From Chiloscyllium plagiosum (taxonomy: Eukaryota), in the NCBI RefSeq assembly GCF_004010195.1, contig NC_057755.1, positions 8,807,685-8,871,684 on the forward strand: DNA of 64,000 nucleotides. Direction: 5' to 3'. The notes below the pieces were generated by a model. The model was not told where the DNA came from, searched no databases, and saw only the letters and a list, made by a program, of their open reading frames with translations. Numbering within the stretch: position 1 is the stretch's first letter; every line of letters begins with the position of its first letter. The position numbers and the translations under genes are program-made. Below are positions 1 through 64,000 of the stretch, in pieces.

Positions 1-590
1 TTTCATAACAGCTTATACAAAACAAAATGCAAGGCACACCCAAAGAATGAGGTTCAGGAATGTTGAAATTGCAGCAGTTTCGATGATGGAAAAGACCTTT
101 GAATATTACATATTCTCATCCAAATTGCAATAAATCCCAGCAAAATCAAATTTCCGAATGATAGCAGTTTGGAAGATAATAAGTTTAATCTTTGCATTCC
201 GTGGTAGCCAGACATTGAACATATTCACATGAGGTGGCCACTGACCTTTTAGCACTAGAACGTAAACTTATTGACGACAAAAAACAACAAAGATTTAAAT
301 GCAATAGAATCTGAAAAAAATCTTTATATGGAACAGAAAAGCAGCCTCAATATTTTGAACAGCAATACCCTTGAAAAATACCCAATCTCAGTGAAATATT
401 ATTCGAAATACATTTTTTTAACAGAAGTGGTTATTTCAAATTTTCATGTTCTAGAGGCTTCTTTCCAATTCTGAGGACATTGACTTCTTTTCGGTTGATG
501 CAGACAGGGAAATGCCACAAGTTCTTTAAAAATGGAGATCATGTTCTAATGCTGGAACTATATCTGCAAATTGAGGTCAGATGTGTATCT

Positions 591-1473
591 TTGTTTGCAC
601 AGTTTAATAATTCTAGAAAATGGAAATTTTACTCCATTGATTAACTCGTCTGAATTTAATTTGTGTTAGAGTGTATATGCAAGTGCCGGTGCACAAATTC
701 GCATGAATCCAATTTCTTGAAGAACAAATATTGGATTATTGAACGTATTGTCTTGAAAATTATAGATTATCACTTGCCAGTTGGAAGAGTGTACGATATA
801 TGTCACCCACAACAGTTTAAAGTTAGCAGACAATGCAAAGACCAAGATGGTTTATTATCTCCGGATTACCACCTCTGGACAAGTATTATTCTGTCCATTT
901 CCGTGAATCTAGAGGCGACAGTGGATGCGGATAGCTGTTCGAAAATTCCTGACAGTCAGGGCATTGAATACCAAATCAATATAGCTGGAATCAATTGTGC
1001 AATTACGCTGTCAAGCCATTCATGCACATTCCAGAATAATGATGTTTCATAGTCTGATATTATGATGCAAAACCACAGTACACTGTCAAAACAGTTGAAT
1101 ACAAAATGCCAAGTAATTGACCGCAAACACCAGGCCACACACACAGTTACCATCACCACAAATTCAATAGTCATGTTGCGATATCTTGCTCTTCGCTTTT
1201 GGCAAAAAATTGCTGCAAATCAAGCAAACCTGAAAGCAACTGTGGACCAAACTGAACACTCCATGACGGCAAGGAATATGACAACTTTCAAGGCACACAC
1301 AGGAGCGATGAGTAAGAAATTAATAGGGAAATAAAGATTGCTAATTCGGTGCAGTAAGACATTAATGATGGCAAGAAATAGATCTGCTGCAGACATTACC
1401 AACGAATAGCGAGTGGCGTATTTGGACAGCCCGCAATTGCCTCGATACAGGATCACAATTCCTATGACATTAA
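591..1473 (-). pseudogene. GPR139-like GPCR copy A, exon 2 (pseudogene)
   Basis: Homologous to copies B and C (RGNCGLSK, SAADLF, APVCALKVV, LLWVTYIVHS, QEIGFM). R3.50 is TGA at 1222-1220, there is a frameshift near 975 and a 10-bp deletion near 700, and the original stop reads CAA. Confidence 0.88.
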
Positions 1474-2199
1474 CTGTAAAAAAAATGAAGAAATGGACAC
1501 GTCTTCACGATTAAAGTCACAGTAAAAACATCATATGTTTGCTACAACATTTGTCTGCTAAATCAGACCAAGTGCCTCAGATTAATATATTAACTCAATT
1601 ACACGATGCATAGTGAAAATTTACAATGGAATTATGGACTCAAGCATACTAGAATGAAATAAAAGCATGTTGGGAAGCAATAGACAAGAAAAAAACAATA
1701 AATAAATCAGATTATAACCGTAAATAATGAAATGTTTTCATGCAAGCTTGTCATGCTGAGAGATTCATTGAAATGCTTAAAAGATCTCTCATACTTACAA
1801 AACTGGTAATGGAAGAAAACAACCAAACCAAAATCGTAATAAGGTCAAGGCGTTTCACATCAATGGACATGATCAAGAACTGAGTAAATGAACAATCACA
1901 ACAATAAATATTTTATGGAGTGCTATGATTGGAATTGAGGGCGAAGTTGTTGGACTGGCCTGTCATTGAACTGGATCCTATGCTTCCTCATGCATGTTAG
2001 TCACAAATCTGTAGGGGCTGTTAATGATGGAAGGTAGCATTCAGAAATGGACAGGCAGAGGAGATATGAGAATCATTTGTGAACTTGGTGAATGTGGTAC
2101 TTTATCAGAACAGTAACACAGTAATTGGAAGGTGTGATTACAACACGCTTGATTTACAACACATCCACAAAAATATCCATCACATCTACCAACAACAAC

Positions 2200-3013
2200 A
2201 CAAGGCATATGCTGTACCTTTAACAGAGAGGGAAAGGTGAACTGAACTGAGGGATTACAAGCAACTGTGTTTATGACGAGATGGCAATCCAAGAGTACCC
2301 TGGAAATTTGAAATTACGTAATCTTTGGCTGTGAAATGAATACCTGAGATTTTGTTCATGTTTTGAGAGCAGTTTGAATTTAACCAATCAACTTTAATTA
2401 TGTGCCTGGATACTGAAGCCCAATTGAGTTTAAATTTGTTGTTTTGCCAATAGTGAACAATGAGACAATTCGATGTTTTTTTGGGTGGGGGATGTAAAAA
2501 TGAGGACATTTTGTAAATTGATCAGAGGGCTTCTGCCATAGAGAGAGAAACGTCTGGAGAGCTAATTGCTCATCTCACATCTTCCTCTCAAAAGAATTAG
2601 AAAACACTCTCTATCAGAGGTACTTTTACATGTGAAACACACTCACAGTAAAAAGAAAGATGACAGCCCAGAGAAATCAACAGCCGGAAGAGTGAAGACC
2701 ATGAAGAAGACAGAGAATGTGTCGTTTTGAAAATAAATCCATGTAATTTTACAAGTGTTTTATTGGAACAGCATACTGTCATATATTTGGAAACAGACAG
2801 TAAGCAGTTAAGAGAATGGAGAGCTTAGATTTGTGAATAGCTTTTTTTTTATAATGTTCACTGTTAGAATTAGAAAATAAATTGATATTATCTTATTTAA
2901 GTCGTGGAATTTGGGATTCTCTGTCACTCATATTTTAACAGATTATGAGGCAACACAAGCTTTTCTGTGTCATCGGTTTAATTAATAGAGGGGTTCAACT
3001 TCAGTGTCGTAAC
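2200..3013. mobile_element. Probable solo LTR
   Basis: Ends gtcgtaaca (TGT...ACA-type terminus). It interrupts sequence that is continuous in unit C (~59280). The left boundary is approximate. Confidence 0.45.
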
Positions 3014-3108
3014 ACATTCGATTTCTAAGGCAACTGCAAATTACTTTCGGCCATCTAACCATAGTCAGAAGGGGGATCTCACAGAATTTGAGTTTCTTGA
3101 TTGTAGCT

Positions 3109-3398
3109 GTTAACCTGCTCCATTCAGAGAGCCCTGACTGACACACATAAATATGAAAATAGCACTACCACAGTTAGGCGGTAGTATGAAAAAGAAAAAA
3201 ACAGAAAAGAAAAAAAAAATAAACCATCATAGGTTCTGTTCATTCTGAGAGCTGGCTTTAAAAAAACAATAGGAAGATCAGGGGTTCTGTTCACTCTGAC
3301 AGATGGCTGCACGGAAACTGGACAATTGCCATGCCCTATGCACATGCAAATAAAGGATGACTTGATGATGGGTTTCCGGCCTCTGCGGAATTATTTCA
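3109..3398 (+). mobile_element. Solo Gypsy-type LTR with a short Tx1-like 3' end inserted at ~3158-3220
   Basis: gttaacctg..gagccctgactgaca...ggttctgttcactctga...aataaaggatgacttg...ttatttca matches LTR pieces at 23474-23606 and 30600-31210. Confidence 0.6.
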
Positions 3399-3869
3399 AC
3401 TTTGTGTTGGCTTCTGCAAGTGAAGCCCCTACAGCGGCAATGCAAATATACAACTGAAGAAATGTCACATTTTCTAAAAAAAAAGTGAAGGAAGCAATTC
3501 CTGATATTTGCTTTGTTGAGGTAAAAGTTATTTTCAAGCTCTAGGTTTGGGAGCGAGGTTATGCTAAACCATACTGAGATTTTAAAGTCAGGAACAAATG
3601 CTACCGCATTCACTGAGTTTAAGTAATTTATTTTATTTCCTTGGGCAAGGAGTTGACCTGCAACTGAAATCTGAATCGTTTGAAATATCAGTAAGCTTGC
3701 ATCTATACACTTAGCTTCAATAATGAAGAGTAGAACATGGCAAATTCACTTTTCCTCTTGTCTATAGTGATTCATTTCTGTTTAAGAATACACACGACCA
3801 TGATCCAATTGCTGGTATTCATTAAACTGTTTGCTGATATGAAACATCTTACGTTTTATGTTGTTTTCA

Positions 3870-5120
3870 ATCACAGAGTCATGCAGCACAGAAACAGAGC
3901 TGTTGATCTAACTCAGCCATGCCAACCAGGTTTCCCAAACGAAGGTAGACCTATTTCCCTGCATATGGCCAGTTTTCTTCTAAACTTTTATATTCGTGTA
4001 CATGTCTAAATATTTTTTAAATTCATAACTGCACCTGCATCTACCACTTTCCGTGGCAGTTCATTCCACATATGAACCACCCGCTGTGTGAGAAGCCTGA
4101 ACCTCGGGTCTCTTTTAAATCTTTCTCATTTACCCTTTAAAGTTATGGTATCCTATTTTGTGCTCCCTCACCACACAACTTATAGAAAATAAGTTTTGTT
4201 ATTCACCATTCCCTTTCCCTCATGATTGTTTAAAACTCAATAATGTTGCCCCTCAGCCTCCAACGCTGCAGAGAATATAGCCACAGCCTATAAAATCTCA
4301 GTATGGTTTAGCATAACCTCGCTCCCAAACCTAGAGCTTGAAAATAACTTTTACCTCAACAAAGCAAATATCAGGAATTGCTTCCTTCACTTTTTTTTTA
4401 GAAAATGTGACATTTCTTCAGTTGTATATTTGCATTGCCGCTGTAGGGGCTTCACTTGCAGAAACCAACACAAAGTTGAAATAACTCCGCAGAGGCCGGA
4501 AACCCATCATCAAGTCATCCTTTACTGGCATGTACATAGGGCATGGCAATTGTCCAGCTTCCGTGCAGCCATCTGTCAGAGTGAACAGAACCCCTGATCT
4601 TCCTATTGTTTTTTTAAAGCCACCTCTCAGAATGAACAGAACCTATTCAAACTATGTGTATAAATTAGATCATTCAGTTCAATTCAAATCCTCCAGTCTC
4701 CAGTCAAATAATATCGATAGCAGGTGACCAGGACTGCAGAACATATTCCAAAACTGAACTCACCAACGTCCTGTACAATATGAACATGACATCGCAACAC
4801 CTATGTTCAATGCTCTGAGCTGTGAAGCATGCCAAATGCCTTATTTACAGGACTGTCTACTTATGATGCAACTTCCAAACAACTATATACCTGAATCGTG
4901 ATGTCTCTATGTTTGACAGCACTACCCAGGTCCCTTCCATTATCTACTGCCCTTGTTCATCTTAACAAAAATGCTACACCTTGCATTTAGTTAAATTCGG
5001 TTCTATATGCCACTCCTCAGCCAATTGACCGGATTGACCAAGATTCCTTTGTAAGCGGAAATAACCTTCATGTCTGCTTTACCAGCAATGTTGCTGCAAT
5101 CTGCAAACTTACTAACTATT
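3870..5120 (-). mobile_element. CR1/HER1-like LINE 3' fragment, interrupted by an inverted duplication at 4291-4646
   Basis: Reverse complement of the CR1 RT C-terminus/3'UTR seen at 7700-8620 and 25660-26370 (ctgcaaacttactaa, ctaccacttt..tggcagttcattcca). Confidence 0.7.
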
Positions 5121-5626
5121 CCTGAAAGCAATTTCGTCTCTCGGAGGATAGTGAATGTCAGGAATTCACTGCCCAGAATATTTTGAAGTCTAGATCACTG
5201 AAATGATTTGAAGCAGAGATTGATACATTTTTGAAATGTCAAGGAGTTGAGGCCTATGTCGAGCTAAGACAGAGGAAGTGTTGAGACTTGGGCAGATGAA
5301 TCATGATTCTATCGGACAGCCGTCAGGTTACTTCTGCTCCTGTTTCCTATGTTCCTTTATCACATCAGGAATTGGTAAACGTAATGGAACTGTGAGAATT
5401 CGGGATCGGGGAAAATTAACATATGGGAGGGGGAGCTTCAAAAAGAATCAGCAAAATGAACTACATCCAAGTTCGATATTTGAGCTGTTAAAAGAAATTT
5501 GGTTAAGAACAGCAGAGTGCAAAACTCCAAGAAGAAAATATTGAAGACTACGTTCGGAAATTAACCTTTGATGTAGCGAGGGGAAATAGACAAAAGTATG
5601 CAGAAACCAAACAACTGTTGAGTTTT

Positions 5627-5985
5627 GCATGGTGGCTTAGTGGTTAACACTGCTGCACCACACGCCATGGACACAGGTTCAATCCCAACCCTCGGGCGAC
5701 TGTCTGTGTGGAATTTGAATGTTCTCCCATGTCTGCATGGGTTTCTTCCCAGTGATTTGGATTCCTCCCTCAGTCCAAAGATATGCCAGTTAGTTGGTAT
5801 GGCCATGGTAAGTTGTCCCATCGGGTCTTGGGATTTGCAGGCCAGGTAGGCTAGCCATGGGAAATTCAAAGTGCAGGGAATAGGGTGGGGGGGGGCGTGC
5901 TGTGGGTCTTGGTTGGCTAAACTTAGGAGGAACGTGGGGGCTCAATGGACCGAATGACCTGCTTCCACGCCTTAGGCAGTGTATG
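5627..5985 (+). mobile_element. HE1-like tRNA-derived SINE
   Basis: A box tggcttagtgg, B box ggttcaatccc, body tgtgtggaatttgaatgttctcccatgtctgc and LINE-like tail. Confidence 0.75.
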
Positions 5986-8620
5986 ATATTATACATGAAT
6001 ACACGAAGCATTAGACATAAGATGGATGAGCTTGAGGCTCTTTTGAAAATTGGCAGATACGATATTGTGGGGATAACTGAGACGTGGCTTCAAGTGGACA
6101 GGGCCTGGGAAATGAATATTCAATGATACACGTGTTATCGTAAGGACAGACTGACGGGCAGAGGGGGTGGGGTGACCTTGTTAGTAAGGGATGATATTCA
6201 ATCCCTTGCCCGGGGGGACCTAGAGTCAGGAGATGTAGAGTCAGTGTGGATAGAGCTTCGAAATACCAAGGGTAAAAAGACCCTCTTGGGAGTCATCTAC
6301 AGGCCCCCAAACAGTAGTCTGGATGTCGGATGTAAGTTAAATCAGGAGCTGAAATTGGCCTGTCGCAAAGATGTCACTACAGTTGTTATGGGGGTTTTAA
6401 CATGCAGGAAGACTGGGAGAATCAGGATGGTATTGGGCCACAAGAAAGAGACTTTGTGGAGTGCCTCAGAGATGGATTCTTAGAGCAGCTGGTGCTGGAG
6501 CCGACAAGGGAGAAGGCAATTCTGGATCTGATATTGCGTAACGAACCAGAATTGGTCAGAGACCTCGAAGTGAAGGAGCCATTGGGAAATAGTGACCATA
6601 ATACAATAAGCTTCAATCTGCAATTTGAGAGGGAGAGGGTACAGTCGGAAGTGACAGTACTTCTGTTGAATAAAGGGAATTATGGAGCTATGAGGGAGGA
6701 GCTGGCCAAAGTTCAGTGGTGCAATACCTTAGCAGGGATGACCGTGGTGGAACAATGGCGGATATTTCTGTGTATAATGCAGAAGATGCAGGATCAGTTC
6801 ATTCCAAAAAGGAAGAAAGATCCCAGTTAGGACAAAAATTGGGCTCTTGAAGACAGAAACAGGGGAATATATTACTGGGAACAAAGAAATGGCAGAGGAA
6901 TTAAATGGGTACTTCAGATCTGTGTTCACTGGGGAAGACACAAGCAATCTCTCTGAGGTAACAGTGGCTGAAGGACCTGAACTTAAGGGAATTTATATTT
7001 GCCAGGATTTGGTGTTGGAGAGGCTGTTAGGTCTGAAGGTTGATAAGTCTCCGGGGCCTGATGGTCTGCATCCCAGGGTATTGAAGGAGGTGGCTCGGGA
7101 AATCGTGGATGTGTTGGTGATTATTTTCCAGAGTTCAATAGATTCGGGGTTGGTTCCTGAGAATTGGAGGGTGGCTAATGTTATCCCACTTTTTAAGAAA
7201 GGTGGGTGAGAGAAAGCAGGTAATTATAGACCAGTTAGTCTGACCTCAGTGGTGGGAAAGATGCTGGAGTCTATTATAAAGTATGAAATTACTGCACATC
7301 TGGATAGTAGTAACAGGATAGACAGAGTCAGCATGGATTTATGAAGGGGAAATCATGCTTGACTAATCTTCTTGAATTTTTTGAGAATGTAACTATGAAG
7401 TTGGACGAGGGAAATCCAGTAGATGTAGTGTACCTGGGCTTTCAGAAAGCTTTTGATAAAGTCCCACACAGGAGGTTAATCAGTAAAATTAGGGTGCATG
7501 GTATTGGGGGCAAAGTACTAGATTGAATTGAAAAATGGTTGGCTAATAGGAAACAAAGGGTAGTGATAAACGGCTCCATTTTGGAATGGCAGGCAGTGAC
7601 CAGTGGGGTACCGCAGGGATCCGTGCTGGGACCACAATTTTTACAATATATGTAAATGATATAGAAGATGGTATCAGCAATAACATTAGAAAATTTGCTG
7701 ATGATACAAAGCTGGGTGGCAGGGTGAAAAGTGATGAGGATGTTAGGAGATTACAGGGTGACCTGGACAAGTTAGGTGAGTGGGCAGATGCATGGTAGAT
7801 GTAGTTTAATATGGATAAATGTATGGTTATCCACTTTGGTAGCAAGAACAGGAAGGCAGACTACTACCTCAATGGAATCAATTTATGTAAGGGGGCAGTA
7901 CAGAGAGATCTGGGTGTTCTTGTACACCAGTCAATGAAGGCAAGCATGCAGGTACAGCAGGTAGTGAAGAAGGCTAATAGCATGCTGGCCTTCATAACAA
8001 GAGGAATTGAGTATAGAAGCAAAGAGGTGCTTCTGCAGCTGTACAGGGCCCTGGTGAGACCACACCTGGAGTACTGTGTGCAGTTCTGGTCTCCAAATTT
8101 GAGAAAAGACATTCTGGCTATTGAGGGAGTGCAGCGTAGGTTCACTAGGTCAATTCCTGGAATGGCAGGATTACCATACACTGAAAGACTGAAGCGACTG
8201 GGCTTGTATACCCTTGAGTTTCGAAGATCTGATTGAGACGTATAAGATTATGAAAGGATTGGACACTCTGGCAGTAGGAAACACATTTCCACTGATGGTT
8301 GAGTGCCGAACCAGAGGACACAGCTTAAAAATACGGGGTAGACCATTTAGGACAGAGCTCAGGAGAAACTTCTTCACCCAGAGAGTGATGGCTGTGTGGA
8401 ATGCTCTGCCACAGGGGGCAGTGGAGTCCCACTCTCTGGATTCATTTAAGAAGGAGTTGGATAGAGCTCTCAAAGATAGTGGAATCAAGGGTTATGGAGA
8501 TAAGGCAGGAACAGGATACTGATTAGGAATGATCAGCCATGATTATATTGAATGGCGGTGCAGGCTCGAAGGGCTGAATGGCCTACTCCTGCACATATTG
8601 TCTATTGTCTATGATTCCAT
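5985..8620 (+). mobile_element. CR1/HER1-like LINE ORF2 (APE endonuclease + RT), degenerate, with internal deletion
   Basis: GITETWL, GVIYRPPNS, LGNSDHN, KSPGPDGLHPRVLKE, KAFDKVPH, KFADDTKL, LVRPHLEYCVQFWSP, with frameshifts and stops. Confidence 0.92.
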
Positions 8621-9032
8621 GAACTGTTCTGTGGAAGGAAATTCAGGGAGTGTGAAAATGCTGAAATGGCAGGTCTGGCAAAAAACAGACTACATTCCAA
8701 CAGAATCCCGTTATTCTGCTGGTCCAGCTCGACAAGACAATGTGCTTTTTAAAAAACGACTATCTTAAATTTCACAAGCGAACTGAAACACTCTTCCAGA
8801 AGGAGAAGAAGAACACATTAAACTCAATGCCTTGAAAAACAATGATGGAATAAAAATCTGAACAAGTGCTGCAATACCATGTATGATCTGATTGACTCCT
8901 CTTTAAAAACAGTGCCAAATATTTAAAATCATCGATATGCTTTCCTAACCAACCTGTTCAGAAATGTCATTTCAAACATCTAGAGCAGATGGTAAATGAA
9001 CCTGGGACCCCATTGTACACAGATAATTTAAA

Positions 9033-9358
9033 TGGGCGGCACGGTGCCACAGTGGCTAGCACTGCTGCCTCACAGAACCAGTGACCCGAGTTCATTTCCC
9101 GCCTCAGGTGACTGACTGTGTGGAGTTTGCACACTCTCCCCGTGTCTGCGTGGGTTTCCTCCTGGTGCTCCGGTTTCTTCCCACAGTCCAAAAATGTGCA
9201 GGTTCGGTGAATTGGCCATGCTAAATTGCCCGTAGTGTTAGGTGAAGGTGTAAATGTAGGGGAATGGGTCTGGGTGGGTTGCGCTTCGGCGGGTCGGTGT
9301 GGATTTGTTGGGCCGAAGGGCCTGTTTCCACACTGTAAGTAATCCAATCTAATCTAAT
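9033..9358 (+). mobile_element. HE1-like SINE
   Basis: gggcggcacggtgccacagtgg head, body gtggagtttgcacactctccccgtgtctgcg and (aatct)n tail. Confidence 0.85.
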
Positions 9359-9884
9359 AAGGATTCATAACATCGATACAACAGAGTTTAATATTGCTCG
9401 AATCTACTGGGAAGCTAATGCAATCCGCCTGGTTGAAATTTTAGCAGTCAGATTGTAAGCGAACATATTACTTAATCACAGGCATCGTGCTGTGTAATTA
9501 TTTATTCAAGCTCACAACAGACTGACCCAGCAACAGCAGTCATTATATGGACAGAACGCGGTGTTGCTAATCTTATGATTCAGCAATGAACTTATTTTGC
9601 ATTGTTGCTCTTGTTAATGTACGACAATATTCTATATCTTGTGCTAAACATTACCCTTTAAAAGGAAACAAATACAAAAAAAAAGGACCACTCAATTACC
9701 AGGAATCAGGAAATATATATTTCACTGCTAACAATTACTGGAAAATTGCTGCAACCACCACAAAAAGCTAAACTTATCGTGAGCTACTTGCAACGTGAAA
9801 CCAACTGACATGCATAATAAGTGCTCAATCGTTTCATGCACTCATTAGTTTCATATACACGTTAGTATATATTTAGCACATTAC

Positions 9885-10450
9885 ACAAGAATTCGTGAGC
9901 AGTTTTTGGCCCCGTGTCTATGGAAGGATGTGTTGGACTTGAAAGGGGGCTTAGAGGAGTTTCAACGGAATGTACCTGGGGATGAAGAATTTGTCATATA
10001 AGGAGCAGTTGAGAACTCTGGATCTGTACTTGGTGACGATTAGGAATATGAAGGGGAATCTAATTCAAACTTACAGTACACTGAGGGACCTGGACAAAAT
10101 GGACATGGAGATGATGTTTCCACTAATAGAACAGATCAGAACATGGGGCAAATTCCGTCAATTGGGTGAAAGGATAATTCTTTCGAACTGGGATGAGGAG
10201 AAATTTCTTCAACGATAGGGTGGTGAATCTGTGGAACTCATTGTCATAGAAAGGCTGTGGCAACCACGTCACTGAGTGCATTTAGGAAAGAGATAGTTTC
10301 TTCTTGAATCAAGGAATCAATGGATACAGGGGGGGGAAACAGGACAGTGGGGCTAGGAATCATATCAGCCACAATTGAATGGAGCAAATTTACTGATCGA
10401 GATGACTTCATTCTGCAGCTATATTTTAAGATCTTCTGATCTTATGGACA
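9885..10450 (+). mobile_element. Old CR1-like LINE 3' fragment (paralog at ~37835-38385)
   Basis: Degenerate QFWAP..KD..LE..RF..M.PG..LSY coding remnant and gtgaatctgtggaactcattg. Confidence 0.65.
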
Positions 10451-10459
10451 CGTAGTAAT

Positions 10460-11440
10460 AAGATTTGATCCACAGAAGTGTCAGGCAATTACCATCTTCA
10501 ACAAAAGTGATTCTAAACAACACCCTTTGGTGTTCAATGACATTGTTACCACGGAATCTGCCACTCTCCATATCCTGGGAATTACCAATGACCCACACCT
10601 CAGCCCTATAATTATTGTCACCACAGGAGCAGCTCAGAGACTTGGAATCCTGTTTTACAAACTCACCTAATGACACTCCAAAGCCTGACCACCATCCACA
10701 ATTTTGGAGAAATCAGGAGTGTGAGGGAATATTCCCAACTGGCCTGGATCGATGCAGCTCTAACAACACTCAAGAAGCTCAACACCACCCAGGACCATGG
10801 AAAATTCTGAGGCAGAGTTACACAGTCTCGGAAACTTTACTTTTGTTTCTCTATCTACAGAAACTGCCAGATCTGCCGAGATTATCTCACATTTTCTTTG
10901 TTTATTGCAGTAGCATGCCTTTATTCCAGGGTATATCAGCCCCCTTGAATGCCACCACATCCACAATCCTTCAGTCTATTCCCCTCCTCCACTATCGCTC
11001 AGTAACAGCAGGGTGTAAGGCCTACAAGACATATTGCAGCAGCTCACCAAGATCCCTCAGACAGCTCCCTTTCACTCTCACAGCCGCTACTGTCTAGAAG
11101 CAGCAGATGGATTGGAATAACACCATTTGGAAGTTTCCTTCAAACCAATCACCTTCCTGGCTTGGAAACACATCACCATTCCTTCAGTGTTGCTGGCTCG
11201 GTTAAAAGACATTTGGACAGCTCCATGGAGTGGAAAGGTTCGGGAGATATGGGCCAAACACAGAGAAATGGGACTAGTTCAGTTTAGGAAACGTGGTCAG
11301 CATGGATGAGTTGGACTGAGGGGTGTGTTTCCATGCTCTATGACTATGTGGGTGCACGTACATCAAATGGTCTGCAATGGTTTGAGCAGGCATCTCTGAA
11401 GTGTAACTCGGGATAGGGAAAAAACGCTGATTCAACCTGC
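10460..11440 (+). mobile_element. Old LINE (CR1/L2-group) 3' fragment with small inserts (paralog ~38395-39435)
   Basis: Tail caagac..attgcagcagctcaccaag...aacaccatttg.aagtt...cttggaaacacatcacc recurs at 31400-31810(-), 56270-56690(-) and 59240-59640(+). Confidence 0.55.
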
Positions 11441-11829
11441 TCTGCATTGGAAGTAGATTCTCTGTAAAACATTTAGAAATAGATGTGCTTCCACAACCGG
11501 AAGTGAACATCAAAAAATGAAATGCTCGTGAAACCACGAGAAACGCATAGGTTGGGAATAACCAAAGACAGGAAAAGTTGATCAAATTTCAACAAAGCCT
11601 GAGGGAGTTCGGTTAAATAGGTTCAACACAGACAGAAAAACCAAAACAGCTACTTATCGTGTAAATCAGAATCAATAAGAGTAATTGCTGGAAATGGTCT
11701 GAGGACGAGTCTCCAGACCCGAAATTTTAACTCTGATTGCTCTTCGTAGATGCTGCTGGACCTGCTGAGATTTTCCAGCAATTTCTGTTTTATCTTTTTG
11801 CACAAACATAATTGTATTTACCGACTTAC

Positions 11830-11899
11830 AAATAATGCCAACAGCTGCAAGTATCGGGGGTTAAATGCGTGCTATCTGTGAGATTGCTGAGTATGCCAA
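11830..11899 (-). pseudogene. GPR139-like GPCR copy A, exon 1 (disabled)
   Basis: 70-nt homolog of 39822-39891 with GTAAGT donor at 11829-11824. ATG changed to TTG and a TAC codon changed to TAA (LAYSAISQIARI*PPILAAVGII). Confidence 0.82.
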
Positions 11900-12077
11900 T
11901 CTGTCCCAGTCAGGTCTGTCTGTTCCAGTGGAGACAATGATTCTGCATGTCGAAACATAATAATATTGTCAACGCAGCCTGATTTTATTTGGAAGCTAAA
12001 TGTCCATTCAGACAATAAATCTGGCTGAATCATCGTTTATATTAGTTGCACTAATCTGAACAAGCAACAACCTAACC

Positions 12078-14455
12078 ATGGAGTCACAGAGACAAAGAGA
12101 TGTGCGGCACAGAAATAGACCCATCAGTCCAACACCTCGGTGCTGACCAGATGTTCCAACACAATCTAGTCCCATCTGCCAGAACCTAGCCTATATCCCT
12201 CGAAACCCTTCCTATTCATATAAGCATTACAAATGCATTTTAAACGTTGCAATTGTACTAACTTCCATTACTTGCTCGGGCAGCTCATTTCATACACGTA
12301 CCACCCTCTGAGTGAAAACGTTGCCTCTTAAGTTTCTTTTATATCTTTCCATTCTCACCTTAAACATATTCACTCTAGTTATGGACTCCCCATCCCAGGG
12401 AAAATAATTTGTCTATTTATCCTATCCATGCCCCTCATGATTTTGTAAATCTCTGTCAAGGCACTGCTCAGCCTCCGATGCTCTATCGAACCCTGGCAAC
12501 ATCCTTGTGAGGCTTTTCTGAACCCTTTCAAGTTTCACAACATCTTAACCAATGTCCTGTACAGCCGTAACATGACCTCCCAACTCCTGTACTCAATATT
12601 CTGACCAAGTAAGGAAAGCATACCAAACGCATTCTTCACTATCCTATTTACCTGCGACTCCACTTTCAAGGAGTCAAGAAGATCTCTTCTCTCAGCATCA
12701 CTCCCTAGGACATTACCATTAAATGGATAAGTTCTACTAAGATTTACTTACCCAAAATACACCACCTCACATTTATCTAAATGAAACTCCATTTGCCACT
12801 TCTCAGCCATTGGCCCATCTGATCAATGTCCAGTTGTAATCTGAGATAACATTCTTCGCTGTCCACTACACCTCCAATTTTGGAGTAATCGGCAAACTTA
12901 CTAACTATACCTCAAATACTCACTTCCAAATCATTTATATAAATGATGAAAAGAAGTGGATCCAACACAGATCCTTGTGGCACTCCACTGGTCACAGGTC
13001 TCCAGTCTGAAAAACAACCCTCCACCAACACTCTCTGACTTCTACCTTTGAGGCCGTTCAGTATCCAAATGCCTAGTTCTCCCCGTATTCCGTGAGATCT
13101 AACTTGCTAACCTGTCTCCCATGCCGAACGCCTTACTGAAGTTCATATAAATCACGTCTACCGCTCTTCCCTCATCAATCCTCTTTCTTACTTCTGCAAA
13201 GACCTCATTCAAGTTTGTGAGACACGATTTCCCATGCATAAAGCCATGTTGACTATCTCTAATCATTCATTGCCCAATAATACATATACATCCTGTCCCT
13301 CAGGATTCCATCCAACAACTTGCCCACCACCGGTCTATAGTTCCCTGGCTTTTCCTTACCTGCTTTCTTAAGCAGTGGCACCACGCTAGCCAATCTCCAG
13401 TCTTCCAACACCTCACTTGTGAGTATTGATGATACAATTATCTCAATAAGAGGCCCAGCAATCACTTTCTTAGCTTCCCACAGAGTTCTAGGGTACAACT
13501 GAACAGGTCCAAACGATTTACCCATTTTTATGCCTTTCAAGACATCAGACACATCCTCCTCTGTAAAATGGACAATTTTTCAAGATGTCACCATCTATTT
13601 CACTACATTCTATATCTTCCATGTCCTTGTCCACAGTAAATACCAATGCAGAATACTCGTTGAGGGCCCTCCCTATCTCCTGCAGCTCTACACAAGTGCT
13701 GCCTTACTGATCTTTGAGGGCACTTTTCTCTCACTGGTTACCCATTTTTCCTTAATGTATTTGTAAAAACTCTTTGGATTCTCTTTCATTCTTTTTGCCA
13801 AAGCTATCTCATGCCCCCCTTTATCCCTCCTCATTTACCTCTTACGAATACTCCTACTTCCTTTATACTCTTCTAAGGATTTACTCGATCTATCCTGTCT
13901 ATACCTGACATATGCTGCCTTCTTTTTCTGAACTAAACTCTCAATTTCTTTAATCGTGCAGTATTACCCATACCTACCAGCCTTTCTTTTCACCCTAACA
14001 GGAATATAATTTCTCTGGACTCTCGTTATCTCATTTCTGAATCCTTCCCATTTCCCAGCTGTCTCTTTACCTGCGAACATCTACGCCGAATCAGCTTGCC
14101 TATTATCGTCGAAATTGACCTTCCTCCAATTTAGAACTTCAACTTTTAGATCTTGTCGATCCTTTTCCATCACTATTTTAAAGCTAATAGAATTATGGTC
14201 GCTGGCCGTATTTCCCAAGTGTAGGTCAAGTTTTGCTTCTTTAGTCGGTACATCCACATATTGAATCAGAAAATATTCCTGTACACACTTAACAAATTCC
14301 TCTCCATCTAAACCCTTAACACTTTGACACTTCCAGTTAATATTTGGAAAGTTAAAAATCCCCGAACATAACCACCCTCTTATTCTTACAGGTAACTGAG
14401 ATCTGCTTACAAATGTATTTCTCAATTTCCCTCTGACTATTACGGGGTCTATAAC
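12078..14455 (-). mobile_element. CR1/HER1-like LINE ORF2 fragment
   Basis: ORF remnants WRLASVVPLLKK..PGNYRPV and FNFPNINW..ASDHNSISF. The 3'UTR lies at ~12080-12250. Absent from unit B. Confidence 0.85.
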
Positions 14456-15150
14456 CACGTTCCTCTGAGGTTTATTGCAAAACAGAACATACCTGAAGAA
14501 TAAATTGTCACTAATTTCTTGAGAATAAGAAATGGATATTTTGGCCATGTGTACTCAAGTACAGAAGTATATGAGTACAGTGAAAAGTGCGCGTTGTCAC
14601 CATTCCCAGCATCACCTTCGGAACAAACGTCCCTCAGTTCAAAATCTTAAGTATAAAATAGAAAAAATAATGTTCAAAGATTAGTTTTGAAATGTTTTTT
14701 CAAAGACAGAACAATATGCTGCAGTTTGCAATAAAGCTATTTTGTACCAGATGTAGCTTTTCCTTCGGTATTGCCTTTAAAATAAACAAAATACTGCGAC
14801 AGGTTTTCCAATGAGTGGAAATCACTCAATGAGTAGTACTCATGCCCTTTTCTTTCTGATGAAAGAATGGAACTCTGCATTTCTGAGAGGAGATTCCATT
14901 TAGCGTTACCGTCATGAATGTGGAACTGTACTTCCAGCCTGACAGATCATTCCTGACTGGAACTGTCTTATAATGCAGAACGTAACTGCATTTGACAGTG
15001 CTGTAAGAGTAAGGTGCCAAATGGTTAATGATGTAGGACTTCAGATTAATCGGGTGCCAGTTGGTTAGATTGTCAAGGTGCCAGCTATGTAGAGTGCTGA
15101 CTTGTGAGGAGTTTGAATGCTGACTAGAATGTGGGTAGTGTAGGGACAGA

Positions 15151-18100
15151 TATAAACAGGAGATTCAGAGTCCACTACGTTTAGGGGACTGAATCTGTAC
15201 TGGCTGGTGATACAGTCAGTATGTTACTGTTAGTTTCTGTTTTCTCCCCTTTTTTGAAGGGGGAAAACCTGATCACTGAACTGGCTGAATTATTTAGCCA
15301 GTTTCTTGACTGGCATTCCTTTTAGTGAGGACTGATTGTTAAACTCCTGATGCACATAAAGTGTTCCAGGTGTAACTCTGTTCTCATTAGGGGATTGTTG
15401 CTTCACTGGCTGGTTACAGCCTGAGTGCTACCCTTTTCTCTTTTTTCTTTTTGAGGAAAAGACAATGTTAATTTTGTGGTAGGGCTTAGCCCTTTGACTC
15501 TAGTTTCTTTTGTTTCTTTTTTTGTTTGTGTCTTCACTTTTTTTGGTGTTTGGACTGAGCCCTTATGGAAGACATATATTTTACCAGAGGAACTGTTCCT
15601 GTGGGGAGGCCTAGCCCTGGGACAGGGCCTCTGAAAATTGAACACCTGTGCGTGTGCTGGGAGGGGAGCACTTGCTGTATCCTGGAGTTTGGGAGAAGAC
15701 CTTTCCTTTGGGAGTGGACCAAACCCCTGTGAGTTAACTGCACCTGTACACTGTACTGTTCCTGTGAGTGGGCCTGGTTTTCAAAGGCTGGGCCAGGACT
15801 CCATGGAGACTGAATACTTGTTTGCTGTGCATTTCCTGCCTTTGCGAGTGGACTCTGCAATTTGGAGTGGACTCCACTTCTGATGATGCATGCTGTCAGC
15901 TGGAGCAGACTCTGTTCCTGAGAATGGACTATGTATTTTTGAAGACTCTGTATCTGGACTCTGTGTGTACCAGAAAGGACTCTGTTTTATTGGCAATTAA
16001 TTGTTTTGTGGTGTTTGTTTAGTCTATCACTTGCATTGGATTAGGTGTCCCTGGGTCTGGCAGGCCTTAACTGTGAGCTGGGAGGCTCATGTGTCGTCCT
16101 GAAAGCTGTCACCCCGAGAGCTGGAAGGTGGGTAGGCCATCCTGTGAACCTGAAGGTTGGTAGGCTGTCCCGAAAGCCGGAGGGTGGGTAGGTAACCCTG
16201 ATGCCAGTCTGACAGCGCTCAGAACAGCCTACACACCTTCTCGCTCTTGCAGCGACTGGCACCGGGGTGGCCTACTCACCCTCCAGCTTTTAGGACAGCC
16301 TCCCAACCTTCAGGTTCACAGGATGGCCTACCCGCCCTCTGGCTCTCACGGTTACAGCTTTCAGGACGATCCATGAGCTTCCCAGCTCACAGTAAGGCCT
16401 GCCAGACCCAGGGACACACAACACAGTGCAGGTGATAACCCTCACAAACCACATTACAGAGTTAATTACCGACAAACAGAGTCCTTTCCGATACATAGAC
16501 AGTTCTCTTTAAAATGCAGAGTCCATTCCCAGGAGCAGAGTCCACTCCAGTATGCAACGTGCATTGTCAGAAATAGAGTTCACTCCAATCTGCAGATTCC
16601 ATTGCTAAAAACAGAGTCCACAACAGAGGGCAGAATCCATTCCCGAAGGTAGCAAATGCACACCCCACAGCACAACAGGTATTCAATCTCCATGGAGTCC
16701 CACGCTGACGCACAGGTACACAGTATATTGTAAAAGTGCAGTTAACTCACAGGGGCTTGATCCACTCCTGAAGGAAAGTTCTTCTCCGAAACTCCAGGAT
16801 ACCGCAAGTGCACACCTCCCAGTGCACACACATGTGTTCAATCTTCAAAGCCCAAGTCCCAGGGCTTGGTCTCCTCACAGGAACAGCTTATCTGGTAAGA
16901 TGTATTTCATCACAAGGGCTCAGTCCATACACCAAAAAACAGTGAAGACACGTACAAAACAAAGAAAACTAAAATCCAAGGGCTAAGCCCTACCACAAAA
17001 TCAACATTTGCCCTTTTTTTTCAAAAGTAAAAGAGAAAAGAGTAACACCAGGCTGCAACCAGCCAGTGAAACAACAATCCGCTAAAGTGAACTGAGTTAA
17101 ACCCGAAACATATCGTGTGTATCAGGAGTTTGGAAATCAGTTTTCACTAAAGGAATACCAGTTAAAAAACTGGCAAAGTAATTCAGTCAGGGCCGGAATC
17201 AGGTTTCCACCCCTGAAAAAAAACAGAAACCAACAGTAACAGTAACACAGTAACTGTGGCCCAGCCAGCAGAGAATCAGTCCCCGAAATTGAGACGACTT
17301 TGAATCTCCTGTTTATATCACTCAGCCAGGGCTTTCCTGATTGTCCCAGGTTAACAGTAACAGACTGACTGTGGTCCAGCCAGCGCAGAGTTAGTCCCCT
17401 AAACTGAGAAGACTCTGAATCTACTGTTTTTTTGACTTTCTGAATCTTCCTTTTTTATTTTATTAAACAATTGCGAAACAGTTTATAAAAAAAAGTTAAC
17501 ATTAACAGCTGTATGCAAAGAGACAGCAATTTTACAAGGGAAAGGAGCAGCAAAGCCAGGCCCCAAACCCTACCGTTCAACTGGTTTACAGGGAGATGAG
17601 GCTGAACCTCAAATTCCAGATTCAAACATTACAAACAGCAACAATCACATTTGTTCATAAAAAGGTAATACAATTACATAAAAGAACAGTGCATACAATA
17701 CAGACCCAGCAATCCCCGTCCCTTCCGGCCACTATAAGGCAGCCTGCCCCTACGTACCTTCCAGCTCTCGGTCCACCCATTCTCCTTCCCAATCTCGGTC
17801 CGCCCTGACACACCTTTCGACCACCTCTAGAACAGCCCGCCCCGGTACCTCTGGGGTGACAGCGCTGAGGACAGCCTACCTGCCTTTCGTCTCTCTGTCT
17901 GCCCCTACGTTCCGTTAGGATATCACCCACCCCGATGCACCATCTGGCCCGTGGACTACCCTGACACACCTTCCGACCACCTCTATGACAGCCGTCACGA
18001 TTCCCCCTTATCGGGACGACAGCGCTCAGAACGGGCTACCCACCATCTGGCTCTCGGGGTGACAGCTTTCAGGAGGACCCATGAGCCTCCCAGATCAAAG

Positions 18101-21100
18101 TAAGGCCGGCTAGACCCAGGGATACCAACACAGTACAGGTGATAACCCCAACAAACCACGTGACAGTTAATTGTCAACAAACAAAGTCCGCTCTGGTACA
18201 TAGAGTCCATTACTATAAAGTTTTCTTCAAGATGTAGAAACCATTCCCAGGAGAAGAGTCAACTCCAGTATACAAAGTGCATTACCAGGGGAAGAGTCCA
18301 CTCCAAACTGCAGAGTCCTTTGCTAAAAACAGGGTCCACAACCGAGGGCAGAGTCCACTGCCGAATGAAGAAAATGCACACCCCACAGCACAACAGGTAT
18401 CAATCATCATGGAGTCCTGGCCCATCCTTAGAGAATCAGGCCCGCTCACAGGTACACAGTATATTGTAAAGGAGCAGTTAACTCACAGGGGTTTGTTCCA
18501 CTCATGAACGAAGGTTTTTATCCCAAATTCCAGGATACAGCTACTGCTGGCTTCCCAGCACACACACACAGTTGTTCAATCTTCAGAGGCCCAGTCGCAG
18601 GGCTTGGTTTGCCCACTGGAACAGCTCATCTGGAAGGTTGTAATTTCTCACAAGGGATTAGTCCAAATACCAAAAAACAGTGAAAGCAAATAAGAAATAA
18701 AACAAAGAAAACTAGAATCCAAGGGCTAAGCCCTACCACAAAATTAACACTGTCGTTTTCTCAAAAGAGGAGAGAAAAGTGTAACATGCAGGCTGTAACC
18801 AGACAGTGAAACAACAATCTCCTAATGAGAACTGAGATACACCTGAAACATGTTGTGTGCATCAGGCATTTTAGAAATCTGTCCTCAAAAAAGGAACATC
18901 ATTTAACAAACTGGTTAAATAATTCAGTCAGTTCAGGAATCAGGTTTCCCCCAAAAAAAGCAGAAACCAACTGCAACAGTAAGCACTGATTGTGGCGCAG
19001 CCAGCATAGAGTCAGTCCCCTAAACTGAGTGCACTCTGAATCTCCTGTTGATATCAGTCAGCCAAGCCTTTCCTGATTGTCCCAGGTTAACAGTAAAACA
19101 CTGACTGTGGCCAAGCCAGCACAGAGTCAGTCCCCTAAACTGAGTGGACTCTGAATCTCCTGTTTATTTTATTTTTTTCCAGTTTATTTTTTTAAATTGT
19201 ATTTAAAAATTACAAAACCGTTTACAAAAAGGAAAACAGTTAACATTTACACCGGCAATTTTACAAGGGAGAGGATCAGCAAAGCTAGGCCCCAAATCCT
19301 ACCGTTCAACCAGTTTAAAAGGGAATTGAGAAACAAACCACAATTCCCAGCTTCAAATATAAAAAGACAGCGACAATGACATAAGACAATCCAGTTACAT
19401 AAAAAGTGCAGACAATACAGACCCAGCAAGCCCCCATCACTCCCACCTTCCGACCACTCTAAGGTAGCCCACCCCTACGCACCTTTCGGCTCTGGGTCCA
19501 ACCCATGCCCCTCCAGTTCTCGGTCCATCCTGACTCACCTTTCGATCACCTCTAGTACAGCCCGGTCCGGTACCCGCCCGGGGTGACAGTGGTCAGGATG
19601 GCCTACCCACCTTCCAGCTTCTCGAACCATCCTCAGCACCTTTCGACCACATCTACGACAGCCCGTCCCGGTATCCACCCGGGTGACAGCGCTGAGGTCG
19701 GATACCCGCCTTCAGGCTCCAGGTCAGCCCCTATGTACCATTGGGATCACACTACACCCCGATGCGCTGTCTAGCTCGTGGGATATCCTGGCACACGTTC
19801 CAGCCACCACGAGGACAGCCTGTCCCCTTCCCCAGGGATGACAGCATGCAGGGTAGCCCACAAGCTTTCCGGATCTCAGCCTGCCCGGACGCGCCTTTTG
19901 GCTCTTGGCTGCTCTGTCACCTTTCGACCACCTCTAAGACAGCCCATCTCGATTGCCCCTTCCCGGGACGTCAGTACTCAGAATTGCCTACCCACCATCT
20001 GCCTCTCGTGGCGACTGGCATGAGGGTGGCCTACCCACCCTCCGGCTTTCTGGACAGCCTACCAACCTTCAGGTTCACAGGACAGCCTACCCACCCTCCA
20101 GGTCTCGGGGTGACAGCTTTCAGGACAACCCATGAGCCTCCCAGCTCACAGTGAGGCCTGCCAGACCCAGGGACACAAGAGAGTGCAGGTGATAACCCCA
20201 ACGAGCAGCACAATACAGCTAATTCCTCAAAAAGAGTCTTTTCTGGTGCACAGTCGAAGTATATAGAGTCTTCAAAATGTAAAGTTCATTTCCAAACCAG
20301 TATACAATATGCATTGTTAGAAATAGAGTCCACTCCAAGCTGCAGAGTCCGTTGCTAAAAACAGAGTCCACAACCAAGGGGAGAGTCCACTCCTGAAGGC
20401 AGAAAATGTACAGCACACAAGTGTTCAGTCTCCATGGAGTCTTGGCCCAGCCTTGGAAAACAAGGGCCACTCACAGGAACATAGTATATTGTACAGGTGC
20501 AGTTAACTCACAGGGGTTTGGTCCATTCCTGAAGGAAAGGTCTTCTCACAAATTCCAAGGTACAGCAAGTGCTCACCTTCCAACACACACACACAAGTGT
20601 TCAAACTTCAGAGGCCCAGTCCCAGGGCTAGGCCTCCCACAGGAACCGCTCCTCTGGTAAAATGTATGTCTTCCACAAGGGGTCAGTCCAAACACCAAAA
20701 AACAGTGAAGACACGTACAAAACAAAGAAAACTAAAATCCAAGGGCTAAGCCCTACCACAAAATCAACATTTGCCCTTTTTTTTCAAAAGGGCACCTAGA
20801 GGTGGTCGAAAGGTGTCAGAGCAGCCGAGAGCCAGAAGGCGTGTAGGGGCAGACTGAGATCCGGAAGGCTAGTGGGCTACCCTGCACGATGTCATCCCAG
20901 GGAAGGGGACAGACTGTCCGAGAGGTGGCCGGAAGTTGTGCCAGGATAGCCCACTGGTCGGAGGTGCATCAGGGTGGGTGAGAGCTCAATGGTACGTAGG
21001 GGCAGACCGAGAGCCAGAAGGCGGGTAACCATCCTCAGCGCTGTCACCCTGGGCAGATTACGGGGCGGGCTGCCCCAGAGGTGGTCGAAAGGTGCTGAGG

Positions 21101-23470
21101 GTGGTTAATGAAGCTGGAAGGTGGGTAGGCCGTCCTGACCACGGCCACCCCAGGCGGGTACCGGGCCGGGCTGTCCTAGAGGTGGTCGAAAGGTGTGTCA
21201 GGGCGGACCGAGAACTGGAAGGGGCATGGGGTGGACCGAGAGCCGGAAGGTGGGTAGGGGCGGGCAGCCTTAGAGTGGCCGGAAGATGGAAGGGATGGGG
21301 GCTTCCTGGGTCTGTATTGTCTGCACTTTTTTAAATGTAACTGGATTGACTTATGTATAAAGGTCATTGTTGCTGTCTTTTTATATTTGATACTGCAATT
21401 TGTGGTTTGCCCTCATTTCCCTGTAAACTTGTTGAACGATAGGGTTTGGGGCCTGGCTTTGCTACTCCTCTCCCTTGTAAAATTGCTGTTATTAACATCT
21501 GTAAATGTTAATTGTTTTTTGTAAATTGTTTTGTAATTTGTTTAATAAAATATTATAAACAGGAGATTCAGAGTCCATTCAGTTTAGGTGACTGACTCTG
21601 CGGTCTTGTCCAACAGTCAGTGTGTTACTGTTACCTGGTCCAATCAGGAAAGCCCTGGCTACTAATATTAACAGGAGTTTCAGGGTCTCCTCAGTTTAGG
21701 GGACTGAATCTGTGCTGGCTGGTGCTACAGTTGGTTTCTGCTTCCTTTTGTTTGGAGGAGGAAACCTGATTCCTGAACTGGCTGAATTATTTAGCCAGTT
21801 TGTTAACTGGCATTCCTCTTAGTGAGTTGAGAACTATGGTGCTCGATAAACACAGAAGGCTAGGCAGCATCCGAGGAGCAGGAGAATCGACGTTTCGGGC
21901 ATAAATCCTTCTTCAGGAATGAGGCTGGTGTGCCAAGCAATGAGGAAGCTGGAGAAATCTACATTCATCCCGTGTGGTTGGAGGACTTCTAGGCGGAAGA
22001 TGAGGTGTTCTTCCTCCAGACGTGTGTGGCCAGGGTCTGGCGATGGAGGAGGCCAAGGACCTGCATGTCCTTGGCGGAGTGGGAGGGGGGGGTTAAAGTG
22101 TTCAGCCAAGGGGTGGTTGGGTTGGTTGATGCGGGTGTTCCCTGCAAGTAGGCGGCCTGTCTCCTCAGTGTAGAGGAGACCACATCGGGTGCATCGGATA
22201 CAGTAAGTGATGTGTTGGAGGTGCAGGTGAATTTGCAACAGATATGGAAAGATCCATTGAGGCCTTTTAGTGAGGACTGATTGTTAAATTCTTGATGCAA
22301 GTAATGTTTTTCAGTTGTAACTCAGTTCTCAATAGGGGGTTGTTGTTTCACTGGCTAGGTTACAGCCTGTGTGTTACTCTTTTCTCTCCTCTTTACTTCT
22401 GAGGAAAGGACAATGTTAATTTTGTTGTTTCACTGGCTGGTTGCAGCCTGGTGTTACTCTTTTCTCTTTTACTTTTGCCTCTCCCTTGTAAAATTGCAGT
22501 CTCTCTGTTTACAAACTATAAATGTTTATTGTTTTGTATACTGAATTGCTTAATAAAATAAAGTAACAAAAACACAGGAGATTCAGAGTCTTCTCAGTTT
22601 AGCGGACTGACTCTGTGCTGGCTGGGCAACAGTTAGTGTGTTACAATTACTGTTGGTTTCTGCATTTTTATGGGGTGGAAAGCTGAGTGTGGGTAGGACA
22701 CTCCGATGCCAGTCGCCCCGAGAGCAGAAGGTAGGTGGGCTGTTCTGAGCGCTGTCGTCCCGAGAAGGGGTGATCGGGAGGGGCTGTCCTAGAGGTGGTC
22801 GAAAAGTGTGTCAGAGCAGCCGAGCACCAGGGGCAAGCTGAGGTCCGGAAGGCTTGTGGTCTGCCCTGCACTCTGTCGTCCCTGGGATAGGTGATGAGCT
22901 GTTCTAGAGGTGGCTGGAAGGTGTGCCGGGATAGTCCACGGAGCAGATTGTGCATGGAGGTGTTGAAAGCCGGATGGTTCATAGGGGCAGACCGAGATAC
23001 GGAAGGCACGTATGCCGTCCTCAGCGCCGTCACCACGGGCAGGTACCGGGGCGGGCTGTCCTCGAGGTGGTCGAAAGGTGTGTCAGGGCGGACTGAGAAC
23101 TGGAAGGGACATGGGGTGGGCCGACAGCTGGAAGGTGCGTCAGGGCAAGCTGCATTAGAGAGGCCAGAAAGTGGGAGGGACCAGGGAGCTTGCTTGGCTT
23201 GCTTGGCTTTCTGGGGGTCTGAATTGTATGAACTGTTCCTTGCGAAATTGGACTGTCTTTCATGTTCGAATGTCTTTGTTATTGTTTTATACTGAATGAA
23301 ACTGGGATTTCAAGTTTCTAATTTCCCTGAAAACTGGCAAAACGGTAGGGTTTGGGGACTGGCTTTACCATTTGCCTCCCTTGTAAAATTGCTGTTTCTC
23401 TGTATACAACTGTAAATGTTTATTTTTTGTGTTAACTGTGAATTGTTTAATAGAATATAAACAGGAAAAA
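15151..23470. repeat. Macrosatellite-like array A of a ~1.6-1.9 kb non-coding unit (about 5-6 full/partial copies, 16210-20790 inverted)
   Basis: Recurrent modules: aacaggagattcagagtc...gactgactctg, ctggctgaattatttagccag, a tggactc-rich block, GC-rich gagagctggaaggtgggtagg subrepeats and a ctcccttgtaaaattgctg...tttaataaaa tail. Confidence 0.85.
21830..22262 (-). mobile_element. Penelope-like element fragment (GIY-YIG + terminal repeat)
   Basis: YCIRCTRCGLLYTEETGR..HPLAEHFN..RLEEEHLIFRL..LQPHGMNVDF, with a hammerhead-like terminal motif at 21886-21920. Confidence 0.8.
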
Positions 23471-23473
23471 AAA

Positions 23474-25510
23474 TAAACAGGACGGTCAAAGGTTCTGTTT
23501 ACTCTGAGAGCTGACTCTGAAGAAATCAGAACGATATGAAATACTTTACATGTGTAAATAAAGGGTGACTTGGTTATGGGATAACTACCTCTGTTGACGT
23601 ATTTCATTGGCAACGAGAGAGAGATTAATGAAGTATGCATGCAACAGTGCTTACCAGATGAAGTTCAGTTGGACTTCAATCAAACATATTAAATGATTTT
23701 GTCATTCGAAAATGTATCGAGTGGAGCATATCATTTGCAGGGTATGTCGGCCCACGTGGACACTCTCACCAGGTCACCTGGTCTAGGGGGACGCCATTTG
23801 CGTGAAGGCAATTGCATTGCCTCAGGACATATCGTGAGCGGATGGCCTCCAGGTCACCTCACACCAAAACCTCGATCAAAGCCAAACCTCGGCCAAATTG
23901 TTGACATTTTCTTCAGGATCGCAATCAGTAAGCCATTGTACTTGCTGCCGGTTTGCGTACTTGAGACATTGAAAGAGGCCCACGAGACGAGAAGTGAGAC
24001 AGAGAACTGATCGGCCGACATCCAGATGAGTGCGTACTCTGGAAAGCCTCCCTACAGTGGGCGTGAAGTTGATTTGCAACGTCCAGATTAGAACCCATCA
24101 AAATGAACATCTGGTGAACAGGTCACCATGTACTAACGTAGGTAGATACCGACAGAGCCGTATCAGTGATTGCAGAACCAATCTTTAACAGAGCTCGCTT
24201 GTGACTCCAACTGTTAAATTTGTGTAAGACCTTGGCGAGACTGACAACCTAACTCGAGGAATCTTTACAGATTACGGGGACAACTTCGGTTCTAGTCTTG
24301 TCTCAGAAGCAGCAGGTTAAGTTCTCACTGATTGTGGTAAAAGGCTCACGCCAAGTCTGAAAGGAGAAATCGGTCGAAAAAGGTTCATTTTAATTAGCTC
24401 AGCGCTTTTCGATTAGAAAATGGCTACTTGAGTGAAGTCTGAATGAAATTACCAGAGCTTTTTCAGGACGGTCTAGGGATTTCCAAAGGAGCCAAGGGCA
24501 CCTTTCATGTTGACCAGAAAACAATTTGCCGATTCTGTGAGGCCGGCTCAGTGCCATTTACCCTACAGGGAAAAGCAGAGGCAGAAATCAGGTGGCTGGA
24601 AAAGGAAGAAATCATCAACCCAGTACAGTTTGCAAAATGGGCAGCACCAGGCATACCAATTGTTAAAGCTGAATTTTTCGGTTTGCCATTGTGGGGATTT
24701 TCAACAAACTGCAAACTAATTTTCAGAGCTGGACAAATACCAAACCCATCATGAGAGCGAAAAGCATTTTATTTGGCAAAGCAAGAGGGATTGTCCTGAG
24801 CAAAGGTCTCCACCAGCCACTAGATGAACACCAGCGGGAAAATCCAAGAGTGCCCAAATTGAAGACGTTGGCGACAAGTTATGTCTGGTGACCGGGATTG
24901 GATGCCAACATCACCTCATTAGTGAGGCAGTGCCCAGAGTACCAACAAGGATCAAAATTACCACCAGATGTTGCCGCTCCCATACTCAAGGGAACGGCGG
25001 GGTTAACGCTGGACTCAGTTACACATGATGACAACTTTCCTTTCATTGGCTCAATGTTTTTGGTTTTAGTGGTTAGGGTTCATTCAGCAAAATTCGCAAT
25101 GATGATTGAAAAGCTGTGAGCATCATCTATGACGCTTGGACTCCTGGACGTATTGGTCACGGACAATGTGATGTTACTTCCAGCAGGGATTTCCAGTATT
25201 TTTTTCTGATGTTGAATGGCATCCAGAATGTTCAGCCCATTGCATAAAGCCATAATCTACTGGTCTGGCAGAAGGAGCAATCCGAACATTAAAGAAACAA
25301 CGCACAACTTCATTTGATTTCATACTATCCCATTTCCTGTTTTGATTGTCAGACCATACCTCATTCAATAACGGAGATAACTCCAGCAGAGTTGCTGACG
25401 GGGAGAAGATTCCAGACCAGGTTGAACCTGATGTTCCCGACCTGGGGGGAGGGTAAAAAAAATCAGGAACAACAATACCATCACATGCCTCCTCTTAGCG
25501 ACAGAGGCAG
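23474..25510 (+). mobile_element. Gypsy-type LTR retrotransposon remnant (LTR 3' part, PBS, gag-pol fragments)
   Basis: LTR ends ...aataaagggtgacttgg...atttca at 23606, then PBS-like tggcaacgag. Degenerate protease (VDTDRAVSVI), ELFQDGLG..KGAKG and integrase pieces (KLKTLATSYVW, PAELLTGRR). Confidence 0.8.
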
Positions 25511-25659
25511 TTTAAAATTAAATCAATAGTAAGACACAAATTTGGGTCAGATGATGTAGAATCTGTTTGGGTAGAACTGGGCAACCGCGAAGGTAAAGAA
25601 ACTACAGCTTGAGTAATGTCCAGGCGTCAAAACAGTGGTCAGGAGGTGAGGCGCAACAT

Positions 25660-26372
25660 ACCTTGGAGTGCAGGTTCATAGCTACTTGAAAATGGAGTCG
25701 CAGGTCGATAGGATAGTGAAGAAGGCGTTTGGTATGCTTTCCTTTATTGATCAGAGTATTGAGTACAGGAGTTGGGAGGTCATGTTGCGGCTGTGCAGAA
25801 CATTGGTTAGGCCACTTTTGGAATATTGCATGCAATTCTGGTCTCCTTCCTATCGGAAAGATGTTGTGAAACTTGAAAGGGTTCAGAAAAAAATTACAAG
25901 GATATTGTCAGGGATGGAGGATCTGAGCTACAGGGAGAGGTTGAACAGGCTGCGGCTGTTTTCTCTGGACCGTCGGAGGCTGAGGGGTGACCTTATAGAG
26001 GTTTACAAAATCATGAGAGACATGGATAGGATAAATAGACAAAGTCTTTTCCCTCGGGTCAGCGAGTCCAGAACTAGAGGGCATAGGTTTAGGGTGAGAG
26101 GGGAAAGATATAAAAGAAACCTAAGAGGCAACGTTTTCACGCAGAGGGTGGTACGTGCGTGGAACGAGCTGCCAGAGGATGTGGTGGAGGCTGGTACAAT
26201 TGCAACATTTAAGAGACATTTAAATGGGTATATGAATAAGAAAGGTTTGGAGGCACATGGGCCGGGTGCGGGCGGGTGGGACTCGTTTGGGTTCGGATAT
26301 CTGGTCGGCATGGACGCGTTGGACCGAAGGGTCTGTTCCCATGCTGTACAGCTCTATGACTCTAAGACTCTA
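25660..26372 (+). mobile_element. Younger CR1/HER1 LINE 3' fragment
   Basis: Open RT C-terminus LVRPLLEYCMQFWSPSYRKDVVKLERVQ...FTQRVVRAWNELP and ctctatgactcta tail. Confidence 0.88.
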
Positions 26373-28409
26373 TACACCCGGAGATACAAAAGATGTGTAA
26401 GGAAGGCAACATTACAGTGATCATAGGGCATTTCAGGCGAACTGGCTAGGTGAGGTTATTAGTCGAGTGCAAGAAAATAAATTTGATTAATGTCTTCTGG
26501 ATGGTTCTTTTGCAGCAGCTTGTGGTGGAGCCCATTCGGGAACACTCAATACTGGATTATTGTTGTGCAAAGAAGCAGAGTTGTTAAGGGAGTTCAAGAT
26601 GAAGGAACCTTTCAGAAGCAGTGAACAAAGTAAGGTTGAATTTCCTCTGCAGTTTGAGAGGGAGAAGGCAGAGTCAGATGTACCGGAATTACAGCTGAAT
26701 AAAGGCAACGGTAGAGGCATGAGTGAGGAGCTGGATAGAATTGACTGGGAGAGGAACCGAACTGGAAAGACAGTGGAACAGCAATGGCAGGGGTTTCTGA
26801 GGGCAATTCAGGAGACACAACAGAGACTCATCCTGAGGAAAATGATGCATGGTAATGGGAAGCGACGCAACCACGGCTGACTAGGGAAGTCAGGGATAGC
26901 ATAAAAGCAAAAGAGAAAGCAAAATATGTGGCGAAGAGCAATGGAAAACCAAAGGATTGGGAAGTTTACAAAAATCAACAGAGGGCAACAAAAAAGGAGG
27001 GAGAAGATTAAATATGAGGGTACACGAGCCAGTAAAATAAATGAAGAATGCAAGTGTTTGTTTAGATATGTAAAAGGGCAAAATAGAGGCAAACGTGGAC
27101 ATTGGGCCGCTGTAGAATGACGCTGAAGAGATAGTATTGGGGACCATGCAAATGTTTGGGGGAGTGAATAATTTTGCTTCGTGTCAGGCTCCACAATGGA
27201 AGACACGAGTAATATCCGCAAAATTGAACAGAGTAAGAGGGGAGAGATAAGTATGGTGCCCATGACCAAGGAGAAGGTACGAGAAAAACTGAATGGCCTG
27301 AATGTGGATAAGTCACCTAGACCAGATGGACTACACCTCAGAGTTCTAAAGAAGATATCTGAAGATGTAGTGGGGGCAGAAGCCATGACGTTTCAGGAAT
27401 GGCCACAATCAGTGAGGGTCCCAGAGGACTGGAAATTCTGCAATGGGACACCCCAGTTTAAAAAGTATGTAAGGCAAAACACCGAAAGTTACAGACAAAT
27501 TAGACTAACATCGGTCGTGGTTAAGATCCAGAAAGCATTGTGAATGATTAAATTTCTGAATATTTGGCAAGTGTATGCTCAAATAGGGCATAATCAGCAT
27601 AGTTTCAGCAAGGGGTTATCATGCAGGTCAAATCTGCTGGAATGCTCTAAGGAAGTAACACGCAGCTTGCAACAAGAGGGGGGGCGATGTATGTTATCTA
27701 CCTGGACTTCACTAATGCCTTTGACAAGATACCACACAGGAGGCTACTGAGTAAGCTAAGAGCTTGCGATATCAGAGGCAAGATGCTAGAATGGATAGCA
27801 TTGTTGACAGAGCAAGAGCAGAGAGTGGGGAGAAAAGGGTCCTTCTCAGGATGGCAGTAGGTGACAAGTGGTGTTCCACAAGGCTTCGTGTTAGGTCCAC
27901 AAATTTTCAGTTCATACGTTCACGACTTAGATGAAGGAACTGAGGGCATTCTAGCGACGTTTGCAGGCGAAACGAAGATAGGTAAAAGGACAGGGAGAAC
28001 TGAGGAGGTGGGGAGGTTGCGGGAGGATTTGTACAAGTTAGATGAGTGGACAAAGAAGTTGCAGATGCAGTATAATGTGGCAAAGTGTAAGGTATTCCAA
28101 TTTTCGAGAAAAAATCGAAGCATGGAATTTTCCAAATGAGGAGAAAATTTACAAGTCTGAAGTGAAAAGAGACTTCAGAAACTAGAAAGGAGTTCTAGTT
28201 CAGGATTCTCTCAAGGTGATCTTGCAGGTTGAGGCAGTGGTTAGGAAGGAAAATGCGCTGGTGGCATTCATTTTGAAAGAACGTGAACATATAAGCAGAG
28301 ATTTACTTCCGATAATCTATAAGGCTCTGGTAAGACAACATTTGGAGTATTGGGTGCAGATTTGGGCCCGATATGTCAGGATGTACTAGCCAACATTCAG
28401 AGGAGGCTA

Positions 28410-29650
28410 AGTAAAAACAAGGATTGCAGATGCTGGAAACCGGAGTCTAGATTAGAGTGGTGCTGGAAAAGCACAGCAGGTCAGACAGCATACGAGGAGC
28501 AGGAAAATCGACGTTACAGGCAAAAGGCATTCATCAGTGATAGAGGCAGGGTGCCTGCTGAGTGGAGAGATAAATGAGAGGGGGTGGGGGTGGGGAGAAA
28601 GTAGCATAGAGTAAAATAGGTAACTGGGAGTGGTGATGAAGGTGATAGGTCAGAGAGGAGGGTGGAGTGGATAGGTAAAGGAAGATAGGCAGGTAGGACA
28701 GGTCATGAGGGCGATGCTGAGCTGGAAGGTTGGAGCTGGGGTGAGGTGGGGGAAGGGGAAATGAGAAACTGGCGAAATCCACATTGATACCATGGGGTTA
28801 ACGTGTTCCGAGGCGTTCTTCCTCCAGGCATAGGGTGGTGAGGGAGCAGCGGTGGAGGAGGCCTAGAAGCTGCATGTCCTTGCCAGAGTGTGCGGAGGAG
28901 TTGAAATGTTGGGCCACAGGGCGGGTGCGGGTGTCCAGGAGATGTTCCCTAAAGCGCTCTGCAAGGAGCCTTCCAGTCTCCCCAATGTAGTGGAGACCAC
29001 ATTGGGAGCAACGGATGCAACAAATGACATTGGTGGATGTGCAGGTAAAACTTTGGTGGATGTGTAAGGCTCACTTGGGGCCTTGGATGGAGGTGAGGGA
29101 CGAGGTGTGGGCGCAAGTTTTGCAATTCCTGCGGTGGCAGGGGAGGGTGCCAGGAAGGGACGGTGGGTTGTTGGGGGGCGTGGACCTGACCAGGTAGGCA
29201 CAGAAGGAAATGTTTTTGCGGAAAGCGGAAATGAGTGGAGGGTGAAATATATCCCTGGTGGTGGGGTCCGTTTGGAGGTGGCGGAAACATTGTCAGATGA
29301 TGTGGTTTATGCGAAGGTTGGTACGGTGGAAGGTGAGCACCGTGGGGCTGTGTCCTTGTTACAGTTGGAGGGTTGGGGTTTGTAGGAGGAGCGGCGGGAT
29401 ATGGACGAGATCCGTTGGAGGGCATCTTTAGCTACGTGGGACCGGAAATTGTGGTCTTTAAAGAAGGAGGCCATCTGGTGTGTTCTGTGGTGGAACTGGT
29501 CCTCCTGTGAGCAGATACGGCGGAGGCAGAGGAATTGGGAATACGGGATGGCATTTTTGAAGGAGGTAGGGTGGGAAGATATGTAATCCAGGTAGCTGTG
29601 GGAATGTGTGGGTTTGTAAAAATGTCAGTATCAAGTCGGTCGTCAAGGCT
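28410..29650 (-). mobile_element. Penelope-like element fragment
   Basis: RT C-terminal and GIY-YIG remnants (CIRCSQCGLHYIGETG) plus terminal repeat ctagattagagtggtgctggaaaagcacagcaggtcag. Confidence 0.8.
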
Positions 29651-30114
29651 CACGGGAAGGCTCACGAGAATGGATCCAGGAATGAAAATCTTACCAGATG
29701 AGGAACGTTTGAGGACTGTGGGTTTATCCTTGATGGAGTTTATAAGGATGAAGAGGCATCTCATTGAAATGTACAGAATATTGAATGGCCTGTTCAGAGT
29801 GTATGTTGGGAAGATGGTTCCATTGGTAGGACACGAGGGTACAGCCTTAGAGTAAAGGGAAGACTTTTTGGAGCAGAGGTAAGGAGAAACTTCTTCAGCC
29901 GGAGCGTGGTGAATCTACGCAATTCGTTGCCACAGAAGGTAGTGGAGGAGGACAGGTCACTGAGTACATTTAAGACGGAGGCACATAGGTTCTTTAGTAT
30001 CAAGTGAACCAAGGGTTCTGGGGAGAAAGCGGGAGAATGAGGTTGAGAAACATATCAGCCATGATTGAATGGTGGGTAGACTCCATTGGCAGATTGGCTT
30101 AATTTATGATCTGG

Positions 30115-31210
30115 ACTTCGGGTGACAACATTTGGTGTTGAAACCACAGAAATGTCGAAGTATGGATATGAGGCAGAGTCGATGTGAGGTTAGGTCCCAT
30201 AAATTACATAGTTTGTGTAAGTCAGGCAGTCTTACACATGTAGATCATATGAAAGCTGCTACATTGCAAACGAGGCAGGAGCAAGTCATACCTATCTCCT
30301 CAAACAGCCAGAAAGTCTGTTCCAAACAGTGGATTCTCCACCAATGTCGAGTGTCAAAGAAACTTGAAGAAGAGGATGGAACTCTCCCGAGACGCTGCAG
30401 GTGGAAGAGGCTGGTTTCGGTCCAGGAAACATCGCCTGTGACTGAAGCAGAGTCAGAGGAAACAGACCTGGGGTGAACACGGCCCGGGAGAAGCTACAAG
30501 GTAAAGATCAGACTTACTTCCTCCGACTTGGTGGGCAAGTAACATCATCATTGGAACTTGGGCCTTGTGGATTACATTGACTATGAGATCCTTAAAGGTT
30601 TTGTCAACCTGGGCCAATCAGGGAGCCCTGGCTGACAGATGTAAACTGCATATTGTCTCTGCCGAATGCCTGTCCCTCTTCTGCAATGAGGTTGGAGCTG
30701 GGTGTCCTTGACAAGGGAGCATGTAGTGACTACCAATGCCTAAAGGGAGAAGTTGTGATTGCGGCACTAGAGTGCTTTATTTTCCCCTCCAAAATCATTT
30801 TCATTTCGTCTTTACCCTTCCCTGCTCTTTCATTTTCTTTTCTCACTCATGCCTTGCTCTTATTGGGCTTTGCTTGTTAATGGTTACTTGGCCACACGGA
30901 TGATTTTCCTGGTGGTGAAATTATAGCATAAATTTATTTCACAATGGTGCCTTTTTCACTGACTCTGTGCACACACACACACGCAGCCACGAATGCACGG
31001 GCGCTGTGGGGGAAATATCAGCGCTACTACAGTGCAGTGGTCACCTGGGAGTGTTTTTTTTAAAGAGAAAAAGAAAATAAAGGAAAAACAGGAGGACCTC
31101 TTGGCTCCAGGCACTGGCTTTGAGGTGGCTGTTTGGAGCCCATGTGCTGTGCGTTTGTAATAAAGGGTGACTTGGTACAGGGTTACCGACCTCGGTGCAG
31201 TTATTTACGT
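30115..31210 (+). mobile_element. 3' end and 3' LTR of the Gypsy remnant (LTR ~30540-31210, containing a Tx1-like insert)
   Basis: HVDHMK integrase-tail remnant and LTR ccaatcagggagccctggctgacagatgtaaac ... aataaagggtgacttgg...cagttattt. Confidence 0.7.
30655..31086 (+). mobile_element. Tx1/L1-clade non-LTR retrotransposon, 5'-truncated (ORF2 C-terminus + 3'UTR + A-rich tail)
   Basis: AECLSLFC...REHVVTTNA..ALECFIFPS resembles the Tx1 ORF2 C-terminus, followed by an A-rich tail. The paralog at 55542-55984 reads AECLSLFCSDVRGRVSLER*HAMSANALDALRER. Confidence 0.6.
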
Positions 31211-32039
31211 GTTAAATGAAAGCATTCCTTTGTCATGAATGTGAATTGATTGGAAATCTGAACTAGAATAAAAGAGAACAGTCACTTGGGTGTTGGCAGA
31301 TTGAGTCTGGCGGGTGCCACAAGGGAGGAAACTAAATCCACAACTATTTTCAATCGGTTACATGAGCACAAATTGCTAGGTGCGTTTTTCTTTTTCTTTT
31401 TGCAATGTTGCAGACATTGGAGCTGTGCCAGCATTGATAGCCCGTCCCTAGTTGCCCCTTGAAGGTGGTGTATTTCTGCTTATTTTCACTTGCTGTGGGC
31501 TGACCCACAATGCCCTTGGCGAAGAAATTCCAGGACTTTGATCCAACAACAGTTAAGGAGCATTTCCCAGTCTAGATGGTGACCTACTTCGAGGAGAATG
31601 TGCAGGGGGTGGTGTTCCCATGTATGTGCTGCCCTTGTCTGGTTGGAATTGATCATGTATTTGAAGGTGCTATATGAAAATCTTTAGTAAAGTTCTGCAG
31701 TGTATCTAGTAGACGGTACACACATCTGCTGCTGCCTGCCACTGTTGGAGGGGCTCTTTGTGTGTGGATTTAGTTACAATCAAGTGAGTTGCTTTATCCT
31801 GAATGGTGGGAGTCAAAGAATGTGTTTCTGGAAAGGTACAGCAGGTCAGGAGGCATTTGAGGTGCAGGAGAGTCGACGTTTCGGGCATAAGTCCTTTATC
31901 AGGAGTGTTGGAATAGTGGGCCCAAGGGGGCTGAGAGACAAATGGGAGCAAGGTAGGGCTGTGGGGGTAGGAGGGGGTGAACGGTCACTTTCTCCTTGAC
32001 CGTGATGGTGTCAAGCTTCCTCAGATTGCTTGGGGCTTT

Positions 32040-32330
32040 ACCATTGCAGGTAAGAGGATTAAGGGGCATCAAGGGAAGACTGAGATCCCTGAGAGAGATT
32101 GGAGATTTTCGAACTACTTGACACAGAGGTGTGGATTAACAGTCCTGCCTATATTTAAGGCAGAAAGAGACAGATTCCTGATCAGTTGAGGATTTATGGT
32201 TTATGGGGAAAGTTGCAGGAAAGTGGGCATGATTACTGTCGGACCAGCCATGATCCTATTGAATGATGTACCAAACTCGAGGGGCCGAACGGTCTTCTCC
32301 TGTTTTCGATTATTATAGCATTATGGTCTT
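32040..32330 (+). mobile_element. CR1-like LINE 3' end fragment
   Basis: atttaaggcagaaagagacagattc..cagccatgatcctattgaatg..ctcgaggggccgaac. Confidence 0.55.
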
Positions 32331-33468
32331 ATAGACCATCTGCTCTATAAGTAAAGGAGCCACCGATCTTCACGCATCCCTTGTTAGAGACGAATGACTG
32401 AAGACAATCACTTGACACTCAGTTCCATTCCAAACATCAAATGGTTGATTTCATAAAAAGCAGAGAGTAATTCGCAGGGTCGACTATGTGCTTATGCACC
32501 GAGCAAAGGAGATCCTGCACTTTATTTACTTTTAATTCAGCACATCCTGGCTGGTTCATGATTTCCTTCATAATGGGTCGCAGTGTTCAAGAATTTTCTT
32601 GATAATTAGTGTCCATGCTCAGTATTTGTTTCACAGTGAATCTTGGTGCTGAGTCTATGTTCAGGGAGCTGCTAGGATACGAAAAGTTAAATGAACATCC
32701 ACTGTACGTTGTAGTTAGAATGCTCGGAAATAAACAGGAGACAGTAACAATAAAAAGTCACAATTGCAGACAGGGACTGAAACTTTAACTGGCACTTTAT
32801 AACAGCTTAAACTAAACAAAACGTGAGCTGCACACAATGAAGAATTTTCAGGAATGTTGACGATGGGCTAGTTACAATGATGGAGGGTGGGGCATGGTAT
32901 AGAACAATGTGGACAACTAGGCAAGTTGTTTTTAGGAAGCAATGCCAGAGACAAACTGTGAACTGTGGAAGACACTTTTAAATATTGTACGTTATGGTCC
33001 CAGTTTCTTAATATTACAGGTCCAACCAGATCCTGGAATGAGTGGAATTTGGAAGATTTTAAGATTAATCTTTGCATTTGGCTGCCATTGATCATATGCA
33101 CATCAGGTTATCACTTTCCTTTCAACAAAAGAACATAAACTTATTGATGAGAAAAAAAAAGCCAAAAATAAATTGGAAATCGGAAAATGTTTTCACATGA
33201 AACAGCAAAAGAAAGACTCAGGCCTTTGACCAGCAACATCCGTCACACATTCTCAACCTCAGTGAAATATTATTCAAAATTTATTTCATCAATTTTGTGC
33301 ACACCTGATTATTAACAGTTTTTATGGCCGAGAGGCGTCTTTCCAATTCTGAGGACATAGAATTAATTTCAGTTAATGCAGACAAGGAAATTTCACAAGC
33401 TCTTTCATCCTGGGGATCCTGTTGTACGACTGGAAATACATATTCAAATCGAGGTCAAACTTATATGC

Positions 33469-34373
33469 TTATTTGAATAGTTTAACAATTCGAGTAAATG
33501 GATATTTTACACCGTTGATTAACTCCTCTCTGAATTTCGTTTGTGTTAAGGCGTATATGCAGGTGTTGGTGCATGAACTCAGAAGCCGTAGCATGAATCC
33601 AATTTCTTGAAAGACAAATACTGAATCATTCAAAGTCTTGTCCTTATAATTATGGTTTACTTCTCGCCGGATTAAAACTCGTATGACAAGTGGTGTCCAC
33701 AACAGTACAAAATTAGCAGACAGTGCAAAAAGCAAAATGATGGATTTTCTCCGGTTTACCACCTCTGGATCAATATTGTTCTGTCCATTTCCGTTGATCT
33801 GGAGGCGACAGCGGATGTTGTTGGCTCTTATAATATGCCTGACAGTCAGAGCATTGAACATCAAAATCAATACAATTGGAAGGAATGGTATCATTATAAT
33901 ATTAATCAATACATACACTTTCCAAAATATTGACTTGTAATAGGCTGATGTTATGATGCAAAACCACGGTACATTGTCAATAACAACTGAAGGAATAAAT
34001 ACAAAATACCAAATAAATGACCGCAAACAGCTGACCGCACTCACAGTTACTATAACCACCAATGCAGTTTTTCTATTACAATATCTTGCTCTTAGCTTGT
34101 GGCAACAAACTGCGACAAACCGATCAAATGTGAAAGCGACTGTGAACCAAACAGAGCAGTCTAGGGCTGCAATATAGAAAACAACTCTCAAGGCACACAC
34201 AGGAGTGATGAATAAGAAAGTAACTGGGAAATAAAGATTATTAATACGGTCCAGTAAGATATTAAGGATGACGAGAAGCAGATCTGCTGTAGACATTGCC
34301 AATAGATAGCGAGTGATGCATTTGGAGAGCCCACAATTGCCTCGTTTCAGGATTATAATTCCCACTAAATTAA
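33469..34373 (-). CDS. GPR139/GPR142-like class A GPCR, copy B, coding exon 2 (intact; 324 aa with exon 1)
   Basis: Open frame with TM segments and class A motifs: AMSTADLL (TM2), C3.25 (TPVC) exactly 25 residues before R3.50 of FDRF, PFLP (TM5), LWTP (TM6), NTCIY (NPxxY variant), KFREE helix 8. Acceptor ttcag ends at 34374. 905 nt + 70 nt exon 1 = 325 codons including TAA. Confidence 0.9.
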
Positions 34374-34498
34374 CTGAAAGAAAAATAAGCAAAGGTACAC
34401 GCCTTCGTAACTGGAGTCACAGCAAAAACATCAACATAATATGTATGCTAAATCATGCCAATTGCCTCAGATGTATATATTCACTCAATTACATGATA

Positions 34499-34729
34499 AA
34501 TGGTCTAGATTAGAGTGGTGCTGGAAAAGCACAGCAGGTCAGGCAGCATCCGAGGAGCAGGTATATCGACGTTTTGGACAAAAGTCCTTCATCAGGAAGC
34601 CCTGATGAATGGCTTTTGTCCGAAACGTCGATTTTCCTGCTCCTTGGATGCTGCCTGACCTGCTGTGCTTTTCCAGCACCACTCTAATCAAGACTCTGGT
34701 TTTCAGCATCTGCTGTCCTTGTTTTTACC
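34499..34729. mobile_element. Palindromic Penelope terminal-repeat element in the intron of copy B, 9-bp TSD
   Basis: Inverted arms ~34504-34595 and ~34600-34693. TSD tacatgata at 34490-34498 and 34730-34738. Absent in copies A and C. Confidence 0.85.
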
Positions 34730-34853
34730 TACATGATACATGCTGAGAAGTTACAATGAAAACATTGACTCAACCAAACCAGAATGACATAAAGGCATTT
34801 TGAGAACCAATGGACAAACCGAATAAATGAACAAATAAATGAGGAATAAAACC

Positions 34854-35278
34854 TGTTATGAATGAAAAGCTCAGCTTTTCTGTGGTTTGGTTTGCTTTGA
34901 ACAGGCTGTCAGTGGTGAACCTGCAGGAGCCAAAGAAGCAGGCCCAGGCTGATCCTCCGTCTCTCAGACATCTCTTCTGTAAGAACCTGGGTTTGATTTT
35001 ACCCTTTGTGCCAATCGGTGCTATGGGGATTGTAATTGGAACAGCAGCGCTAATTTGGAATAATTTGCTGGGTTTTCAGAATAGGTTAAGTTATTCTCTG
35101 TTCTGTTCACTTTTGTTCCTGTTTCATTTGATTATCTTGCAAATAAATGTTGTTTTCTTTAAAACTAAGTGTTTGGGCCAGCTGTATCACACCTGGAATA
35201 TCCACCTCATACCTGCAATTTATGGCCTTCGCTACTTTCTTGAAATGTTTTGACGGGGTTCTTGCCTTGTCCATAACA
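34854..35278. mobile_element. Solo LTR or LTR fragment
   Basis: Perfect termini TGTTATG...CATAACA with an internal aataaa. No TSD seen. Confidence 0.6.
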
Positions 35279-35845
35279 GTTTGGCATTGTGGCTTCCCAT
35301 TGTATGTGCACAGAATTAATTTGTCAAAAAAAATTTAAAAGCTGCGAGCATAATTTATGATGTTTGGACTCCAGAAAGCTTTGGAAGCTGGATCACTAAA
35401 AGCATTTGAAAAAGAGATCGATAAACTTTTGAAATACCAAGACGTTGAAAGCTATGTGGAATTGGAATGAAAGAAGTTTTGAGACTTGAGGTAGATGAGC
35501 CATGATCTTATTAACAGCCGGCAGTCTTGAGGATCGCATGCTTCTGCTCCTGTTTCTGAGTTTCTTATATCATATCAGAAATTCTTAAGCATCATGGAGG
35601 TGTGAGAATTCGAGCTTTGGAGAAGATCAACATATTGGAGGGAGAACTTCAAAGGGCATCAGCAAAATGAACTTTGTGTACCATCCTGTTTGAACTTTGA
35701 GCTATAAAAATAAATCTGAATAAGAACATAAGAGTGCGGAACTCCGAGAAGAAGACTTTGAGGACCACACTCAGAAATGCATGCTTTGCTGTAGGGATAA
35801 TAAATTGACTGAGGTATACAGAAACCCACAATTGTTTGCAATTTG

Positions 35846-36195
35846 CAAGGTGGCTCAATGGTTATCACAGCTGCTTCATAACACTAGGGGCCCGGGTTTG
35901 ATTCCACCCTCGGACTCGTGTCTGTGTGGAGTTTGCATATTCTCCCTGTGTCTGTGTAGGTTTCCTCTGAGTGCTCCAGTTTCCTCCCACAACCCAAAGA
36001 AGTGTAGATTAGCTGGATAGGCACGGTACGTTGGCCCATTGTATCAATGGATGCGCAGGCTTGGTGTGTTAGCCACGGGGAATGCAAAATTAGGGGAAAA
36101 GCGTCGAGTGGGGCTTGGGGATGGATTAGATACTCTAAGGAGGATTGGTGTGGACTCGATGGGCCGAATGTCCCACATTGTAGGGATTTTATGAA
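35846..36195 (+). mobile_element. HE1-like SINE (positional paralog of 5627-5985)
   Basis: ggtggctcaatggtt A box and tgtgtggagtttgcatattctccctgtgtctg body. Confidence 0.75.
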
Positions 36196-36934
36196 CTGTT
36201 CTGCGGAAAGAAATTCAGCAAATTTTAAAGCGTTTAGAACTGATGACGAACAAGGATTCTTCTCATAGAATCTGTTATCCTGCTCATTGACCTTGACAAG
36301 AGGATTTCCATTTGATAAAGTGATGATGGTAAATTGCACAAGTGAACTTTACTCTCTATTCCAGGAGTAAAAGAAGAACACATTTAACTCAGTCCATGCA
36401 AAGCAATGTTGGAATAAAAATCTGAACAAGTGATGTCACACCATGTATAATCTGATTTGCTTCCCTTCATAGACATTGCCAGATAATTAAAAGCATTGAT
36501 ATGTTTTCAACCTCTGGAGAAGGTGGTACTTGAAGCTGGAACTCCCTGGTCGACCAGTCCGGATGAATACCATTAATACAACATAGTTGATTGTTGCTGT
36601 GAATGTACTTGGGAGACAATGTGACACACCTCTTTGCAATTGTAACAGTCAGATTGTAGATGCACGTACTAATCTCAGGCGCCAAACTGTGTAATTATTT
36701 ATTCAAGCTCACAACAGACAGACCCAGCGGCAGCAGTTTTTATGTGGGCAGAAGCCGATGCTGCTAATCTGATGGTCCACAATTAAAGTTATTTTGAATT
36801 GCTGTATTTGATAATGCAGGACAATATTTTACATCTTCTGCTAATCACTGCCTTAAAAACAGTCAAAGAACGAAAAGAGATCACAGGACCACTCGATCAC
36901 AAGGAATCAGAAAAATATCTTTCAATAAAGTAAG

Positions 36935-37675
36935 GTCCGAGGGAGTGTTGCTGAACCAAGAGACCTTGGAGTTCAGGTTCATAGCTCCTTAAAAAGTGGT
37001 GTCGCAAGTAGTTAGGATAGTGAAGAAGGCGTTTGGTATGCTTTCCTTTATTGGTCAGACTATTGAGTACAGGAGTTGGGAGGTCATGTTGCGGCTATAC
37101 AGGACATTTGGTTAGGCCACTGTTGGAATATTGCGTGCAATTTTGGTCTCCTTCCTATCGGAAAGATGTTGTGAAACTTGAAAGGGTTCACAAAAGATTC
37201 ACAAGGATGTTGCCAGGGTTGAAGGATCTGAGCTACAGGGAGTGGCTGAACAGGCTGGGGCTGTTTTCCCTGAGCGTCGGAGGCTGAAGTGTTGACCTTA
37301 TAAAGGTTACAAAATTATGAGGGGCATGGATAGGATAAATAGGCAAAGTCGTTTCCCTGTGGTCGGGGAGTTCAGAACTAGAGTGCATAGGTTTAGGGTG
37401 AGAGGGGAAATATATAAAAGAGACCTAAGGGACAACGTTTCCACGCAGAGGGTGGTACGTGCATGGAATGAGCTGCCTGAGGATGTGGTGGAGGCTGGTA
37501 CAATTGCAACATTTAAGAGGCATTTGGATGGTCTATGAATAGGAAGGATTTGAAGGGATATGGGCCGGGTACTGGCAGGAGGTACTAGATTGGGTTGGGA
37601 TATCTGGTCGGCATGGACGGGTTGGACCGAAGGATCTGTTTCCATGCTGTACATCTCTGTGACTCTATGATTCTA
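36935..37675 (+). mobile_element. CR1/HER1 LINE 3' fragment
   Basis: LVRPLLEYCVQFWSPSYRKDVVKLERV; closely similar to 25660-26372. Confidence 0.88.
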
Positions 37676-39821
37676 ATGCGAACATTTGTCACAAAACTAT
37701 TGCAATTATCACAAATAAATGAACTTAGATTGCACTCCGTGGAAAGCGTGATCTCCTAACATACGTAATAAAAGTAAAAGTCTCATGTACTCATTAGTTT
37801 CATGTACTCATTAGTAGATATTTAACACTTTCCACAACATGTCATGAGCGGTTTTGGGCCCCATGTCTAAGGAAGGATGCTTTGGACTTGAAGGGGATTC
37901 AACGGAGGTTCATAAGAATGATTTTGGGGATGAAGGATTTGTCTAATGAGGAGCAGTTGAGGACTCAGTGTCTGCACGCAATTGGGGTTTAGAAATACGA
38001 AGGGGAATCTGATTGAAACTTATGGAATACTGAAGCTCTGGATAGAGTAGACATGGAGAAGATGTTAATACTAAAAGGACACATCAGGACTTGAGGACAC
38101 AAAGTCGGGTAAAGGGATGTCCCATTAGAACTGTGACAAGGAGGAATTTCTTTAGCCAGAGGATGGTGAATCTGTGGAATTCATTGCCACAGAAAGGTCC
38201 TGGAGACCAAGCCACTGAGTGTATTGAAGAAAAATAGTTTTTGATGAATTAGGGGATGATGGGTTACCGGGAGAAAGCAGGAAAATGGGATTAAGAAACA
38301 TGTCGGCCTAGATTGAATGGTGGAGCAGGTTTGTTTGGTCGAATGGCCTAATTATGCTCCTTTGTCTTATCTTCTTATGATCTTATGGGTAAGGAGTAAA
38401 TAACCTTTCATCCACACAACTATCAGGCAATTACCATTTTCAACAAAAGAGATTCTAAACAACGTCCTTTGGTATGGAAAAATATTGTCATCAATTATTC
38501 CACCACTATTCATATCCTGGGGATTACCAATGTACCAAACCAGCTCTGCTTTAGTCATTTAAGTATTGTTACTAAAAGAGCAGCTCAAAGGATCGAAATC
38601 TTGCTGCGAAAATCTCATCTCCTGAATCTCCAAAACTTGACCCACTATCTACAAAGCACAAGTTTGGATTATGGTGGAATACCGTGCACTTGTCTGGATG
38701 GATTCAGCTCCATCAAAACAGTCCAGAAGCTCAACACTATTCCTGGACAATGGGAGTTCTGGAAAAGATTCACAACAGACTTGAAAAACTTAACTTTTGC
38801 TTCTCTCTCCACTGAAACTGCCAGATCTGCTGGGTTTATCTAACGTTGTCTTTGTTTATTGCAAATATCCAGCATACACAGTAGTTTGCATTTATTCCAG
38901 GATATATCAACCCACTTGATTGACATCCAAACCACAAAACTTCAGTCTGTCTCCCTGCCACTGCAGCTCAGTGACAGCAGGGTGTACCTGACACATTGCA
39001 GCAAGGTGCACAAGACACATTGCAACAGTTCATCAAGGTCCCTCAGACAGCTCCCTCTCAACCTGACAGCCACTACTATCTAGAAGAAGCAGATGGATGG
39101 TAATGACACCATTTGCAAGTTCAGTTCAAGACTCTCAACTTTCTTGCTTAAAACACATCACCTTTCCTTCAGTGTTTCTGGATCAGTTAAAAGACATTTG
39201 GACAGCTCCATGGATAAGAAAGGCTTTGTATGATATGGATCAAATACTACGAAATGGGACTAGTTCAGTTGAGGAAAACTGGTCAGCATGGATGTGTTGG
39301 ACCGAAGGGTCTGTTTATATGCTCCATTTCTTTATGTGGGTGCTCTTACATCAAATGGTCTGCAGTGGTTTGCGAAGACAGCTCAGCACCACGTTTTGAA
39401 GTGTAACTCGGGATGGGGAATAAATGCTGACTCAACCTGCTCTGTGTTGAAACTAAATTCTCTGCAAATAAATTATAAATAAACCTGCTTCAGCAGCCGA
39501 AATAAACAACAACTAATGTGAACTGGTAAAATCACTAGGAAAGCATAGATCGGAAATAATCGAATCTGGGTAGTATGTCAAATATCAATAAGGAATGAAA
39601 GAGTCAGGCTAAATAGCTTTTCTACAAACGCAAACACCAAAAGAACTATGGATGCTGTAAATCAGAATCAAAAACAGAAGTTGCCTGAAACGTTCCGAGG
39701 AAGAGTAATCGGACCCACAATGTTAATTCTGATTTCGCTTCCCAGATGCTGCCAGACCTGGTTAACGTTTCCATTAATTTCTGTTTTTGTTTAGTTAAAC
39801 ATAATTGGATTTAAGACTTAC

Positions 39822-39891
39822 CAATAATGCCAACAGCTGCAAGTATTGGGTAGTAAATGCGTGCTATCTGTAAGATTGTAGAGTATTCCAT
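39822..39891 (-). CDS. GPR139-like GPCR copy B, coding exon 1 (MEYSTILQIARIYYPILAAVGII + G)
   Basis: ATG at 39891, 23 codons + 1 nt, donor GTAAGT at 39821-39816. Phase 1 joins exon 2 as ...GII-V-NLVGII, completing TM1. A homologous exon lies at 11830-11899. Confidence 0.85.
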
Positions 39892-39939
39892 TCTCTCCCA
39901 GTCAGGTCTCTCTGTTTCATGGAGTCAATGATTTTGTCT

Positions 39940-40030
39940 GCCTCATTTTATTTACAAGTTAAATGTGCAGTGAGACAATAAATCTGGTTGAATCACTAAT
40001 TACATCATTTGCAGTAATCTGAATAAGCTG
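39940..40030 (-). promoter_or_regulatory. Putative proximal promoter/5'UTR region of GPCR copy B
   Basis: TATA-like TAAATAAAA about 55-65 nt upstream of the ATG. The block is conserved with copy A (~11978-12066). Conservation could simply reflect the duplication. Confidence 0.3.
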
Positions 40031-41559
40031 CGAATTAAGCACTTTCCTCTGAGGTTTATGAAGCAATAGAATCTACTTTGAGAAATAAAATGCCACTAAT
40101 TTCTTGAGGATTGGAATTATATTTTATTATCATATATATTGAAGAACGGAAGTACATGAATAGAGTGAAAAGTGTAAAATGTTGCTATTCATGCAAAGCT
40201 ACCTTGGTACAAAATCATAGGTGCATGTAGAAACCTAATGTTAAAAGTTTAAAATTACTGGCTTCTTAGCATTACGTTAAAAATAATGAAATAAAGGAAT
40301 AAATTAAAAGGCTAGGTTTGAACTACTTTTGAAAGGCGGGACAATGAACTCCAGTTTGAAAAATGACATTCTGTAAGAGACTGAGATGCAACTTTTCGTT
40401 CATTATTGCCTTTTAAATTAATAAAATACTGGAGGGGTTTTTCAGTGAGCGGGAATATCACACAGATTGCTACTCGGGCGCTTTTTTTTTCTGATGCAAG
40501 AACTGGGTTCTGTATTTCTGAAAGTTGATTCCATTCAGGGTTGCCCTGAGGACTGTGGAACAGTACTTCCATTCTGACGGATCTTTCCTGGCAAGAACTG
40601 TCTTATAATGCATAATGTAAGTGTGAATTGACAGTGCTGTAAGAATAAGGTGCCAGGAGGGTAATGATGTAGGGCACCAACTTTATAGGGTACAAGTTGG
40701 TTAGGTACCAAGGTGCCAGGTACGTAGGGTGCCAACTGGTGAGAGGTTTGAATGCTGGCTGATGCTATGAGTCAGTTGTTACTGCTGTTGTTGGTTCCTG
40801 CTTCTTTTTTGAGGGAATCCTGATTACTGAACTGGCTGAGTTATTCCGCCAGTTTGTTAACTGTTATTCCTTTTTTTAGTGAGGACTAATGTCTAAACTG
40901 CTTGGTCCACACAGTCAAAGTGTTTCAGGTGTAACTCAGTTCTCATCAGGGATCTGTTGTTTCACTGGCTGGTTACAGCCTGTGTGTTACTCTTTTCTCT
41001 TTGATTTTGAGAAACGGACTATACTGATTTTATAGCAGGGCTCAGCGCTTAGACTCTAGTTTTCTTCGGTTTTTGTATGTGTCTTCACTCTTTTGATGTT
41101 TGAACTGAGCTCTTGTGAGAAATAGCATCTTACCAGATGAGCTCTTCCTGTGGGAACGCCTAGCCCTGGGAGTGGGCCTCTGCAAAGACCGAACACCTGT
41201 ATGATGGGAGGTGAGCACAGACCGCTGTCGCCCTGAGATGTGGGATTGGGGAAGCAGAACGGGCTGTCCTAGAGGTGGTCGGAAGGTGTGTCAGGGCGGA
41301 CCAAAAACTGGAAGGAGTATGGGGTGGACCGAGAACCGGAATGTTCTTGGGGGCGGCCTGCCTTAGAGTGGACGGAACATGGGGGACTGTGGGGCTTGCT
41401 GGGTTTCTGGCGGTCTGTACTTTTTAAATGTAATTTAATGTCTTGTATGAACAAATGTCGTTGCTCCTCTTTTGTTATGTTTGAAACTAGGATTTGAGGT
41501 TTGTCCTCATTTCCCTGAAATCTAATTGAATGGTAGGGTTCGGGGCATGACTGTGTTGC

Positions 41560-41850
41560 TTCTCGCAGATACCTTCTCCTACTGCCCCCTTGACCATGAC
41601 CCCACCCCCCACCACCAAACCATCATCTCCCAGACCGTCCATAACCTCATCACCTCGGGGGATCTCCCATCCACCGCCTCCAACCTCATAGTCCCACAAC
41701 CCCGCACCTCCCGCTTCTACCTCCTGCCCAAAATCCACAAACCTGACTGCCCCGGCCCCATTGTCTCATCCGCCTGCTCCTGCCCCACCGAACTCATCTC
41801 CGCATACCTTGACACCGTCCTGCCCCCCTTAGTCCAAGAACCTCCAGCTA
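41560..41850 (+). mobile_element. Penelope-like RT fragment
   Basis: HQTIISQTVHNLITSGDLP..PRTSRFYLLPKIHKPDCPGPIVS.CSCPTELISAYLD. Confidence 0.8.
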
Positions 41851-43090
41851 TCTGCTCTGACAGAGAATGATGAAACAGCTTCCACAGCCAACTTCAAAAC
41901 CCCAACAATTAAAAACTAAGTTAAAATCATGGTTCTATGGGAGCCTGATGCCACTTGTTTCAAGTTTTTTAAAAAAACCCAGGGCCTCACCAGCTGTTTA
42001 CTTTGTTGGTTTTGAAGAGACAACTCGATACTCCTGGCTCAAAACCTCTCTGAATCAAAAAGACAAAATGCACCCCTCAAAGCCATAGCAGCTTCACTTC
42101 TCCCTGAAAAGGATGAATCACAATAAACAAAGATGGCATAACTTAAAAAGATCTTTAGTCGTACACAATTAGTACACTACAATACATATACATTGACTAA
42201 TGCAAATATTCAATATTACAGTCCATTTCTTCCACCACTGAACACCTTTGTTTTCCTTCATGAGAATGTATCGGTAATTCTCCTGCCATGTGTTTAATTT
42301 TCAAATGAAATGACTGGAACAATGAACTTCATCTGAATTATCTAGGTATTTTAACCTTTAAAATTTTCCAAAAATGTTAAGGCGTTTTGATCAATAGAAG
42401 TACAATTGTCCCAGACACATTTATTGACAACATAAATATTGAAATGTTGTGACATCAACATCAAACTCAAGAGCTTCCCAATTGTGGAATATTTCTGTTG
42501 ATGAATATTCAACTTTCTGGAAAAATCTCCAAAAGGTCTTTCGACTTTCTCATTGTCTTCTTGCAAGAGTACTGCACCAGTATCCAAATCCCTCATATCG
42601 ATAGCCACCTTGAATGGCTTTGCCATTTGTAATTAGATGTGGCTAACACTGAGGCTGTCGTTAACACAGCTCTCAGGCTGTCAAATACCTTCTGATGTTC
42701 TACCATCCTCTGAAATTTTCTGCACTTCTTCAACAACTCTGTCAATGGAGTAACGTCACTGCTAAACTTTGGTATGAATTTTTGATTAAAAACCATTCAG
42801 TCCCAGGGATTGTAGCACTTCCCTTTTCATCAATGATATGGGAAACTCCCCAATACTCTCTGTTTTCACATCCCAAGGGGACATTTATCCATGTCCAATG
42901 ATATGGCTTAGGAACGTGACTTGGACTTTTGCAAACTCCCTCTTAACCAGGTTTATCACCAAGCCCGCCTTCTGTATTTGATCAAACAATTTTGATAGAT
43001 GCTCCAAATGTTTCTTCTATGTGTGATTAAAAATCGCCAGACCATCCATGTACACCACACATTTGGGTAATCCCAAAATGACCTTTTTTT
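41850..43090 (-). mobile_element. Gypsy RT/RNase H fragment
   Basis: KFIPKFSSDVTPLTELLKK..LTTASVLA and KPFKVAID..GAVLLQED..FSRKLNIHQQKYSTI. Confidence 0.8.
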
Positions 43091-43245
43091 CTTAGCCTGC
43101 TGGACAAACTTTCCTCATTCCTGAAGAAGGGCTAATGCCCGAAACGTCGATTCTCCTGTTCCCTAGATGCTGCCTGACCTGCTGCGCTTCTCCAGCAACA
43201 CATTTCCATCTCTGATCTCCAGCATCTGCAGACCTCATTTTCTCT
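43090..43245 (+). mobile_element. Penelope terminal repeat
   Basis: cctgaagaagggctaatgcccgaaacgtcgattctcctg..gatgctgcctgacctgctg. Confidence 0.8.
43118..43152 (+). ncRNA. Minimal type I hammerhead-ribozyme-like motif (intact core)
   Basis: CUGAAGA (43121-43127), A, stem II GGGC-UAAU-GCCC, GAAA (43141-43144), CGUC cleavage site with palindromic ACGU stem III. Confidence 0.6.
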
Positions 43246-46200
43246 TCTGTGTTGCTTCTCTCCCTTGTACAATTGCTGCTTCTCTGTATACAACTAATGT
43301 TAATTGTTTTGTAAATTGTGAATGTTTAATAAAATTTTTAGAAAAGGATGAACAGAAAAAAAATGGACAGGAGATTTAGAATCTTCCCAGTTTATGGCAC
43401 TGACTCTGTACTGGCTGATGCTACAGTCAGTATATTATTCTTGCTGTTTTTTATGATTTTTTTTGGGGGGAAACCTGTTTCCTTTACTGGCTGAATTATT
43501 TAGCCAGTTTGTTCTAAACTGCCTGATCCACAGTCAAAGTGTTTCAGGCGTAACTCAGTTCTCATTAGGGAGCTGTTGTTTCACTGGCTGGTTACAGTCT
43601 GTGTGTTACTTCTTTCTCTGTCACTTTGAGAAAAGGACTATGCTGATCTTATGGCAGAGCTTAGCCCGTTGACTCTAGTTTTCTTTGGTTTTTGTATATG
43701 TCTTCACTATTATCGTGTTTGAACTGAGCCCTTGTGAGAAAATACATCTCACCAGATGAGCTGTTTCTTTTTGAAGCCCTGGGACTGGGCCTCTATACAG
43801 ACTGAAAACCTGTGTGTGCGTTCTGGGAGATGAGCACTTGCTGTATCCTGGAGTATGGGAGAAGACCCTGCCTTTAGGAGTGGACCACATCCGTGTGTGT
43901 TAACTGCTCCTTTTAAATGTACTGAGTTCCTGTGTGAGGGCCTGATTGTCCAAGGATGGGCCAGGAATCTTTGGAGACTAAACGCCTGTGTGCTGTGGGG
44001 TGTGCCTTCAGGAGTGCACTCTGCCCTCGGTTGTGTACTCTGTTTTTAGCAATGGACTCTGCAGTTAAGAATGGATGACATTTTTGACAATGCACTTTGT
44101 ACACTGGAGTGAACTCTGTTCCTGGGAACGGGCTCTATATTTTGAAGAGAACAGTTTATAATGGACTCTGCGTATTAGAAAAAACTCTGTTTGTTGGTAA
44201 TTGACTGTCTCCTTGTTTGTTGGCGTTATCACCCACACTATCTTGTGTCCCTGGGTCTGGCAGGCGTTATTGTGAGCTGAGATGCTCATTGCATGCCCTG
44301 AGAGCCGGAGGATAGGTAGGCCATCCTATGAACCTGAAGGTTACTAGACTGTCCTGAAAGCTGTAGGGTGGGTAGGCTACCCGATGTCGGTGGACCTGAG
44401 AACCAGAAGGTGGGTAGACTGTTCTGAGTGCTGTTGTCCCAAGAAGGGGTAATCAGGATGGGCTATCCTAGAGGAGGCCTGAAGGTGGGTCAGAGTGGCC
44501 GAGAGCCACAAGGCGCGTAGGGGCATGCCGAGATCCAGAAGGCTTGTGGGCTGCTGTGCGCTTGTTATCCCAAGGAAGGTGACGGGCTGTCTGAGAGGTG
44601 GTCAGAAGTTGTGTCAGGGCAGTCCACAGGCTGGATGGCGTATTGGGGCGGGTGAAAGCCTGATGGTACTTAGGGGCAGACCGAGAGCCAGAAGTCGGGT
44701 AGGCCGTCCTCAGCACTGTCACCCTGGGTGGGTACTGGGGCGGGCTGTCCCAGAGGTGGCCGGAAGGTGCATAGGGCGGTTTAGGGTAGCTGGAAGGTGG
44801 GTAAGCAGTCCTGACTGCTGTTGTCCAGGCGGGTTTTGGAGAAGCAGGATGGGCTGATCTGGAGGTGGTCAGAAGGTGTGTCAGGGCAGAGCGAGGACTG
44901 GAAGGGGCATGGGATGGACAGAGAGCTGGAAGGTGCACCGGGGCTGGCTGCCTTAGAGTGCCCCAAGTTAGGAGGGGCGGGTGGGGATAATTGCTGGGTT
45001 CCTGAGGGTCTATCTTTTATGTACCATTTTATGTAATTGGACTGTCTTATATACATGTTATTGCTACTGTTTTGTGATGGAAATTGGGATTTGAGGTTTT
45101 TCCTCATTCCCCTCAAAACTGGTTGAACGGTAGCATTTGGGGCTTGGTTTTGCTGCTCGTCTCCCTTGTAAAATTGCTGTTTTCTTTCTATACAGCTGTT
45201 AATGTTAACTTTTTTTTGTAAACTGTGTATTGTTTAATGAAATGAAATGAATAGGAGATTTAGAATCTCCACAGTTTACGGCACTGACTCTGCTGGTTGA
45301 TGCTACTGGTAGCGTGTTCCTGCAGCTATATGTTTCTGCTTATTTTTTAGGGGAAACCTGATTCCTGTACTGTCTGAATTATTTCGCCAGTTTGTTAATT
45401 GCTATTCCGTTTTTAGTGAGGACTGATTCCTAAACTGCCTGGTGCACACAAAGTGCTTCAGGTGTAATTCAGTTCCCATTAGGGGATTGTTGTTTCACCT
45501 GCTGGTTATAGCATGTCTGTTACTCTTTTCTCTTTTACTTTGAGAAAAGGACAATGTTCACTTATTGTGGCAGTGTTTAGCCCGTTGACTCTAGTTTCCT
45601 TTTTTTATATGTATCTTCACTGTTTGTTGGTGTTTGGACTGAGCCCTTGTGAGAAAATATATCTTACCAGATAAGCTGTTCCTGTGGGAAGGCCTAGCCC
45701 TGGGACTGGGCCTCTGTAAAGACTGAACACCAGTGTATGTGTGCTGGAAGGTGAGCACTTGCTCTATCCTGGTGTTTTGAAAAAGACCCTGCCTTTGGGA
45801 GTGGACCAAACCCCAGTGAGTTAACTGCACCTTTACAATGTACTGTGTTCCTGTGAGTGGACCTGGTTCTCCAAAGATGAGCCAGGATTATTTCAAGAGC
45901 TAACAGTTGTGTGCTGTGGGGTGTGCATTTGCTGCCTTCAGGAGTGAACTCGGTTATGGACTCTGTTTTTAGTAGTGGATTCTGCAGTTTGGACTGGACT
46001 CCATTTCTGACAATGTATTTTGTATACTGGAATGGACTCTGTTCCTGGGAATGGACTCCATATTTTGAAGACAAATGTTAATGTAATGGACTCTGTGTAC
46101 CAGAAAGGACTCTATTTGTTGGTAATTGACTGTTTAGTTTGTTGTTTGGTTTTCACCTGCGCTGTCTTGTATCCCTGGGTCTCACAGGCCTTAATGTGAC

Positions 46201-49200
46201 CTTGGAGGCTCATAGGTCGAGCTGAAATCTGTCACTCTGAGAGCCATCCTGTGAACCTGAAGGTTGGTCGGCTGTCCTGAAAGCTGGAGGGTGGGTCGGC
46301 CACCCCGATGCCGGTGCCCCCGAGAACCAGAACGTGGGTAGGCTGTTCTGCGTGCTGTCGTCCCGAGGAGGGGTAATCGGGACGGTCTGTCCTCGTGGTA
46401 GTCGAAAGGTGTGTCAAAGTGGCCGAGAGCCAGAAGGTGCAAAGGGGCAGGCCGAGATCCAGAAAGCTTGTCGGCTGCCCTGCACACTGTCGTCCCAGGG
46501 AAGGGGACGGGCTGTCCAAGACTTGGCCGGAAGTTGTGTCAGGGCATTCCACAGGCCGGATAGTGCCTCAGGATGGGTGAGAGCCTGATAGTACGTAGGG
46601 GCAGACCGAGAGCCAGACGTCAGGTGGCCGTCCTCAGCGTTGTCACCCCAGATGGGTACCAGAGGTGACCGGAAGGTGCGCAGGGCGGTGAGGGAAGCTG
46701 GAAGGTGGGTAGACCGTCCTGAACGCTGTCGTCCTTGGGTGGAGGATAGGGGAAGCAGGACGGGTCGGTAGCTGTGTCAAGGATTTGAGGTTTTCATTTC
46801 CCTGAAAACTGGTTGTACGGTAGGTTTGGGGCTTCGTTTTCTGCTCCAGTCCCTTGTAAAATTGTTGTTTTCTTTGTATACAGCTGTGAATGTTAACTGC
46901 TTTTTGAAAACTGTGTATTGTTTAATAAAATGAACAGGAGATTTAGCATCTCTCCAGTTTAGGGCACTGACTCTGTGCTGGCTGGTCACAGTTAGTGCGT
47001 TACTGCTGCTTTTGGTTTCTACATCTGTTTTGCATGGGAGGGGGTTTGGTGGGGGGTGGGGAGTGGGGTGGGGGGAGTCCTGATTCCTGAACGGGCTGAA
47101 TTATTTAGCCAGTTTGTCAACTGGTTTTCATTTTTTAAATTTATTATTGAGAACTGATTTCTAAACTGACTTATTTACACAGTCAATATATTTCAGGTGC
47201 AATTCAGTTCTCATTAGGGAATTGTTGGTCCACGGGCTGGTTACAGCCTGTGTGTTACTCTTTGTCCTTTTCTCAAAGTGAAAGAATAAAATGTTGGTGT
47301 TGAGCAAGGGCTTAGCCATTGCACTCCAGTTTTCTTTGTTTTTTGTATGTGTTTTCACGGTGTTGGTGTTTGGACTGAGCCCTTGTGAGAAAATATATCT
47401 TACCAAATGAGCTGTTCCTGTGGGAAGGCCTGGCTCTCGGACTGGGCCTCTGTGAAGACTGAACAGATGTGTGTGTGCTGGAAGGTGAGCATTTGCTGCA
47501 TCCTGGAGTTTGGGAGTAGACCCTGCCTTCGGGAGTGAACCAAACCCCTATGAGTTAACTGCATCTTTTCAGTGTTCCTGTGAGTGCGCCAGGTTCTCTA
47601 TGGAGGAGCCAGGGCTCTATGTAGACTGAACGTCTGTGTGCTGTGCGGTGTGCATTTGCTGCCTTCAGGAGTAGACTCTGCCCTCGGTTGTGGACTCTGC
47701 TTTTTTTAGCAACGGATCCTGCAGTTTTGAGTGGACTCCATTTCAAACTAGGCACTTTGTTTACTGGAGTGGACTCTGTTCCTGGGAATGGACTCAACAT
47801 TTTGAAGAAAACTGCATATTTTAATGAACTCTGTATTCGACGGGACCCTATTTGTTGATAATTGACTATCTTGTTGCTTGTTGGGTTTATCACCTGCACT
47901 GTCTTGTGTGTCCCTAGGTCTGGCAGGCCTTACTGTGAGCTGGGAGGCTCAGAAGCCGTCCTGAAAGCTGTCACCCCGAGAGCTGGATGATGGCAGGCCA
48001 TCCTGTGAACCTGAAGGTGGGTAGGCTGTTCCAAAACCTGGAGGGTGGGTAGGCCAGCCCGATGCCAGCCGCCCCAAGAGCCGGAAGGTAGGTAGGCTGT
48101 TCTGAGTGCTGTCATCCTGAGAAGTGGTAATCGGGACAGGCTGTCCGAGAGGGCGGACCTGGAGCTGGACGGGACATGGAGTGGAGCGAGATCTGGAAGG
48201 GATGCAGCGGCAGGCTGCCTTAGAGCGACCAGAAGGTGCGAAGGAAGGTTGGTTTGCTCGGAGTCTATATTGGGTACACTTACATTTTATGTAATAGGAC
48301 TGCGTTTTATGTACTTGTCATTGTTACTGTTTTGTGTGGACTGAAAGTGGGATTTGAGATTTTTCCTCATTTGCCTAAAAACTGGTTGAACGTTAGGGTT
48401 TGAGGCCTGACTTTGCCGCTCCTCTCCCTCGTAAAATTGCTGTTTCTTTGTATACAGCTCTTTGATGTCAATCGTTTTCTAAACTGTATTGTTTAATAAT
48501 GAAATTAACAGGATATTTAGAATCTCCTCAGTTTAGGGCACTGACTCTGAGCTCGCTGGACTACAGTCAGTGTGTCACTGCTGTGGTCCGTTTATGCTTT
48601 TTTTGCGGCAGAAACCGGATTCCTGAATTGGCCGAGCTACGTAGCCAGTTTGTTAACTGGTATTCCTTTTTTCGTGAGGACTGATTTCTAAACTGCCTGA
48701 TCCACATAGTCAATGTGTTTCAGGTGTAATTCACTCCTCATTAGATGACTGTCATTTCACTGGTTGGTTACAGCCTGTGTGTTACTCTTTTCTTTTTCAC
48801 TTTGAGAATAGAACAAGGTTGGATTTTTGTGGCAGGGCTTAGCTCTTGCCCTCTAGTTTTCTTTTTTTTTGTATGTGTCTTCACTGTTTTTTGGTAATTG
48901 GACTGAACACTTTTGAGAGAATACAACTTTCTAGATGAGCTGTTCCTGTGGATAGGCCTGACCTTAAGACCAGGCCTCTGCAAAGACTGAACACCTGTGT
49001 GTGTGCTGCGAGGAGGCCACTTGCTGTATCGTGGAATTCGACCCTGCCTTCAGGAGTAAACCAAACCCCTGTGAATTAACTGCACCTTTACAATGTACTG
49101 TGTTCCTGTGAGTGAGACTGGTTCTCTATGGATCATTCAGGACTCAACGGAGACTGAACACTTGCGTGCTGTGGGTTGTAGGTTTGCTGCTTTGAGGAGT

Positions 49201-52200
49201 GGACTCTGTGCTCAGTTGTGGATTCTGTGTTTAGCAATGGACTCTGCAGTTTGGAGCGGAATCCATTTATGACAATGCACTTATACTAGAGTGTACTCTG
49301 TTCCTGGGAATGGACTCGACATTTTCAAGAGAACTGTTTATTGTAATGAACTCTGTACTAGATGGGACTTTGTTTGTTGATAAATGACTGTCTTGTTGCT
49401 TGTTGGGTTTATCACCTGCACTGTCTTGTGTGTCCCATGGTCTGGCTGGCCTTTGTGTGTGCTGCAATGCTCATAGGTCGTCCTGAAAGCTGTCACCCCG
49501 AGAGCTGGAGTGTGGCTAGGCAGTTCTGCAAACCTGAAGGTGAGCAGTCTGTCCTAAAGCCGAAGGATGGATAAACCATCCAGATGCTGGTCGCTCCATG
49601 ATCCGGAAGGTGTGTAGGGCGTTCTGAGCGCTGTCGTCCACGGGAAGGGGACGAACAGCACTAGAGGTGGCCAGAAGGTGTGTCAGGGCAGTCCACAGGC
49701 TGGACGGCGTGTCAGGGTGGGCAAGAGCCCGATGGTACGTACGGGCAGACCAAGTGTTGGAAAGTGGGGTCGGTTGTCCTTAGCGTTATTACTCTGGGCA
49801 TGTACCGGGGCAGGCTGTCCTACAGGTGGCTGGAAGGTGTGAAGGGCGGTTAGGGAAGCCGGAAGGTGGGTAGGCTGTCCTGACTGCTGTCATCTAGTGG
49901 GTTGGGGAAGCCGGACGGGCTACATAAAGGTGGTCAGAACGTTTGTCTGGGAGTAGCGAGGGCTAGACGGGGCATGAGGCAGACCGAGAGCTGGAAGGTG
50001 GGAGTGGTATGGCGGGCTGTCTTAGTGTGGCCAGAAGGTGGGAGGAGCGGGTGGCTTGCTGGATTGCTGGGGCCTTCCTGTGAACCTGAAGGTGAGCAGA
50101 CTATCCCTAAAGCCAGGGGATGCATATTTTATGCACTGCTTTCTTTGTAATTGGAATGTCTTATGTCCTTGTCATTGTTACTGATTTGTGATTTGAGACT
50201 GGGATTTGAGGTTTGGCCTCCTTTCCCTGAAAACTGTTTGAACGGTAGGGTTTGGATCCTGGCTTTGCTGCTCCTCTCCCTTTTTAAATTGCCCTTTCTC
50301 TGCATGCACCTGTTAATGTTAATTATTTTGTAATCTGTGTATCATTTACTAAAAATTTTAAAAATGAACAAGAGATTTAGAATATTATAAATTTATGGCA
50401 CTTTATCTGTGCTGACTGGGCTACTGTCAGTGTGTTGTTGCTGGAGTTGGATTCTGTTTTTTTTTTGTTGGGGTGAACCTGATTGTTGAACTGGCTGAAT
50501 TATTTAGTCAGTTTGTTATTGGTATTCCTTTCTAAGTGAGGTCAACTTTCCAGATGAGCTGTTCCTGTGATTAGGCCTGGCTTTAGGACTAGGCCTCTGT
50601 GAAGACTGAACACGCTTGTTTTTGCTGGAAGGTGAGCACTTGCTGTATCCTGGAGTTTGGGAATTCACACTGCCTTGGGGAGTGGACCAAACTGCTGTGA
50701 GTTAACTGCGCCTTCATAATGTTCTGTGTTCCTGTGAGTGGGTCTGGTTGTCTTTGAATGAGCCAGGACTCGTTGGACACTGAATATCTGTGTGCTGTGG
50801 GTTGTGCATTTGTTGCCTTCAGGAGTGAACTCTGCCCTCCGTTGTGGACCCTGTTTTTAGAGATAGAATCTGCAGTTTGGAGTGGACTCCATTTCTGACA
50901 AGGTACTTTGTATATTGGAGTGGACTTGATTCCTGGAATGGACTTAACATTTTTAAGAGGACTGTTTATGGTAATGGACTCTGTACCAGAATGGACTCTG
51001 TTTGTTGATAATTGACTGTCTTGTTGCTTGTTGGGGTGGTCACCTGCACTGTCATGTGTCCCTGGTTCGAGCATTTTCCTCTGTGAGCTGGGAGGCTCAT
51101 AGGTCGTCCTGAAAGCTGTCACGGATAGCCATGGTAAGCCATCCTGTGAACCAGAAGGTGTGTAGGCTGCTCTGAGAGCTGGGTTATGGGTACGCCGCCC
51201 CAATGTTAGTCACCCTGAGAACCGGAAGGTACGTAGCCAACTCTGAGTGCTGTCGTCTGAAGAAGGGGTAATCGGGACGGGCTGTCCTAGCGGTGGTCTG
51301 AAGGTTTGTTAGAACGGCATGGAACCAGAGGTGCATCGAGGCAGAATGAGATCAACAAGGCCTCTGGACAGCCCTGTGCGCCGTCGTCCCAGGTAGGGGA
51401 ACAGGCTGTACTAGAGGTGGCAAGAAGTTCTGTCAGGTCTTCCACAGGCCCAGTTGTGCGTCGGGGTGTGAGAGAGCCACATGGTATATAGGGGCAGACC
51501 GAGAGCCGGAAGGTGAATCGGCTGTCATCAACGCTGTCATTCAGTGCAGTTACCGAGGCGGGCTGTCCTAGAGGTGTCTGAGAGCGCAAGAGAACGGCTA
51601 GGGAAGCCAGAAGGTGTGTACACCATCTGATCGCTGTCTTCCTGGAGGAGTGCAAACACGACAGGCTGACTTGAGGTGATCAGGAGGTGTGTCAGGGTGA
51701 ACCGAGAGCCGGAAGGAATATGAGGTGGACTGAAAGCCGGATGAGAGGCAGGGGTGGGCTGCCTTAGAGTGGCCAGAAGGTGGGAGGGACAGGTAGTTAG
51801 CTGAGTTGTCAGTGGTGTCTATGATATATGCACTGTTTTATTGTTCAGTTTGTCGGATTGCCTCTATGTGATAGCGTTTATTGTTGCCTTCTTGATTTGA
51901 TGTATGGTGGGATTCGAGGTTTGTCCTCCTTTTCCTGTGAACTGATTTTGTGGTGGGTTCTGGGGTCCGGCTTTGCTAAACCTTTCCCCTGTAATTTACT
52001 ATTTCTTGTATACAACCGTTAATGTCAAATGTTTGTAATTTGTACTGGTTTATAAGATATATAAATAGGAGGGTAAGAGGTTCTGTTCCTTTTGAGAGCT
52101 GGCTCCGTGAAAACCAGAGCATTGCCAATTCCTTTACATGTGTAAATAAAGGGTGAAGTGATTTGGTGATGGGATAGCGCTCTCTTTGGGGGTACTTCAT

Positions 52201-54014
52201 TTGTGACGACAGTGAGATTAATGGCGTAAGCATGCAAAGCTGCCTACTACCTAATATCCAAGTGGACTTCAACCAGACATTTCAAACGGCTTTCTCATTT
52301 GAAAATGCATCAAGTGAAGCATATCAATTGCAGGATATGCCGACGGACGAGGCCACTTTCAAAAGACCAAATGGACTTGGGGATACCACTTGAGAGAAGG
52401 CAATTCCATCACCACAGGACATATCCTGAGCAGACTCACTCCAGGTCAGCACACACTAAACCCACCGCCTCCGCACAAAAATGTCAAACCTTGGCCAAAC
52501 TGGGAACATTTTATTCAGGATCGAAGCCAGCAAGCCATTGTATTTGCTGCCGGTTTGCGGACTTGTGACAGTGAAAGAGTCCCAGCTGGCCTGTTGTGAG
52601 TAAAAGAACTGATAGACCGGTATCCAGGAGTGTGCACACCCTGGAAATCCCACCTTCAGCTAGCTTGCAAGAGTTAAATTGCTTAGCAACATCCAAGTTA
52701 GAACCAATCAAAACCAACATTTGTTTAAATGGTCACCTGGTTCTAAAGGAAGTCGATACCAGCACCGCTGTATCAGCGATTGCATATCGAATCTTTAACA
52801 AAGTTCGCTCAGGACCCATATTCTTAAGCTTGTGGAAGACTTCAGCTCGACTGAGAAACATATGCGAGGCAACATTTACAGATTAAGTGGACAACTTCGT
52901 TTCCGGTCTTGTGTGAGAAGCAATTGGTTCAGTTTCCACTTGATTTCTCGAATTTCTCGATTAGAAAATAGTGCCTTTTGTTTTCTCAGTTACGGGATGA
53001 GGATGTCACTGCATAACGAGCAGTCCTTCCCAGTGGACAGTAAAGAGTCAACTGCATGTAGGCCTTCCCAAAAGGACATTGTTGGTCCAGACGGGTTTTT
53101 CCAACAATCGAAAACAGACTCCTGGTTATCACAGACTCATGATTGAAAATGTTCATGGAATTCAAATTCTACTATGGCAAGATTTGAAGCTGGGCCCTGG
53201 AACATTACCGGGATCTCGAGGTGAATGTGCTGTGATAACACTTGACTATTGCCTCCACGCTAAAGTGAAGCCCGGGCTTGAGTGAAGACTGAATGAAATA
53301 CACAGAGCTTTTTCAAGAAGGTCGAAAGATTCCCAAAGGAGCCAAGGCCACCTAGCACGTTGACTGGCAAACAATTCCCCGATTCTGAAAGGCCTGTCTG
53401 GTGCTATTTTCCTTTAGTGGAAAGGCAGAGGCAGAAATCAGAATGCTGAAAAGGGAAGGAATCATCAAACTAGTGCAGTTTGCAGAATGGGTCGCACTGG
53501 GAAGAACAATTGTGAAATCTGATTGGTCAGTATGCCATTGTGGGGACTTAAACAAACTGTAAACCAATTCTCATAGCGAGATAAATCCGCAATCCCTCAT
53601 TACAGAGGGCGGCATTTTATTATGGGGTGCAGGAGGGATTGTGCTGAGTAAATGTGTCCACCAGCTACTATTTGAACACCAGCAGGGTCATCCAAGGGTT
53701 TCCAAAATTAAGATGTTGTTGAGACGTTATGTCTGGTGGCCAGGATTGGATCCAGCATAGCCATATTCGTGGAGCAATGCTCAGCATTACAACAATGCTA
53801 AAAATTACCACCTGAACGTTCCTTCCATAGTCATGGAAATGGCTGGGTTAACACTGAACTCAGTTACACGTGAACTATACGGACCTTTCACGAGCTCAAT
53901 GTTCTTGGTTGTTGTGGATACCGGCTCACAGTGGTTAGGGTTCATTCATCAATCTCTGTGATGATTATTGCAAAGCTGTGAGCATGATCTTCAATACACA
54001 GACTTCTCGAATTT

Positions 54015-54575
54015 CTGGATGTAGGTTTATTCGCTGAGCTGGAAGGTTCATTTTCCGACGTTTCATCACCATAATGGGTAACATCTTCAGTGAGCCTCCG
54101 GACAAAGCACTAGCCAGCAGGATACATGAACATCAACTATCCACAAAACGACATGACCCACTGTCACTAGTATCCTTACATACAGATAAGGAAGGGCACC
54201 TCTTCGACTGGGGCAACCATCTTTGGACAAGCCAAACACAGACGCACGAGAATTCCGAGAAACATGGCGTTCCGACCGGAACTCTATCAACAAACACATT
54301 GACTGGACCCCATTTACCAACTCCTGAAAAAAAGAACAGGAAATGTCATCATCATAGTAAATGACTTCACCACAGGAAATGACATCACCAACCCAAAGAA
54401 ACACAAACATATAAATAGAAAGCACGAATCATTTAGCATTGCTTCATCTGGAGGCTCATTGAAGATGTTACCTAGTATGGTGATGAAACGTCTGAAAATG
54501 AATCTCCCAGCTCAGCGAGCAAACCTATATCCAGAACCTTAACCTGAGCTACAAATCTTCTCAAAACTCGCTAAC
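54015..54575 (+). mobile_element. Penelope-like element (second family) with inverted terminal repeat
   Basis: ALASRIHEHQLSTKRHDPLSLVSLHTDKEGHLFDW (GIY-YIG C-terminal part). 54015-54100 is the reverse complement of ~54448-54535. Confidence 0.8.
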
Positions 54576-55541
54576 TCCTGGAAGTGTTTGGGCAAGGTCA
54601 ATGGGATGTCATTTTCCAGCAGAGATTTCTGGTATTTCCTGATGTTGAATGGAATTCAGCATGTTCAGACAGTTCCATACCATCAATCGTCCAATGGTCT
54701 GGCAGAAAGACCAGTCCAAACATTGAAGGCAGGTTTAAAGGCAAAGTCTTCAGTTTCGCTTGATACAAAACTGTCGCAGGTCCTGTTCGATCAGAGGACC
54801 ACTGCTCAGAAAACAACAGGTATAGCCTCCAGCAGAGTTGCTGATGGGGAGGACGATCAACAACAGAGATTTAAATTGATATTCCCGGAACTGGGGTGAG
54901 GGTGAAACAGCATCAGGAACACCAATACCAAACACATGCCGCTTCTAAAGGAGAGAGGCAGTTTACTTCACCGGACGCGGTTAGGTGTTGAAACCACAGA
55001 AAAGTCCCCGCATTGGCACAAGTCGAGGTCAATGCGTAGTCAGGTCCCATGTCTTACAAAGTTTGGGTAAGTGACGCGGTCTTGAACAAAATGTAGATCT
55101 TATGAAAGCTGCTGCTTTGCCATCAGGCAGGAGCAATACAAAACTGTCCCCTCAGAAGCGACAGATAGTCTGTCAGAAACCGTGGCTTCGCACCCTGTGT
55201 CTAGTCCTAAAGGAACCTCCGAGTCTGACATTCATGCAGACTCGATAGCTTTAGAACCTGAAGAGGTGGAAGAAACCGTCTCATGGCACTCTGGGAGCAA
55301 GAGATTGGTTACAGTCCAGTCATGTTACCCTTGTCCGAGTCAGAGTCACAACATCTGGGGTGAAAATATCCCCGGAGAAGCTACAGGAGAAAGAGTAGGC
55401 ATACATCCCCGATCTTGGTGGGGCAGTAAAGTCGTCATTGTAATGAGGGCCAGGAGGATCTCACTGACTATGAGATCATTGACTCAAGGTGAAAGGCCCA
55501 GTCAATCAGTGACCCCTGGCTGACACCGTTCAACTGGAGAT

Positions 55542-55984
55542 GGTCTCTGCTGAGTGCCTGTCCCTCTTCTGCAGTGATGTTCGAGGCCGGGTGTCCTTGG
55601 AGAGGTAGCATGCAATGTCTGCCAATGCTCTTGATGCACTTCGGGAAAGGTTAACACTGCGGGAATAATGTGTTTTATTTCCCCCTGCAACTCCATTTTC
55701 AACTCTTCTTTATCCATCACCTTCACTTTCTTTACACACATAGACCTTTCCCTTATTTGGATTTGCTTGTTAAACGTTGCATGGCCACTTGAGTGTTTAT
55801 CTCGTTGGTGGAACTATACGTTAAAGTTCTTGCTCAATGGTTTCTTATTTGCTGTGTATGTACACAAACAGACACAGACACTTAGACACGGGTGCTTTGG
55901 ACGAAATATCAGCGCCACTGATGTTCATTGTTCGCGTAGGAGATAAATCAAAGAAAACAGAAAAAGGAAACCAAGAAAAAAAAG
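55542..55984 (+). mobile_element. Tx1-like 5'-truncated insert in LTR (paralog of 30655-31086)
   Basis: Tx1 ORF2 C-terminus-like peptide and A-rich tail, flanked by aactggag and gacaggag. Confidence 0.6.
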
Positions 55985-57615
55985 ACAGGAGCGTCTCATC
56001 ACTCTAGCTACTGGCTTCGAGCTGACTGGTTGAATCCCATATACTCTGCGCTTGTAAATAAAGGCTGATTTAGTGAAGGGATACCGGACCCTTAGCAGTT
56101 ATGTCAGTGCTTAGTGACTACATTTTATTTTTATGAATAATAATTTATTGGCAATCTGAACTGGAGTAAAAGAGAACAGGCATTTCTGTGTTGGCAGAAT
56201 GAGTCTGCCGGGGGCCACAAGAGATGAATTGTTTTTAATTGCTTACGTGAGCACAAATTGCCAGGTCTGCTAGTTTGCAGGCATTGGGGCTGGGCCAAAG
56301 TTGATCGCCCGTCCCTAGTTACCTCTTGCAGGTGGCGCAATGTTGCTTTCTGTCCACAGCTGGTAGATTTATCCACAATGCCTTTAAGGAGAGTATTCCA
56401 GGATGTTGACCAAGTGACAGTGAAGGAAGAGAGATATATTTCCCCAGTCTAGATGTTGAGTGACTTGGCGGGTAACGTGCAACGGGTGGTGTTCCCATGC
56501 ATCTGCTGTCCTAGTCTGGATGGAAGTGGTCACGTGTTGGAAGGTACTGCTTCAGATCATCGGTGCATTTCCGCAGTGCATCTTGAGGCTGGTACACACT
56601 GCTGATAATATGCGCTAATGGTGCAGGGGCTGGATGCTTGTGGCTACGGATGCAATTAAGCGGGTTGTTGTGGCCTGAATAGTGTCAAGAATTTTCTATA
56701 TACTTTGTATCAGTGTTCAGTATTTCTTTCGTAGCTAATCTTGCTGCTGACCATTTACGTTCTGGAAGCTGCTCAGATATGGTGAGGTAAATGAACATCC
56801 ACTGTGAGTTGTAATTAATGGACTTGGAAATAAAAAGGAGATAGGAACAATGAAGACAGGAACTGAAACCTAAACTGGCATTTTATAACAGTTGAAACGA
56901 AACAAAATGCGAGGCACACCCAATGAAGAAGGTTCAGGAATGTTGACCATAGGGTAGTTTCAATGATGGATAGTGGGAGACGTTACACAACAATGGGAAC
57001 AACTGGACAAGTTGTTTTCAGGAAGCAAGGCCAGAAACTGTATGCGAATTGTGAAAAAGAGCTTTGAATATTGCATATTCTCATTGCAAGTACGAATAAT
57101 GCCAGTAAAATAAAATTCCAGAGTGACAGCAGTTTGGAAGATTTTATGTTTAATCTTTGCATTTCATTGCCGTCGTATTCAGTCACTGAACATGTTCACA
57201 AGAAGTTGCCACTGACCTTTCAGCGCAAGAATATAAACTTATTAATGACACAAAGCAATGTGTTAAATACATTAGAAATTGGAAAATAATTTCATGTGAA
57301 TCACAAAAGCAAATATTGAGCCCTTTGAACAGCAATAAGTTTTACTCAGTATCAGTAAAACATTATTCGAAATACAATTCGTTAATGTTTCACACAAGGT
57401 ATTATTTCCAGTTTTCGTGACGAAGTGTTTTCCTTCCAATTCTGAGGACATTGACATCTTTTCAGTTAATACTGCCAGGTAAATTCCACAAGGTCTTTCA
57501 ATTTGGAGATCCTGTTGTAAGACTGGAAATACACCTTAAAATACAGGCCAGACACGTATGCTTATTTGCACAGTTTAACAATTCGAGTATATGGATATTT
57601 TACTCCAGTGATTAA

Positions 57616-58466
57616 CTATTCTCTGAATTTAGTTTGTGTTAGAGCATATATACATGTGTTGGTGCACGAACTCAGAAGCCGTAGCATGAATCCAATTTCT
57701 TGAAGATCAAATATTATATTATTGAAAGTCTTGTCTTCATAGTTATAATTTATTACTTGCCAGTTGAAAGAGTGTACGACATATGTAATCCACAACAGTA
57801 TAAAATTAGCAGACAAGGCAAAGAGCAAGATTATGGATTTTCTCCGGTTTACCACCTCTGGATCAGTGCTATTCTGTCCATTTCCATTTACCTGGAGGCG
57901 ACAGCGGATGTAATTAGCTTTTATAATATTTCTGACTGTCAAAGCATTGAATACTGAAATCAATACAATTGGAAGCAACGGTGTAATTATACTGTCAATC
58001 CATTCATACACATTCCAGAATATTGAAGTATAATAGTCTGGTTTTGTGACGCAAAACCATGGTACATTGTCAATAACAAATGAAGGAATAAATGCAAAAT
58101 ATGATGTAATTGACTGCAAACAGCTGATCACACTCACAGTTACTATCACCACAAATGCCGTTTTCGCATTGCAATATCTCACTCTTAGCTTCTGGCAACA
58201 AATTGCTACACACCGATCAAATGTGAAAGCAACTGTGAACCAAACTGAACAGTCCAGGGCTGCAAGGAACATAACAACTCTCAAGGCACACACAGGAGTG
58301 ATGGATAAGAAAGTAATTGGGAAATAAAGATTGTTAATTCGATGCAGTAAGACATTAATAATGACGAGAAGTAGATCTGCTGTAGACATTGCCAATAAAT
58401 AGCGAGTGATGCATTTCGACAACCCGCAATTGCCTCGATTCAGGATGACAATTCCCACCAAATTAA
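57616..58466 (-). CDS. GPR139-like GPCR copy C, coding exon 2; all TMs open but premature TAG in helix 8; exon 1 probably outside the window
   Basis: Colinear with copy B. Acceptor ttacag ends at 58467. TAG at 57618-57616 (GAG in copy B). The frame continues LITGVKYPYTRIVKLCK to the ancestral TAA at 57564-57562, giving the same 905-nt exon length as copy B. Confidence 0.8.
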
Positions 58467-58879
58467 CTGTAAGAAAAATAAAATACTCTACTTCACGATT
58501 AGATTCACAGCAAAACCCTCAGCATAATATGTTTGCTAAATCAGACCAGTTGCCTCAGACGAATACATTAACACAATTACACGAAACAAAGAGAAAAGTT
58601 ACAACAGACCTATTGACTTATGCTAACCAGAATGAAATAAAAATATTTTAGGAACTAATAGACAAGCAGAGTAAATCAAAAAAAATATTGAGAATAAAAA
58701 CCATATATAATGAATTATTTAATGCAATTAAGTCATGCTGACAGATTCACTGAAATCTTGAGCAGATGCTTCATCCTTAACTAAGCTGGTAATGAAAGAA
58801 AAACATCAAAACAAAATGGTAATTTTGACAGGATATTTTACTACAATGGATGCAATCAGAAACTGAGTACGTGAGCAAT

Positions 58880-59000
58880 CAGGGCTTATGCCTGAAACGT
58901 CTATTCTCCTGCTACTTCGGTGCTACCTGACCTGACTTGATTTTCCAGCACCACTCTCTCGACTCTGATCTCCAGCACCTGTAGTTCTCACTTTCTCCTC
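58880..59000 (+). mobile_element. Penelope terminal-repeat fragment
   Basis: agggcttatgcctgaaacgtc..ctgacctg..ttttccagcaccactct. Confidence 0.7.
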
Positions 59001-59831
59001 CATGAGGACTAACAACAATATATATTATATGAAGTGGAATTGTGATGGTTGAATATGGACTGGACTGTCACTGAAAGGGATCACACGCTTTCTCACATAT
59101 GTTAGTCACAAATCTGCAAGGCCTGTAAATGAGAGGAAGTAGAGTTCGGAGATGGGCCAGCATACGAGCATATGACAATCATTATGAAACTTGCTAAATG
59201 TGGTACTTTATCAGAAAGCAGTAACACTGTAATTGTGATTACAGTTTGCTTGATTGGCAACACATCCACATAAATGTACACCTCCTCTACCACTAACACT
59301 CTGTAGCAGCAGTGTGAACAGCCAACAAACCTCACCGCAGAAATTCAGCAAAGATTCATTGACAGCATCAACCACAGCCACAAGCACTTCCATACAGAAG
59401 GGCATGGTGTCTGACACATGTAAGCGTCACCCCCTGCAAGTTGCCATTTGGACACTCACCATCCTGACTTAGAAATACATCATCGATCCTTCACTATCAA
59501 TGGGCCATAATCATGGAGCGCCATGGTATTATAAACCCACAGCAGGAAAATGCGGCAGTCCAAGGAAGTGACTTCATCTTCTCAAGACACAAGTAGGGAT
59601 GGGCAAAAATACATGTTTGTCAGTTCACTTTCCTCACATGAATGACAAAATGGTCTCGTCAAAATTCGGACCTCAGTTTGATTATATTAATTAGTATTCA
59701 GACCATTTGCGTCTGTAAGGCTAAATTTTGTGGAGTGATATGAACAGTGGTGTTTGGGGCAGAATGGCAAAATGAATCACTCAACATGCGGAGTCCACTT
59801 CGAGCATGGGAGAGTTTATTGATATTACACC

Positions 59832-60850
59832 AGTGGGAGGGAACCCAAGGGGTTCCTGAAGCAGCTTCACTGAACAAAGGAAAAACATAAACGTTTACGA
59901 ATTTATTATATTCCACCATTACAGAGAAATCACTTTATTCCCTTGTTAAAAACACACCCAATCCAATGAGATATGTGACTGCATGGTCAGCGATGGACAG
60001 TCTTACAGACAATATAGAACATAAAACAATACGGTTCACAACAGGCCCTTCGTCCCTAGATTTTGCTCCGACCTGTGAATTAATCTATGCCCATCACCCT
60101 ACACTGTCCCATTATCATCCATATGCATTTCCAATGACTGTATTAATCTCGGAAAAATGGCTGAGATAACTACATTGGCAGGTAGGACATCCCACGCTCT
60201 AACCACTCTCTGAGTGAATAACCTGCCTCCAAAACCTATCTTAAATCTATCACCCCTCAATTTGCAGCTCTGCCCCTCCCAGAAGTAAATGTCTTCATTT
60301 TAGGAAAATGACTCTCACTGTCCAGTTCCAGCATCAAGAGCGTATTGATGTTATACTCGTGGGAGGAAACCCCTGGGGTTCCAGAAGCAGCTCCACTGAA
60401 CAAAGGAAACATAAACATTTACACGTTTATTTTATTCCACCATTACATACAAATCATTTTATTAACGTGTTAAATACACTCTCAATCTAATGACTCAAGT
60501 GACTGCATGATCAGTGATGGCCAGCTTTATAGACAACATAGAGCATAAATACTACAGCGCACAACAGGCTCTTCGGCCCTCGATGTTGCGCTGACCTGTG
60601 AATCAATCCATGCCCATCACCGTACACAATCCCATCATCATCCATATGCTTATCCAACGACTGTTTAAATCTCATAAATGTCGCTGAGATATCTACATTG
60701 GCAGATAGGACATTGCACATTCTTACCAATCTCTGAGTGAAGAACCTGCCTCTAACATCTGTCTTAAATCTATCACCCCTCAATTTGCAGCTATGCCCTT
60801 TCCTACAAGTAGATACCATCATTCTAGGAAAATGACTCTCACTGTTCATC
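59832..60850. repeat. Local tandem duplication (~525 bp period) of unique sequence plus a CR1 3' end
   Basis: gtgggagg.aaccc..ggggttcc.gaagcagct.cactgaacaaagga at ~59833 and ~60359. Both copies continue into the CR1 tail (cttaaatctatcacccctcaatttgcagct). Confidence 0.75.
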
Positions 60851-63800
60851 TTGATCATCTTGTATGTCTCTATTAAATCGCCTCTTAGCATACTTCTCTC
60901 CAATGAGAACAGACCCACGTCCCTCAGCCTTTCCTCTATAGACCTTTATTTCAGAGCAGGCAACATCCTGGTAAATCTCCTCTGCACCTTTTGCAATGCT
61001 TCCACATCCTTCCTGTAATGGGACGACGAGAACTGCAAATAATACTCCAAGCGAGGCCACACTATCGTTTGTATAGTTGCAGCAAGACATCACGGCTCCG
61101 GAACTCAATCCCTCTACCAATAAAACCTAACATACTATATGCACTCTTACTAGCGCTATCAGCCTGCGTGACAACTTTCAGGGATCTCTGTACATGGACT
61201 GGAAGATCCCTCTGCACATCCACACTACCAAAATATTTCCAATGACGCAGTATTCTGCCTTCTTCTTATTCTTCCCAAAGTGAATCACGTCACATTTATC
61301 TCCTATTGAACTCCTATTATCATATTTCAGCCTAGTTTTGCAGTTTATCTAAGTCTCCCAGCAGCCTGTAACATTCTTCTGCACAGTCCACTACTCCACC
61401 GATTGCATTGTCATCTGCAAACTTACTAATCCATTCACTTCCACACACAACTTCCCACTTTTGTTTTTGACTGGCCCTATTCCGACTCTCGTCATCCTTT
61501 TATTCCTACATATCTACAGAAAGTTTTAGGGTTCTCCTTCATTCAACCTGCTAAAGACTGCTCATGACCCCACCTTGCTCTTCTTAAGAGTCTCTTTAAC
61601 TCCTTCCTAGCTTCTTTGTAATTGTCCATCGCCTCATCTGTGCCATCTAGCCATCAGCGCCACATAAGCCTCCCTCTTCTGCTTAACAAGAGATAAAATT
61701 TCTTTAGTAAATCACGGTTCCCTAACATTATCACTTCGTCCTTGCCTGACAGGGACATACCTGTCAAGGACATGCAATGTTTCTTCCTAAAACGTGCTCC
61801 ACATTTCGATTGTCCCCACCCACTGCTTTTTGTTGCTCCATTCTATGCATACTAAGTCTTGCCTAATCGCATTATAATTGTGTTCCCCCATCTATACATC
61901 TTGCTCTGTGGCCAGTGCCTACCGCTTTCTATTGCTAAACTAAACGTAACCGAATTATGGTCACTCTATCCAAACTGCTCACCTATCACAAAATCAAACA
62001 CCTGGGCAGGTTCTTAAACGAGGAATAGATCCCTCTATTCCCTCTTGTCCGCCCTTCAACATTCTGTGTCAGGAAACCCTCCTGCACACATTTTGACAAA
62101 AAGACTAATCAATCCGACGTACTAGAGTTATAGCATTTCTAATCAATATTGGGGAAATTAAAGTCCACCATAATGACCACCCTATTTTTTTCACTCGTGC
62201 CCAGAATCGACTTGCCAACCCTCTACTCCACATCCGTGGAACTTTGCGGAGGCCAGTAAAAAACTCCCAGAGACCTCTCCTCTCCTGTTTCAAACATCAG
62301 CCTTTACCACCACATTCAAAGAGTCATTTTCAAATGTTCCTTCGGCTACTGTTACACAGTCCTGACTAACAAAACCACGCCATCCCCTCTTTTACTACCT
62401 TTCCTGAAATGAAAGATTAAAAGTGAAAAATCTAAATCCTGGAACCTGCAACAGCCACTCTTGACCTTGCTCTATCCATGTCTCAGTAATGGCCACAGCA
62501 TCGAAGTCCCAGGAACCCATCTATGTTGCAAGCTCACCTACATTATTGAAGTATTGATTAGATTCCCTACAGTGTGGAAACAGGCCCTTCGGCCCGACCA
62601 GTCCACGCCGACGTTTTGAAGAGTAACCCACCCAGACCCATTTCTCTCTGACTAATGCACCTAACACTATGGGCAATTTAGCATGGCCAATCCACCTGAC
62701 CTGCACATCTTTGGACTGTGGGAGGAAACCAGAGCACACTCATGCAGACACAGGGAGAATGTGCAAACTCCACATAGACGTTCACCCAAGGCTGGCATCG
62801 AACCTGGGAGCCTGGTGCTGTGAGGCAGCAGTGCTAACCACTGAGCCACCGTGCCACCCCGGCTATTGAAGTAGACAGATGGAAGCAGACGCACTTAAAT
62901 CCAGTATGCTTCCTGCCTGCACACACCTGTGACCGAGAAATCCTAACCGTGTCCTCCCTACTCTCATCCACCTGTGTAGTGGAACTACAACACAGGTTCT
63001 CACCCACATGGTGAGCTCGTTTAAACCTCCCCCAATAATACCAGCAAATTTCCCACGCAGGGGTTTAGTGCCCTTTTGGTTCAAGTGAAGACCGTCCTGA
63101 ATGCTGAGATCGCAAGTTCCCCAGAATGACCCGTGTTATCCATATAACTGAAACCCTCTCTCATGCATAATCACTGCTGTCACGTGTTCAGCTGATATGT
63201 CTCCCTATTACTTTGCTCGCTATCGCGTGGCATGGGTAACAAAAGAGAGATAACAACTCTGTTTGTTCTAGCTCTCAGCTTCCATCCTAGCTCCCTGAAA
63301 TCCTGCCTTACATCCCTATCCCTCTTTCTCCCTATGTCATTGCTACCCACGTGGACTATGAGTTGGGGCTGGTCACCCTCTCCCTTCAGGACATTAAAGA
63401 AACGATCCGAGACATCACGGACCCTGGCGCCTGTGAGGCAACACACCAACCGTGAGTCTCATGCATTTCAAAAAAACCTTTTATCTGACCCTATAACTAT
63501 TGAGTCCACAAAGTGACTAACACTGTCTTCCTATCCTTTCTTCCCTACTGTGCAACACGGTCAGACTCTGCCAGAGACCCGAACCCAATGCATGCCCCTG
63601 GTAAGTCGCCCCCCGCCCACAACAGTATCCAAAACGGTATACTTGTATTTCAGGGGAACGACCACAGAGGATCACTGCACCGACTGTTTACCCGCTTCTA
63701 AAAATTACCCAGCTTTCTTTGTGCCCAGGGGTAACTACTTCGCTGTATCTCTTATCTATCACAGCCTCTACCTCCCGAATGTTTCGGAGTTCATCCAGCT

Positions 63801-63960
63801 CCAGCTCCAGTTCGCGAACACGGTAATGGAGCAGCAAGATTTGAGTGCAGTTCCTGCAGATGGATGGGACACTAATGGCGTCCCACACATCAAACATCAT
63901 ACAGGAGGAACATTCTTCTCCCAGAATTACCATTCCTACAAGTCCCCTTATCAGAAAGGA
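60535..63960 (-). mobile_element. CR1 LINE, degenerate, spanning ORF1 (Zn finger/coiled coil + SGNH esterase) to the 3' end, with internal deletions
   Basis: CSSCMM..CRNC..RVRELELELDEL (63688-63933), VCCLTGARVRDV..VHVGSNDIG (63180-63449), and RT C-terminus LFSLER.MLRGDLIETYK. Confidence 0.88.
62554..62863 (-). mobile_element. HE1-like SINE inserted in CR1 with 10-bp TSD
   Basis: Minus strand ggtggcacggtggctcagtgg and ggttcgatgcc. TSD tattgaagta at 62544-62553 and 62864-62873. Confidence 0.88.
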
Positions 63961-64000
63961 AACAAAGGAGAATTTTACCTGATGTGTCCCTGGTGTTTAA

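Follow-up and report, generated by a model that had tools for sequence, protein, structure and literature searches.

Organisation of the locus

The window, i.e. the whole stretch of 64,000 nucleotides of Chiloscyllium plagiosum DNA that was analysed, harbours copies of a short Ty3/Gypsy LTR, A-tailed ends of a Tx1-clade LINE and two long arrays, A and B, composed of copies of a non-coding element designated here as E (Table 1). In agreement with the sequence-only reading, according to which every LTR copy of the window is interrupted at a TATA-like site, the interruption was found in all five U3-side copies (3079-3398, ∼15138-23607, 30550-31206, the LTR ending at ∼52190 and 55448-56101). The segment 4477-4646 was rejected as an independent LTR site, because it belongs to an inverted copy of 3229-3587 with 97.8% identity.

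The inserts at 30655 and 55542 had been described as duplicates consisting of an ORF2 C-terminus, a UTR and an A-tail, which is the case; the flanks aactggag/gacaggag attributed to both, however, are present at the 55542 copy only and not at 30655. Both inserts are carried by a 24-33 kb segmental duplication, and the identical truncation junction occurs at ten places on contig C46. They represent one old insertion copied by segmental duplication, and the number of independent occupied sites in the window is therefore four rather than five. The paralogous 5′ LTRs of the duplicated units are empty in five cases and differently piled in five.

Table 1. Features of the LTR copies and their inserts in the window.
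Feature	Position	Strand	Basis
U3 of type 1 LTR, as far as the TATA-like site	3079..3157	+	BLAST, 77% to natural empty LTR L117
∼60-nt 5′-truncated 3′ end of young Tx1 family (ctacc..ggtag hairpin and A-tail)	3158..3220	+	59/68 aligned bases identical to L022 dispersed Tx1 end
Short LTR-R fragment with its own A-run	3221..3270	+	Sequence; similar fragments in dispersed piles
R-U5 of the LTR whose U3 is 3079..3157	3271..3398	+	BLAST comparison
Recent inverted duplicate of 3229-3587, R-U5 only	4288..4646	-	97.8% identity
Left target copy and TATA-like site in what remains of the 5′ LTR U3 after loss of ∼65 bp	15138..15162	+	Compared with empty 5′ LTRs of paralogs
Array A, with about six complete or partial copies of E	15163..23472	+	Sequence, alignment and tree comparison
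Inverted block (parts of three E copies), 4.6 kb, in array A	16211..20789	-	Breakpoints at E ∼1078/1121 and ∼287/1153
Right target copy and R-U5 of 5′ LTR	23473..23607	+	Sequence; paralogs
Decayed Ty3/Gypsy internal region, later insertions	23608..30533	+	Homology to 52191-55420
3′ LTR U3 (type 2)	30550..30654	+	BLAST comparison
Old 5′-truncated Tx1 3′ end (ORF2 C-terminus, UTR, A-tail)	30655..31086	+	291/387 bases identical to L022 Tx1 3′ end
3′ LTR R-U5	31087..31206	+	BLAST comparison
Array B, with six complete or partial copies of E; foreign 1.7-kb insert at 41565-43246	40753..52058	+	Sequence, alignment
Right target copy and R-U5 of paralogous 5′ LTR	52059..52190	+	BLAST comparison
Decayed Ty3/Gypsy internal region interrupted by several stops and frameshifts	52191..55420	+	Integrase_H2C2 E=4.5e-4, stops read as X
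U3 of paralogous 3′ LTR	55448..55541	+	BLAST comparison
Duplicate of old Tx1 3′ end	55542..55984	+	305/419 bases identical to L022 Tx1 3′ end
R-U5 of paralogous 3′ LTR	55985..56101	+	BLAST comparison

The host LTR

Natural empty copies of the LTR are 210-236 bp long and end in TG..CA, and LTR pairs enclose an internal region both in the window and in its paralogs. The Pfam search of the window Gypsy region yielded one weak match among nine frames. At locus L106, RT_RNaseH (E=8e-4, below the Pfam cut-off) precedes integrase motifs, giving the order RNaseH-then-integrase, and Integrase_H2C2 was detected at L112 (E=2.5e-5, also below the cut-off). Judged by its sequence, with TG..CA repeats around an internal region and the order RT-RNaseH-integrase, the target LTR can be assigned to Ty3/Gypsy. 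In the empty copy L117, CCAAT is located upstream of the TATA-like motif and an initiator-like word 29 nt downstream of it, all of these being consensus matches only.

When 30 sampled LTR copies were scored by eye, 20 were empty; automatic classing of these loci, cruder than reading by eye, gave, among 29, 13 empty, 8 closed piles, 7 open and 1 head-only. The LTR segment had also been considered as a possible integral part of the inserted elements. The inserts are separate from the LTR itself, because most LTRs and the five paralogous 5′ LTRs are empty. E itself contains LTR sequence, namely its head, derived from R, and in some copies a piece of U3.

The Tx1-clade LINE

The ORF of the LINE copy L239 contains endonuclease (Exo_endo_phos, E=1.4e-5) and reverse transcriptase (RVT_1, E=5e-32) domains, and the relative P0002 matches zf-RVT with E=2.4e-4, which is below the cut-off. 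The RT region shares 60% identity with Xenopus YTX2 (Tx1L ORF2; UniRef, P0015) over the whole 501-aa query, while the C-terminus of L022 is 45% identical to it. The LINE can thus be placed in the Tx1 clade, with YTX2 as best named match rather than by a tree placement among clades. At least two Tx1 tail types occur in the genome.

The window inserts share 73-87% nucleotide identity of aligned bases with the L022 3′ end, and the Tx1 similarity anticipated for the insert at 55542 was detected by tblastn of P0002 against 55540-55650 (E=6e-5); YTX2 itself gave no tblastn match when compared directly with the window inserts. By these similarities, the A-tailed window inserts are 5′-truncated copies of the Tx1-clade LINE. 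The short A-tailed 3′ end with a ctacc..ggtag hairpin recognised earlier at 3158-3220 corresponds to a dispersed Tx1 end; its hairpin has a folding z of only -1.8, and the motif has 1239 exact matches in the genome. The LTR-R fragment that follows (3221..3270) is likely either target sequence carried along by 3′ transduction or a very small second insert.

Element E

E is ∼1.9 kb long and non-coding, with 718 tail matches and copies on many contigs. Its copies are A-tailed, variably truncated at the 5′ end and flanked by target duplications, which are exact over 10-18 bp in 15 of 30 copies and form longer tandem matches in 4 more, most of them being 14-18 bp. These sequence features identify E as a dispersed, LINE-mobilised non-autonomous retroposon. 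No ORF common to six E loci was found, and tblastn of E against Tx1 ORF2 gave nothing better than E=0.23. A blastn search of E against 20 long Tx1 loci detected no common tail, the only matches being two adjacent E fragments. The view of E as an internally deleted Tx1 was rejected, there being no similarity to Tx1.

A ribozyme or small-RNA (tRNA, 7SL, 5S, U1/U2) head was likewise dismissed, as neither the window nor eight E loci gave such an Rfam match; the sole Rfam match in these sequences is one miRNA, attributable to chance. A head of the SINE/SINEU type was rejected as well, since the head of E matches LTR R. Folding of the E leader is strong, with a median z of -3.5 compared with -0.4 in empty LTR R-U5. 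A conserved leader structure was rejected: the alignment of 46 of 66 heads revealed just a 10-bp hairpin with no compensatory change, and this hairpin is the palindromic marker that had served to collect the heads. No E transcription start was found in the RNA of three runs, one of them without reads; this RNA may come from a related species, and A-tailed reads at the E end are indistinguishable from genomic A-tails or host transcripts.

Arrays A and B

Both arrays had been read as satellites beginning at the LTR site and handing back to the LTR. The beginning is as described in array A, which starts with gacagatataaacaggag at 15145, but not in array B, where a deletion that removes the TATA junction joins the flank to approximately position 38 of the first unit (40753). 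The return to LTR R was seen in both, at ∼23474 (A) and ∼52061 (B). Unrelated sequence has been inserted into both arrays, and three copies of array A contain the succession head, U3 piece and head (17306-17416, 19042-19144, 21553-21680).

The satellite interpretation was not sustained. All 17 pile copies find their best match in a dispersed copy (0.84-0.89), the mean within-array identity being 0.81 in A and 0.80 in B, and a locally homogenised satellite was rejected on this ground. As E copies are dispersed and land repeatedly at the site, each “satellite array” is a pile of such copies, inserted one after another, and kb-scale “satellites” of this kind should be annotated as insertion piles. 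The piles did not show the expected young-to-old gradient at a significant level (12/18, p=0.12).

The best explanation of the window arrays is that they are old insertion piles which arose independently in each duplicated unit, within the 5′ LTR of the Gypsy element there. The inverted block of array A, for which twin priming may be the origin, has a near-contiguous right breakpoint but lacks a visible target duplication at its left one.

Preference for the TATA-like site

The insertion site common to Tx1 and E is TATAAACAGGAG in the short Gypsy LTR. An LTR was detected within 1.2-1.4 kb of 20/30 Tx1 tails, of 18/30 E tails and of none of 27 control flanks, the tail samples being the first 30 matches, from contigs C1-C2, with neighbours from one pile included; 10 Tx1 and 12 E tails had no LTR detected nearby. 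Exact AMCAGGAG lies 12-42 nt downstream of 265 of the 1239 Tx1 tails. The 3′ flanks are therefore far from random. Kojima (2015, PMC4494074) takes more than 20% of flanks as the criterion for a target preference, and Tx1 lies above it with both the nearby LTR and the exact motif.

Tx1 and E have one position, one orientation and the right-hand end of the duplication in common, and their tails are interleaved within piles. Eight E copies reside at unrelated A/T-rich sites, with duplications, and off-target Tx1 copies also exist. The targeting is a preference for the LTR site. The suggestion that the TATA-like site of a Gypsy LTR is the target of both a Tx1 family and its non-autonomous partner is supported by the flanks, the clade assignment and the empty LTRs. 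A vertebrate Tx1 endonuclease thereby gains a short, well-sampled natural target with hundreds of junctions, which is useful for work on site-directed LINE insertion.

Target sequence within E and its proposed origin

The first ∼70 nt of E derive from LTR R, the head matching the R regions of five type-2 LTRs with 72-84% identity, and 59 of 70 E 5′ ends are complete to the target motif. A head joined to a U3 piece with CCAAT-TATA was found at 16 junctions, one of them (L269) within a duplication-flanked insert at an unrelated site; the U3 piece is present in duplication-flanked inserts also at L081 and L158. AAACAGG precedes the poly(A) in 9 of 30 E tails, three of which are off target.

A variant U3 word is followed by the E head in 16 of its 19 matches, the common word in none of 30 (p=3e-10); the variant is never found in an empty LTR and occurs behind both U3 types (5 and 7 cases). 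Among loci not chosen by U3, the variant was present in 8 of 22 LTRs with an E 5′ end vs none of 15 without (p=0.012), the common U3 being kept in the other 14. A strict direct-junction test was not significant (2/7 vs 4/26, p=0.58). In the type-1 LTRs L070, L085, L285, L287, L289 and L293, which contain full E, comparison by eye showed E's own bases where truncated inserts duplicate those of the target.

[quoted passage not shown] With neither a 3′ tail nor coding similarity in common with E, Tx1 is named as the probable mobiliser solely because of the common site. Each insertion would re-create the site, so that piles could grow. The target duplication would restore the TATA on the left, and the E head would supply an initiator-like motif at about the spacing of the LTR (29 nt in L117). 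E would then be transcribed from the LTR promoter, and the RNAs of multi-head or tandem copies would begin upstream of the site, so that the cDNA end could anneal to the target. Such annealing would lead to uniform full-length 5′ junctions and might sometimes overwrite the last ∼30 bp of the host U3. Taken together, LTR-promoter co-transcription with R2-like homologous 5′ joining is, on this analysis, the likely mechanism of E.

More tentatively, and with somewhat less than even confidence, E may be regarded as a promoter-regenerating LTR parasite, made from the part of its target that is transcribed and with a portable, target-derived CCAAT-TATA core in its repeated heads. On landing, it would replace the host promoter by its own variant, convert hundreds of solo LTRs into promoters of E and re-create the landing site for itself and Tx1. 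Target promoter sequence in moved E copies bears on how promoter-less Tx1 passengers are transcribed, a question raised by Kojima (2015, PMC4494074).

With the same targeting, E could instead possess an internal promoter left over from LTR R that it had captured, in which case the uniform 5′ ends would be RNA starts and the U3 variant an LTR subfamily or the result of later gene conversion. A fixed RNA start would suit the uniform 5′ ends, and the strongly folded leader, the common U3 retained by most E-bearing LTRs and the outcome of the direct-junction test also fit. We nevertheless consider this unlikely, given that the U3 piece has moved within the duplication-flanked inserts L269, L081 and L158, that the variant is never empty and stands behind both U3 types, and that E tails carry target sequence.

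Still less probable is that some other LINE, either L1-like or from a second Tx1 family, moves E and has a TA/AAA preference that overlaps the TATA-like site by convergence. The lack of a tail shared with the Tx1 copies compared, the eight off-target E copies at A/T-rich sites and the plurality of Tx1 tail types would agree with this, but E matches Tx1 in position, orientation and right-hand duplication end, the two interleave in piles, and Tx1 has off-target copies too.

It is very improbable that the window arrays arose chiefly through tandem amplification in place (unequal crossing-over or multi-unit read-through retrotransposition) of one or two founders. All B copies do fall on one side of a branch (82/88), along with 10 dispersed copies, and two A copies are sisters (93/84), in a poorly resolved tree (5/46 branches well supported) whose dispersed set was chosen for its similarity to one window copy; the geometry of the inversion in array A might stem from a multi-unit RNA, and exact tandem repeats of truncated inserts exist elsewhere (L125/126, L149/150). 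Yet within-array identity is below that to the best dispersed match, A copies belong to different subfamilies across a 100/99 branch, and A-tails and target copies lie between units.

Comparison with known elements

Crocodilian Tx1 families that prefer LTR retrotransposons and have non-autonomous partners, Tx1-8_Crp and Tx1-4_AMi, were described (Kojima 2015, PMC4494074). The main text of that paper gives no position within the LTR element, whereas the shark site is a TATA-like motif in a short Gypsy LTR. Xenopus Tx1L likewise has another transposon as target; this target, Tx1D, is a DNA transposon of the piggyBac type, in contrast to the LTR promoter in the shark (PMC4494074). Among titles and the first lines of abstracts, outside Repbase, Dfam and subscription journals, no report was found of E or of a shark Tx1 with the TATA box of an LTR as its target. 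As far as the main text of PMC4494074 goes, the principle of a Tx1 homing on another transposon, with passengers, is already published; new is a passenger that begins with a piece of its target, and one that likely borrows and carries the target's promoter.

The closest passengers are SINEU-1/2/3, which, like E, are non-autonomous and have a transposon target in common with a Tx1 element, Tx1-Mar; SINEU-1 also has no tail in common with its partner, tandem SINEU copies sandwich a target duplication, and transcription from the flanking target was proposed (PMC4494074). SINEU elements are mostly <500 bp, with U1/U2 heads and, according to the same text, no promoter-like sequence; E, on the other hand, is 1.9 kb long, with a target-LTR head and, in some copies, a CCAAT-TATA piece of the target.

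In the case of R2, annealing of upstream 28S sequence in the RNA with the target was proposed (Eickbush et al. 2013, PMC3774820), leading to uniform 5′ junctions, propagated junction variants and sometimes tandem duplications of upstream target. E would resemble R2 in the target sequence of its RNA and in the proposed homologous 5′ joining; R2 is autonomous, inserts into rDNA and has an HDV-like ribozyme (PMC3774820), whereas no Rfam ribozyme was found in E. SVA is, by description alone, similar to E in being a ∼2-kb composite, non-coding retroposon moved by a LINE; it is driven by L1 and not described as site-specific in PMC4494074, according to which one SVA subfamily uses an upstream host promoter.

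Insertion of Tx1 at a Gypsy LTR

The targeting of a short Gypsy LTR at one TATA-like site is a real and well supported observation. All five U3-side LTR copies in the window are broken at this site, as the sequence-only reading had stated. The three short A-tailed inserts, which it had tentatively assigned to a Tx1-clade LINE (Tx1), match the dispersed Tx1 3' end with 73-87% of aligned bases identical, and the named relatives of the LINE fragments come from one shark and one ray. A long genomic Tx1 copy harbours endonuclease and reverse transcriptase (RT) domains; its RT region shares 60% identity with Xenopus Tx1 ORF2, and the Tx1 C-terminus 45%.

The hairpin word of the young Tx1 tail has 1239 exact matches in the genome, 265 of them with an exact AMCAGGAG 12-42 nt 3' of the word. 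The suspected enrichment of LTR flanks was borne out: among the first 30 loci an LTR lies near 20 tails, compared with 0/27 control flanks, and AMCAGGAG with one mismatch allowed follows 18/30 tails versus 4/27 controls. Three tails are clearly off target. The inserts are no part of the LTR itself: by eye, 20 of 30 sampled LTRs are empty, and in the other ten the inserts are truncated at varying points, with the site duplicated. The common U3 word is carried by 573 LTRs in the genome, and natural empty LTRs are 210-236 bp long, with TG..CA ends.

E, a dispersed retroposon and probable passenger

The two window arrays consist of E, a ~1.9-kb non-coding retroposon in which neither a shared ORF nor similarity to Tx1 was found. 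Near-full copies are spread over many contigs, exact E words occur 718 (tail) and 179 (5' word) times in the genome, and truncated copies bear A-tails and target duplications. An LTR lies near 18 of 30 E tails, and eight copies are at unrelated A/T-rich sites. The arrays had been taken for satellites; this is ruled out, since all 17 pile copies tested have a dispersed E copy as their best match. One contribution of the window is to show that both arrays are piles of insertions. Array A contains a mixture of E subfamilies (in a tree that is weak overall), and E and Tx1 tails are interspersed within piles across the genome. The young-to-old gradient tested along piles was not significant.

Occupied and empty LTRs in duplicated units

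The window belongs to contig C46 of a 3.56-Gb genome. By self-BLAST it contains roughly three old copies of a unit of 24-33 kb (67-78% identity), each with a decayed Gypsy element whose internal region gave one weak integrase match in nine frames; in better-preserved copies elsewhere in the genome RNaseH precedes integrase. In one element the 5' LTR holds array A and the 3' LTR holds the 30655 insert, and the next unit has the same layout, with array B and the 55542 insert. The start junction of the 30655/55542 fragment is identical at ten places on C46, hence the fragment represents one ancestral event. The paralogous 5' LTRs, an empty-versus-filled series added by the window, are a natural control: five are empty and five, both window arrays counted, are filled with differing piles, so that the piles were built separately, after duplication. 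The TATA junction is gone in array B, and ~65 bp of U3 are missing in array A.

Features of the window and related loci (window positions unless indicated)
Position	Feature	Remark
3158-3220; 30655-31086; 55542-55984	Tx1 inserts	5'-truncated, A-tailed
15163-23472	Array A	E pile
40753-52058	Array B	E pile
16211-20789	Inversion in array A	One breakpoint near-contiguous in E (1121|1153), the pattern expected from twin priming of a multi-unit RNA; opposite breakpoint shows no target duplication
3221-3270	Short LTR-R fragment	Own A-tail
3229-3587 / 4288-4646	359-bp inverted duplication	97.8% identity, far younger than its surroundings
25654-26372 / 36957-37675	720-bp repeat	88.5% identity
59793-60848	Tandem pair, ~530 bp	82% identity
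G000:C46 8.58-8.93 Mb and 10.75-10.98 Mb	Old duplication cluster, at least 10 units of 24-33 kb	Decayed Gypsy element in each unit
L193 1531-2100 (oriented)	Non-coding A-tailed insert	Same site; 3' end E-like but diverged

Target-derived sequence in E

The first ~70 nt of E (the head) share 72-84% identity with the R region of type-2 LTRs, one of two LTR types. Among 70 E copies reaching position ~115, 59 are complete to the target motif, five begin near an initiator-like word and six are headless. At 16 loci, two of them in the window, the head is followed by the CCAAT-TATA stretch of the target LTR (U3 piece) and, in most, by a second head; at one of the 16 (L269) the U3 piece lies within an insert that is bounded by duplications and sits at an unrelated site. 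In nine of 30 E tails, three of them off target, AAACAGG immediately precedes the poly(A); this suggests that their source copies were polyadenylated within the target.

Multi-head copies carry a diagnostic variant in the U3 piece. Its exact word has 19 matches, followed by an E head in 16, by Tx1 fragments in three and by an empty site in none; the common U3 word precedes an E head in 0/30. Of these 19 matches, 12 are within host LTRs and nine of those immediately precede E; both U3 types occur upstream. At loci chosen independently of U3, the variant base occurs in 8/22 LTRs with an E 5' end versus 0/15 without; a strict junction-only test was not significant. By eye, six E copies of full length in type-1 LTRs have E's bases at the positions at which truncated inserts duplicate those of the target. 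The window adds moderate evidence that the core promoter of the target LTR travels with the passenger and is written in by it.

Proposed mechanism

A common site, duplications, truncated copies, piles and ends derived from the target are established. In the proposed mechanism the Tx1 endonuclease would nick at the TATA-like site, E would be mobilised in trans and transcribed from the LTR core promoter, and at the 5' end the cDNA would pair with the target. An RNA starting ~29 nt past the TATA would lack the first part of the head. Since most E copies retain that part, the source RNAs probably start further upstream, in another head or a neighbour, which matches the R2 model of RNAs retaining upstream 28S sequence (PMC3774820). 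The E RNA start was sought in RNA data and none was obtained; the E leader folds well, and no covariation was seen in it.

According to Kojima 2015 (PMC4494074), crocodilian Tx1 families prefer LTR retrotransposons, and SINEU passengers form tandem insertions for which flank-driven transcription was proposed. A search of the literature found no description of this putatively shark-type system.

Further variants

Long Tx1 copies elsewhere in the genome (L231, L246, L249, L041, L047, L048, L051, L054, L032) start with a piece of the family's 3' UTR, joined to a head similar to the R region of type-1 LTRs; the whole R stretch lies upstream of the LINE 5' UTR in L054 and L032. The front of Tx1, too, seems to include sequence derived from the target. 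At other loci (L064, L084, L155, L186, L268/L300) an E variant has ~80 nt of type-1 R ahead of a shortened head, with the R/E break near the same word as in the Tx1 head, possibly reflecting the capture of a second head or a template switch.

Short fragments of LTR R or of the E head that have A-tails of their own are also found within piles at L103, L134, L170, L194, L271 and L277, and may be read as 3' transductions or as copies of short promoter-proximal RNAs. The L193 insert, found also downstream in L067, may represent another passenger family. Sequencing runs of four organisms contain words of a young E copy, with shares up to 0.52, so the E family may extend across several related species.

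Follow-up and report, generated by a model that had tools for sequence, protein, structure and literature searches.

Three copies of a class A GPCR gene, A, B and C, were located on the minus strand of the 64-kb window, i.e. the whole stretch of DNA that was analysed. The question raised by the locus is why copy B departs from copy C at nearly every residue of one stretch of TM6, and whether the departure reflects a changed ligand preference. The coordinates of the features are collected in Table 1. The two exons of B, joined by a splice that was deduced from consensus sites and homologues rather than from RNA, give an intact class A GPCR frame of 324 residues, and exon 1 matches the N-termini of the relatives P0001, P0003 and P0005. 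The first exon of C was looked for in the 64-kb window and was not found. The premature stop codon of C, a point absent from the initial annotation, cuts off the last 18 residues, a part of helix 8 included. Because the branch omega of C was about 0.22, corresponding to purifying selection, the break may be recent, a tolerated truncation or an assembly error. As A is dead in both exons and C is cut at codon 307, B is the sole intact copy in the window. Private changes of C were also noted: R4.55Q, F3.51C and 7.33D.

Table 1. Features of the receptor copies and of the repeats in the window; positions are counted from the first letter of the window.
Feature	Position	Strand	Description
Copy A exon 2, pseudogene	587–1473	(-)	stops, frameshifts, deletions
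Copy A exon 1 remnant	11830–11899	(-)	TTG for ATG, in-frame TAA, altered donor
Copy B exon 1	39822–39891	(-)	70 bp: ATG, N-terminus, first half of TM1; phase-1 GT donor
Copy B intron	34374–39821	(-)	5.4 kb, GT...AG, phase 1; repeat fragments inside
Copy B exon 2	33469–34373	(-)	second half of TM1 to stop
B Asp2.61 (His in A and C)	34249–34251	(-)	acid gained at pocket rim; common to P0002
B 3.31–3.33 FYI	34171–34179	(-)	conservative changes at family-variable positions
B TM5 face V/N/I/I (5.39/5.42/5.43/5.46)	33889–33912	(-)	replaces conserved E/D/S/T
B TM6-top block 6.49–6.61, TPLVIRVLIRREV	33658–33696	(-)	12/13 differ from C
B TM7 and start of helix 8, residues 279–306	33526–33609	(-)	no amino-acid difference from C
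Copy C exon 2	57559–58466	(-)	widespread EDSTYHSW face kept
Copy C premature TAG	57616–57618	(-)	codon 307; GAG in B
Degenerate repeat array upstream of first exon of A	15100–23500		period about 1.6–1.9 kb, copies 65–80% identical; inverted copies within 15–23 kb
Degenerate repeat array upstream of first exon of B	40700–52100		period about 1.6–1.9 kb, copies 65–80% identical; head-to-tail within 43–52 kb
359-bp inverted repeat in intron of A	3229–3587 and 4288–4646		arms 97.8% identical and separated by 700 bp; may be a young element of the DNA-transposon type
Direct duplication upstream of C exon 2	59793–60848		about 530 bp, 82% identity
Decayed ORF fragments, which we take to resemble LINE reverse transcriptase/endonuclease	6336–8236, 25650–27543, 29432–29914, 36930–37675		no Pfam match for ORFs tested in the first three regions

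The copies arose by tandem segmental duplication, as seen from their matching flanks (67–78%; 9831–15125 with 37780–40760, and 23061–25128 and 30131–34496 with 51670–58584). The spacing of the exon-2 copies gives duplication units of about 24–33 kb. With one intact, one truncated and one dead copy in 64 kb, the locus has the tandem birth-and-death pattern of a large repertoire, as is typical of vertebrate chemoreceptor-type families. A Pfam match was obtained with none of the 15 other ORFs of the window that were tested.

By profile, fold and motifs, B is a class A (rhodopsin-like) GPCR with predicted signalling. The Pfam 7tm_1 scores of B and C were 64.4 bits (E=1.5e-17 for B) and 53.4 bits, respectively, against the curated cut-off of 30.5. 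The AlphaFold2 7TM models had pLDDT values of 83 (B, with a pTM of 0.81) and 85 (C), and the model of B matched class A receptors with VIA Z values of 24–26. The landmarks D2.50, C3.25 with the ECL2 cysteine, D-R3.50 (DRF), P5.50, W6.48 and N7.49/Y7.53 (NTCIY) are present in B. The search with B resulted in 1824 clusters at E<=1e-20 among 2971 candidates. In the best 120 of these 1824 clusters, which included 36 from Heterodontus and 25 from Heptranchias, 118 were named, and all 118 were chondrichthyan 'probable GPR139' from 19 species; the search with C adds two species. The nearest relatives of B were from Stegostoma and Chiloscyllium (80–81%), P0001 being the Stegostoma protein with 81%. 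A, B and C are tandem members of a large chondrichthyan orphan class A family annotated as 'GPR139', which is the NCBI name of the shark proteins. A short first exon ending in the middle of TM1 followed by one long exon was found in B and in the remnant of A, and many relatives' protein models part from B exactly upstream of the exon 1/2 junction. Relatives in bony vertebrates, also 'probable GPR139', were detected in Latimeria, Polypterus, Erpetoichthys, teleosts, salamanders and a caecilian (7/10 clusters looked up). They are about 25–36% identical to B and lie outside the 214-row clade of all named shark, ray and chimaera rows (SH-like support 83).

The anchors of the residue numbering were D2.50, R3.50, P5.50, W6.48 and Y7.53, and with R3.50 as anchor C3.25 is in register. 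The alignment with human GPR139 is consistent with this numbering; that of TM4 was assumed, because the family is without W4.50. The residue differences listed in the initial annotation were all reproduced. Over residues 24–113 of B, which run from halfway along TM1 through TM3, the codon alignment shows 12 residue differences from C in 90 positions. Of the 13 residues that follow W6.48 (6.49–6.61), 12 differ, only V6.52 being common to both copies. All four of the TM5 positions 5.39, 5.42, 5.43 and 5.46 differ, with E/D/S/T in C and V/N/I/I in B, and the triplet 3.31–3.33 is MFL in C and FYI in B. Pseudogene A is largely C-like and reads HEWLDS and WVTYIVHSSNWQV. In the TM6 block of B, conserved residues are replaced by Y6.51L, H6.54R, S6.55V and W6.58R. 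In residues 279–308, there were 0 nonsynonymous and 8 synonymous differences between B and C, and as residues 279–306 are identical, Q7.35, E7.36, F7.39 and R7.42 are unchanged. The differing TM sites were counted as 36/92 in the extracellular half and 12/107 in the intracellular half. At the gene-wide omega, the chance of any 13-residue window with at least 12 differences was 5.5e-5. None of the 254 matched-divergence family pairs outside the B clade reached 12 differences in the TM6 block (mean 4.6, maximum 11), and none of 529 family pairs reached 12 in any 13-residue window, the pairs being non-independent in both counts.

The conservation of these positions was determined in 99 relatives, i.e. 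the 106-row subfamily minus A, C and five B-clade rows. The eight positions 5.39, 5.42, 5.43, 5.46, 6.51, 6.54, 6.55 and 6.58, referred to as the face, read EDSTYHSW in C and VNIILRVR in B. In position order, the EDSTYHSW residues are kept in 84, 78, 86, 87, 84, 78, 85 and 96 of the 99 relatives. The corresponding counts for the residues of B, which matter for the reading of selection, are 0, 8, 2, 1, 0, 1, 1 and 0. The identical EDSTYHSW is found in C, Heptranchias P0004, Rhincodon P0006 and Pristiophorus P0038. Since this face is kept in most relatives, C appears to carry the widespread state and the B clade the derived one, judging from the outgroups. B departs at 9 of the 13 conserved TM5/TM6-top sites, the most among the 106 subfamily rows. 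At 3.31–3.33, the commonest residue accounts for 42%, 30% and 43% of the 99 relatives, and the residues of B occur in 12, 23 and 43 of them.

The remodelling had been regarded as confined to copy B, which was not borne out. It is shared stepwise with Stegostoma (zebra-shark) and Chiloscyllium (bamboo-shark) relatives, the intermediate faces being EDIIHRSW in P0001, VDTTYRAW in P0003 and VNVIFRAW in P0002, and the change is therefore a clade-level series and not private to B. R6.54, I6.57 and E6.60 mark the whole B clade; N5.42, D2.61 and R6.59 are common to B and P0002; L6.51, V6.55 and R6.58 are B's own. The 151-row tree gave the topology ((A,C),(P0001,(P0003,(B,P0002/P0145)))). When the variable (trait) columns were removed, the clade of A, B, C and P0001–P0003 was retained with 100/99 and B+P0002 with 84/88 support, and the branching order of P0001 and P0003 was not resolved. 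The face is also remodelled in a Mobula clade, in P0142, in P0033/P0137/P0061 and in P0042 vs P0038, and it differs between subfamilies. Thus, B is the most extreme of several such face changes in the sample and not unique.

Some of these other lineages are worth describing in their own right. The Mobula ray clade (P0010, P0114, P0130, P0138, P0143) has separately lost E5.39, D5.42, Y6.51, H6.54 and S6.55. In Pristiophorus japonicus, the paralogues P0042 and P0038 are near-identical, with terminal branches of 0.018 and 0.006. P0042 is set apart from P0038 by D5.42N and H6.54R, both of which are also seen in the B clade, and the two paralogues form a natural minimal pair for assays. No significant coupling was found across lineages between the losses of D5.42 and H6.54 (median p=0.25). 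Among the non-chondrichthyan relatives, a salamander cluster (P0243, P0296–P0299; Pleurodeles, Ambystoma, Lissotriton) is the nearest one in the tree, on a long branch. Its face is invariant over the three genera, and it is a candidate low-copy outgroup for ligand finding.

Gene conversion from another paralogue had been named as one possible origin of the change. By this route, conversion or unequal crossover would have put the TM5–TM6 segment of a more distant paralogue into B. The clustering of the differences in blocks is in line with such an event, the tandem array permits it, and an unsampled donor among the other paralogues of the genome is conceivable, the donor search having covered 150 other rows. 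No signal of conversion was detected, however. The dS of residues 249–278 was 0.39 vs 0.38 gene-wide, the latter being close to the 3' flank distance of 0.34, and third codon positions differed at 3/13 sites of the block and at 65/287 of the remaining sites (p=1.0). The B segments 163–187, 250–262 and 250–278 were closest to B's own clade among the 150 rows, with the next best match at 5/13. B groups with P0002, within the A/B/C group, in the tree of residues 24–162 as well as in that of residues 163–278, the relatives contain graded intermediates, and no shifted register fits. Conversion is considered very improbable, and the changes of B are likely accumulated point substitutions. A compensated frameshift does not account for the TM6 block, as 23/39 bases match in register vs 8–12 when shifted. 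GC-biased change was not evident either, the B-private weak-to-strong/strong-to-weak changes being 34/31 gene-wide, 8/4 in the block and 1/5 in the TM5 top.

The initial annotation had placed the remodelling specifically at the ligand pocket, which stands for one kind of change and not for another. The pocket was defined by 23 published class A ligand-contact positions (PMC2650788 Table 2), which include 6 of the 8 face positions (5.39, 5.42, 5.43, 5.46, 6.51, 6.55). The raw differences between B and C were not enriched on this list, either against other TM sites (8/23 vs 40/176, p=0.16) or against other extracellular-half TM sites (8/23 vs 28/70, p=0.75). Similar results were obtained with a second list, of 26 positions (10/26 vs 38/173 other TM sites, p=0.06) and with 13 GPR139 contacts (6/13 vs 42/186, p=0.06); against extracellular-half sites only, the three lists gave p values of 0.39–0.75. 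A 41-position 'extended' list was partly chosen post hoc and no weight is placed on its result. The outward-facing or other TM6 positions 6.49, 6.53, 6.56, 6.57, 6.60 and 6.61 change too, R3.28, D3.37 and the TM7 wall are unchanged in B, and 3.31–3.33 and 6.50 are family-variable.

In contrast, the losses of conserved residues do fall on the pocket. Among the conserved sites kept in C, B has lost 6/13 in the pocket vs 7/92 elsewhere in the TM helices (p=0.0012). Compared with other extracellular-half sites, the loss was 6/13 vs 4/24 (p=0.063), two of these four non-pocket sites being 6.54 and 6.58. Without conditioning on C, the difference between pocket and other extracellular sites was not significant (7/14 vs 9/30, p=0.17). 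C has lost 1/14 conserved pocket sites, and the losses in pseudogene A had no pocket bias (4/14 vs 31/104, p=0.65). A fair statement is that one wall, TM5/TM6, was turned over, with its conserved inward-periodic residues and their outward neighbours. The eight face residues would point into the pocket, according to class A numbering and the i/i+3/i+4 periodicity.

Selection was studied with a codon model of three taxa, the three coding sequences of A, B and C, in 9 settings; the high-omega blocks were chosen after the data had been seen. The pairwise omega of B vs C was 0.42 overall, 3.5 in the TM6 block and 0.35 elsewhere. The dN/dS, the uniformity of which had been named as an argument against remodelling, was not uniform along the gene (p=5e-8). 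On the B branch, the omega over the 9 settings was 3.3–6.3 in the TM6 block and 2.0–3.4 in the TM5 and TM6 tops (all p<0.01 vs omega=1 in both cases). The values elsewhere on the B branch were 0.23–0.43, and the omega of C at the TM5/TM6-top sites was about 0. The neutral length of the B branch obtained from codons, 0.56 per codon, was equal to the value from the 3' flank distances. With the pocket list fixed beforehand, however, the omega of B was 0.9–1.4 and not different from 1. The scan-corrected p with a fully neutral null was 0.012 at the best branch length and 0.06–0.38 with longer branches or an omega of 1.25, and the unpolarised scan test resulted in a p of 0.07 when the fitted distance was used, with values reaching 0.43 otherwise. 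In the same model, the omega of the pseudogene branch was 1.9–2.3 with free lengths, indicating that omega may be inflated, and 1.15–1.25 with flank-fixed lengths. Positive selection in B, as the initial annotation had proposed, is likely on the block values, although unproven in view of the pre-fixed list and the scan correction.

The same values can be read as local relaxation. After the duplication, the B lineage would no longer have needed its TM5/TM6 contacts, the ligand having been lost or being held by TM2, TM3 and TM7 only. TM5 and TM6 would then have drifted neutrally at their extracellular ends, with the fold and the signalling half still constrained. The omega of about 1 on the pre-fixed list and the climb of the scan-corrected p with modest parameter shifts are in agreement with such drift, as is the finding that pocket and outward positions change alike, at 12 of 13 consecutive residues. 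Furthermore, B and P0002 still differ at 6/13 block sites, and the extracellular half is the more variable one family-wide. The column entropies were 1.72 for the pocket and 1.49 for other extracellular TM sites vs 0.91 for intracellular TM sites (p=1.6e-7), with no significant difference between pocket and other extracellular TM columns (p=0.26). However, copy A, which is truly neutral, has 82 private changes vs 58 in B and yet no more than 7 in any 13-residue window, and the block omega of B was at least 3.3 in 9/9 settings. R6.54, I6.57 and E6.60, once arisen, were retained by all four distinct clade sequences, and the TM5 changes are helix-compatible and hydrophobic. Relaxation is a possible but rather doubtful explanation. 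The reading to which we lean, judging from the sequences, is that the TM5/TM6 change of the B clade was the result of selection for a changed ligand preference.

A shift in charge had also been proposed, and it was found to be only one part of the change. Arg is indeed present at 6.54, 6.58 and 6.59 of B. Beyond what had been noted, B also gains the acids D2.61, E6.60 and D7.29, so that the charges are redistributed as well as shifted in net. The basic/acidic residue counts of C and B are 5/9 and 11/7, respectively, on the extracellular side, and 0/2 and 4/1 in the tops of TM5 and TM6. Averaged over the eight face positions, the hydropathy rises from -1.84 in C to +1.09 in B. In both AlphaFold2 models, TM6 ends at 6.57, which places Arg6.58 and Arg6.59 at the helix end or in ECL3.

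The changes at the TM6 top might alternatively concern activation rather than ligand identity, the gain of Pro6.50 and the repacking of the TM5/TM6 tops altering the movement of TM6, the basal activity or the gating by extracellular loops. T6.50P does arise within the clade (P0003, P0002, B), non-pocket TM6 positions change alongside, and the pLDDT values of the TM6 top and ECL3 were lower in B (65 and 60) than in C (77 and 79). On the other hand, Pro6.50 occurs in 40/99 relatives, many of them with the conserved face, P0001 has R6.54, I6.57 and E6.60 without the proline, and the extent of TM6 is the same in both models. A tuning of activation is improbable as the main cause.

If selection for a changed ligand preference is accepted, the carpet-shark clade would have exchanged the polar EDSTYHSW for VNIILRVR stepwise and by point mutation, with the order of steps taken from the tree. 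By analogy with the Asp5.42 of TAARs, the widespread acidic and polar wall with D5.42 may accommodate a polar or cationic group. In B, the wall would be hydrophobic and would have arginines near the mouth, one at 6.54 and two at the end of the helix (6.58 and 6.59). Such a wall might favour a neutral or anionic amphipathic ligand, a tentative assignment that leans on the same analogy. The TM3/TM7 side and the intracellular half would meanwhile stay under purifying selection.

The divergence of pockets between duplicated or tandem GPCRs is a well-known kind of event, so the event in B alone is modest. What is described here is a real, clade-level and probably adaptive turnover of one pocket wall in a large, apparently undescribed receptor family. 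The graded living series P0001, P0003, P0002 and B, beside a face unchanged from sevengill to whale shark, is ready for ligand finding and for tests of the shift. No description of the shark expansion was found in the open-licence PMC and bioRxiv literature, and 'GPR139' is absent from the main text of PMC11979771. A 'relative paucity' of GPCRs in cartilaginous fishes is stated in excerpts of a shark genome paper (PMC8455134), and the family was not found in 12 of its 24 supplementary files. A V2R-dominated chemosensory repertoire is described in the abstract of PMC6368271. Should the family have a sensory or immune role, the receptor repertoires of sharks have so far been counted too low. A far wider reading would be that cartilaginous fishes carry a large chemoreceptor-like repertoire, with tens to hundreds of copies per genome, derived from a GPR139-related orphan GPCR, in which the TM5/TM6 face is a ligand code rewritten under selection. 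The B clade would then be one case, in which a cation-binding pocket was rewritten to bind anions or lipids and of which intermediates are still living. As a whole, this reading is speculative and unlikely.

L-Trp and L-Phe activate GPR139 and GPR142, two class A orphans of humans. Human GPR139 was the best sequence match to B among solved structures (E=2e-7), and it matched the shark family profile with E=7.6e-19, the next receptor having 6e-14. Asn5.58 and Asp2.61 align in GPR139 and B, Asp2.61 of B corresponding to D84(2x61) of GPR139, and two coding exons, as deduced for B, are given for GPR139 in excerpts of PMC7318219. The identity of B to human GPR139 was 22–24% in structural alignments; that between human and zebrafish GPR139 is 70% according to excerpts of PMC7318219. 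The core pocket of GPR139, listed in excerpts of PMC7318219 and PMC12775434 as E3.32, F3.33, H5x43, W6.48, R6.51 and N7x38, reads Y, I, N, W, L and F in B, with W6.48 as the one residue of six kept. The fold of GPR139 matched B no better than peptide receptors did (Z 24.5 vs best 25.8), and GPR139 was not singled out in two fold searches, where it ranked 11 and 21. A further difference from GPR139 is the high copy number of the shark family, the pocket of which is variable. Orthology of B and C to GPR139 was rejected on the identity and the core pocket residues. The transfer of its Trp/Phe ligands to the shark receptors was also rejected, because most of the core pocket residues of GPR139 are not kept.

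An orphan group 'GPR210' near GPR139/GPR142 is described for coelacanth, gar and teleosts in excerpts of PMC6504862, in the main text of which sharks and cartilaginous fish are not mentioned. The bony-vertebrate relatives of the shark family may be these 'GPR210' orphans. The Atlas neighbours of the shark family include 'FMRFamide receptor-like' clusters with partial 7TM_GPCR_Srw matches, and GPR139 is described as a relative of the FMRFamide receptor in excerpts of PMC12208981. In Lymnaea, about 450 expanded FMRFamide-receptor-like GPCRs are reported in excerpts of PMC11589774, the ligands of the expanded set being inferred. These invertebrate receptors share the broad neighbourhood and the lineage-specific mass expansion, and they are set beside the shark family by likeness. 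The TAARs are an unrelated lineage; the role of Asp5.42 in the shark receptors is an analogy only, and the C-type receptors have Phe, not Asp, at 3.32. In the clade III TAARs of teleosts, Asp5.42 recognises amines, and both the ligands and the role of Asp5.42 were assayed, as given in the abstract of PMC4695389. These TAARs are tandemly expanded class A receptors in which, by the same abstract, the gain or loss of Asp at 5.42 shifts the recognition stepwise, and B is a receptor that has lost D5.42.
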